Under the pieces are notes generated by a model. The model was not told the DNA's origin. It saw only the letters and a list, made by a program, of their open reading frames with translations, and did no database searches. A stretch of 64,000 bases of DNA from Squalus acanthias (lineage: Eukaryota): assembly GCA_030390025.1 (NCBI GenBank), contig CM059431.1:151778001-151842000 (forward strand), in the 5' to 3' direction. Position numbers and translations under genes: made by a program. Below are positions 1 to 64,000 of the stretch, in pieces. Position 1 is the stretch's first letter. Each line of letters begins with the position of its first letter.

Positions 1-1886
1 ATATGAGAGAAACTAGCAAGAAATATAAAAGCAGATTGTAAGAGCTTCTACAAGTATATAAAAAGGAAGAAAGTGGCAAAAGTAAACGTTGGTCTCTTAG
101 AGGCTTAGAAAGGAGAAATTATTATGGGGAATAAGGAAATGGCGGAAACGTTAAACAAATATTTTGTATCTGTCTTCACAGTAGAAGACACAAAAAGCGT
201 AACAAAGATGGTGGGGAATCAAGGGTCAAATGAGGGAGAGGAACTTAACGTAATTAATAAAAGTAGAGAATAATTACGTGTGAAACTAATGATACTAAAA
301 GCTAATAAATCCCTTGGACCTGACGGCCGACATCCTAGGGTTCTTAAAAAGGTGGCTGAAGAGATAGTGGAGGCATTCGTTTTGATCCTTCAAAATTCCC
401 TAGATTCTAGAATGGTCCCAGCTGATTGGAAGGTCGCAAGTGTAATACCGCTATTCAAGAGAGGAGTGAGAGAAAAAACAGGGAACTACAGGCCAGTTAG
501 CCTGACGTGAGTCGTCGGGAAAATGCTGGAATCCATTGTTAAGGAAGTGGTATCAGGGCACTTAGAAAATCATAACATGATTAGGCAGAGTCAACTTGGT
601 TTTTTGAAAGGGAAATCGTTTTTGACAAATTTATTAGAGTTTTTTGAGGATGTAACTAGCATGGCAGATAACGGGGAATCAGTGGATGCAGTATATTTGT
701 ATTTCGAAAAGGCATTCGATAACATGCCACATAAAAGGTTATTGCACAAGATTAGGATCATGGGGTTGGGGATCATATAATAGCATGGATAGAGGATTTG
801 TTAATGGGCAGAAAACAGAGAGTAGGGATAAATGGGTCTTTTTCAGGTTGGCAGCCTGTAACTAGTGGGGTGCCGCAAGGAGCAGTGTTGGGGCCTCAGC
901 TATTCACAATCTATATTAATGACCTAGATGAAGGGACCGAGTGTAATGTATCCAAGTTTGCTGATGATACAAAGCTTGGTGGGACAGTAAGCTGTGAGGA
1001 GATCACAAAGAGTCTGCAAAGGGATATAGATAGACTAAGTGAGTGGGGAGTAAGGTGGCAGATGGAGTATAATGTACGGAAATGTGAGGCTATTCACTTC
1101 GGTAGGTAGAATAGAAAAACAGAATATTTTTAAACTGGGGATAAATTTTCAAATGTTGGTGTTCATAGAGATTTGGGTGCCTTCGTGCAAGAAACACAGA
1201 GTGTTAGCATGCAGGGACAGCAAGCATTAAGGACGTCAAATGGCATGTTGGCCTTTATTGCAAGGGGGTTGGAGTATAAGAGAAAGGAAGGCTTGCTACA
1301 ATTGTACAGGGCCTTGGGGAGACCACACCTGGAGTACTGTGCACAGTTTTGGTCTCCTTATCTAAGGAAGGATATACTTGCCTTACGGCGGTGCAACGAG
1401 GTTTCACTGGATTGATTCCTGGGATGAGAGGAGTGTCCTAAGATGAGAGATTGTGTAGAATGTGCCTATACTCTATGGAGTTTAGAAGAATGAGAGGTGA
1501 TCTTATTGAAACGTACACGATTCGGACGGGGATTGACAGGGTAGATGCTAAGAGGATGTTTCCCCTTGCTGGAGTATCTAGAACTAGGGGCTATAGTCTC
1601 AGGATAAGGGGTAGGCCATTTAAGACTGAGATGGGGAGGAATTTCTTCACTCAGAGGGTTGTGAATCTTTGGAATTCTCTGCCCCAGAAGGCTTTGGATG
1701 CTGAGTCTTTGAGTATATTCAGGGCTGAGAGAGATTGATTTTTGGACTCTAGGGGAATCAAGGGATATGGCGATCGGGCGGGAAAGTGGAGTTGAGTTCG
1801 ATGATGAGCGATGATCTTATTGAATGGTGGAGCAGGCTCGAGGGGCCGTATGGCCTACTCCTGCTCTTATTCCTTATGTTCTTATG
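1..1886 (+). mobile_element. CR1-clade LINE, 3' part of ORF2 (reverse transcriptase) plus 3' UTR, degraded; continues left of the window
   Basis: Broken ORFs carry KSLGPDG, NYRPVSLT, FEKAFD, GVPQGAVLGP, FADD, RPHLEYC and RMRGDLIE motifs, with stops and frameshifts. Ends in the CR1-type hairpin GGCC..GGCCTACTCCTGCTC and tail TTATGTTCTTATG at ~1874-1886. Confidence 0.95.
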
Positions 1887-2534
1887 GTATTCCCGGTGTA
1901 TGGTGTTGACACAATACTTAGCTTTTCCTCGGTACGCACACTGTACGGGGAAAAGCTTTCCTACAACTATTTTCATGGTGCGGTTCCATTGTATCCCATC
2001 CCAATCAAATCCGCACGCATGTGCTGCGTGTTCTAACAAGTCATAAGGGCAGATGAATGTATCCCGAGCTTGAGCGCACCCGGTTAGATCTGGAGCCACC
2101 CATGTGGTCACATCCACTCTGGTCACCTACTACGACGGTTCGTCACACCTTATTAAGTCGTCACCCTGTCGTACTGCTATATTCTCCACGGGGAATAGAG
2201 GATTTGGGTTTGCCTTCTCATGCAGAATGGGATAATACAATACCGTCCCTAATAAGGTGATGTCCTCCTGTTCCTGCAAATGGCGGTAATGTTTCATGGT
2301 ACACCTGTACCAACCCACTGACTTTACACATATTCATGGTAAATTGAGAAGTGGACATTGCCCTCAGCTGTCGATCAGTCATCCACAAGAGGAGTTCCCC
2401 TCAGCAGTGCTCTGCAGGTTTTCACGGGCTTCTACCACGAACCAAGATCCATACATTACACAAACATCATTTCGTGCGGCCTCACGAGAGGCATTCAGAT
2501 TCTCCTTTAAAATTTGGTTTATCTTTTAAGCTTT

Positions 2535-3076
2535 TACAAGGCCTTTCGGCCTATTGTGCCTGTGCCAGCTCTTTAAAAAGAGCTATCCGATTAGTCCCAC
2601 TCCCCTGTCCTTTCCCCGTAGCCCTGTAAAATGTTCCCCTTCAAGTATTTATCTAATCCCATTTTGAAAGTTACTATTGATTCTGTTTCCACCACCCTTT
2701 CAGGCAGTGCATTCCCGATCATAACAACTCACTGCACACAAAAAGTTCTGCTCATCTCGCTGCTGGTTGTTTAGCCAATCACCTTCAGTCTGTGTCCTCT
2801 GGTTACCGAGCCTCCTGCTACTGGAAAGTGTTTCTCCTTCTTTAGTCTATCAAAACTCTTCTTCATTTTAAAAACCTGACTGTATATTTTAAACTTCTCT
2901 GCTCGAAGGAGAGCAACCCCAATTTCTCTCCTCTCCCCCCGTAACTGAAGTCCCTCATCCCTGGAACCATTCCAGTAAATCTCCTCTGTATCCGACATCC
3001 TTCCTAAAGTGTGGTGCCCAGATTGGACACAATACTCCAGTTGGGGCCTAAGCAGTATTTTATAAAGGTCTAGCAT
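2535..3076 (-). mobile_element. CR1 LINE 3' fragment
   Basis: Minus ORF 2771..3076 has LYKILLRPQLEYCVQ and TRGHRLK. Reverse-complement CR1 3' UTR with GGCC hairpin near 2540. Confidence 0.85.
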
Positions 3077-3513
3077 TACTACAAGAGGCCTCTGCTAAGA
3101 AAGACAACGATCTAATCGGCTCTTTTCCCATTTTCGCACATAGTTGCTTTTGAAGCCTTGCTTGCATTCCCACCCCCTCCACCCCTGTCCGTGTTCAGTC
3201 TCGCTCACCGGTTCCCAGTGCGTGCATTTGCCAAGATTTCCTAATGGGTCTGCGACTGACAAGTTGTGCCCATCTTTGCCCTCTCCTTAAAGTAGCAGTT
3301 AGCTCACGATTATCCATTTTTACTTTCACTCACGCACACCCATAAAACATAAAACATTAAAGAGCGTGCAGATAGTGATGCTGGGGCAGGGCATTGGTGA
3401 AGTGTGGGTGTGAGAGAAATGCGCTGTACAGACGGGAGCAGTACAGAAGGATGTGAACGATGTAATGTTGAATGTCAGTCAGTGAACGTCGCTGTGATAG
3501 CTTACAGTCATGA

Positions 3514-3586
3514 TACCGGGTGGTTCAGTCAGTCGGGCGTCCAACTTTTAGTCTGAGGGTTCAGGGTTCAAGTCCCTGGTCGGGCG
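3514..3586 (+). pseudogene. tRNA-Lys(UUU) pseudogene
   Basis: 73 nt colinear with vertebrate tRNA-Lys-TTT (CTTTTA anticodon loop, GGTTCAAGTCCC T-arm, 3' CGGGCG), followed by TTTTT at 3591-3595. Acceptor and anticodon stems are mismatched (TACCGGG; TCCAA/TCTGA). Confidence 0.85.
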
Positions 3587-3986
3587 CTGATTTTTACAGT
3601 GAAGACAAAACCTAAATTTACACTTGAAAGCAGTGACATTAGAAAATACCCCATCAAAAGAATCATACGTTTACTTGCAACGGTTCAACATAGAGTAAGT
3701 AAATACTAGAAAATGTAATACATTTTAGAATTCAGGTGTTGTGACAAACATGCAACACATATTAAGAAGTTTTATTGAGACAACAGGGAAGAGCAGCTTG
3801 AAACGCTCGTGTTTCATGGAGCTGCATGAACATAGGAATTGATCATTTCGAAACTACCGCTCAATGTATCTTAAAGCACCGCCACTGAGACAAATCTTTC
3901 AAATACGTTAATGAGATCAGCATGAACGGTTTGTGCTTCATGGGGTTGCCTGAAAGATGGAATTGAGAATTTTTATTTAAAAGCAG

Positions 3987-4058
3987 CGTTCGTACAGGAA
4001 CTTGAACCCTGAACCTTAGATTAAAAGCCTGATGATTCACCGACTGTGCTATCTGGGT
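3987..4058 (-). pseudogene. tRNA-Lys(UUU) pseudogene
   Basis: Reverse complement reads ACCCAGATAGCACAGTCGGTGAATCATCAGGCTTTTAATCTAAGGTTCAGGGTTCAAGTTCCTGTACGAACG: tRNA-Lys-TTT with substitutions and a 1-nt deletion, followed by CTGCTTTT. Confidence 0.85.
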
Positions 4059-4109
4059 TCGCGCCTTTTATTTATAACAAATCGACTTTCATTAGGTCTC
4101 AACTCGCTT

Positions 4110-5897
4110 GGCAGAGCTCAAATAGTTGTGTGGCAATATGATGTTGTGGCAATAGTGGAAACGTGGCTTAACATCGGCGAGGACAGGCCACTTAGCGTTG
4201 AAGGGTACACGGTGTTCAGAAAAGCTAGGGAAGGAAAAAAGGGAGGTGGAGTGGCAGCGCTGATTAAGGAAGACATTGTAGTGGTGGAAAGGGAGGATGT
4301 TCTTGAGGCGACAAGGACATAATCCATTTGGTTAGAGTTGAGTATCACGCTATTGAGGGTATTCTACAGGCCTCCAAACAGTCAGAGGGTGGTAGAGAAG
4401 CAAATCTGCAGGGAAATCGCAGAGATATGCAAGAGCTATAGAGTGGTGATATTGAGCGACTTTAATTACCCAAATATAGATTGGAATAATGCTACGGTAA
4501 AGGGAAAGGTGGGGGAGGAATTTCTGAAATGTATTCAGGAAATTTTCCTTGACCAGTATGTTTTTGGCCCAACTAGGGATGAGGCATTGCTGGATCTGGT
4601 GCTGGGGAATGAGATGGGCCAGGTCGACCAAGTCTCTATAGGAGAAGACTTGGGTCCGAGGGATTATCATATCATAAGATTTAGATTAACAATTGAAAGG
4701 AGCAAAGGACAATCTGGAGTGGAACGTCTAAACGGGAATAGGGCTAACTTAAATGAGATGCGAAAAGTTCTAGCCAGGGTAAGACTGACAGGAAAAACTA
4801 TAAGGGAACAATGGGTTATCTTTGAGGAGGAGATATTCCAAGTACAGGCTAGGTAGATTCCAACAAGAGGGAAGGGTAAGGCAAACAAAGCAAAGACTCC
4901 TTGGATGACGAGGGAGATGGAGAAGATGATGAAACAAAAAAAGAGGACTTATGATGCATGTCAGCTGAATTCTTCAAGGGAGAACGAGACCAAATACAGT
5001 AAGTTGAGAGGGGAAGTGAAGATGAAAATAAGATTGGCAAAGAGAGAATATGAGCGTAGAATGGCGGTTAACATAAAAGGGAACCCAAAAATCTTCTAAT
5101 GGCATGTAAAGAGTAAGAGTCAGAGGTGGGATGGGGCCTATTCAAGAGAAAGAAGGCGATATATGCTTAGTGGCGCAGGACAAGGCTAGAATAATCAGTG
5201 AGTACTTTGTATCGGTGTTTTCTAAAGAGGTTGATGCTGACACAATATTGGTAGAAGTGGTAACGTTATAAGCAATGGAAGGAGTGCGAATTAATCGACG
5301 GGATGTACTGGAAAGGCTGCCTATACTTAGAGTGGACAAGTCGCCTGGTCCAGATGGCTTGCATCCCAGGTTGCTAAGGGAATTTGGGGAGGAGATAGAA
5401 GAAGGGCTTGCCATAATTTTCGAGTGTTCCCTAGATGCGGAGAGGTGCCCGAGGATTGGAAAGTGGCAAATGTGACACCATTGTTCAAGAAAGCGTGTAA
5501 GGACAATCCTAGTTACAACAGGCCAGTGAACTGAACATCAGTGGTGGGAATTTTTTTAGAAACAATAATGAAGGAAAAAATTAACAGGCACTTTAAGAAA
5601 GGTTTAAGCTAATTAAGGAGAGCCAACATGGATTTGTAAAAGGCTGAAGGTGTTTTACTAATCGAATTGAATTTTTAAATGAAGTAACAGAGAGGATTGA
5701 TGATTGAATGCAATGGATGTTGTCGACATAGATTTTAGGAAGGCGTTTGACAAAGTGCCAGAATGGTTCCGGGAATGGGGGATCTTATCCACAAGGATTT
5801 GTTGGAGAAGCAGTATTTTTTTTCATTAGTGCAAAGGAGGTTGAGGGGTGATTTGACAGAAACGTTCACGATTATGACGGGTTTGGATAGGCTAGAA
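4110..5897 (+). mobile_element. Degraded CR1 LINE ORF2 (APE endonuclease, linker, start of RT) joined to a C-terminal CR1 fragment
   Basis: APE motifs YDVVAIVETWL, GGGVAAL, YRPPN, DFNYPNIDW, PTRDEALLDLVL; then KSPGPDGLHP and FRKAFDKVP. At ~5760 it jumps to RMVPG...RRLRGDL, so the RT core is missing. Confidence 0.9.
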
Positions 5898-6087
5898 ACG
5901 ATTATGTACAACCGGGGAAAGCAGCAGACATCAAACACCCGGCAGAAAATGGAAGAAATGTTTCCTGATACCTGTTCATTTTCGCAACAATAATCTGGTT
6001 TTCGTCCCAACTGAAAGAAGGCCATTCTAAAACGGAACACGATCTGCAATTAAGCTCTAGTTAGGATCGGAACCTCTGGTTTGATCT

Positions 6088-6989
6088 TCATATTTTGTTA
6101 ACCAAGTTCCGAAACAATACCCAGGGAGATTTCACTAATCTCACCAGCTCTTCCCTGAATCTGGTTTGGGTTGATGCATAAATGCACGTGTTTGTACAGG
6201 AGCTCAAATACATGAGCATAAATCCGGTTACAGAGGCGATGTATGCAGGAGAGGTATAATCGCTTCGGTCAAAAATGACCAGGGAGTTAATTGAATAACT
6301 AACGATAGATGTCAGCCACAAGACTATAAAACTGCCCGTTACACTGAACAGTAAAATGATGGATTTCCTCCGGTTCGCCATCTCAGGATCGCTCTGATTC
6401 TCACTGCAGTGACCCCGGAGTCTCCTGCGGGCTCTACTGGCCACTAAAATACGTCTGACTGTCAAACAATTAAACAGAAATATGAAAGCGATAGGAAGCC
6501 GTATACTTAAAAAACTTTCTAACCAGATGAATGCTGTACCAACAGACGTGGTAAAAAAGCCCATTTTCAAGCGGCAACCCCAGTTAATATTGTTAATTAT
6601 TCGTTCAGTTTCATATGCAAACGAATAGGGGATATTGTCTAAACAGAGCAGAACAGAGACCGTTGTTATGACGGCGGCGGCAGTTCTGACTGTGCAATAT
6701 TTCGTTTTAAACTTCTCACAACTTATCGCGACATAGCGGTCGAATGTGAAGGTGACGGTAAACCACACGGACATGTCGAGGGCAGCAGCATTCAAGTATA
6801 TAAGTAACCTACAGATGGCAGTGTAGCCGAGGAATGAATGTGGAAAGTGATATGTAAAAACGCGATACAGCAGCACATTGACGATCATGACCAGTAGATC
6901 TGCTGTTGCCATGGCCACCATGTAGACAGAGATACATTTGGATAGACCACATTTTCCTCCGGAGAGAATCACGATTGTCAGTAGGTTTG
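6088..6989 (-). CDS. GPR139/GPR142-like class A GPCR copy A, coding exon 2 (join 8552..8621, 6088..6989; 323 aa, intact)
   Basis: Hydrophobic TM segments with ANLLTIVILS, ATADLL, TFDRY, DPEMANRRKSIILL, SCTNTCIY. Acceptor tctttcttacag ends at 6990, and a phase-1 join with exon 1 restores GIP-A-NLL. Confidence 0.93.
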
Positions 6990-7228
6990 CTGTAAGAAAG
7001 AGCGACAAGCGGTCAGTAACGGGCACTCGGATAAATCTCACACCATATTGTGGGGAAATGTGCAGATGTGTCCCTGTGCAGGCGGATTTTTAATTATATA
7101 GGCGAGCGTTAACAAAGAGCAGTTTTTAAAACAAACATTGAACTCTCAGTATGGAGGGACTGAAAATCCGCCGCCCTTCCCTGCAGACTTCAGACCGCCA
7201 TCGCCAAATATCAAATTACTGCAAAGAT

Positions 7229-7977
7229 ATGGGGCCGAAAATTGATCCCGGGACGCGAGAGTACGCACTGCATACTCTCGCCTATTCCCACTCCAATTGC
7301 CGGTTTTCTGCATGCCCTGCGCATGCGCTGAAAACCGGCAATTGCTCTTCCGAAAAGGGGGCGGGGCCTGAGTGCATCGCGTGCGCGCTACAGGCTGCGC
7401 GCACGCTGTGCACTTCATGCTTTGGACGCGCAGGTAAGTAGGGAAGATTTTGGAAATGTAAAAAGGAGGAGTAAGACCCGCTTTTAAGAAGGTAAGTAGT
7501 GAATTAAGTATTTTTTTGAATTTTTTTTTACAGGTATATCTTTTTTATAGACTTTAAAGACAGGTAAGTTTATTTTTATAACTTTTTAAAAGATTTTAAA
7601 TTTTTTCAAAAATTTAATTTTTTATTTAAAATGGTTAATTTAATTAACTATACTTATTTTATTAATGTGATGGTTTTTTTTTAAAATTTAATTGAGGTTT
7701 AGCTGTTATTTTGGGGGGGTGTAAGATTCATAAGTCTCTCAGCCATGCTGTGAGACTTATGAATGGAAGATGGTGTGCTGCCATTGGATCTAACTGAGTC
7801 ACGTGATCCCACAGCTCGCACGAATTAACTACGCCGCTGGGATACGCAAGCCCAGCACAGCTGATGTCTGGAACATCAATTTCGTGCGAGCTGGATCAGA
7901 AAAAGCATAAGCGAGGTGAGACATCGCGGGAAAGGCTTACCCCCGCGGGAACAGAGCGAGATCAATTTCTGGGCCAT
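7229..7977. mobile_element. Probable MITE / non-autonomous DNA transposon in the copy A intron
   Basis: Imperfect terminal inverted repeats ATGGGGCCGAAAATTGATCCCG (7229) and CGAGATCAATTTCTGGGCCAT (7957-7977), CpG-rich ends, AT-rich centre; absent from the introns of copies B and C. Confidence 0.5.
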
Positions 7978-8551
7978 GAATTCGAACGAAGCAATCAGTT
8001 GCGAGAACATAATTGAATTTAGGTCGAAACTCTGCGCTTTTTATATGCACAATCGCCCTGGGAGGGTGAGGGAGCTGCTCGGTAACAGAGTGGGAGTTGG
8101 TGGAGACGCGAATGTTCTTTGCAGCCGAGGGGAGTGGAGCAGCTCCTGAGCGGCAATTATTGCTGAAAGTATCTTTCAAAGTCCCCTGTTGGGTGGAGGT
8201 GGCTGCAGTCCGAGCGATTATCAACGTAAAATAAGCAGGGTACAAGTGTACAACTGATGTGATTACTATCCACAGGAAGCAACACATCCTGCAGTGATCT
8301 CTATACTGTTGGAGGGGCCGGGAAATGTCAGCTTCGCCCTCCCTCAGTACAGGGAGGAAAGCCGAGCGCCCAGCACCCACGACTACCGACCAGCCTCACC
8401 AGCATAGTGGACTGGTTGGATTCCCAATGAAATTCAGCAACTTATCCCGATGGATAATTGACTCTGCAATGAGGACATTCTGAGAATCATCACATTATCA
8501 TTAACACTGAGATAGTCAACAGCCATTCGACAACAGGATTCACAGACTTAC

Positions 8552-8621
8552 CGGGAATGCCAAAGGCTGCGAGAGCAGGATAGTAAATGATGTACACCAT
8601 TTGAATTGTTGGCAGTAACAT
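8552..8621 (-). CDS. GPR139-like GPCR copy A, coding exon 1 (MLLPTIQMVYIIYYPALAAFGIP)
   Basis: 70-nt exon ending in G|gtaagt donor at 8552/8551, the same length as exon 1 of copies B and C. In-frame upstream ATGs at 8678 and 8687 lie at or above the predicted TSS. Confidence 0.88.
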
Positions 8622-8699
8622 TTTTATCAAGAATATGTGACTTTTGTCCGGCAGTATGGTTAGCGTCAGAGTATACATGCGATCCATAAACACTCTCCA

Positions 8700-8750
8700 T
8701 TTATAGAAAGCTCGGTTCCCCGGTGACAATATTAGTCACACGACAATTGG
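8700..8750 (-). promoter_or_regulatory. TATA box (TATAAA 8705-8700) and CCAAT (8750-8746) of GPCR copy A
   Basis: Motifs seen ~80 and ~125 bp upstream of the ATG; TATA position is conserved in copy B. Confidence 0.6.
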
Positions 8751-9028
8751 CGTTAGTTACAGTCACTTAACCAACATGGCAAGATTTTCCGCTTCAGTGT
8801 GCCTGGGACAACAAAGGTTACGTTTTACAACTCAGTTCATGAAATTCCATTAATTCAAATTAATGAACGGGAACTCATAGCAGATGGAGTGTACTGGGAA
8901 CAAGCACCGTGACACCCAAAGGGCACTTCCCACACGGGCACTGCTTTCGATTACTTGAACCTCGTAATGATTCGTGAAATCTTAACTCATTCATTAGGAA
9001 GTTAAATTTAGGTTTGCTCCATGATGAT

Positions 9029-12000
9029 AAATGGAGGTGACCCTACTCTAACCTTACTGGTGGTGAGGCTACTCTTACATTACTGGTGGTGATTCTACAC
9101 TAACATTACTGGAGGCGACCAAAGTCTAACATTACTGGTGGTGACTCGACTCTCAGATTACTGCTGGTGACTCTAGACTAACATTACTGGTGGTAACCCA
9201 CTCTAAACTTACTGGTGGTGGCTCAGCTCTAACATTACTGATGGTGACTTTACTCGAACATAAATCGTGGTTACTCTACACCAACATTACTGGTGGTGAC
9301 CCTACTCTAACTTTAGTGGTGGTGACCATACTCTAACATTACTGGTGGTGACTCTACTTAAACATTACTGGTGGTGACTCTACTCTCAAATTACTGGAGG
9401 TGACCCTACTCTAACATTACTGGTGTTGAATCTACTCTAACATTACTGGTGGTGTGTCGACATTAACATTACTGGTGGTGACTCTACTCTAACATTTCTG
9501 GTGGTGAATCTACTCTAACATTACTGGTGGTGACCTTACGCTAACATTACTGGTGGTCACCCTACTCTAACATTAATTGTGGTGACCCTAATCTAACATT
9601 ACTGGTGGTGACTCTACTCTAACATTACTGGTGGTGATTCTACTCTAACATTACTGTTGGTGACCCTCCCCTAACATTACTGGTTGTGACTCTAGTCCAA
9701 CGTTACTGCTGGTGACTCTACTCTAACATTACTGGTGGTGAGTCTACTCTAACATTACTGGTGGTGACTCTACTCCAACATTACTTGTGATGACGCTACT
9801 CCAACATAACTGGTGGTGACCCTACTCTAACATTACTGTTGGTGTTTCTACTCTAACATTAATGGTGGTGAGTCTACTCTCACATTACTGGTGGTGACTA
9901 TACTCTAACATTACTGGTGGAGACCCCACTCCAAACCTACTGGTGGTGGCTCTACTCTAACCTTACTGATGGTGACTTTACTCGAACATTAATCGTGGTG
10001 ACTCTACACCAACATTACTGGTGGTGACACTACTCTAACCTTCGTGGTGGTGACCATACTCTAACATTACTGCTGGTGACTCTACTTAAACATTACTGGT
10101 GGTGACTCTAATCTAACATTACTGGTGGTGACCTTACTCAGACATTACTGGTGGTCACCCTACTCTAACATTAATGGTGGTGACCCTAATCTAACATTAC
10201 TGGTGGTGACTCTACTCTAACATTACTGGTGGTGATTCTACTCTAACATTACTGTTGGTGACCCTCCCCTAACATTACTGGTTGTGACTCTAGTCCAACG
10301 TTACTGCTGGTGACTCTACTCTAACATTACTGGTGGTGAGTCTACTCTAACATTACTGGTGGTGACCCTACTCTATCATTACTGGTGGTGACTCTACTCT
10401 AACATTACTGGTGGTGACTCTACTCTAACATTACTTGTGGTGAATCCACTCCAACATTACTGGTGGTGACCCTACTCTAACATTACTGTTGGTGACTCTA
10501 CTCTAACATTACTGGGGGTGACTCTACTCTTACATTACTGGTGGTGACTCTACTCTAACATTACTGGTGGTGTATCTATTCTAACATTACTGATGGTGAC
10601 TCTACTCCAACGTTACAGGTGGTGATCCTACTTCAACATTACTGGTGGTGACCCCACTCTTTACTTACTGGTGGTGGCTCTACCCTAACCTTACTGATGG
10701 TGACTTTACTCGAACATTAATCGTGGTGACTCTACACCAACATTACTGGTGGTGACCCTACTCTAACCTTAGTGGTGGTGACCATACACTAACATAACTG
10801 GTGGTGACTCTACTTAAACATTACTGGTGGTGACTCTACTCTCAAATTACTGGTGGTGACCCGACTCTAACATTACTGGTGGTGAATCTACTCTAACATT
10901 ACTGGTGGTGTGTCTACACTAACGTTATCGGTGGTGACCCAACTCTAACATTACTGGTGGTGACTCAACTCTAACATTACTGGTAGTGACTCTACTCTAA
11001 CATTACTGGTGGTGACTCTACTCTAACATTACTGGTGGTGAATCTACTCTAACATTACTGGTGGTGTGTCTACACTAACGTTACTGGTGGTGACCCAACT
11101 CTAACATTACTGGTGGTGACTCAACTCTAACATTACTGGTAGTGACTCTACTCTAACATTACTGGTGGTGTCTCTAGTCTAACATTACTGGTTGTGACTC
11201 TACTCTAACATTACTGTTGTTGACCCTACTCTAACATTACTGGTTGTGACTCTACTCCAACGTTACTGGTGGTGACCCTACTCTAACATTACTGGTGGTG
11301 ACTCTACTGGAACATTACTTGTGGTGACTCTACTCTAACATTAATGGTGGTGAGTCTACTCTAACATTACTGGTGGTGAGTCTACTCTAACATTATTTGT
11401 GGTGAGTCTACTCTAACATTACTGGTGGTGACTCTACTCTAACATTACTGGTGTTGACAACAGTCTAACATTACTGGTGGTGAGTCTACTCTAACATTAC
11501 TGGTGGTGTGTCGACTCTAACATTATTGTTGGTGACCCTACTCTAACATTACTGGTGGTGACCCTACTCTAACATTACTGCTTGTGGCTCTACTCCAACG
11601 TTATTGGTAGTTACTCTACTCCAACATTACTGTTGGTGACTCTACTCTAACATTACTGTTGGTGACTCTACTCTAACATTACTGGTGGTGAGTCTACTCT
11701 AACATTACTGGTGGTGAGTCTACTCTAACATTACTGGTGGTGACTCTACTCCAACATTACTTGTGATGACGCTACTCCAACATAACTGGTGGTGACCCTA
11801 CTCTAACATTACTGTTGGTGTTTCTACTCTAACATTAATGGTGGTGAGTCTACTCTCACATTACTGGTGGTGACTATACTCTAACATTACTGGTGGAGAC
11901 CCCACTCCAAACCTACTGGTGGTGGCTCTACTCTAACCTTACTGATGGTGACTTTACTCGAACATTAATCGTGGTGACTCTACACCAACATTAGTGGTGG

Positions 12001-15000
12001 TGACTCTACTTAAACATTACTGGTTGTGACTACTCTCAAATTACTGGTGGTGACCCGACTCTAACATTACTGGTGGTGACCTTACTCTAACATTACTGGT
12101 GGTCACCCTGCTCTTACATTACTGGTGGTGACTCTACTCTAACATTACTGTTGGTGACCCTACTCGAACAGTACTGGCGGTGACTCTACTCCAACATTAC
12201 TGTTGGTGACCCCACTCTAAACTTACTGGTGGTGGCTCTACTCTAACGTTACTGATGGTGACCTTACTCGAACATTAATAGTGGTGACTCTACACCAACA
12301 TTACTGGTGGTGACCCTACTCTAACCTTTGTTGTGGTGACCATACTCTAACATTACTGGTGGTGACTCTACTTAAACATTACTGGTGGTGACTCTACTCT
12401 CAAATTACTGGTGGTGACCCTACTCTATCATTGCTGGTGGTGAATCTACTCTAACATTACTGGTGGTGTGTCTACTCTAACATTACTGGTGGTGACTCTA
12501 CTCTAACATTAATGGTGGTGACTCTACTCTAACATTACTGGTGGTGACTTTACTCTAACATTACTGGTGGTGACTCTACTCTAACATTACTGGTGGTGAC
12601 TCTACTCTAACATTAATGGTGGTGACTCTACTCTAACATTACTGGTGGTGACTTTACTCTAACATTACTGGTGGTGACTCTACTCTAACATTACTGGTGG
12701 TGACTCTACTCTAACATTACTGGTGGTGAGTCTAATCTAACATTACTGGTGGTGACCCTACACTAACATTACTGGTGGTGACTCTACTCTAACATTACTG
12801 GTGTTGTCCACAGTCTAACATTGCTGGTGGTGAGTCTACTCTAACATTACTGGTGTTGTGTCGACTCTAACATTACTGTTGGTGACCCTACACTAACATT
12901 ACTGGTGGTGACCCTACTCTAACATTACTGGTGGTGACTCTACTCGAACGTTACTGGTGGTGACTCTACTCTAACATTACTGGTTGTGACTGTACTCTAA
13001 CATTAATGGTGGTGACTCTACTCCAACATTAATGTTGGTGACTCTACTCTAACATTACTGGTGGTGAGTCTAATCTAACATTACTGGTGGTGACCCTACA
13101 CTAACATTACTGGTGGTGACTCTACTCTAACATTACTGGTGGTGTGTCTACTCTAACATTACTGGAGGTGACTCTACTCTAACATTACTTGTGGTGACTC
13201 TACTCCAACATTACTGGTGGTGACCCTCCTCTAACATTACTGTTGGTGTCTCTAATCTAACATTAATGGTGGTGAGTCTACTCTAACATTACTGGTGGTG
13301 ACTCTACTCTAACATTACTGGGGTTGACTCTACTCTTACATTACTGGTGGTGACTCTACTCTAACATTACTGGTGGTGTCTCTACTCTAACATTACTGAT
13401 GGTGACTCTACTCCAACATTACTGGTGGTGACCCCACACTTAACTTACTTGTGGTGGCTCTACTCTAACATTACTTATGGTGAATTTACTCGAACATTAA
13501 TCGTGCTGACTCTACACCAACATTACTGGTGGTGACCCTACTCTAACCTTAGTGTTGGTGACCATACTCTAACATTACTGGTGGTGACTCTACTTAAACA
13601 TTACTGGTGGTGACTCTACTCTCAAATTACTGGTGGTGACCCGACTCTAACATTACTGGTGGTGAATCTACTCCAGCATTACTGGTGGTGTGTCTACACT
13701 AACATTACTGGTGGTGACCCTACTCTAACATTACTGGTGGTGACTCTACTCTAACATTACTGGTGGTGACTCTACTCTAACATTACTGATGGTGACTCTA
13801 CGCTAACATTACTGGTGGTGACTCTACACTAACATTACTGGTGGTGACTCTACTCTAACATTACTGGTGGTGACTCTACTCTAACATTACTGGTGGTGAC
13901 TCTACGCTAACATTACTGGTGGTGACTCTACTCTAACATTACTGCTGGTGTCTCTACTCCAACGTTACTGGTGGTGACTCTACTCTAACATTACTGGTGG
14001 TGACTCTACTCTAACATTACTGGTGTTGTCCACAGTCTAACATTGCTGGTGGTGAGTCTACTCTAACATTACTGGTGTTGTGTCGACTCTAACATTACTG
14101 TTGGTGACCCTACAGTAACATTACTGGTGGTGACCCTACTCAAACATTAATGTTGGTGACCCTACTCTAACATTAATGGTGGTGACTCTACTCCAACATT
14201 AATGTTGGTGACCCTACACTAACATTACTGGTGGTGACTCTACTCTAACATTACTGGTGGTGTGTCTACTCTAACATTACTGGAGGTGACTCTACTCTAA
14301 CATTACTTTGGTGACTCTACTCCAACATTACTGGTGGTGACCCTCCTCTAACATTACTGTTGGTGTCTCTAATCTAACATTAATGGTGGTGAGTCTACTC
14401 TAACATTACTGGTGGTGACTCTACTCCAACATTACTGGTGGTGACCCTCCTCTAACATTACTGTTGGTGTCTCTAATCTAACATTAATGGTGGTGAGTCT
14501 ACTCTTACATTACTGGTGGTGACTCTACTCTAACATTACTGGTGGTGTCTCTACTCCAACATTACTGGTGGTGACCCCACACTTAACTTACTTGTGGTGG
14601 CTCTACTCTAACATTGCTTATGGTGAATTTACTCGAACATTAATCGTGCTGACTCTACACCAACATTACTGGTGGTGACCCTACTCTAACCTTAGTGTTG
14701 GTGACCATACTCTAACATTACTGGTGGTGACTCTACTTAAACATTACTGGTGGTGACTCTACTCTCAAATTACTGGTGGTGACCCGACTCTAACATTACT
14801 GGTGGTGAATCTACTCCAGCATTACTGGTGGTGTGTCTACACTAACATTACTGGTGGTGACCCTACTCTAACATTACTGGTGGTGACTCTACTCTAACAT
14901 TACTGGTGGTGACTCTACTCTAACATTACTGGTGGTGACTCTACGCTAACATTACTGGTGGTGACTCTACTCTAACATTACTGCTGGTGTCTCTACTCCA

Positions 15001-18000
15001 ACATTACTGGTGGTGACTCTACTCCAACGTTACTGGTGGTGACTCTACTCTAACATTATTGGTGGTGACCCCACTCTAAACTTAATGGTGGTGGCTCTAC
15101 TCTAACCTTACTTTTGGTGACTTTACTCGAACATTAATCGTGGTGACTCTACACCAACATTACTGGTGGTGACCCTACTCTAACCTTAGTGGTGGTTACC
15201 ATACTCTAACATTGCTGGTGGTGACTCTACTTAAACATTACTGGTGGTGACTCTACTCTAACATTACTGGTGGTGACCTTACACAAACATTACTGGTGGT
15301 GACCCTACTCCAACGTTACTGGTGGTGAGTCTACTCTAACATTACTGGTGGTGAGTCTACTCTAACATTACTGGTGGTGACCCTACTCTAACATTACTGG
15401 TGGTGACCCTACTCTAACATTAATGGTGGTGACCCTAATCTAACATTACTGGTGGTGACTCTACTCTAACATTACTGGTGGTGATTCTACTCTAACATTA
15501 CTGTTGGTGACCCTACTCTAACATTACTGGTGGTGACCCTCCTCTAACATTACTGGTTGTGACTCTACTCCAACGTTACTGGTGGTGAGTCTACTCTAAC
15601 TTTACTGGTGGTGACTCTACTCTAACATTACTGGTGGTGAGTCTACTCTAACATTACTGGTGGTGACCCTACTCTATCATTACTGGTGGTGACTCTACTC
15701 TAACATTACTGGTGGTGACTCTACTATAACATTACTTGTGGTGAATCCACTCCAACATTACTGGTGGTGACCCTACTCTAACATTACTGCTGTTGTCTCT
15801 ACTTTAACATTAATGGCGGTGAGTATTCTCTTACATTACTTGTGCTGACTGTACTCTAACATTACTGGTGGTGACTCTACTCCAACATTACTGGTGGTGA
15901 CTCTACTCTAACATTACTGGTGCTGTCCCCAGTCTAACATTACTGGCGTTGAGTCTACTCTAGCATTACTGGTGGTGTGTCGACTCTAACATTGCTGTTG
16001 GTGACCCTACTCTAACATTACTGGTGGTGACCCTACTCTAACATTACTGGTGGTGACTCTACTCTAACATTACTGTTGGTGACCCTACTCTAACATTAAT
16101 GGTGGTGACTCTACTCCAACATTAATGTTGGTGACTCTACTCTAACATTACTGGTGGTGAGTCTAATCTAACATTACTAGTGGTGACCCTACACTAACAT
16201 TACTGGTGGTGACTCTACTCTAACATTACTGGAGGTGACTCTACTCTAACATTACTTGTGGTGACTCTACTCCAACATTACTGGTGGTGACCCTCCTCTA
16301 ACATTACTGTTGGTGTCTCTAATCTAACATTAATGGTGGTGAGTCTACTCTAACATTACTGGTGGTGACTCTACTCTAACATTACTGGGGTTGACTCTAC
16401 TCTTACATTACTGGTGGTGACTCTACTCTAACATTACTGGTGGTGTCTCTACTCTAACATTACTGATGGTGACTCTACTCCAACATTACTGGTGGTGACC
16501 CCACACTTAACTTACTTGTGGTGGCTCTACTCTAACATTACTTATGGTGAATTTACTCGAACATTAATCGTGCTGACTCTACACCAACATTACTGGTGGT
16601 GACCCTACTCTAACCTTAGTGTTGGTGACCATACTCTAACATTACTGGTGGTGACTCTACTTAAACATTACTGGTGGTGACTCTACTCTAACATTACTGG
16701 TGGTGACTCTACGCTAACATTACTGGTGGTGACTCTACTCTAACATTACTGCTGGTGTCTCTACTCCAACATTACTGGTGGTGACTCTACTCCAACGTTA
16801 CTGGTGGTGACTCTACTCCAACATTACTGGTGGTGACTCTACTCTAACATTACTGGTGGTGAGTCTAATCTAACATTACTGGTGGTGACCCTACACTAAC
16901 ATTACTGGTGGTGACTCTACTCTAACATTACTGGTGTTGTCCGCAGTCTAACATTGCTGGTGGTGAGTCTACTCTAACATTACTGGTGTTGTGTCGACTC
17001 TAACATTACTGTTGGTGACCCTACACTAACATTACTGGTGGTGACCCTACTCTAACATTACTGGTGGTGACCCTACTCTAACATTAATGGTGGTGACTCT
17101 ACTCCAACATTAATGTTGGTGACCCTACTCTAACATTAATGGTGGTGACTCTACTCCAACATTAATGTTGGTGACTCTACTCTAACATTACTGGTGGTGA
17201 GTCTAATCTAACATTACTGGTGGTGACCCTACACTAACATTACTGGTGGTGACTCTAATCTAACATTAATGGTGGTGAGTCTACTCTAACATTACTGGTG
17301 GTGACTCTACTCCAACATTACTGGTGGTGACCCTCCTCTAACATTACTGTTGGTGTCTCTAATCTAACATTAATGGTGGTGAGTCTACTCTTACATTACT
17401 GGTGGTGACTCTACTCTAACATTACTGGTGTTGTCTCTACTCCAACATTACTGGTGGTGACCCCACACTTAACTTACTTGTGGTGGCTCTACTCTAACAT
17501 TACTTATGGTGAATTTACTCGAACATTAATCGTGCTGACTCTACACCAACATTACTGGTGGTGACCCTACTCTAACCTTAGTGTTGGTGACCATACTCTA
17601 ACATTACTGGTGGTGACTCTACTTAAACATTACTGGTGGTGACTCTACTCTCAAATTACTGGTGGTGACCCGACTCTAACATTACTGGTGGTGAATCTAC
17701 TCCAGCATTACTGGTGGTGTGTCTACACTAACATTACTGGTGGTGACCCTACTCTAACATTACTGGTGGTGACTCTACTCTAACATTACTGGTGGTGACT
17801 CTACTCTAACATTACTGGTGGTGACTCTACGCTAACATTACTGGTGGTGACTCTACTCTAACATTACTGCTGGTGTCTCTACTCCAACATTACTGGTGGT
17901 GACTCTACTCCAACGTTACTGGTGGTGACTCTACTCTAACATTATTGGTGGTGACCCCACTCTAAACTTAATGGTGGTGGCTCTACTCTAACCTTACTTT

Positions 18001-21000
18001 TGGTGACTTTACTCGAACATTAATCGTGGTGACTCTACACCAACATTACTGGTGGTGACCCTACTCTAACCTTAGTGGTGGTTACCATACGCTAACATTG
18101 CTGGTGGTGAATCTACTTAAACATTACTGGTGGTGACTCTACTCTAACATTACTGGTGGTGACCTTACACAAACATTACTGGTGGTCACCCTACTCTAAC
18201 ATTAATGGTGGTGACCCTAATCTAACATTACTGGTGTTGACTCTACTCTAACATTACTGGTGGTGATTCTACTCTAACATTACTGTTGGTGACCCTACTC
18301 TAACATTACTGGTGGTGACCCTCCTCTAACATTACTGGTTGTGACTCTACTCCAACGTTACTGGTGGTGAGTCTACTCTAACATTACTGGTGGTGACCCT
18401 ACTCTATCATTACTGGTGGTGACTCTACTCTAACATTACTGGTGTTGTCCACAGTCTAACATTGCTGGTGGTGAGTCTACTCTAACATTACTGGTGTTGT
18501 CCACAGTCTAACATTGCTGGTGGTGAGTCTACTCTAACATTACTGGTGTTGTGTCGACTCTAACATTACTGTTGGTGACCCTACACTAACATTACTGGTG
18601 GTGACCCTACTCTAACATTACTGGTGGTGACCCTACTCTAACATTAATGGTGGTGACTCTACTCCAACATTAATGTTGGTGACTCTACTCTAACATTACT
18701 GGTGGTGAGTCTAATCTAACATTACTGGTGGTGACCCTGCACTAACATTACTGGTGGTGACTCTAATCTAACATTAATGGTGGTGAGTCTACTCTAACAT
18801 TACTGGTGGTGACTCTACTCCAACATTACTGGTGGTGACCCTCCTCTAACATTACTGTTGGTGTCTCTAATCTAACATTAATGGTGGTGAGTCTACTCTT
18901 ACATTACTGGTGGTGACTCTACTCTAACATTACTGGTGGTGTCTCTACTCCAACATTACTGGTGGTGACCCCACACTTAACTTACCTGTGGTGGCTCTAC
19001 TCTAACATTAATTATGGTGAATTTACTCGAACATTAATCGTGCTGACTCTACACCAACATTACTGGTGGTGACCCTACTCTAACCTTAGTGTTGGTGACC
19101 ATACTCTAACATTACTGGTGGTGACTCTACTTAAACATTACTGGTGGTGACTCTACTCTCAAATTACTGGTGGTGACCCGACTCTAACATTACTGGTGGT
19201 GAATCTACTCCAGCATTACTGGTGGTGTGTCTACACTAACATTACTGGTGGTGACCCTACTCTAACATTACTGGTGGTGACTCTACTCTAACATTACTGG
19301 TGGTGACTCTACTCTAACATTACTGGTGGTGACTCTACGCTAACATTACTGGTGGTGACTCTACTCTAACATTACTGCTGGTGTCTCTACTCCAACATTA
19401 CTGGTGGTGACTCTACTCCAACGTTACTGGTGGTGACTCTACTCTAACATTATTGGTGGTGACCCCACTCTAAACTTAATGGTGGTGGCTCTACTCTAAC
19501 CTTACTTTTGGTGACTTTACTCGAACATTAATCGTGGTGACTCTACACCAACATTACTGGTGGTGACCCTACTCTAACCTTAGTGGTGGTTACCATACTC
19601 TAACATTGCTGGTGGTGACTCTACTTAAACATTACTGGTGGTGACTCTACTCTAACATTACTGGCGGTGACCTTACACAAACATTACTGGTGGTCACCCT
19701 ACTCTAACATTAATGGTGGTGACCCTAATCTAACATTACTGGTGTTGACTCTACTCTAACATTACTGGTGGTGATTCTACTCTAACATTACTGTTGGTGA
19801 CCCTACTCTAACATTACTGGTGGTGACCCTCCTCTAACATTACTGGTTGTGACTCTACTCCAACGTTACTGGTGGTGAGTCTACTCTAACATTACTGGTG
19901 GTGACCCTACTCTATCATTACTGGTGGTGACTCTACTCTAACATTACTGGTGGTGAGTCTACTCTAACATTACTGGTGGTGACCCTACTCTATCATTACT
20001 GGTGATGACTCTACTCTAACATTACTGGTGGTGACTCTACTATAACATTACTTGTGGTGAATCCACTCCAACATTGCTGTTGGTGACCCTACTCTAACAT
20101 TACTGGTGGTGACCCTACTCTAACATTAATGGTGGTGACTCTACTCCAACATTAATGTTGGTGACTCTACTCTAACATTACTGGTGGTGAGTCTACTCTA
20201 ACATTACTGGTGGTGACCCTACACTAACATTACTGGTGGTGACTCTACTCTAACATTACTGGAGGTGACTCTACTCTAACATTACTTGTGGTGACTCTAC
20301 TCCAACATTACTGGTGGTGACCCTCCTCTAACATTACTGTTGGTGTCTCTAATCTAACATTAATGGTGGTGAGTCTACTCTAACATTACTGGTGGTGCCT
20401 CTACTCTAACATTACTGGGGTTGACTCTACTCTTACATTACTGGTGGTGACTCTACTCTAACATTACTGGTGGTGTCTCTACTCTAACATTACTGATGGT
20501 GACTCTACTCCAACATTACTGGTGGTGACCCCACACTTAACTTACTTGTGGTGGCTCTACTCTAACATTACTTATGGTGAATTTACTCGAACATTAATCG
20601 TGCTGACTCTACACCAACATTACTGGTGGTGACCCTACTCTAACCTTAGTGTTGGTGACCATACTCTAACATTACTGGTGGTGACTCTACTTAAACATTA
20701 CTGGTGGTGACTCTACTCTCAAATTACTGGTGGTGACCCGACTCTAACATTACTGGTGGTGAATCTACTCCAGCATTACTGGTGGTGTGTCTGCACTAAC
20801 ATTACTGGTGGTGACCCTACTCTAACATTACTGGTGGTGACTCTACTCTAACATTACTGGTGGTGACTCTACTCTAACATTACTGGTGGTGACTCTACTC
20901 TAACATTACTGCTGGTGTCTCTACTCCAACATTACTGGTGGTGACTCTACTCCAACGTTACTGGTGGTGACTCTACTCTAACATTATTGGTGGTGACCCC

Positions 21001-23121
21001 ACTCTAAACTTAATGGTGGTGGCTCTACTCTAACCTTACTTTTGGTGACTTTACTCGAACATTAATCGTGGTGACTCTACACCAACATTACTGGTGGTGA
21101 CCCTACTCTAACCTTAGTGGTGGTGACTCTACTTAAACATTACTGGTGGTGACTCTACTCTAACATTACTGGTGGTGACTCTACTTAAACATTACTGGTG
21201 GTCACCCTACTCTATCATTAATGGTGGTGACCCTAATCTAACATTACTGGTGGTGACTCTACTCTAACATTACTGGTGGTGATTCTACTCTAACATTACT
21301 GTTGGTGACCCTACTCTAACATTACTGGTGGTGACCCTCCTCTAACATTACTGGTTGTGACTCTACTCCAACGTTACTGGTGGTGACTCTACTCTAACAT
21401 TACTGGTGGTGAGTCTACTCTAACATTACTGGTGGTGACCCTACTCTAACATTACTGGTGGTGACTCTACTCTAACATTACTGGTGGTGAGTCTACTCTA
21501 ACATTACTGGTGGTGACCCTACTCTATCATTACTGGTGGTGACTCTACTCTAACATTACTGGTGGTGACTCTACTATAACATTACTTGTGGTGAATCCAC
21601 TCCAACATTACTGGTGGTGACACTAGTCTAACATTACTGCTGTTGTCTCTACTTTAACATTAATGGCGGTGAGTATTCTCTTACATTACTTGTGCTGACT
21701 GTACTCTAACATCACTGGTGGTGACTCTACTCCAACATTAGTGGTGGTGACTCTACTCTAACATTACTGGTGCTGTCCCCAGTCTAACATTACTGGCGGT
21801 GAGTCTACTCTAGCATTACTGGTGGTGTGTCGACTCTAACATTGCTGTTGGTGACCCTACTCTAACATTACTGGTGGTGACCCTACTCTAACATTACTGC
21901 TTGTGTCTCTACTCTAACATTTGGTGGTGACTCTACTCCAGCATTACTGTTGGTGACCCTACTCTAACATTACTGGTGGTGACTCTACTCTAACATTAAT
22001 GGTGGTGACTCTACTCTAACATTAATGGTGGTGACTCTACTCTAACATTACTTGTGGTGACTCTACTCCAACATTACTGGTGGTGACCCTACTCTAACAT
22101 TACTGTTGGTGTCTCTACTCTAACATTAATGGTGGTGAGTCTACTGTACCATTACTGGTGGTGACTCTACTCTAACATTACTTGTGGTGACTCTACTCTA
22201 ACATTACTTGTGGTGACTCTACTCCAACATTACTGGTGGTGACCCTACTCTAACATTACTGGTGGTGACTCTACTCTAACATTACTGGTGGTGTGTAGAC
22301 TCTAACATTACTGTTGGTGACCCTACTCTACCATTACTGGTGGTGACCCTGCTCTAACATTACTGGTGGTGACTCTACTCCTACTTTACTGATGGTGACT
22401 CTACTCCTACTTTACTGATGGTGACTCTACTCCAACATTACTGTTGGTGACCCTACTCTAACATTACTGGTGGTGACCCTACTCCAACATTACTGATGGT
22501 GACTCTACTCCAACGTTACTGGTGGTGACTCTGCTCCAACATTACTGTTGCTGACTCTATTCTAACATTACTGTTGGTGTGTCTACTCTAACATTAATGG
22601 TGGTGAGTCTAGTCTAACATTACTGGTGGTGACTCTACTCTAACATTACTGGTGGTGACCCCACTCTAAACTTACTGGTGCTGGCTCTACTCTAACCTTA
22701 CTGATGGTGACTTTACTCGAACATTAATCGTGGTGACTCTACACCAACATTACTGGTGGTGACCCTACTCTAACCTTAGTGATGGTGATCATACTCTAAC
22801 ATTACTGGTGGTGACTCCACTTCAATATTACTGGTTGTGACTCTACTCTCAAATTACTGGTGGTGACCCTACTCTAACATTACTGGTGGTGAATCAACTC
22901 TAACATTACTGGTTGTGACTCTACTCTAACATTACTGGTGGTGAGCTTACTCTAACATTACTGGTGGTCACCCTACTCTAACATTACTGGTGGTGACCCT
23001 ACTCTAACATTAGTGGTGCAGACCTTACTATAATATTATTGGTGGTGATCATACTTTAACATTACTGGTGGTTAATTTCATTTAACATTATTTGTGTCTC
23101 CCTTCTCTAACATTACTGGTG
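9029..23121 (+). repeat. 26-bp tandem satellite array 1 (~540 units) with higher-order structure
   Basis: Consensus CTCTACTCTAACATTACTGGTGGTGA, period 26 (e.g. ACTGG at 10381 and 10407), no unique spacers. Confidence 0.98.
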
Positions 23122-25690
23122 GATAATGAAAGATGAATCACACTCCTAGAGATAGTCTACAGACTAATAATGGTGGAAGAAGAGATGAAGGAAGACATTT
23201 GGATATAAATGAGAGAAATTAGTAAAAAAAAACATGTGGAGTTTAAACTGCCCCGAAATTAATTGGGCGGAAGAGCTAGCTAAAGGGGATAAGGGAATGG
23301 AGTTCCTACTATGCGCAAAGGACTCCTTTCGAACCCAATAGGTAAGAAGTCGAAAAGGGAGAATTAGCTGCTGGATCGAGTAATGGGGAATGAACCAGAG
23401 CAGTTAAGAGAAGTAAAAGTGGGGCAACATCTAGATAATAGTGACCATAATATAATACGATTTCAGGTCATAATTGAGAAGGACATAAGTATGACGACGA
23501 ACAGGGTAATAAATTGGAGAAAATGCGATTTTGAGGGGCTGAGAATAGAACTTGGGAATATAAAATGTACAACAATATTGGCAAGCAATGATGTAGAACA
23601 ACAATGGGCAACATTTATTCAGCAGGACCAGGAAAATATATTCCACTAAAATTCAAGAACAAACTAAACACTAATGAGACGCCATGGATGAATAAAGACA
23701 TGAGGGAAAAATTAGGAAAGAGGCATACACTGAGAAAAAAGACAACAGGGGAGATCATGGCAAGGGAGAATACGAAGATAATAGAGAAGTCAAAAAACAT
23801 TAGGAAGGCAAAGGGGAACTTGCGATTAAATTAGCAAGGAACATAAAACAACGTAATAAAATATTCTACAGGCACATAAATAAAAAGGAAAATTTGGGAT
23901 GGGAATACACCATTAAGGAACGGTCAGGATAAAATAACAGGCAGCGATAGCGAAATGCCAGAAATATTATATAATTACTTTACTTCAGTATTTACCAGGG
24001 AGACGGTCAGGTGGACGTGACATCGGAAAATGAGATTAGAAATGATATAACCGCATTTAAAATTAAAAAGGAGAACTGGTAAATAAACTATTCGAACTCA
24101 AGCAGGATAAATGCCCTGCTCCAGACGGATTACATTCGTTCATTTTAAAGGAATCTAGGGAAGCGACAGAAGAGACATTATTACACATTTTAAATAATTC
24201 GTTAGGAAACGGTATAGTTCAAAAGGACTGGTGGATAGCTAACGTAATAATTATATTTAAGAAGGGAAATGGAACATGTCCATGGGACTGTAGAGCAGTC
24301 ATCTTAACATCGGTGTTAGGATAAATAAAGGAATCCCTACTAAAGGAAAAAATAGAAGAGCATCTGGAAGCCAAAAATATAATAATGATTAATCAGCATG
24401 CATTTCAAAAGAGAAAGTCTTGTTTGATCACACTCATTGAATTCTTTGAAGAGGTAATAGACAGCGTTGACAAGGGTAAAGTAATAGTCGTAATTTATCG
24501 AGATTTCAAAAAAAGCCTTCGATATAGTACTGCAGAACAGACTAATGAAAAAGATCAGAGAATGCGGAGTGAGGCAACAAATAGCAGAATGGATAGTTAC
24601 CTGGCTTCAAGGCAGAAAGCAAAGAGCAGGGGTAAAGTTTAGCTATACGGAGCGGCAGATTATGAAAAGTGGGGTCCCACAATGATCAGTACTGGGACCA
24701 TATTTGTTCACAATTTATGTTAACAATTTAGACTTTGGAATCAAAAACACTATTTCTAAATTGGCGGATGTCACCAAATTGGGGGAAGGGTGCGGCTGTG
24801 ATAGTCAATACTGAGGAGGGCTGCAACAAATAACAAGAAGACATTAATAAACTTGCAGAATGGCCAAATGCATTTGAACTCAGATAAATGGGAGGTATTA
24901 CATTTTGGTAAGAAAAATAAGGAAGTCACATATTATTTGCAAAATAAGAATCTAAATGGGACAGAAAAGCAAAGCGATCTTGGATTACAAATACATAAAT
25001 CACTAAAACCAGCGACGCAGGTTTATAAATGCAAGCGACACATAAAGAACCAAAACAAGCACTTGGGTTTTTTTTCAAGAGGGATAGAATTGAAAAGTTG
25101 TGAATTATGCAAAACTTGTATCGAACCTTAGCAATACCACCCTTGGAGAACTGCGGACAGTTCTGTTCGCCATATTATAAAAAAGATATAGAGGCACTGG
25201 AGAGGGTGCAAAACATATTTACAAGTATGATACAAGAACTGTGAGGATATACCTATCAGGAAGGTATGAACAGGCTGGGTCTCTTTTCTATTGAAAAGAG
25301 AAGGCTGAGGGGTGACCTAATAGAGGTCTTTAAAATATGAAAAGGTTTTGATAGAGTAGACTCAGAGAGAAGCTTTCCTCTGGTGGGGAAGAGCAAAACT
25401 TAAGGCCATCAATGTAAGATAGTCACCAAAAAATCAAATACGGAATTGAGAAGAAAGTTCTTACCAATAGAATGTGAGGATGTAAACCTCGCTACCACAG
25501 GGAGTGGTTCCAACAAACAGTATAGACACATTTGAAGGGAGGCTGGATAAGAATAGGAGGGAGGAGGGAATATAGGTTTGTGCTGATAGAGTTAGATCAG
25601 GAAAGATGAAAGGAAGCTCGAGTGGAGCTTAACGCCGACATGGACTGGTTGGGCAGAATGGTCTGTTTCTGTGCTGTATATCCTATGTAA
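23122..25690 (+). mobile_element. Old CR1 LINE ORF2 (C-terminal endonuclease to RT) and 3' UTR, 5' end cut at the satellite junction
   Basis: HLDNSDHNIIRF, QHAFQKRKSCL, degraded RT and RRLRGDL motifs; 3' end CTGTGCTGTATATCCTATG. Confidence 0.9.
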
Positions 25691-25779
25691 ACCGCTTTCA
25701 GCTCCAAGAGAAAGCAATCAATTAACTATCTTAAGTACAATTACCTGACTTGCACTAGATTGTGAATTGATACCAGGAT

Positions 25780-26140
25780 GAGATGTTTTGGCGAGTTGTG
25801 CCCAGGTGCTTTAGGTTAAGAAGGTACGGTACAGAATAGAAAGAAGCAGACTGCTGCCAATATTTGAAGGTTCTGGGACTAACGGCTATAGATTAAAGAA
25901 TGGATTGAAGAGATTTAGAACGGGTGGTCAGAGACTCCTCTTTATAAGGAGAGTGGTGAAGCTGTGAAATTAATAGAGGCAGAAATTATGTCAAAATTGG
26001 AGAATAATTTGTGTGAACAAAAGTAGGTTGAATTAATGTTGAGACCGGGCGGATAAAGTGATTGGAACTATTTAATCGGCTGGAGGGTGAACGCTGAGAA
26101 GGACTAATTGGGATATACAGTCTTTTCCCCTCTTATAACA
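25780..26140 (+). mobile_element. Highly degraded CR1-like 3' fragment
   Basis: Remnants resembling RLIPGM and FFxRRVVxxWN coding sequence (AGGAGAGTGGTGAAGCTGTG) and a CR1-like 3' UTR. Confidence 0.45.
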
Positions 26141-26729
26141 TTCCAACAAACTGATGACCATTTGAGATTTTCAGTAAATATCTGTGAACAAAGATGTCTA
26201 ATGTCACATTAACGGGTCAAGTTCCTACTGTCTCCATCATTAGACACTGATCAGGAGACAGGGCCCCGTTCTATTGGTCCAGGTGACAATGGGGGGCGGA
26301 GTCTGATGGGGAGTCCAGCGCCTGCAACATTCACACCAAATTACAGAATTACAAATAAACACCATTGTAACACATTGTGTCCACACTAAAGGAATGTTTA
26401 TCTGTTAAATAAACTGAGCGTCTCATTCCAGTAGCTGCTGTGTGAGGTAGTTAACGCTGACGCACACATGTTCTACTCCACTGCTGAAGCTCAGTCATGA
26501 ATGTTATCTTTGAATCTTGAGCGGAAAGGGCGCTGTGTTAGCGGGAATCGATTATGTTCACACGGGGAAAGCAGCAGACATCAAACACCCGGCACAAAGT
26601 GGTTAAAATATTTCCTGATACCTGTTCATTTTCACAAGAACAATCCGCTTTTGTCCCAAGGGAAAGATTGCCATTCTAAAACGGAACACGGTCTGTTATT
26701 GAGCTCTAGTTAGGACAGGAAGTTATGTT

Positions 26730-27637
26730 TTAATTCTTCATTTTATTAACCAATATCAGAATCAATGTCCAGGGAGATTTCACCACCTTCAACAAATCTT
26801 GCCTGAATTTGGTTTGTGTCGCTGCATAAATGCAGGTTGTTGTACAGGAACTCAAATACATGAGCATATATCCGCTTTCAGACAGGATGTATGCAGGGGT
26901 TTCATATTCACCTTTGTAGTAAACGGCCAGGCTGTTCTTCAAGTTACTCACGACAGATGTCAACCACAACAGTATAAAACTGCCCGATACAGTGAACAGT
27001 AAAATGATGGATTTCCTCCGGCTCTCCATCTCTGGATCGCTCTGATTCTCATTGCAGTGACCCCGGAGTGCCCTGCGGGACCGACTGCTTAATACAATGC
27101 GTCTGACTGTCAAACAATTAAACAGTAATATCAAAGCAACAGCAAACCATGGAACTAAAATACTTTGAATGCGGATATAGGCTATGCCTGCAGGCGATGA
27201 ATAAAAGGCTTCATTGGGGCGGCATCCCCAGGAAACATTGTTAATGATTCGTTGAGATTGATAGGAGAAAGCAAAGGGGATATTCTCTATACAGACCAGC
27301 ACAAGGACAGTTGTTAAAACAGCTGCCGCAGTTCTCACTGTGCAATACTTTGTTTTAAACTTCTGACAACATATAGTTACAAATCGGTCAAAAGTAAACA
27401 AGACTGTAAACCACACCGACATATCCAGGGTGACGGTATTGAAGTAATGAATCGACTTACACACGGCAGTGTAGGACAGGAATGAATGCGGAAAGTGGTA
27501 ACAGAAAATCTGAAACACCAGTATATGGAAGATGATGACCAGTAGATCTGCTGTCGCCATGACCAACATGTAGATCGAGATACATTTGGAAAGGCCGCAA
27601 TTTCCTCTGGAGAGAATCAGGATTGTCCGTAGGTTCG
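26730..27637 (-). CDS. GPR139-like GPCR copy B, coding exon 2 (open frame; join 29215..29284, 26730..27637)
   Basis: Acceptor cttccttacag ends at 27638; ANLRTILILSRGNCGLSKC...TFDRF...DPEMESRRKSIILL...SCTTTCIY, uninterrupted to TAA. Confidence 0.88.
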
Positions 27638-27789
27638 CTGTAAGGAAGAGGGAGAAGAGTTCAGTAACAGGGTCACCCGGATAAACATCACAGCTTATTG
27701 TGGGGAATGCTCAGATGTGTGCCTACTTAGCGTTACCTACATTGATTTTTTGCCATATAGGCGAGCTTTGAGGAGTCAAAGACCAAACA

Positions 27790-28720
27790 GACATTACGGC
27801 AGAGAGGGAGGGCATTCGGTCCATCGAGTGCGTTCCGGCTCTCTGTAGAGCACTCCAGTCAGTCTCATCCACCCCCGCTATCCCCGTAGCCCTACAAGAT
27901 TATTTCCCTCGAGTGCCTATCCAGTGAGCCCTTGAAAACATTGAGTGTCTCTGCTTCCACCACTTCCGTCAGCAGTGAATTCCAGGTGTTCACCACTCAC
28001 TGCATAAAAAAGTTTTTCTTCACCACCCCCCTGTATCTCTTACCCAAAACCTTAAATGTGTGTCCCCTAGTCTTTTTACCATCAACTACTGGGAACAGCC
28101 TTTCCCCGTTTAGCCTATCCATACCCGCCATAATCAAATCACCGCTCAACCTCCTTTGCTCTAATTAAACAAAATCCAGCTTCTCCAACCTGTCCTTGTA
28201 GCCAAGAACCCCCATCCCCGGAAACATTCTGGGAAATCTCCTCTGCATCCTCTCAAGGGCCTTCACATCCTTCCTAAAGTGTGGTGATCAGAACTGGAAG
28301 CAATACTCCAGTTGTGGCCTAACTAGCGTTTTATAAAGGTTCAGCATAACTTCTCTGCTGTTGTACTCAATACCTCTATTTATGAAGCCCAAGATCCCAT
28401 ATTCTTTGTTAACCACTCTCTCAATATGTCCCGCCACCATCAGGGACCTATGCACATTAACTCCCAGGTCCATCTGTCCCTGCACAATCTTTAAAACTGT
28501 GCCACTGAGTGTATATTGCCTCTCCCTGTTCCTTCTGCCAAAATGCATCACCTCACACTTCTCTGTATTAAATTCCATCTGCCACTTGTCTTCCCATTCT
28601 GCTAGCCTTTCTATGTCCTGTTGCAGCTACTGTTTGCCATACCCCCAAGTTTGGTGTCATGGGCAAATTTAAAAATTCTACCCTGTATTCCAATATCCAG
28701 GTCATTTATATATATCTTAA
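27790..28720 (-). mobile_element. CR1 LINE 3' fragment inside the copy B intron
   Basis: Minus ORF MEFNTEKCEVMHFG...RPQLEYC and a CR1 3' UTR near 27800. Confidence 0.88.
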
Positions 28721-29214
28721 AAAATTGACTTAAAAGGAATGAAACATTGAATATTCAATATAGAGGGACTCAAATTCCGACTCCCTTCCACCATACTTCA
28801 GACAGCGGTTAAATATAATTTCGCAGCAATTACTGGAAATATATGGATTCAATAAAACATTCAGCTGTTGGGTGGAGGTAGCTGCAGTCCGAGCAATTAT
28901 CAGCATAAAATAGACAGGGAACCACGGGACAAATGAAATAAATGCTATGGACACGAAGCAACACATTCTTTAATACTGTTGGAGGGGCCGGGGAATCAGC
29001 CTCGCCCTCCCTCAGTATAGAGAGGGAAGTTGAGTGCCCCGTGCCCAAAATCTGCCGGCCAGAATAGCGCCTAACCGGCCGGGCAAACTGGTCGGATTCC
29101 CGCTGATATTCACCAAATTATCCCGGTAGATAAATGATCTTCACGGAATCTGTAACATAATCATAAACAGTAAGTTCGTTAACAACTATTAAACAACAGG
29201 ATGCATTGACTTAC

Positions 29215-29284
29215 CGGGAATACCAAAGACTGCGAGAAAATGATAGTATATGTCCTTTATCTGGAGAATTATTGGCCGTGCCAG
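29215..29284 (-). CDS. GPR139-like GPCR copy B, exon 1 with CTG in place of the ATG start (possibly a pseudogene)
   Basis: CTG GCA CGG CCA...GGT ATT CCC G|gtaagt, 70 nt; copy C has ATG at the homologous position. Confidence 0.75.
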
Positions 29285-29361
29285 TTTCAGAAGACTGTGT
29301 GAATACTGTCCTGCATTACAGTTCCGACTGGTGTTTATCTGAGATCCGTAAATTCGCCCCC

Positions 29362-29367
29362 TTTATA
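29362..29367 (-). promoter_or_regulatory. TATA box of GPCR copy B
   Basis: TTCTATAAAG on the minus strand, at the same spacing from the start codon as in copy A. Confidence 0.55.
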
Positions 29368-29662
29368 GAACAATCCGTGCCCTGGTGAGAAAGTGAGGTT
29401 ACACAATAATTGAACTCAGTTACAGCCACTTAACAAACAAGGGGCGATTTTCCGCTTCAGTGCGCCCAATGGGGAAATTGTACATCTGAGTCCATGAAAC
29501 TCCGTCCATTAAAAACAATGGAATGGAGTTAATTCCAGAGGGAATGCGCTCTGCACCCGCCATGTGAAACCTGAAGGGAACATCTCTCCAAGTCCCTGTG
29601 TTAGCTTCTAAGGGCCTCACATAATTTGGTGAAATCTTCTCTCATCCATTCCATAAGTAACG

Positions 29663-32600
29663 CTTTAACGTTACTGTTGACGATCCTGCCCTAACATTAC
29701 TGGCCGTCACCCTTCTCTAATATTACTGGTGGTGATCCTACACTAATATTACTGGTGGTAGCCATCACCTAACATTAATGGTGATGATTCTACTCCAATA
29801 TCACTGGTGGTGATCCTACACTAATATTACTGGTAGTGGCCATCATCTATCATTAATTGTGATGACTCTACTCTAATATTACTATGGTGATCCTACAGTA
29901 AGATTACTGGTGATGACCCTAATCTAACATTACTGGTGATGAATCAACTCGACAATTACTGGTGGTGAACCTACTCTAACATTATTGGTCATGACTGAAC
30001 CGAAGATTATTGATGGAGACCCTACACTAACATTAATTGTGAAGAACCTCCTCTAACATTACTGGAAGTGACGCTATTCTAACATTACTGGTGGTGACTC
30101 TACTCTAACATTACTGGTGGTGATTCTACTCTAACATTACTTGTGGTGACTTTACTCTATCATTACTGGTGATGACTCTACTCTAACATTACTGGTGGTG
30201 ACTCTACTCTAACATTACTGGTGTTGTCCCCAGTCTAACATTACTGGTAGTGAGTCTACTCTAACATTACTGGTGGTGTGTCGACTCTAACATTACTGTT
30301 GGTGACCCGACTCTAACATTACTGTTGGTGACCCTACTCTAACATTACTGGTGGTGACTTTACTCTATCATTACTGGTGGTGACTCTACTCTAACATTAC
30401 TGGTGGTGACCCGACTCTAACATTACTGGTGGTGAATCTACTCTAACATTCCTGGTGGTGTGTCTACACTAACATTACTGGTGGTGACCCAACTCTAACA
30501 TTACTGGTGGTGACCCGACTCTAACATTACTGGTGGTGAATCTACTCTAACATTACTGGTGGTGTGTCTACACTAACATTACTGGTGGTGACCCTACTCT
30601 AACATTACTGGTGGTGACTCTACTCCAACGTTACTGGTGGTGACTCTACCCTAACATTACTGCTGGTGTCTCTACTCTAACATTACTGGTGGTGACTCTA
30701 CTCCAACGTTACTCGTGGTGACTCTACTCTAACATTATTGGTGGTGACCCCACACTAAACTTAATGGTGGTGGCTCTACTCTAACATTACTTTTGGTGAC
30801 TTTACTCGAACATTAATCGTGGTGACTCTACACCAACATTACTGGTGGTGACCCTACTCTAACCTTAGTGGTGGGGACCATACTCTAACATTACTGGTGG
30901 TGACTCTACTTAAACATTACTGGTGGTGACTCTTCTAACATTACTGGTGGTGACCTTACTCAAACATTACTGGTGGTCACCCTACTCTAACATTAATAGT
31001 GGTGACCCTAATCTAACATTATTGTTGGTGACTCTACTCTAACATTAATGGTGGTGATTCTACTCTAACATTACTGTTGGTGACCCTACTCTAACATTAC
31101 TGGTGGTGACCCTCCTCTAACATTACTGGTGGTGACTCTACTATAACATTGCTTGTGGTGAATCCACTCCAACATTACTGGTGGTGACCATACTCTAACA
31201 TTACTGCTGTTGTCTCTACTTTAACATTAATGGTGGTGAGTATACTCTAACATTACTTGTGCTGACTTTACTCTAACATTACTGGTGGTCACTCTACTCC
31301 AACATTACTGGTGGTGACTCTACTCTAACATTACTGGTGCTGTCCCCAGTCTAACATTACTGGTGTTGAGTCTAATCTAACATTACTGGTGGTGTGTCGA
31401 CTCTAACATTGCTGTTGGTGACCCTACTCTAACATTACTGTTGTTGACCCTACTCTAACATTACTGCTTGTGTCTCTACTCTAACTTTTGGTGGTGTCTC
31501 TACTTTAACATTAATGGTGGTGAGTCTACTGTAACATTACTGGTGGTGACTCTACTCTAACATTACTGGTGGTGAGTCTACTCTAACATTACTGGTGGTG
31601 TGTAGACTCTAACATTACTGTTGGTGACCCTACTCTACCATTACTGGTGGTGACCCTACTCTAACATTACTGGTGGTGACTCTACTCCTACTTTTATGAT
31701 GGTGACTCTACTCCAACATTACTGGTGGTGACTCTACTCTAATATTACTGTTGGTGACCCTACTCTACCATTACTGGTGGTGACCCTACTCTAACATTAC
31801 TGGTGGTGACTCTACTCCTACTTTACTGATGGTGACTCTACTCCAACATTACTGGTGGTGACTCTACTCTAACATTACTGGTGGTGACCCAACTCCAACA
31901 TTACTGATGGTGACTCTGCTCCAACATTACTGTTGCTGATTCTATTCTAACATTACTGTTGGTGTCTCTACTCTAACATTAATGGTGGTGAGTCTAGTCT
32001 AACATTACTGGTGGTGACTCTACTCTAACATTACTGGTGGTGACCCCACTCTAAACTTACTGGTGCTGGCTCTACTCTAACCTTAATGATGGTGACTTTA
32101 CTCGTACATTAATCGTGGTGACTCTACACCAACATTACTGGTGGTGACCCTACTCTAACCTTAGTGGTGGTGATCATACTCTAACATTACTGGTGGTGAC
32201 TCTACTCCAACGATACTGGTGGTGACTCTACTCCAACATTACTGCTGGTGACTCTACTCTAACATTACTGGTGGTGACTCTACTTAAACATTACTGGTGC
32301 TGACTCTACTCTCAAATTACTGGTGGTGACCCTACTCTAACATTACTGGTGGTTAATCTACTCTAACATTACTGGTGGTGTGTCAACACTAGCATTACTG
32401 GTGGTGACTCTACTCTAACATTTCTGGTGGTGGCTCTGCTCTAACGTTACTGGTGGTGACCTTACTCTAACATTAATGGTGGTGACTCCACTCTAACAAT
32501 CCTGGTGGTGACTCAACTCTAACATTACTGGTGGTGACTCTACTCTAACATTACTGGTGTTGTCCCCAGTCTAACATTGCTGGTGGTGAGTCTACTCTAA

Positions 32601-35600
32601 CATTACTGGTGGTGTGTCGATTCTAACATCACTGGTGATGACTCTACTCCAACGTTACTGGTGGTGACTCTACTCTAACATTACTGGCGGTGACTCTACT
32701 CTAACATTACTGGTGGTGACCCTACTCTAACATTACTGGTGGTGTGTCTACTCTAACATTACTGGCGGTGACTCTACTCTAACATTACTGGTGGTGACCC
32801 TCCTCTAACATTACTGTTGGTGTCTCTAATCTAACATTAATGGTGGTGAGTCTACTCTAACATTACTGGTGGTGACTCTACTCTAACATTACTGGTGGTG
32901 AGTCTACTCTAACATTACTGGTGGTGACTCTACTCTAACATTACTGGTGGTGACTCTACTCGTACATTTCTGCTGGTGACTCTACTCTAACATTACTGGT
33001 GGTGTCTCTACTCTAACATTACTGATGGTGACTCTACTCCAACATTACTGGTGGTGACCCCACACTTAACTTACTGGTGGTGGCTCTACTCTAACCTTAC
33101 TGATGGTGACTTTACTCGAACATTAATCGTGCTGACTCTACACCAACATTACTGGTGGTGACCCTACTCTAACCTTATTGCTGGTGACCATACTCTAACA
33201 TTACTGGTGGTGACTCTACTTAAACATTGCTGGTGGTGACTCTCCTCTCAAATTACTGGTGGTGACCCGACTCTAACATTACTGGTGGTGAATCTACTCT
33301 AACATTACTGGTGGTGTGTCTGCACTAACATAACTGGTGGTGACCCTACTCTAACATTACTGGTGCTGACTCTACTCTAACATTACTGGTGGTGACTCGA
33401 ATCTAACATTAGTGATGGTGACTCTACTCCAACGTTACTGGTGGTGACTCTATTCTAACATTACTGTTGGTGTCTCTACTCTAACATTAATGGTGGTGAG
33501 TCTAGTCTAACATTACTGGTGGTGACCCCACTCTAAACTTACTGGTGCTGGCTCTACTCTAACCTTAATGATGGTGACTTTACTCGAACATTAATCGTGG
33601 TGACTCTACACCAACATTACTGGTGGTGACCCTACTCTAACCTTAGTGGTGGTGATCATACTCTAACATTACTGGTGGTGACTCTACTTCAATATTACTG
33701 GTTGTGACTCTATTCTCAAATTAATGGTGGTGACCCTACTCTAACATTACTGGTGGTGAATCAACTCTAAGATTACTGGTGGTGTGTCTCCACTAACATT
33801 ACTGGTGGTGACTCTACTCTAACATTTCTGGTGGTGACTCTACTCTAACATTACTGGTGGTGACCTTACTCTAACATTACTGGTGGTCACCCTACTCTAA
33901 CATTAATGGTGGTGACCCTAATCTAACATTACTGGTGGTGACTCTACTCTAACATTACTGGTGGTGATTCTACTCTAACATTACTTGTGGTGACTTTACT
34001 CTATCATTACTGGTGGTGACTCTACTCTAACATTCATGGTGGTGACTCTACTCTAACATTACTGGTGTTGTCCCCAGTCTAACATTACTGGTGGTGAGTC
34101 TACTCTAACATTACCGGTGGTGTGTCGACTCTAACATTACTGTTGGTGACCCGACTCTAACATTACTGTTGGTGACCCTACTCTAACATTACTGGTGGTG
34201 ACTCTGCTCTAACATTACTGGTGGTGACTCTACTCCAACATTACTGTTGGTGACTCTACTCTAACATTACTGTTGGTGACCCTACTCTAACATTACTGGT
34301 GGTGACCCTACTCTAACATTACTGGTGGTGACACTACTCCAACGTTACTGGTGTTGACTCTACTCCATCATTATTGGTGGTGACCCCACTCTAAACTTAC
34401 TGGTGGTGGCTTTACTCGAATATTAATCGTGGTGTCTCTACATCAAAATTACTGGTAGTGACCCTACTCTAACCTTAGTGGTGGTGACCATACTCTAACA
34501 TTACTGGTGGTGACTCTACTTAAACATTACTGGTGGTGAGTCTACTCTAACATTACTGGTGGTGAGTCTACTCTAACATTACTGGTGGTGACCCTACTTT
34601 TACATTACTGGCGGTGACTCTACTCTAACATTACTGTTGGTGACTCTGCTCCAACATTACTTGTGGTGACGCTACTCCAACATTACTGGTGATGACCCTA
34701 CTCTAACTTTACTGTTGGTGTTTCTACTCTAACATTAATGGTGGTTAGTCTACTCTAACATTACTGGTGGTGACTATACTCTAACATAACTGGTGGAGAC
34801 CCGACTCCAAACCTACTGGTGGTGGCTCTACTCTAACCTTACTGATGGTGACTTTACTCGAACATTAATCGTGCTGACTCTACACCAACATTACTGGTGG
34901 TGACCCTACTCTAACCTTATTGCTGGTGACCATACTCTAACATTACTGGTGGTGACTCTACTTAAACATTACTGGTGGTGACTCTCCTCTCAAATTACTG
35001 GTGGTGACCCGACTCTAACATTACTGGTGGTGAATCTACTCTAACATTACTGGTGGTGTGTCTGCACTAACATAACTGGTGGTGACCCTACTCTAACATT
35101 ACTGGTGCTGACTCTACTCTAACATTACTGGTGGTGAATCTACTCTAACATTACTGGTGGTGTGTCTGCACTAACATAACTGGTGGTGACCCTACTCTAA
35201 CATTACTGGTGCTGACTCTACTCTAACATTACTGGTGGTGACTCTACTCCAACGTTACTGGTGGTGACTCTGCTCCAACATTACTGTTGCTGACTCTATT
35301 CTAACATTACTGTTGGTGTCTCTACTCTAACATTAATGGTGGTGAGTCTAGTCTAACATTACTGGTGGTGACTCTACTCTAACATTACTGGTGGTGACCC
35401 CACTCTAAACTTACTGGTGCTGGCTCTACTCTAACCTTAATGATGGTGACTTTACTCGAACATTAATCGTGGTGACTCTACACCAACATTACTGGTGGTG
35501 ACCCTACTCTAACCTTAGTGGTGGTGATCATACTCTAACATTACTGGTGGTGACTCTACTTCAATATTACTGGTTGTGACTCTACTCTCAAATTACTGGT

Positions 35601-38600
35601 GGTGACCCTACTCTAACATTACTGGTGGTGAATCAACTCTAACATTACTGGTGGTGTGTCTCCACTAACATTACTGGTGGTGACTCTACTCTAACATTTC
35701 TGGTGGTGACTCTACTCTAACATTACTGGTGGTGACCTTACTCTAACATTACTGGTGGTCACCCTACTCTAACATTAATGGTGGTGACCCTAATCTAACA
35801 TTACTGGTGGTGACTCTACTCTAACATTACTGGTGGTGATTCTACTCTAACATTACTTGTGGTGACTTTACTCTGTCATTACTGGTGGTGACTCTACTCT
35901 AACATTCATGGTGGTGACTCTACTCTAACATTACTGGTGTTGTCCCCAGTCTAACATTACTGGTGGTGAGTCTACTCTAACATTACTGGTGGTGTGTCGA
36001 CTCTAACATTACTGTTGGTGACCCGACTCTAACATTACTGGTGGTGATCCTACTCTAACATTACTGGTGGTGACTCTGCTCTAACATTACTGGTGGTGAC
36101 TCTACTCTAACATTACTGGTGGTGACCCTACTCTAACATTACTGTTGGTGACTCTACTCTAACATTACTGGTGGTGACTCTACTCTAACATTACTGGTGG
36201 TGACCCTACTCTAACATTACTGGTGGTGACACTACTCCAACGTTACTGGTGTTGACTCTACTCCATCATTATTGGTGGTGACCCCACTCTAAACTTACTG
36301 GTGGTGGCTTTACTCGAATATTAATCGTGGTGTCTCTACATCAAAATTACTGGTAGTGACCCTACTCTAACCTTAGTGGTGGTGACCATACTCTAACATT
36401 ACTGGTGGTGACTCTACTTAAACATTACTGCTTGTGGCTCTACTCCAACGTTATTGGTAGTTACTCTACTCCAACATTACTGTTGGTGACTCTACTCTAA
36501 CATTACTGGTGGTGAGTCTACTCTAACATTACTGGTGGTGACCCTACTTTTACATTACTGGCGGTGACTCTACTCTAACATTACTGTTGGTGACTCTGCT
36601 CCAACATTACTTGTGGTGACGCTACTCCAACATTACTGGTGGTGACCCTACTCTAACTTTACTGTTGGTGTTTCTACTCTAACATTAATGGTGGTGAGTC
36701 TACTCTAACATTACTGGTGGTGACTATACTCTAACATTACTGGTGGAGACCCCACTCCAAACCTACTGGTGGTGGCTCTACTCTAACCTTACTGATGGTG
36801 ACTTTACTCGAACATTAATCGTGGTGACTCTACACCAACATTAATGGTGGTGACCCTACTCTAACATTAGTGGTGGTGACCATACTCTAGCATTACTGGT
36901 GGTGACTCTACTTAAACATTACTGGTTGAGACTCTACTCTCAAATTACTGGTGGTGACCCTACTCTAACATTACTGGTGGTGTATCTACTCTAACATTAC
37001 TAGTGGTGTGTCTACGCTAACATTTCTGGTGGTGAATCTACTCTAACATTACTGGTGGTGACTCTACTCTAACATTACTGGTGGTGACTCTACTCTAACA
37101 TTACTGGTGGTGACTCTACTCTAACATTACTGGTGGTGTGTCGACTCTAACATTACTGTTGGTGACCCTACTCTAACATTACTGGTGGTGACCCAACTCG
37201 AACATTACTGGTGGTGACTCTACTCCAACGATACTGGTGGTGACTCTACTCCAACGATACTGGTGGTGACTCTACTCCAACATTACTGCTGGTGACCATA
37301 CTCTAACATTACTGGTGGTGACTCTACTTAAACATTACTGGTGGTGACTCTGCTCTCAAATTACTGGTGGTGACCCTACTCTAACATTACTGGTGGTTAA
37401 TCTACTCTAACATTACTGGTGGTGTGTCTACACTAGCATTACTGGTGGTGACTCTACTCTAACATTACTGGTGGTGACCTTACCCTAACATTACTGGTGG
37501 TCACCCTACTCTAACATTAATGGTGGTGACTCTACTCTAACATTACCGGTGTTGTCCCCAGTCTAACATTGCTGGTGGTGAGTCTACTCTAACATTACTG
37601 GTGGTGTGTCTACACTAGCATTACTGGTGGTGACTCTACTCTAACATTACTGGTGGTGACCTTACCCTAACATTACTGGTGGTCACCCTACTCTAACATT
37701 ACTGGTGGTGACTCTACTCTAACATTACTGGTGGTGACTCTACTCTAACATTACCGGTGTTGTCCCCAGTCTAACATTGCTGGTGGTGAGTCTACTCTAA
37801 CATTACTGGTGGTGTGTCGATTCTAACATTACTGTTGGTGACCCTACTCTAACATTACTGGTGGTGACCCTACTCTAACATTACTGGTGGTGACTCTACT
37901 CCAACATTACTGTTGGTGACTCTACTCTAACATTACTGGTGGTGAGTCTAATCTAACATTACTGGTGGTGACCCTACTCTAACATTACTGGTGGTGTCTC
38001 TACTCTAACATTACTGGTGGTGACCCTCCTCTAACATTACTGTTGGTGTCTCTAATCTAACATTAATGGTGGTGAGTCTACTCTAACATTACTGGTGGTG
38101 ACTCTACTCTAACATTACTGGCGGTGACTCTACTCCAACATTACTTGTGGTGACTCTACTCCAACATTACTGGTGGTGACCCTCCTCTAACATTACTGTT
38201 GGTGTCTCTAATCTAACATTAATGGTGGTGAGTCTACTCTAACATTACTGGTGGTGAGTCTACTCTAACATTACTGGTGGTGACACTACTCTAACATTAC
38301 TGGTGGTGACTCTACTCTTACATTACTGCTGGTGACTCTACTCTAACATTACTGGTGGTGACACTACTCTAACATTACTGGTGGTGACTCTACTCTTACA
38401 TTACTGTTGGTGTCTCTACTCTAACATTACTGGTGGTGTCTCTACTCTAACATTACTGATGGTGACTTTACTCGAACATTAATCGTGCTGACTCTGCACC
38501 AACATTACTGGTGGTGACCCTACTCTAACCTTATTGGTGGTGACCATACTCTAACATTACTGGTGGTGACTCTACTTAAACATTACTGGTGGTGACTCTC

Positions 38601-41600
38601 CTCTCAAATTACTGGTGGTGACCCGACTCTAACATTACTGGTGGTGAATCTACTCTAACATTACTGGTGGTGTGTCTGCACTAACATAACTGGTGGTGAC
38701 CCTACTCTAACATTACTTGTGCTGACTCTACTCTAACATTACTGGTGGTGACTCTAATCTTACATTACTGATGGTGTCTCTACTCTAACATTACTGCTGG
38801 TGACTCTACTCCAACGTTACTGGTGGTGACTCTACTCTAACGTTATTGGTGGTGACCTTACTCAGACATTACTGGTGGTCACCCTACTGTAACATTAATG
38901 GTGGTGACCCTAATCTAACATTACTGGTGGTGACTCTACTCTAACATTACTGGTGGTGATTCTACTCTAACATTACTGTTGGTGACCCTACACTAACATT
39001 ACTGGTGGTGACCCTCCTCTAACATTACTGGTTGTGACTCTACTCCAACGTTACTGGTGGTGACTCTACTCTAACATTACTGGTGGTGAGTCTACTCTAA
39101 CATTACTGGTGGTGACCCTACTCTATCATTACTGGTGGTGACTCTACTCTAACATTACTGGTGGTGACTCTACTCTAACATTACTTGAGGTGAATCCACT
39201 CCAACAATACTGGTGGTGACCCTACTCTAACATTAATGGCGGTGAGTTTACTCTAACATTACTTGTGCTGACTTTACTCTAACATTACTGGTGGTGACTC
39301 TACTCTAACATTACTGGTGCTGTCCCCAGTTCTAACATTACTGGTGGTGTGTCGACTCTAACATTGCTGTTGGTGATCCTACTCTACCATTACTGGTGGT
39401 GACCCTACTCTAACATTACTCGTGGTGACTCTACTCCTACGTTACTGATGGTGACTCTACTCCAACATTACTGGTGGTGACTCTACTCTAATATTACTGT
39501 TGGTGACCCTACTCTAACATTACTGGTCTTGACCCTACTCCAACATTACTGATGGTGACTCTACTCCAACGTTACTGGTGGTGACTCTGCTCCAACATTA
39601 CTGTTGCTGACTCTATTCTAACATTACTGTTGGTGTCTCTACTCTAACATTAATGGTGGTGAGTCTAGTATAAAATTACTGGTGGTGACTCTACTCTAAC
39701 ATTACTGGTGGTGATCCCACTCTAAACTTACTGGTGCTGGCTCTACTCTAACCTTACTGATGGTGACTTTACTCGAACATTAATCGTGGTGACTCTACAC
39801 CAACATTACTGGTGGTGAACCTACTCTAACCTTAGTGCTGGTGATCATACTCTAACATTACTGGTGGCTGACTCTACTGCAATATTACTGGTTGTGACTC
39901 TACTCTCAAATTACTGGTGGTGACCCTACTCTAACATTACTGGTGGTGAATAAACTCTAACATTACTGGTGGTGTGTCTCCAGTAACATAACTGGTGGTG
40001 ACTCTACTCTAACATTTCTGGTGGTGACTCTACTCTAACATTACTGGTGGTGACCTTACTCTAACATTAATTGTGGTCACCCTACTCTAACATTAATGGT
40101 GGTGACCCTAATCTAACATTACTGGTGGTGACTCTACTCTAACATTACTGGAGGTGATTCTACTCTAACATTACTTGTGGTGACTTTACTCTATCATTAC
40201 TGGTGGTGACCCTACTCTAACGTTACTGGTGGTGAATCTACTCTAACATTACTGGTGGTGTGTCTACACTAACATTGCTGGTGGTGACTCTACTCTAACA
40301 TTTCTGGTGGTAACTCTACTCTAACATTACTGGTGATGACCTTACTCTGACATTACTGGCGGTCAACCTACTCTAACATTAATGGTGGTGACCCTAATCT
40401 AACATTACTGGTGGTGACTCTACTCCAACATTACTGGTGGTGATTCTACTCTAACATTACAGGTGTTGTCCCCAGTCTAACATTACTGGTGGTGAGTCTA
40501 CTCTAACATTCCTGGTGGTGTGTCGACTCTAACATTACTGTTGGTGACCCTACTCTAACATTACTGGTGGTGACCCTGCTCTAACATTACTGGTGGTGAC
40601 TCTACTCTAACATTACTGGTGGTGACTCTACTCTCACATTACTGGTGGTGGCCCTACTCTAACATTACTGGTGGTGACTCTACTCTAACATTACTGGTGG
40701 TAACTCTACTCTAACATGACTTGTGGTGACTCTACTCCAACATTACTGGTGCTGACCCTACTCTAACATTACTGTTGGTGTCTCTACTCTAACATTAATG
40801 GTGGTGAGTCTACTCTAACATTACTGGTGGTAAGTCTACTCTAACATTAAGGTGGTGACTCTACTCTAACATTACTGGTGGTGACTCTACTCTAACATTA
40901 CTGTTGGTGACTCTACTCTAACATTACTGGTGGTGTCTCTACTCTAACATTACTGGTGAGACTCTGCTCTAACTTTACTGATGGTGACTCTACTCTATCA
41001 TTACTGGTGGTGACTATGCTCTAACATTACTGGTGGTGACTCTACTATAACATTACTGGTGGTAACTCTACTCTAACATTACTGGGGGTGACTCTACTCT
41101 AACATTACTGGTGGTGACTCTACTCTAACATTACTGGTGGTGACCCTACTCTAACATTACTGGAGGTGACTCTACTCGAACATTACAGCTGGTGACTCTA
41201 CTCCCACATTACTGGTGGTGTCGCTACTCAAACATTACTGGTGGTGACTCTACACTAACATTACTGGTGTTGACTCTACTCTAACATTACTGATGATGAC
41301 TCTACTCTTAGATTACTGGTGCTCACTCTACTCTATCATTACTTTTGGTGAATCTACTGTTACATTACTGGTGGTGATTTTAATCTAACATTACTGGTGG
41401 TGACTCTACTTTCACATTACTGGTGTTGATTCTACCCTAACATTACTGGAGGTTACTCTATTCTAAAATTACTGATGTGATTCTACTCTAAAATTACTGT
41501 ATATGAACGTATTCTAACATTCCTTCTGCTGACTCTACTCTAACATTGTTGGTTGTGACTCAACACTATTATTCATGCTGGTGACTCTAGTCTACCATTA

Positions 41601-41857
41601 CTGGTTGTGACTCTACTCTAACATTACTGGTGGTGACCCTACCCTAAAATTACTGGATATGAACGTATTCCAGCATTCCTGCTGCTGACTCTACTGTTAC
41701 ATTATTGTTTGTGACTCTATTCTATCATCACTGCTGGTGAACCTACTCCAACATTACTGGTGGTGACTCTACTGGAACATTAATGGTGATGATCCTGCTC
41801 TAACATTACTGATTGTCACTCTTCTCTAATATTACTTGAGCTGACACTAATCTAACA
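29663..41857 (+). repeat. 26-bp satellite array 2, homogeneous part (~470 units)
   Basis: Same consensus and same variant monomers as array 1; degenerate at both edges. Confidence 0.97.
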
Positions 41858-42840
41858 TTTTTTTTCCTTCCTTTATGGGATCAGGATGTCGCTGGCAATG
41901 CCAGCATTTATTGCCCATTCCTAGTTGCCCTTCAGAAGGTTGTCGCGAGCCGTCTTCTGGACCAGCTGCCGTCAGTGTGTTGATGGTACTCCCAAAGTGC
42001 TGTTAAGTTCGGAGTTCCAGGATGTTGACCCATGATGATGAAGTTTCGGCGATATAATTCTACATCAGAATAGTGTGTGACTTTGAGGGAAACTCGGAGG
42101 TGGTGGTATTCCCATGCGCCTGCTGCTCTTGTCATTCTAGGTGGAAGAGGTCGCGGGTTTGGGAGGTGCTGCTGAAGAAGCCTTGGCGAATTGCTGCAGT
42201 GCATCTTGTAGAAGGTGCACACTGCAGCCACGGTACGCCGGTGGTGGAGGGAGTGAATGTTAAGGTGGTGTATGGGGTGCCAATTTAGCGGGCTGCTTTG
42301 TCCTGGATAATGTCGAGCTTCTTGAGTGTAGTTGGAGCTGCACTCATCCAGGCAAGTGGACAATATTACATCACAATCCTTACTTGTGCCTTGTAGATGG
42401 TGGAAAGACTTTGGGGATTCAGGAGGTGAGGCACTCGCCACAGAATACCTAGCGTCTGACCTGCTCTTTTTGCCACATTATTTATTTGGCTGGTTCAATT
42501 AATTTTCTGGTTAATGGTGACACCCAGGATGTTGTCAGTGGGGGAGTCGGCAATGGTAATGCCATTGAATGTGAAGGTGATGTGGCTAGACTTTCACATG
42601 TTGGCGATAGACATTGCCTGGCACTTCTGTGGCACGAATGTTACCTGCCACTTATCAGCCCAAGCCTGAACGTCGTCCAGGTCTTGTTGCATGCAGGCAT
42701 GGACTGCTTCATTATCTGTGGAGTTGTGAATGGCGCTGAACACTGTGCAGTCATCAACGAACATCACAATTCCTGATCTTATGTTGGATGGAATGTCATT
42801 GATGAAGCAGCAAATGGAGTTTGGACCGAGGACACAGGAA
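41858..42840 (-). mobile_element. 5'-truncated CR1/L2-group LINE (RT C-terminus, 3' UTR, A tail) inserted in the satellite
   Basis: VLGP..F..FIND, FVDDCTVF, MQQDLDDVQAWADKWQVTF, SLHHRRTVAA; T-run at 41858-41865 is the tail. Confidence 0.9.
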
Positions 42841-45800
42841 TACACTAACATAACTGGTGGTGACCTTACACTAACAATACTGGTGTTGATCCTGCTGTAA
42901 CAGTACTGTTGGTGACCCTGGTCTTACACTACTGGTGGTGACTCTACTATATTATTAATTTTGGTGACTATACTCTAACATTACAGGAGTGTGATTCGAC
43001 GCTAACATTACTGGAGCTGACCCTACTCGAACATTAATGGTGGTTAATCTATTCTAAAATTAATGCTGGTGAGATTAATCTAACCTTACTGTTGATGAAT
43101 CTGCTTTCACATTATTGGTGGTTTCTCTACCCGACGTTACTGTTGGTTACCATTCTATTACTGTACTGGTGCTCATCTAATCTAACATTATAGGTGGCGC
43201 TCTACTCTAACATTACTGGTGGTGACCCGAATCTATCATGACTGATAGTGACCCTGATCTAACATTACTGGTGGAGAACTCCAATATTACTGGTGGTGAC
43301 TCTACTCTAACATTAATCGTGGTGACCCTCCTCTAACATTTCTGGTGTTGACCCTACTCTAGCATTACTGGTGGTGACCCTTATCTAGCATTGCTGGTGG
43401 TTACAATTTTCTAACATTACTGATGGTGACCCTACTCCAAAATTACTGTTGGTGAACCTAATCTAACATTACTGGTGGCGACTCTACTCTAAAATTACTG
43501 TTGGTGAATCTACTCGAACAGCACTGGAGGTGGCCATACTCTAACGTAACTGGTGATGATTCTACTGTAACATTAGTGGTGAATCTAATCTAACATTACT
43601 GGTGGTGACCCTACTCTAACATTACTGGTGGTAATCATTCTATAACATTATTGGAGCTGACATTATTCTAACATTATTGGTGGTGCCCCTACTCTATCAT
43701 TACTGGTGGTGACGCTACTCCAACATTAATGGTGGTGACCCTACTCTAAAAATACTGGTAGTAACCCTACTCTAAAAATACTGGTGGTGAACCGATTCTA
43801 ACATTAGTGGTGAAACTAATCTAACATTACTGATGTTGCACCTCATCTAAAATTACTGGTGGTGAACCTACTCTAACATTACTGGTTGTGACTCTACTCT
43901 AACATTAATGGTGAATCTAATCTAACATTATTGGTGGTGAAATATCACGATAATTAATATTGATTACCTTACTCTAACATTACAGCTGGTGACTCTATTC
44001 TAACAATTCTGCTGGTGAATCAAATCTAACATTTCTGGTGGTGACCCTAATCTAATTTTTTTAGTGGTAAACATTCTTGAACATTATTGGTTGTGACACT
44101 ATTCTAACACTATTGACGGTGTCTCTACTCTAACATTACTGGTGGTGACCGTACTCAAACATTACTGGTGTTGACCCTACTCTAACATTACGTGTGATGA
44201 CCCTAGTCTAAAATTACTGTTCGTGAACCTACTCTAACATTAATGGTGTTGAGCCAATTCTAACCTTTCTATTGAATACTCTGCTTTTACATTACTGTTG
44301 GTTATTCTGCTATACCAGTACTGGTGGTTACCATTCTCTAAATATACTGGTGCTAACATACTGTAACATTATAGGCTGTGCACTACTCTAACATTACTGG
44401 TGGTGACACTATTCTAACATTAATGGTGTGACCCTATTCTAACATGACTGGTGATGACCCTACTCCAACATTACTAGTGGTGACTCCAATCTAACAATAA
44501 TGGTGGTGACTTTACTCTAACATTACTGTCCTTGTCCGTACTGTAACATTACTGGTGGTGACCCTACTCTAACATTACTGGTGGTGACCCTTCTCTAACA
44601 TTACTGGTGGTGACCCAGCTCTAACGTTACGGGTGAATGTCCCTACTGTAACATTAATGGAGTGTGATTCTACTCCAACATTGCTGGTGGCGATCCTACT
44701 CCAATATTACTGCTGTTGACCCTATTCTAACCTTACTGGTGGTTACTCTACTCTAACATTACTGCTGGTGACTCTACTCAAACATTACTGGTGGTGAATC
44801 TACTCTAACATTACTGCTGGTGACTCTACTCAAACATTACTGGTGGTGAATCTACTCTAACATTACTGGTGATAACCCTACTCCACCAGTAATGCTGGCG
44901 ACCCGACACTAACATTACTGGTGGTGAATCTAATGTAACATTACTGGTGGTAAACGTTCTCTATCCTTATTGTTGTTGCCGCTACTATAACATTATGGAT
45001 GGTGCGCTAATCTAACATTACTTTTGGTGACGCTACTGTAACATTACGGGTGGTGACTCTACTCTAACCTTACTGCTGGTGACTCTACTCTAACATTACT
45101 GGTGGTGAATCTACTGTATCATTACTGGAGATAACCCTACTCCAACATTAATGGTGCCGACCCTTCACTAACATTACTGTTGGTGAATCTAATGTAACAT
45201 TACTGGTGGTGTCTCTTCTCTAACAATACTGGTTGTGACACTGCTCTAACATTTCTGGTGGTTACCCTACTCTAAAATTACTGGTGGTGAAACTATTCCA
45301 ACATTACTGGTGATGAATCTAATTTAACATTACTGGTGGTGCCTCTACTCTAACATTTCTGAAGGTGAATCGAAACTATCAATTCTGGTGGTAACCCTAT
45401 TTTAACATTACTGGTGATAAACGTTCTCTTACGTTATTGTTGTTGCCCCTACTCTAACATTATGGATGGTGCGCTAATCTAACATTACTTTCGCTGACCC
45501 GACTCTAACAGTACGGGTGGTGACCCTACTCTAACATTACTGGTGGTGAACGTACTCTATCATTAATGGTGCTGGGCCTATTCTAACCTTACTTTTGATG
45601 AATCTGCTTTAACATTATTCGTGTTTGCCCTACTCTAACATTACTATTGATGACCCCACTCTATCATTAAATGTTGTGCGTCTACTCTTACATTACTGGT
45701 GTTGACTCCACGCTAATATTATTAGTCGTGACCATTCACTAATATTTCTGGTTGTGACTCTACTTTAACATTACTACTGCTGACCCGTTGTATCATTACT

Positions 45801-48590
45801 GATGGTGACCCTAGTCTAACATTACTGGTGTTGACCACACCCTAAAATAACTGTTTGTGACTCTACTCTAGCATTATTTGTGATCACCCTACTCTGACAC
45901 TACTGCTGGTGATTCGACTGAACATTACTCTTGACGAGCACTCTCTAAAGTTAATGGTTGTGAACCTAATTTATAATTATTGGAGATAACACTGATCTAA
46001 CAATTCTGCTTTTGAGCCTACTCTAACATTACTAGTGTGGAGACTACTCTCCCATTACTGTTGATGAACCTACTCTAACCTTACTGGTGGTGACCCTCCG
46101 CTAACATTTCTGGTGTTGACCTACTATTACATTAATGATTGTGACTGTCCTTCAGCATTAATGATTGTGACTGTGCACTAAGATTGTTGTTTCTGACTGT
46201 ACTCTAACATGCCTGGGGTTGATTCCACTGTAACAGTAATGGTGGTGGCCACACTCTAAGATTATTGGTAATGTACCTGCTATATCATTACTTTTGGTCA
46301 ACAAACTATATCATTACTGTTGCTGACCTTAAACTAATTTACTGGTTGTCAATCTACAATGGCATTACATGAGATGACCCTACTCTACCCTTACTTTGGT
46401 GACTCTACACCAAAATTAATCGTGTTGATCCTACTATATTTTTAATGCGGGTGAACACATTCTAACATTACTGGTGGTTTCTCTACATGAACATCACTGA
46501 TGGTGACTCGACTCTAACATTACTGCTGATGATCCTACACTAACATTACTTGTGGTGACTCTACTCTAACTTTGCTGGTGATTATCCTACTGTAATATTA
46601 CTGGTGGTGACACTACTTTAACATTACTGGTGGTGGCTGTACTCGAACATTATTTGTGGTGTATCTAATCGAACATTACTGGTGGTGACCTTACTCTAAC
46701 ATTACTGGTGGTCACCCTACTCTAACATTAATGGTGGTGACCCTAATCTAACATTACTGGTGGTGACTCTACTCTAACATTACTGGTGGTGATTCTACTC
46801 TAACATTACTTGTGGTGACTTTACTCTAACATTACTTGTGGTGACTTTACTCTAACATTACTGTTGGTGACTCTACTCTAACATTAATGGTGGTGACTCT
46901 ACTCCAACATTACTGGTGGTGACCCCAGTCTAACATTACTGGTGGGGAGTCTAATCTAACATTACTGGTGGTGTGTCGACTCTAACATTACTGTTGGTGA
47001 CCCGACTCGAACATTACTGGTGGTGACCCGACTCGAACATTACTGATGGTAACTCTACTCCAACATTATGGTTGGTGACTCTACTCTAACATTAATGGTG
47101 GTGACTCTACTCTAACATTACTTGTGGTGACTCTACTCCAACATTACTGGTGGTGACGCTACTCTAACATTACTGTTGGTGAGTCTACTCTAACATTAAT
47201 GGTGGTGACTCAGCTCTAACATTACTGGTGGTGAGTCTACTCTAACATTACTGGGGGTGACTCTACTCTAACATTACCATTGGTGATCCTACTCTAAGAT
47301 TACTGTTCGTGGCTCTACTCGAACATTACCTGTGGTGTATCTAATCGAACATTACTGATGGTGAACCTACTCTAACATTAACGGTGCTGAGCCTATTCTT
47401 ACCTTACTGATGATGACTCTGCTTTAACATTACTTTTGGTTACTCTGCTCTGTCATTACTGGTGTTTACCATTCTCTAACTATACTGGTGCTCAACCTAC
47501 TCTAACATTATAGTTGGTGACTGTATTCTAACATTACTGAGGTGACATTACTCGAACATTAATGATTGTGACTCTACTCTAAAATTACTGTATGTGACCG
47601 CACACTAAAATAACTAATGGTGACCCTACTCCAACAGTACTTTTACCAATACTGGTGATGACTTTACACTAAAATTACCGGTGTTGACTCTACTCTAACA
47701 TTACTAGTGATGACTGAACTCTAATATTACTGAACGTGACACCACTATAACATTACTGGTCGTGAATCTACAGTAACGTGACTGATAATGAGTCTTCTCT
47801 AACATTACTGATGGTCATTCTACCCTAACATTATTATTGGTGACCCCACGCAATGATTACATGTTGTGACTAATCTTACATTACTGATGTTAACTCCACA
47901 CAAATATTACTGGTGATGAGCATTCACTGATGTTTCTGGTTGTGACTCTACTCTAACATTAGAGCTGGTGGCCCGATTCTAACATTACTGTTGGTCACCC
48001 TAGTCTAACAGTACTGGTGGTGACTCTACTGGAACACTACTGGTGACGACCAAACTCTGAAGTTAAAGGTTGTGAACTTAATGTTTAATTATTGGAGATG
48101 ACACTAATCTAACAATTCTGCTGCTGAGCCTACTCTAACATTACTAGTGAGGAGACTAACTACCATTACTGGTGATGAAACTACTCTAACCCTATAGGTG
48201 GTGACACTACCCAAATATCACTGGTGTTGCTCCTACTATAACATTAATGATTGCGACTGTACTCTAGCATTAATGATTGTGACTCTGCACTAAGATTGTT
48301 GTTTCTGACTTTACTCTAACATTCCTGGAGTTGATTCCACTCTAACATTACTGGTGTTGGCCACACTCTAAGATTATTGTTAATGCCCATACTATAATAT
48401 TATACCGGTGATGACTAAAATTATTGATTGTGAGCCCCATCTAACATAACATGTGGTCACTCTACTCTAACATTAGCGGTGTTGAACCTACTGGAAATTA
48501 CCTTTGGTTACCCTACTCTATGATTATTGATGATGACTCCACACTAACAGTAATGGCGAGGACAAATCTCTGACATTACTGCTGGTGACC
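42841..48590 (+). repeat. Degenerate continuation of the 26-bp satellite (~220 units)
   Basis: Recognisable CTAACATTACTGGTGGTGA core with many substitutions and indels; less degenerate island at ~46660-47270. Confidence 0.92.
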
Positions 48591-48764
48591 TCTCGTGGGT
48601 ACGGCAGCATAATGTTTATGTTGCTTGACTAGTAATCCAGAGGGCGGGATTAATAATACGAAGATGACGAGTTCCAAACCCGAGCCTCCGCATGGCAGTT
48701 TGGAAATTTCAAAGCAGTTAGTTTAATAGATCTCTAATAAATTGAAAGTATCATGAATATCGGA

Positions 48765-50431
48765 CCATCCTACAACTCATCCGCTTCATCCTTGACCGCA
48801 ATGTCTTCACCTTCGATAACCATTTTTTTACCCAAACACACGGAACAGCCATGGGGACCAAATTCGCACCCCAATACGCCAACATCTTCATGCACAAGTT
48901 CGAACAAGAATTCTTCGCTGCACAGGACCTCCAGCCAACGCTGTACACCAGATACATCGACGACATTTTCTTCCTTTGGACCCATGGCGAAGGATCACTG
49001 AAAAGACTACACGATAACATAAACAAGTTCCATCCCACCATCAAACTCACCATGGACTACTCCTCAGAATCGGTTTCATTCCTGGACACACGAATCTCCA
49101 TCAAAGACGGACACCTCAGCACTTCACTCTACCGCAAACCCACGGACAACCTCACGATGCTCCACTTCTCCAGCTTCCACCCTAACCACGTTAAAGAAGC
49201 CATCCCCTATGGTCAAGCCCTGCGAAAACACAGGATCTGCTCAGACGAGGAGGAAGGCGATGGACATCTACAGACGCTGAAAAACGCCCTCGTAAGAACG
49301 GGCTATGACGCTCGACTCATCGATCGACAGTTCCGACGGGCCACAGCGAAAAATCGCGTAGTCCTCCTCAGAAGGCAAACACGGGACACAAACAACAGGG
49401 TACCCTACGTCGTACCCTACGGAGAAACTACGCCATGTTCTTCGCAGCCTTCAACATGTCATCGATGACGACGAACACCTCGCTAAGGCCATCCCCACGC
49501 CTCCACTACTTGCCTTCAAACAGCCGCCTAACCTCAGAAGTACCATCGTTCGCAGCAAATTACCCAGCTTTCAGGATAACAGCGACCACGACACCACACA
49601 ACCCTGCCACGGCAACCTCTGCAAGACATGCCAGATCATCAACACAGATACCATCATCACACGTGAGGAAACTACCCACCAGGTACATGGTACATACTCA
49701 TGTGACTCGGCCAACGTTGTCTACCTCATACATTGCAGGAAAGAATGCACCGCGGCATGGTACATCGGCGAGACCATGCAGACACTGAGACAACGTATGA
49801 ATGGACACCGCACAACAATCGCCAGGCAGGATTGTTACCTCCCAGTCGGGGAACACTTCAGCAGTCAAGGACATTCAGCCTCGGATCTGTGGGTAAGCGT
49901 TCTCCAAGGCGGCCTTAGAAACACACGACAACGCAAAATAATCGAGCAGAAACTGATAGCCAAGTACCGCACTCACGAGGACGGCCTCAACCGGGATCTT
50001 GGGTTTATGTCACGATACATGACGTAGAGTCATCCAGACTCGAGTCGTCGTTGGCTTGTTCACAGATGTGATTCCCAGTAAAAAAGTAAACATTTTAAAG
50101 TTTATCGTTCTCCATACCGACTGCAGCTTTTGACACATTAGACCCGCTGTAACCCCACCTCATTGTCTCAGTTGTATCTTGCTATGTCTTTGATGTGGTG
50201 CCTTCCTGGCTGACCTGATTGCCTTTTGTCACACCTCGCCAGATAAACAGTCGGGAGGATTAAATGTAATCGTCTGCCATTGTAAGTTACACATGCATTG
50301 TTCTCTATCTATATATGCTTTGTCGATTTTGTATTTCTTCACTTCACCTGACGAAGGAGCTCCGAATGGTCCGAAAGCTTGTGATTTGAAATAAAACTGG
50401 TGGACTATAACCTGGTGTTGTGCGACGTCTC
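48765..50431 (+). mobile_element. Penelope-like element 1, 5'-truncated (RT C-half, GIY-YIG endonuclease, 3' repeat)
   Basis: AMGTKFAPQYANIFM, RYIDDIF, FLD, YRKPT, CxxC..C, NVVY...WYIGET..LRQRMNGH, E..LI..GLN; flanked by ATCGGA at 48759-48764 and 50432-50437. Confidence 0.93.
50344..50384 (+). ncRNA. Minimal type I hammerhead ribozyme motif in Penelope element 1
   Basis: TCAC-CTGACGA-A-GGA..TCC-GAAA-GCTT-GTGA: intact catalytic core, stem I TCAC/GTGA, palindromic stem III. Confidence 0.65.
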
Positions 50432-51280
50432 ATCGGATTATTGTAGAAAGGCAAGTTGTTAACTAATGGATAGTAGGGAAGGAAACCTATCATCCTTAGC
50501 CTGTAAGGCCTATATGTGACACTTAAATGTCCTCTGAGATGGCTGAAGAATCCACTAATTTGTATCAAAGCGCTCTAAATGAGTATAATAAGAATAACAT
50601 TGGACAGATCGGCCTCGGAAACGACAAAGGCACAAACCACCCATTCGACCCTGTAAAGTCCTCATCACTATGATCTGGGGAATTGAGTTAAAATTGGCTG
50701 AGCTAACACACAGACTGGTCCAACAGCAGCCTTACATAGTCATACTGACAGAATCATTTCTTTCAGCCAATGTCACAGTCTCTTCCATCTCCATCACTGG
50801 ATATTTCCTGTCCCACCAGCAGGACAGACCCACCAGATGTGGCGGTACTCCAGTTTAAAGTCGGGTCGGAGTGTCCCTGAGAGTCCTCAACATTTATCTC
50901 GGACTCCATGAAGTTTCGTGGCAACAGGTCAAACATGGGCAAGGGAAGCTCCGACTGATGAAATACGCCCTCCCTAAGCTGATGAATCAGTCCGCCTCCT
51001 TGGAAGAAACACTGCGGTTAGCGAGAGCGCAGAATGTAGTCTGGGTCGTGGGCATCAATGTCTGTCATCAAGACCGGATCGGTAGCACCACTAAAGGACA
51101 CAACTGCCACATTGGGCGTGCGGGAGTGGGTGAGAGAACCCACACGGGGGCAATGCCAGTTGACTTCCTCCGGACCAATCTACCTGATGCCTCTCTGCTT
51201 GAACGAATTTGTAAGAGTGATCACTGCACAGTCCTTGTGGAGACTAAGCCCGTACTCACACCGAGGGCACCCTACCTACA

Positions 51281-51680
51281 GTAATGTTAAAATAGGGTCA
51301 TGACCAGTAATGTTAGTGTCGTGTGAATATCAGAAAAATTAGAGAAGAGCTACCACCAGTAATGTTAGAGTGCAATCACCAACAGTAATGTTAGAGTAGA
51401 ATCACCAACGGTGCTGCTAGAGTAGGATCATCACGGGTAATTCTAGAATAATATCACCACCAGTAGTGTTAGAGTAGAATCACCAACAGTACTTTTAGAG
51501 TCGAGTCATCTCCAATAATGCTAAAGTAGAGTCACAACCAATAATATTAGGCGAGGGTCGCTACCAATTTTGTTCCAGTACAGTCGCCTCCAGTAATGTT
51601 AGAGTTGGGTCAACATCAGTATTGTTAGAGTAGAGGCTGCACCAGCAACGTTCGAGCAGGGTCAACAGCAGTAAGATTAG
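51281..51680 (-). repeat. Degenerate 26-bp satellite remnant in reverse orientation
   Basis: Repeated CACCACCAGTAATGTTAGAGTAGA units. Confidence 0.9.
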
Positions 51681-52688
51681 CATCTGCCACATTTGACCCC
51701 TGGTGACCTCACCTCATTGTCTTTGATGTCATGTTTTCCTGACTGACCTGTTTGGATACCATCCACACCTGTGATTGCCGTGATTGTCTCTCTGCCGAGG
51801 AGAGGTAAAGGGCATTAGAAAGATTAACTGTAATCATCTGGCAGTGTTCTCTGACTATATATGCTGTGCCTATATGCATCTCTTCACTTCACCTGACTAA
51901 GAAGCAGCGCTCCGAAAGCTTGTGATTTCAAATAAAGCTGTTGGACTATAACCTGGTGTTGTGCGACTTCTCACATTTGTCTACCCCAGTCCAACACTGG
52001 CATCTCCACATCATGGCTACAATCGAAACCAAAAACTGTCGGCTCAAAGTGAGACGATCTCCAAGAAGATCACGCATATCGACGCAGACATCAAGTTTCT
52101 ACAGAGATGCAAGAAAGCAGACAAGATCCCGAAAGACTACAGATCAGGAACCCACTCAAGACGACATACAACACAGACTACGCTGAGAGACTATGCCGTC
52201 CTACCTCTTACACACTCCTCAACCATCTCGTACACCAGCTCTACAGCAGACGCCGCAACCTCGAAACCAAGATAGAGTCCATGTTCTCAGCCTGTGCTCA
52301 GGACACAGCAGACCAGCTACGAGACACCGCCAAACAGATGAGGCAACGGAACTACGCTGCCTACATGCACACCAAGAACAGGAAGCTTGAGAAACTCGGC
52401 ATCACCACCAGCAGCAACCAAGCCTCCCCTGGTACCACGGTTGCAACCACAGGGAAGACCATCGTCAACTTGTCCGACCACACCCTTCAACCAGACGAAA
52501 TCGAAGTTCACAGCCGAGGGCTCAATTTCTGCCCCACCACCAAAATGGACCCCATCGGTCTCGCGGCAGACACAGAGGAATTCATCAGGAGGATGAGGCT
52601 CCGGGAATTCTTCCACGAATCCCAAGATGTCAGCAGCGAACCCAATGAGACAATCAATGATCTGGAACAGCAGACAGAGTGACCCGCA

Positions 52689-54452
52689 GTGCAGCAACCG
52701 AAGAAGAAAGAGTCAAATTGGACCCCTCCTGAGTGGCGCTGCCCTAAGCTTGACATGTATGCTCAAGCTGTCAGGAGATGCATCAAAGCCAGATTAATCA
52801 GCCGCACTCACAAGCCAGTCCAGAATGTCACCCGAGCACAACACAACGCCATCCACGCTCTCAAGACCAACCGGAACATCGTCATCAAACCAGCGGACAA
52901 AGGAGGAGCCATCGTCATACAGAACAGAATGGACTATTGCAAAGAATCATACCGACAACTGCACAACCAGGAACACTACAGACAGTTACACGCAGATCCG
53001 AACAAAGAACAAACCCGCCAACTCAATAGACTGATCAAGACCTTCGATCCAGACCTTCAAAGCATCCTATGCACTCTCATTCCACGTACTCCCCGCGTGG
53101 GAGACTTCTACTGCCTCCCAAAGATACACAAAGCCAACACACCCGGAAGTCCTATCGTATCAGGCAACGGAACCCTGTGTGAGAACCTCTCTGGATATGT
53201 CGAGGGCATCCTGAAACCCATCGTACAGGGAACCCGCAGCATCTGTCGCGACATTACAGACTTCTTACAGACACTCAGCACCCACGGACCAGTTGAACCA
53301 GGAGCACTCCTCGCCACGATGGATGTATCGGCACTCTACACCAATATCCCCCATGATGACGGCATCGCTGCGACAGCCTCAGTACTCAACACCAACAACA
53401 TCCAATCTCCAGACGCCATCCTACAACTCATCCGCTTCATGCTTGACCACAATGTCTTCACCTTCGATAACCATTTTTTTACCCAAACACATGGAACAGC
53501 CATGGGGACCAAATTCGCACCCCAATACGCCAACATCTTCATGCACAAGTTCGAGCAAGACTTCTTCGCTGCACAGGACCTCCAACTAACGCTATACACC
53601 AGATACATCGACGACATTTTCTTCCTATGGACCAACGGCGAAGAATCACTGAAAAGACTACACGATAACATCAACAAGTTCCATTCCACCATCAAACTCA
53701 CTATGTACTACTCCTCAGAATCGGTTTCATTCTTGGACACACGAATCTCCATCAAAGACGGACACCTCAGCACTTCACTCTACCGCAACCCCACGGACAA
53801 CCTCACGATGCTCCACTTCTCCAGCTTCCACCCTAACCACGTTAAAGAAGCCATCCACTATGGAGAAGCCCTGCGAATACACAGGATCTGCTCAGACGAG
53901 GAGGAACGCGACGGACACCTACAGACGCTGAAAGACGCCCTCGTAAGAACGGGATATGACGCTCGACTCGTCGATCGACAGTTCCGACAGGCCACAGCGA
54001 AAAATCACATAGACCTCCTCAGAAGACAAAGACGGGACATAACCAACAGAGTACCCTACGTCGTCCAGTACATCCCCGGAGCGGATAAACTACGCCATGT
54101 TCTTTGCAGCCTTCACCATGTCATCGATGACGATGAACACATCGCTAAGGCCATCCCCACGTCTCCACTACTCGCCTTCAAACAGCAACCTTACCTCAAA
54201 CAAACCATCGTTAGCAGCAAATTACCCAGCTTTCAGGCGAACAGCGACCACGACACCACACAACCCTGCCACGGCAACCTCTGCAAGACATGCCAGACCA
54301 TCAACACCGATACCATCATCACACGTGACGAAACCACCCACCAGGTACATGGTACATACTCATGTGACTCGGCCAACGTTGTCTACCTCATACGTTACAG
54401 GAAAGGATGCCCTGGAGCATGGTGTATCAGCGAGAACATGCAGACACTGTGA
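52689..54452 (+). pseudogene. Penelope RT / GIY-YIG polyprotein, largest open segment (587 aa)
   Basis: ORF track with PLE RT motifs; bounded by premature TGA codons, and the YIG motif is mutated to CIS. Confidence 0.88.
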
Positions 54453-55018
54453 CAACGTATGAAAGGACACTATGCAACAATCGCCAGGCAGGAGTGTTCC
54501 CTCCGAGTCGGGGAACACTTCAGCAGTCAAGGACATTCAGCCTCCGATCTTCGGGTAAGCGCTCTCCAAGTCAGCCTTCCAGACACACGACAACGCAAAA
54601 TCGTGGAGCAGAAACTGATAGCCAAGTTCCGCACCCATGAGGACGAACTCAACCGGGATCTATGGTTCATGTCACGCTACATGTAACCCCCCCTGACGTA
54701 GAGTCATCCAGGCTCGATTCGTCGTTGGCTTGTTCTCTCCACACAGATGCGGCCGGACCTGCTGCGATTTCCAGCAAAAAAAGTGTTTTGTTTTCCATAC
54801 TGACCCCAGCATCTGCCACAATTGACCCCTTGTGACCCCAGCTCATTGTCTTTGATGTAATGTTTTCCTGACTGACCTGTTTGGACACCATCCACACCTT
54901 TGATTGCCGTGATTATCTCTCTGCCGAGGTGTGATAAAGGGCAGTTGGCAAGATTAACTGTAATCACCTGGCAGTGTTCTCTGACTATATAGGCTGTGCC
55001 TATATGCATCTCTTCACT

Positions 55019-55055
55019 TCACCTGACGAAGGAGCAGCGCTCTGAAAGCTTGTGA
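55019..55055 (+). ncRNA. Minimal hammerhead ribozyme motif in the 3' pseudo-LTR of Penelope element 2
   Basis: TCAC-CTGACGA-A-GGAGC-AGC-GCTCT-GAAA-GCTT-GTGA. The homologous 5' copy at 51889-51925 has a core mutation (CTGACTA). Confidence 0.7.
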
Positions 55056-55143
55056 TTTCAAATAAAGCTGTTGGACTATAACCTGGTGTTGTGCGACTTC
55101 TCACATTTGTCCAGCCCAGTCCAACACCGGCATCTCCACATCA

Positions 55144-55700
55144 CAGTAATGTTAGAGTGCGGTCACCAGCAGTAATGTTACTGTAGAGTCACCAGAATTA
55201 ATGTTCGAGTAGATTCACTATCAGTAATGTTAGAGTAGGGTCACTTCCAGTAATGTTAAGTCAGAGTCACCACCAGTAATGTTAGAGTGCGGTCACCACC
55301 AGTAATGTTACTGTAGAGTCACCAGCTGTATTGTTAGAGTAGATTCACTACCAGCAATGTTAGAGTAGGGTCACTTCCAGTAATGTTAGAGGAGGGTCCT
55401 CACAATTAATGTTAGTGCAGGGTCTCCATCAATAATCTTCGGTTCAATCATGACCAATAATGTTAGCGTAGGTTCACCTCCAGTAATTGTAGAGTAGAGT
55501 CACCACCAGTAATGTTAGATTAGGGTCATCACCAGTAATCTTACTGTAGGATCACCACCAGTAATATTCGAGTAGAATCATCACCATTAATGTTAGGTGT
55601 TGGCCACTATCAGTAATATTAGTGTAGGTTCACCACCAGTAATATTAGAGAAGGGTGACCACCAGTAATGTTAGGACAGAGTCGTCAACAGTATCGTTAA
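55144..55700 (-). repeat. 26-bp satellite remnant, reverse orientation, upstream of GPCR copy C
   Basis: 55345-55700 is the reverse complement of the degenerate leading edge of array 2 (~29663-30090). Confidence 0.92.
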
Positions 55701-56079
55701 AGCGTTACTTATGTAATGGATGAGAGAAATTTCACCAATTTATGTGAGCCCCTGGGAAGCTAACACAGGAACTTGGAGAGATGTTCCCTGCAGGGTTCAC
55801 ATGACGGGCGCAGAGCACAGTCACTCTGGAATTAACTCCCCTTCATTGTTTTTAATGGACGGTGTATCATGGACTCAGCTGTACAATTTCCCCATTGGGC
55901 GTACTGAAGCGGAAAATCGCCACTTGTTTCTTAAGTAGCTGTAACTAAGTTCAATTATTATGTAACGTGATTTTCTCACCAGGGCACGGATTGTTTAATA
56001 AAGGGGGATAATTTACGGATCTCAGATAAACGCCAGTCGGAACTGTAATGCAGGACAGAATTCACACAGTCTTCTAAAA

Positions 56080-58063
56080 ATGGCACGGTCAATAATTGTA
56101 CAGATAAAGGACATAAATTATCATTTTCTCGCAGTCTTTGGTATTCTCGGTAAGTCAATGCATCCTTTTGTTTTATAGTTGTTAACGATCTCACTGTTAA
56201 TGATTATGTTACAGATTCCGTGAATACAGAGAAGTGTGAGGTGATGCATTTTGTCAGAAGGAACAGGGAGAGGCAATATACACTCAATGGCACAGTTTTA
56301 AAGATTGTGCAGGGACAGAGTTAATGTGCATAGGTCCCTGATAATGGCGGGACATATTGCGAGAGTGGTTAACAACGTATATGAATCTTGGGCTTCATGA
56401 ATACAGGTATTGAGTACAATAGTAGAGAAGTGATGCTGAACGTTTATAAAACGCTAGTTAGGCCACAACTGGAGTATTGCGTCCAGTTCTGATCACCACA
56501 CTTTAGGAAGGATGTGAAGGCCCTTGAGAGGGTGCAGAGGAGAATTACCAGAATGGTTCCGGGGATGGGGGTTCTTGGCTACAAGGACAGGTTGGAGAAG
56601 CTGGATTTTCTTTAATTAGAGCAAAGGAGGTTGAGAAGTGATTTGATAGAGATGTAAAAGATTATGGCGGGTTTCGATAGGCTAGACGGGGAAAGGCTCT
56701 TCCCACTAGTTGATGGTAAAAAGACTAGGGGACACAGATTTAAGGTTTTGTGTGAGAGATACAGAATGATTTTAAAAAAGAGTTTTTGACGCAGTGAGTG
56801 GTGAGCACCTGGAATTCACTGCCGACGGAAGTGGGAAAGAGGAGACACTCAATGTTTTCAAGGGCTCACTGGATATGCACTTAAGGGAAATAATCTCGTA
56901 GGGCTACGGGGATAGCGGGGGGTGAATGAGTCTCACTGGAGTGCTCTACAGAGAGCCGGCACGGACTCTATGGGCCGAATGCCCTCCCTCTCTGCTGTAA
57001 TGTGTGTATGGCTCTTTTACTCCTCAACGCTCGCCTATATGACAAAACATCAATGTAGTAACACTAAGTAGGGACACATCTGAGCATTCCCCACAATAAG
57101 CTGTGAGGTTTATCCGGATGTCCCTGTTACTAAACTCTTCTCCCTCTTCCTTACAGCGAACCTACTGACAATCCTGATTCTCTACAGAGGAAATTGCGAC
57201 CTTTCCAAATGTATCTCGATCTACATGATGACCATGGCGACAGCAGATCTACTGATCATCATCTTCCATATACTGGTATTTCAGATTTTCTGTTACCACT
57301 TTCCGCATTCATTCCTGTCCTACACTGCCGTGTGTAAATCCATTCATTACATCAATACCATTACCCTGGATATGTCGGTGTGGTTTACAGTCTTGTTCAC
57401 TTTTGACCGATTTGTAACTATATGTTGTCAGAAGTTTAAAACAAAGTATTGCACAGAGCGAACTGCGGCAGCTGTTTTACCAACTGTCCTTGTGCTGGTC
57501 TGTATAGAGAATATGCCCTTTCCTTTCTCCTATGAATCTCAACGAATCAATTAACAATGTTTCCTGGGAATGCCGCACCAGTGAAGCCTTTTATTCATCG
57601 CCTGCAGTCATAGCCTATTTGCGCATTCAAAATATTTTAGTTCCATGGTTTGCTGTTGCTTTGATAATATTGTTTAATTGTTTAACAGTCAGACGAATTG
57701 TAGTAAGAAGTAGGGCCCGCAGGGGACTCCGGGGTCAAAGCAGTGAGAATCAGAGCGATCCAGAGATGGAGAGCCGGAGGAAATCCATCATTTTACTGTT
57801 CACAGTATCGGGCAGTTTTATACTGTTGTGGTTGACATCTGTCGTGAGTAACTTGAAGAACAGCCTGGCCGTTTACTACAAAGGTGAATATGAAACCCCT
57901 GCATGCATCCTGTCTGAAAGTGGATTATGCTCTTATATTTGAGTTTCTGTACAAACACCTGCATTTATGCAGCGACACAAACCAAATTCAGGCAAGAGTT
58001 GGTGAAGATGGTGAAATCTCCTTGACATTGATTCTGAAATTGGTTAATAAAATGAAGAATTTA
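56080..58063 (+). pseudogene. GPR139-like GPCR copy C, frameshifted (exon 1 56080-56149, exon 2 57157-~58063)
   Basis: Inverted paralog of copy B. ATG and splice sites intact; +1 A at ~57550 gives TAA at 57552; -1 indels at ~57925 and ~58021; TATA box altered to TTAATAAA. Confidence 0.88.
56222..57005 (+). mobile_element. CR1 3' fragment in the copy C intron (duplicate of 27790-28570)
   Basis: Reverse complement of the copy B intronic CR1. Confidence 0.88.
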
Positions 58064-59104
58064 ACCATAGCTTCCTGTCCTAACTAGAGCTCAATTACAG
58101 CCCGTGTTCCGTTTTAGAATGGCAATCTTTCACCTTGGGACAAAAGCGGTTTGTTCTGGTGAAAATGAACAGGTATCAGGAAATATTATTCTCACTTTGT
58201 GCCGTGTGTTTGATGTCTGCTGCTTTCCCCGTGTGAACATAATCGATTCCCGCTAAAACAGCGCCCTACCCGCTCAAGATTCAAGGAGAACAGTCATGGC
58301 TGAGCTTCAGCAGTGGAGTAGAACATGTGTGCGTCAGCGTTAACTACCTCACACAGCAGCTACTGGAATGAGACGCTCAGTTTAATTAACAGATAGACAT
58401 TCCTTTAGTGTAGAAACAATGTGTTACAATGGTGTTTATTTGTAATTATGTAATCTTGATGGGAATTTTGCCGGCGCTGGACTCCCCATCAAACTCCGCC
58501 CCCCATTGTCTCCTGGACCAATAGAACGGGGCCCTGTCTCCTGATCAGTGTCTAATGATGGAGACAGTAGGAACTTGACTCTTCAATGTGACATTAGACA
58601 TCTTTGTTCACAGATATTTACTGAAAATCTCAAATGGTCATCAGTTTGTTGGAATGTTATAAGAGGGGAAATGACTGTATATCCCAATTAGTCCTTCTCA
58701 GCGTTCACCCTCCAGACGATTAAATAGTTCCAATCACTTTATCCACCCGGTCTCAACATCAATTCAAACTATTTTTGTTCACACAATTTAGTCTCCAATT
58801 TTGACATAATTTCGGCCTCTGTTAATTCCACAGCTTCACCACTCTCCATATAAAGAGGAGTCTCTGACCACCCGTTCTAAATCTCTTCAATCCATTCTTT
58901 AATTTATAGCCGTTAGTTCCAGATCCCTCAAATAATGGCAGCAGTCTGCTTCTTTCTATTCTCTACCGTACCTTCTTAACCTAAAGCACCTCGGCACAAC
59001 TCGCCAAAACATCTCATCCTGGTATCAATTCACAATCTAGTACAAGTCAGGTAAGCGTAGTTAAGATTGTTAATTGATTGCTTTCTCTTGGAGCTGGAAG
59101 CGGT

Positions 59105-62100
59105 TTACATAGGATATACAGCACAGAAACAGGCCATTCGCCCAACCAGTCCATGTCGGCGTTTAAACTCCACTCGAGCCTCCTTTCATCTTTCCTGATC
59201 TAACTCTATCAGCACAACCCTATCTTCCCTTCTCCCTCCTATTCTTATCTAGCCTCCCTTCAAATGTGTCTGCACTGTTTTCTTCAACCATTTCCTGTGG
59301 TAGCGAGGTTCACATTCTCATATTCTATTGATAAGAACTTTCTGAGGAATTCTGTATTTGATTTCTTGGTGACTATCTTGCATTGATGGCCTTTAGTTTT
59401 GCTCTACCCCACAAGTGGAAACATTCTTTCTCTGTCTACTCTATCAAAACCCTTTCATATTTTAAAGACATCTATTAGGTCACCCCTCAAACTTCTCTTT
59501 TCAATAGAAAAAAGACCCAGCCTGTTCATACGTTCCTGATAGGTATGCCCTCGCAGTTCTTGTATCATCCTTGTAAATATTTTTTGCACCATCTCCAGTG
59601 CCTCTATAACTTTTTTTAAATTTTGCGACCAGAACTGTCCGCAGTTCTCCAAGGGTGGTATTACTAAGGTTCGATACAAGTTTCGCATAATTCACAACTT
59701 TTTTATTCTATACCTCTTGAAATAAACCCTTCTACTTGGTTTGCTGTTTTATTTGTCGCTTGCATTTATAAACCTGCGTCGCTAGTTTTAGTGATTTTTG
59801 TATTTGTAATCCAAGATCGCTTTGCTTTTCTGTCCCATTTAGATTCTTATTTTCCAAATAATATGTGGCTTCCTTATTTTTCTTACCAAAATGTAATACC
59901 TCCCATTTATCTGTGTTGAAATGCATTTGCCCAATCTGCAAGTTTATTAATGTCTTCTTGTAATTTGTTGCAGCCCTCCTCAGTATTGACTATCACAGCC
60001 GAACCCTTCCCCCAATTTGGTGACATCCGCCAAGTTAGAAATAGTGTTTTTGATTCCAAAGTTTAAATTGTTAACTTAAATTGTGAACAAACATGGTCCC
60101 AGCACTGATCATTGTAGGACCCCACTTTGCATAATCTGCCGCTCCGTATAGCTAACCTTTACCCCTACTCTCTGCTTTCTGTCTTGAAGCCAGCTAGCTG
60201 TCCATTCTGCTCCTTGTTGCCTCACTCCGCATTCGCTGAACTTTTTCATTAGTCTGTTATGCAGTACTTTATCGAAGGCTTTTTGAAATCTCGATAAATT
60301 ATGTCTACTACTTTACCCTTGTCAACGCTCTCTGTTCCCTCTTCAAAGAATTCAATGAGTGTGGTCAAACAAGACTTTCTCTTTTGAAATGCATGCTGAC
60401 TAATCATTGTTATATTTTTGGCTTCCAGCTGTTCTTCTATTTTTTCCTTTAGTAGGGATTCCATTATTTATCCTAACACCGATGTTAAGATGACTGCTCT
60501 ATAGTCCCATGGACATGTTCCATTTCCTTCTTAAATATAAGTATTGCGTTAGCTATCCCCCAGTCCTTTTGAACAATACCGTTTCCTAACGAATTATTAA
60601 ATATTATAGCCAGCTAGCTATCCATTCTGCTCCTTGTTGCCTCACTCCGCATTCGCTGAACTTTTTCATTAGTCTGTTATGCAGTACTTTATCGAAGGAA
60701 AAGGTCCTGAGGGATAGGAATTATGACCATTTGGAAAGGGGCAACTTAATCAGGGATAGTCAACACGGATTCGTGAAGGGTAAGTCTTGCCTAACAAATT
60801 TGATTGAATTCTTTGAGGAGGTAACTAAGTGTGTAGATGAAGGTAGAGCAGTTGATGTCGTATACATGGATTTTAGTAAGGCGTTTGATAAGGTTCCCCA
60901 TGGTCGTCTCATGAAGAAAGTAAGGAGTTGTGGGATAGAGGGAAATTTGGCCGATTGGATAAGTAACTGGCTAACTCATAGAAGGCAGAGGGTGGTGGTG
61001 GATGGAACACTTTCGGACTGGAGACCAGTTACCAGCGGTGTGCCACAGGGGTCGGTGCTGGGTCCTCTGCTGTTTGTGATTTTTATCAATGACTTGGAGG
61101 AGGGGACTGAAGGGTGGATCAGTAAATTTGCTGATGACACCAAGATTGGTGGAGTAGTGGATGAGGTGGAGGGCAGTTGTAGGCTGCAAAGAGACATTGA
61201 TAGGATGCAGAGCTGGGCCGAAAAATGGCAGATGGAATTTAACCCTGATAAGTGCGAGGTGATTCATTTTGGTAGGGCAAATTTGAATAAGGATTACAGG
61301 GTCAACGGCAGGGTTCTGAGGAACGTGGAGGAGCAGAGGGATCTGGGGGTTCATATCCACAGATCTCTGAAGGTTGCCACTCAAGTGGATAGAGCAGTAA
61401 AGAAGGCCTATGGTGTGTTAGCGTTTATTAACAGAGGGTTTGAGTTTAAGAACCGTGAGGTTATGCTGCAACTGTACAGGACCTTGGTGAGACCACATTT
61501 GGAATATTGTGTGCAGTTCTGGTCACCTCACTATAGGAAGGACGTAGAAGCATTGGAAAGAGTGCAGAGGAGATTTACCAGGATGCTGCCTGGTTTGGGG
61601 GGGAGGTCTTATGAGGAAAGATTGAGGGAGTTGGGGCTTTTCTCTTTAGAGCGGAGGAGGATGAGAGGCGACTTAATAGAGGTTTATACGATGATGAGGG
61701 GGATAGATAGAGTGGATGTTCAGAGACTATTTCCTCGGGTAGAGGCAGCTGTTACAAGGGGGCATAACTATAAGGTGCATGGGGGGAGATATAGAAGGGA
61801 TGTCCGAGGTAGATTCTTTACTCAGAGAGTGGTTGGGGTGTGGAATGGACTGCCTGCTGTGATAGTGGAGTCGGACACTTTAGGAACTTTCAAGCGGTTA
61901 TTGGATAAGCACATGGAGCACACCAGAGTGATAGGGAGTGTGATAGCTTGATCTTGGTCTCGGACAATGCTCGGCACAACATCGAGGGCCGAAGGGCCTG
62001 TACTGTGCTGTACTGTTCTATGTTCTATGTTTGTTCTATGTGTAATAGTGTCTCTTCTGTCGCTTCCCTAGATTCCTTTAAAATGAACGAATGTAATCCG

Positions 62101-64000
62101 TCTGATGCAGGGCATTTATCCTGTTTGAATTCGATTAGTTTATTTAATAGTTCTCCTTTTTAATTTTAAATGCAGTTATATCATTTCTAATCTCATTTTC
62201 CGATGTCACGTCCAACTGACCGTCTCCCTGGTAAATACTGAGGTAAAGTAATTATATAATATTTCTGGAATTTCGCTATCGCTGCCTTTAATTTTATCCA
62301 GACCGTTCCTTAATAGCCGTATTCCCATCCCAAATTTCCTTTTTATTTATGTGCGTAGAATATTTTATTAAGTTGTTTTATGTTTCTTGCTAATTTAATC
62401 GCAAGTTCCCCTTTGCCTTCCTATTGTTTTTTTTGACTTTTCTATTATCTTCGTAATCTCCCTTGCCATGATCTCCCCTGTTGTCCATTTTCTCAGTGTA
62501 TGCCTCTCCTTATCCTCATTTTTTCTCTCATGTCTTTATTCATCCATGGCGTCTCATTAGTGCTCAGTTTGTTCTTGAATTTTAGTGGAATATATTTTCC
62601 TGGACCTGCTGAATAAATGTTTCCCATTGTTGTTCTACATCATTGCTTGCCAATATTGTTGTACATTTTATTTTCCAAGTTCTTTTCTCAGTCCCTCAAA
62701 ATCGCATTTTCTCCAATCTATTACCCTGTTCGTCGTCATACTTATGTTCTTCTCAATTATTACCTGTTATCGTATTATATTATGGTCAATATTTCCAAGA
62801 TGCTGCCCCACTTTTACTTCTCTTATCTGCTCTGTTTTATTCCCCATTACTCGATCCAGTAGCTAATTCTCCCTTTTCGACTTCTTACCTATTGGGTTCG
62901 AGAGGAGTACTTTGCACATAGTAGGAACTCCATTCCCTTATCCCCTTTAGCTACGTCTTCTGCCCAATTAATTCGGGGCAATTTAATCTCCACATGTTTT
63001 TTTATTATTTTTAATAATTTCTCTCATTTGTTTCCAAATTTCTTCCTTCATCTCTTCTTCCACCATTAGTGGTCTGTAGACCTCCTCTAGGAGTGTGATT
63101 CATCCTTCATTATCTTTTATCTCTATCCACTTGAATTATATTTCTGTCTTACTGAGAGCTGCGTCATTTTTTCTACTGCCATTATGTTTTCTATAATAAG
63201 CACAGCTACTCCAGCTCCCCTTTCCCCTCTCTATCTTTTCTAAATATACCCTGCAATGTTTAATTCCCAGTCCTGATTTTTCTGTAACCAGGTCTAAGTA
63301 TTCCCTACAATATCTGGTTCCTCGCAACATATTAGTGCCTCCAGTTCCCCTGTTTTTTACGGACATAGTGCACATTGCAGTACAGAGAGTTTAGCTCATG
63401 TTTAATAGCAGTTCTTGTAACTTTATTTTTAATCATATTTTTACTCTCTAGTTCTATAACTCTATTTATTACCTAGCGCCTATGTCCTCCCTTAGTTCTT
63501 TCCTTCCTATGCTCTCAGTTCCTGTTTCGTTTATATTTAGCCTGGTTTCATTTCTTATCGATCCTTGTTACGAATGCTCCGTGCATTCAGAAAAACAGCC
63601 TTTAATTTTAACGTTTTACCCTTATTCCTTGCTTTCTCCTCATTCACTGATGCCCTATTACCGTTAAGCTCTCTGTCCTTTCCTGTCACACTCTGCTTAT
63701 CTTTACCCAAAGCGAAAAACTGCTCCATTGCCTTGACTTTTAGTTGGAAGGCCCATCAACAGTCCGTGTTATTCGATTCACCAGGATACAGGTCCCAGCC
63801 CGGTTTAAGTGGAGCCCCTCCTAATGGAACAGCTTACTCTTTTTCCAGAACTTGCGCCAGTGCCCATGAATCGAAACCTGTTCCTCCCAAACCATTCTTT
63901 CAGCAAATCCTTCAACTCTCAGTTGTGCTTATCCCTATGGTAATTTGCACGTGGATGAGGTTACAATCCAGAAATTATTATTTTGAGGTCCTGCATTTTA
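59105..64000 (-). mobile_element. Old CR1 LINE (duplicate of 23122-25690) extending further 5' through the ORF2 start into ORF1; interrupted by a young CR1
   Basis: Reverse-complement match to 23122-25690 up to 63114; APE N-terminal remnant near 63340-63395; SGNH-esterase-like GLHLNRAGT motif of CR1 ORF1 near 63790-63820. Confidence 0.88.
60698..62041 (+). mobile_element. Young 5'-truncated CR1 LINE with uninterrupted ORF2 C-terminal RT region
   Basis: ORF 60731..61951 (406 aa, open from 60698) with QHGF, DFSKAFDKV, GVPQGSVLGP, FADD, RPHLEYC; tail (TGTTCTA)n; absent from the paralogous arm. Confidence 0.96.

Follow-up and report, generated by a model that had tools for sequence, protein, structure and literature searches.

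Enhancer repeats of the ribosomal DNA spacer type lie upstream of promoters, and their number alters transcription from the linked promoter. Tandem repeats are also associated with gene clusters, and a 1998 paper by Eichler et al. reportedly ties, in its title, beta-satellite DNA to the expansion of the human 19p12 zinc-finger cluster. Beta-satellite blocks in that cluster are described in passages of papers citing the work (PMC3018141, PMC2671837). The sections of PMC4858185 used here describe VSG genes of Trypanosoma brucei, where oriented 70-bp repeats, in long and short arrays, lie beside a large gene archive and have been proved experimentally to provide the homology for duplicative gene conversion in a programmed switch into expression sites. 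The SpTransformer (Sp185/333) genes of the purple sea urchin are two-exon, clustered genes with GA/GAT repeats proposed, in part of PMC8634487, as the edges of segmental duplications, and in Drosophila the euchromatic 1.688 and Rsp-like satellites form small arrays that take up insertions and undergo exchange, for which microhomology repair and circular DNA have been proposed as routes (excerpts of PMC7403614).

The locus described here, in the shark Squalus acanthias, can be compared with the parts of these accounts that we drew on. As with the VSG genes, an oriented repeat stands next to most members of a subfamily (59/60, and 0/33 outside it), and for one event the boundaries of a probable transfer fall in the repeat at both ends, whereas other shark duplications end elsewhere. 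In contrast to the VSG genes, every shark gene is separated from the repeat by a promoter of its own, and the shark event, whose two ends both lie in the repeat, is an old and fixed copy made in the germline, in a system for which no switching or expression site is known. The SpTransformer genes share the organisation into two-exon clustered genes each tied to tandem repeats, but the gene-flanking repeats there are of 2-3 bp, whilst the shark repeat is of 26 bp, lies upstream in arrays of up to 14 kb and is confined to the subfamily, a second flanking array being that of the next gene. The zinc-finger genes, going by citing passages, are likewise a vertebrate cluster with a satellite interspersed amongst, and duplicated with, its genes; in the shark the satellite keeps a fixed distance to the promoter and one transfer is resolved to the monomer. 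In the Drosophila excerpts movement is from satellite to satellite, whereas here a whole gene with its promoter appears to have passed between arrays. A literature search, covering few subscription papers, returned no account of a satellite-receptor coupling or of this family's expansion, and the main text of the catshark genome paper (PMC11979771) does not mention the coupling under the terms tried. The first-pass annotation knew of no description of this coupling; gene-plus-repeat coupling is already known in other organisms, and what is new here is the reconstruction of one gene-copying event.

The window, the whole stretch of DNA analysed, comprises 64,000 nt of contig CM059431.1 (positions 151,778,001-151,842,000, forward strand), in which five 26-mer arrays or array pieces were mapped beside three genes, A, B and C. 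Gene A and the three large arrays are as follows.

6088..6989, minus strand: gene A exon 2, open, class A GPCR (7tm_1), 323 aa together with exon 1
8552..8621, minus strand: gene A exon 1, coding part, with ATG at 8621 and a phase-1 donor
8700..9031, minus strand: gene A promoter, TATAAA at 8705-8700, 326-bp spacer to the array
9032..23116, plus strand: array 1, 540 monomers of the 26-mer, the young expanded part of A's array
29675..41861, plus strand: array 2, 464 monomers, with a tail like that of A-type proximal arrays
42855..48579, plus strand: array 2b, 195 older monomers, the distal part of A's ancestral array

The earlier placement of arrays at ~9029, ~29663 and ~55700 agrees with their mapped gene-side edges at 9032, 29675 and 55690, and the orientation of the array does flip with the gene for A, B and C. 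The distance from array to TATA is 326 bp for A, 307 bp for B and about 307 bp for C, and the TATA sites given at 8705 and 29367 are TATAAA, but the one given for C reads AATAAA (55997-56002). No Rfam family matched within the window, and four monomers of the 26-mer folded into hairpins no better than shuffles (z 0.36). A further in-frame ATG lies upstream of the ATG of gene A at 8621. No RNA record was listed for gene A exon 2, which we do not take as evidence on expression.

Genes A and B are class A (rhodopsin-like) GPCRs, scoring 69.3 and 63 bits against the 7tm_1 profile (curated cut-off 30.5). The best match to a solved structure was human GPR139 (PDB 7vug; E 2.8e-9, 40 bits), with the prolactin-releasing peptide receptor at 34 bits, whilst shark homologues score 350-480 bits and most close shark and ray homologues are automatically named 'probable G-protein coupled receptor 139'. 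GPR139 is likewise a class A GPCR, but the human match is weak and the shark and ray homologues are far closer, which suggests an expanded orphan family of sharks and rays and not GPR139 orthologues; 'GPR139-like' would accordingly be a distant label.

The association seen in the window extends across a subfamily with roughly 200 promoters in the assembly. The 26-mer was found upstream of, and co-oriented with, the gene in 59 of 60 close paralogues fetched, 58 of which gave a promoter match with an array upstream of the promoter. Where TATAAA is preserved, in 54 of the 60 promoters aligned, 223-406 bp separate the array from the TATA. The array-promoter spacer of gene A is alignable across all subclades. 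None of 33 paralogues from other subfamilies has the 26-mer, whilst eight paralogues of one diverged lineage do, apparently by promoter capture: this lineage is at a dS of 1.5-2.2 from the subfamily, and its promoter core, 0.67-0.77 identical (0.75 between subclades), stands behind an inverted junction within the satellite. Such inversion junctions inside arrays occur at seven loci of the captured lineage and at locus L005. The claim that every GPR139-like gene has the satellite therefore applies to the subfamily and the captured lineage and fails for the 33 other members, and the possibility raised with it, that most paralogues might lack the satellite at this position, was not borne out by the 60 sampled.

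Across the genome 4861 exact monomers were found (reversed controls: 0), the first in contig order lying at C7:136.96 Mb, the start of the gene cluster, and all 19 matches of a rare variant fell in the cluster or on unplaced contigs. Of 22 arrays sampled from the satellite side, 13 had a gene on the expected side at no more than 10 kb, and two had none within 26-27 kb. The monomer consensus is identical, bar one C/T site, in nine subclades amongst which the promoters are 64-90% identical, proximal arrays range from a few monomers to 540, and frameshifted gene copies still have arrays. In a tree, with deep support often low, the subclades interleave with genes of Pristiophorus, Heptranchias, Heterodontus, Carcharodon, Scyliorhinus and rays. 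Upstream of exon 1 in other subfamilies no single ancestral monomer was detected, the best candidates having 11-12 mismatches in seven loci, and an exact-pattern scan of metagenome contigs for the satellite returned 0 stretches. These data support the view that throughout the subfamily the satellite is inherited together with the gene as one unit, in line with the original proposal that it belongs to the unit by which the receptors amplify.

Gene B lies between arrays 1 and 2, which share 25 exact monomer variants with at least three mismatches each (25/91 and 25/123 types), confirming the rare variants first noticed in the two arrays; no such variant links array 1 to any of 60 further array sets, those of the paralogues 94-95% identical to A among them.

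22988..23116, plus strand: last five monomers of array 1, donor type, 94.6% identical to the array beside the donor gene, the best of 111 matching targets
23117..29674, minus strand: inserted B unit (3' flank, gene and promoter), 95.8% identical to G000:C7:150921479-150928008 over 6573 bp, junction included
26730..27637, minus strand: gene B exon 2, an open reading frame
29215..29284, minus strand: gene B exon 1, with CTG where the family has its start ATG
29362..29674, minus strand: gene B promoter, TATAAA at 29367-29362, 307-bp spacer
29675..30088, plus strand: initial 15 monomers of array 2, of donor type and in the same register as the arrays of C-position genes

Gene B sits inside A's ancestral array. 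The 95.8% match of the B unit is a C-position gene about 0.88 Mb away, itself between two co-directional arrays, and donor-type arrays are the best match for the five and 15 monomers around B and not for the monomers beyond; in array 2 the switch from donor-type to A-shared monomers falls at about 30089-30140, and the middle of the array has variants in common with array 1. The position of B inside A's array together with donor-type monomers at both ends points to a satellite-to-satellite gene transfer, and gene B was likely copied into its neighbour's array by recombination through the 26-mer repeats. The 33-base junction of the B unit was found, allowing up to two mismatches, at exactly two places, the window and a donor-type locus, which speaks against the junction having arisen at B's own locus through a one-ended insertion by microhomology; the older junction at the donor locus joins satellite to LINE DNA with a few bases in common. 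The exact donor is uncertain because three other C-position copies are as close in the promoter half as the junction-bearing one. B and C had been described as one recent duplication, which is wrong in detail, the two being only 91.8% identical and the closest copies of B (95-97%) lying elsewhere.

The growth and shuffling of large vertebrate receptor families are usually inferred without visible breakpoints. In the present case the variants of the monomer serve as a barcode that leads from the copy to a donor-type locus some 0.88 Mb off and places both its ends to within a few monomers. If B was copied through the repeats, the satellite is a route for gene birth, and with roughly 200 cassettes the satellite-routed share of such births becomes directly countable. 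The locus also draws attention to this very large family of orphan GPCRs in sharks and rays, on which the literature search returned no paper.

Gene C is the head-to-head partner of A in an ancestral block, and is likely a pseudogene, with its aligned TATA site mutated to AATAAA and a frameshift in exon 2.

41862..42840, minus strand: LINE fragment, 978 bp, matching in length and junctions the one in the arrays of the paralogues closest to A
51281..51670, minus strand: C's array, distal piece, 15 monomers
51679..55143, plus strand: retroelement splitting C's array, with 336-bp direct repeats and RVT_1, which we take to be Penelope-like
55146..55690, minus strand: C's array, proximal piece, 19 monomers
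55691..56149, plus strand: gene C promoter and exon 1, AATAAA at the TATAAA position (55997-56002), ATG at 56080
57157..58063, plus strand: gene C exon 2, frameshifted

The agreement in length and junctions makes the LINE fragment a marker of A's ancestral array, and in three further copies of the A...C head-to-head block the 978-bp LINE is present and A's array has no gene inside.

The satellite is not the sole route of duplication, as block duplication and exchange outside the array also occur. Blocks of 30-50 kb have been duplicated whole with the arrays inside, and amongst 26 gene pairs with at least 95% identity, 11 have the same flank beyond the proximal array, so that the array was carried inside the duplicated piece; the other 15 diverge where the proximal array ends distally, some by later insertions. 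In the L039 chimera an M-type array and promoter are joined to an E-type exon 2, which places that break outside the array. Monomer variants are shared by 35 of 42 pairs at 95% identity or above and by 8 of 1347 at 75-90%, so that sharing mostly tracks gene identity and distant subclades rarely exchange monomers. The 26-mer was absent from the expansion of other subfamilies, and gene B is the only two-ended satellite event reconstructed. The idea that the satellite is a recombination substrate thus holds to the extent that it probably provided homology in at least one gene-copying event, other duplications ending elsewhere.

We consider it probable that the satellite was inherited from a founder and that it offers shared, co-directional homology for occasional copying of genes from array to array. 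The founder gene would already have had the 26-bp satellite directly upstream of its promoter. For B, the donor may have been the template for repair of a break in A's expanded array, both ends being resolved within repeats, as a gene conversion of about 7 kb, or the gene may have looped out between its two arrays to form a circle, which a single crossover then reinserted; both routes would give a new gene with the satellite at the same distance and orientation, so that the cassette perpetuates itself. Block duplication and exchange outside the array would run in parallel. A transcriptional role of the satellite is unnecessary to account for the observations.

An unlikely alternative is that the satellite is purely a passenger of the founder promoter, copied in larger duplications, and that the B event was a one-off. 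The 11 recent pairs with the same distal flank fit this, as do the introns and 3' flanks kept across subclades (B's 3' flank matches at 82-85%) and the many unrelated tandem repeats around exon 1 in the family, but the two-ended transfer of B, the inversion junctions inside arrays and the 15 pairs differing at the array's distal edge, allowing for later insertions, argue against it. We also think it unlikely that the satellite is a selected regulatory element, consisting of enhancer repeats or a heterochromatin seed and possibly serving one-receptor-per-cell choice, with recombination secondary. All 58 matched promoters have monomers upstream, the consensus is nearly uniform, the diverged lineage apparently acquired satellite and promoter core together, and some members of a second subfamily have an unrelated 18-mer in a similar position. 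However, 51/51 loci retain the ancestral 734-bp intron, at 86-100% coverage, equally well, so that neither retention nor fixed position of the satellite requires selection or is evidence for a regulatory role; conservation of the array-core spacer (0.57-0.77) is no better than the intron mean of 0.715, the arrays vary widely in size and persist at frameshifted copies, and the 18-mer was directly upstream in only two of six promoters picked regardless of it. Strong selection on the promoter spacer was not seen, only core columns 281-320 reaching 0.82-0.85 against an intron maximum of 0.83.

It is rather doubtful that the 26-mer is a maintained recombination handle, equivalent in a vertebrate to the 70-bp repeat of trypanosomes, that moves whole promoter-gene cassettes between arrays, passes the promoter to unrelated receptor lineages and perhaps also acts in somatic cells or as the chromatin mark for choice among about 200 orphan receptors; the second subfamily would then have arrived at this arrangement through its unrelated 18-mer. 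A late spread of the satellite through the cluster, settling before existing promoters independently in each subclade, is very improbable: the interleaving of old subclades with other shark and ray genes, given the low deep support, and the uniform consensus would suit it, but the array-promoter junction is alignable in all subclades and orientation is identical in 59/59 loci with an array. Least credible is that the shared variants and the B insertion are misassemblies of a repeat-rich region; long satellites pose problems for assembly, and unplaced contigs that are nearly identical (such as L052/L055, 99.7%) suggest unmerged haplotypes, but the window is without any N, all other copies are 3-5% different from B, and roughly 5% of sites in the monomers at the junction do not match those of the donor.

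A common origin of the 26-mer and the 18-mer was rejected, as 816 of 2000 shuffles scored as well. A transposon targeting the satellite was also considered and rejected, the 978-bp inserts in the window, L001 and L003 having identical junctions that indicate one inherited insertion, whilst the other inserts differ in family and phase.

The association of the 26-bp satellite (26-mer) with GPR139-like promoters is real and subfamily-wide. Within the window, which spans G000:C7:151778001-151842000 of a 3.7-Gb genome, there are five blocks of the 26-mer and three GPR139-like genes (A, B and C), and the end of the array lies 326 bp (A), 307 bp (B) or ~307 bp (C) from the TATA position; the array and TATA coordinates of the first-pass annotation were accurate to within ~12 bases. 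Gene A finds its nearest relatives among shark proteins (Pristiophorus, Heptranchias and Heterodontus, with 57-74% identity in the top rows), and almost all of its nearest homologues bear the label 'probable G-protein coupled receptor 139'. As human GPR139 is matched at only 40 bits, this name is a distant label. The genes, arrays and mobile elements discussed here are as follows.

Gene A: minus strand, intact two-exon class A GPCR gene, 323 aa.
9032-23116: array 1, 540 monomers.
23117-29674: B unit (3' flank, gene and promoter of B); gene B on the minus strand, two-exon class A GPCR, in which exon 2 is open and the start position reads CTG.
29675-41861: array 2, 464 monomers.
41862-42840: LINE fragment, 978 bp, just beyond array 2.
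48765-50432 and 51679-55143: retroelement copies related to each other at 84% identity; the one at 51679-55143 has an open frame of 589 codons, bears direct repeats of 336 bp and is located within C's array.
Gene C: plus strand, two-exon class A GPCR, frameshifted, TATA mutated.
60590-61951: open 453-codon reverse-transcriptase frame, in a ~1.4-kb insertion in C's 3' flank that is missing from B.

Querying the genome with exon 2 of A gave 4670 first-look candidates, 131 of which were scored; the window's two candidates were excluded, 80 of the scored ones were drawn systematically and the first 60 fetched. A 26-mer array was present upstream, always in the same orientation relative to the gene, at 59 of these 60 paralogue loci, and at 58 a promoter match was found with the array upstream of it. 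One locus (L030) showed neither array nor promoter match and another (L031) an array without a promoter match, whilst an extra subfamily gene encountered by chance in locus L080 had neither within 8.5 kb. When 60 promoters were aligned (57 loci plus the three of the window), 54 retained TATAAA, which stood 223-406 bp away from the array; nearly all of these 54 had it 145-157 bp before the splice donor. A 19-base promoter motif had 127 exact matches genome-wide and was found in 37 of the 60 fetched loci, suggesting that the assembly carries ~200 such promoters, a number that probably includes unmerged haplotypes. For coding sequence, dN/dS was 0.36-0.58 between subclades of the satellite subfamily. 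Individual loci also showed ~21 degenerate 26-mers in the intron just before exon 2 in addition to the upstream array (L052 and L055, gene-oriented 8235-8988), 58 inverted monomers amid an otherwise co-oriented array (L005, G000:C7:150.975 Mb), or an opposite-strand exon 1, from a diverged member of the family, adjoining the far array end with no promoter of its own between (L018, L023 and L079).

Starting from the satellite, 4861 exact monomers were found genome-wide and none with reversed controls. As the lists run in contig order and the first exact monomer listed stands at C7:136.96 Mb, the satellite appears to be absent from contigs 1-6 and from C7 up to 137 Mb. Each of the 19 matches of a rare monomer variant fell either within C7:138-151 Mb or on an unplaced contig. 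From the monomer lists 22 arrays were chosen, none already linked to a scored gene, and the predicted side alone was inspected. A promoter and exon 2 lay within 10 kb on that side in 13 (11/16 in one batch, 2/6 in another) and a co-oriented gene 12-31 kb downstream in three more; one chosen stretch consisted wholly of array, three arrays had no gene within ~9 kb and two none within 26-27 kb.

The following observations indicate that B divides A's expanded array into two halves, array 1 and array 2. The two arrays share 25 exact variants of at least 3 mismatches, distributed along nearly their full length, whereas array 1 shared no such variant with any other array compared, including those of A's closest paralogues. 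The LINE fragment is identical in length and junctions to that in the arrays of A's closest paralogues. The block running from A through array, LINE and further arrays to C has three other copies (150.51, 150.72 and 153.20 Mb), in which 51-61 monomers separate A's promoter from the LINE with no gene between, and the tail of array 2 matches, in register, the tails of their proximal arrays. Monomers of array 1 contain CTGGTGG, which may resemble the Chi motif of bacteria and the core motif of human minisatellites.

The junction of array 1 with B's 3' flank was found at only one other place, C7:150.928 Mb, where the gene occupies the ancestral C position and has a co-directional array on each side, one of which is that of the next gene. 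The B unit is 95.8% identical to this locus over 6573 bp, compared with 91.8% to the window's own C. Of the 111 targets matched by the last five monomers of array 1, the array beside the C7:150.928 Mb gene was the best (94.6%, 200 bits, against 167 for the runner-up); for the five monomers preceding these, many arrays matched to an equal degree. At the start of array 2, the first 15 monomers were 93.5-98.8% identical to C-position arrays, and the next 15 matched best the window's own young array. Both ends of the B insertion are therefore located in satellite. Over its promoter half, B is matched as closely by three further C-position copies as by the junction-bearing copy, so C7:150.928 Mb is a donor-type locus and not surely the donor itself. 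The B unit likely arrived by one of two routes, either of which fits the data: gene conversion whose two ends both fell within the repeats, or looping-out of a gene between its flanking arrays followed by reinsertion.

The satellite behaves as a source of homology for gene copying, in one event here and, by inference, as a recurring route; any regulatory role is putative. Several findings weigh against a dedicated role. The fixed position of the satellite needs no selection, since the ancestral intron (modelled on nine short introns) is equally kept, with 86-100% coverage in 51/51 other loci, and the promoter spacer was no more conserved than the intron. The flank beyond the proximal array was common to 11/26 pairs at ≥95% identity, duplications of whole blocks also occur, and monomer-variant sharing mostly follows gene identity. 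Locus L039 (G000:C7:139798797) is a chimeric gene whose break falls outside the array: its array, promoter and exon 1 are M-type, and its exon 2 shows 99.6% identity to the E-type gene L037.

Trypanosome VSG genes (PMC4858185), sea-urchin SpTrf genes (PMC8634487) and, as cited in PMC3018141 and PMC2671837, the human 19p12 zinc-finger cluster provide known cases of a repeat coupled to members of a gene family. In Drosophila, exchange is documented between small euchromatic arrays (PMC7403614). The shark 26-mer resembles the first three in being linked to gene-family members, and is a variant of a coupling already known in other organisms; our literature search found no description of this shark satellite-receptor system.

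A query with a diverged member found relatives on C21, C26, C29, C23, C30, C17, C18, C6 and many unplaced contigs. The 26-mer was absent from the 9 kb before exon 2 in 33/33 genes outside the subfamily, exon 1 being located within that stretch in 23. It was present in eight genes of one diverged lineage (L075 and L081-L087; 42-44% protein identity to A), which groups among the outside subfamilies in a midpoint-rooted tree (exon 2 matches <240 aa excluded) and whose dS to the satellite subfamily is 1.5-2.2. The promoter core of this lineage nevertheless shares 0.67-0.77 identity with that of the satellite subfamily, as much as the latter's own subclades share with each other (0.75) and well above two outside controls (0.44-0.52). 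In L081-L087 the array meets an inverted array back-to-back. We infer that the lineage long ago captured promoter core plus satellite by an inversion with a breakpoint within the satellite. Genes of the lineage stand head-to-head with a partner promoter across the back-to-back junction, and dN/dS within the lineage is 0.84.

An unrelated 18-bp satellite lies upstream in 8/33 of the outside genes, upstream of exon 1 in some members of a second large subfamily (L097, L098, L099, L102, L106, L110, L117 and L119, on G000 C251, C768, C3212, C526, C2450, C30, C1230 and C29), and has 10,985 exact 25-base matches genome-wide. Its link to promoters is looser, holding for 2/6 promoters chosen regardless of it and for 4/10 of its arrays. 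Also found in the second subfamily are promoter repeats of 89 bp and intron repeats of 84 bp. At L113:1-7100 (G000:C3432) a 23-bp array of >300 copies leads directly into the terminal part of a family exon 1 with its splice donor, and looks as if it had grown out of exon 1.
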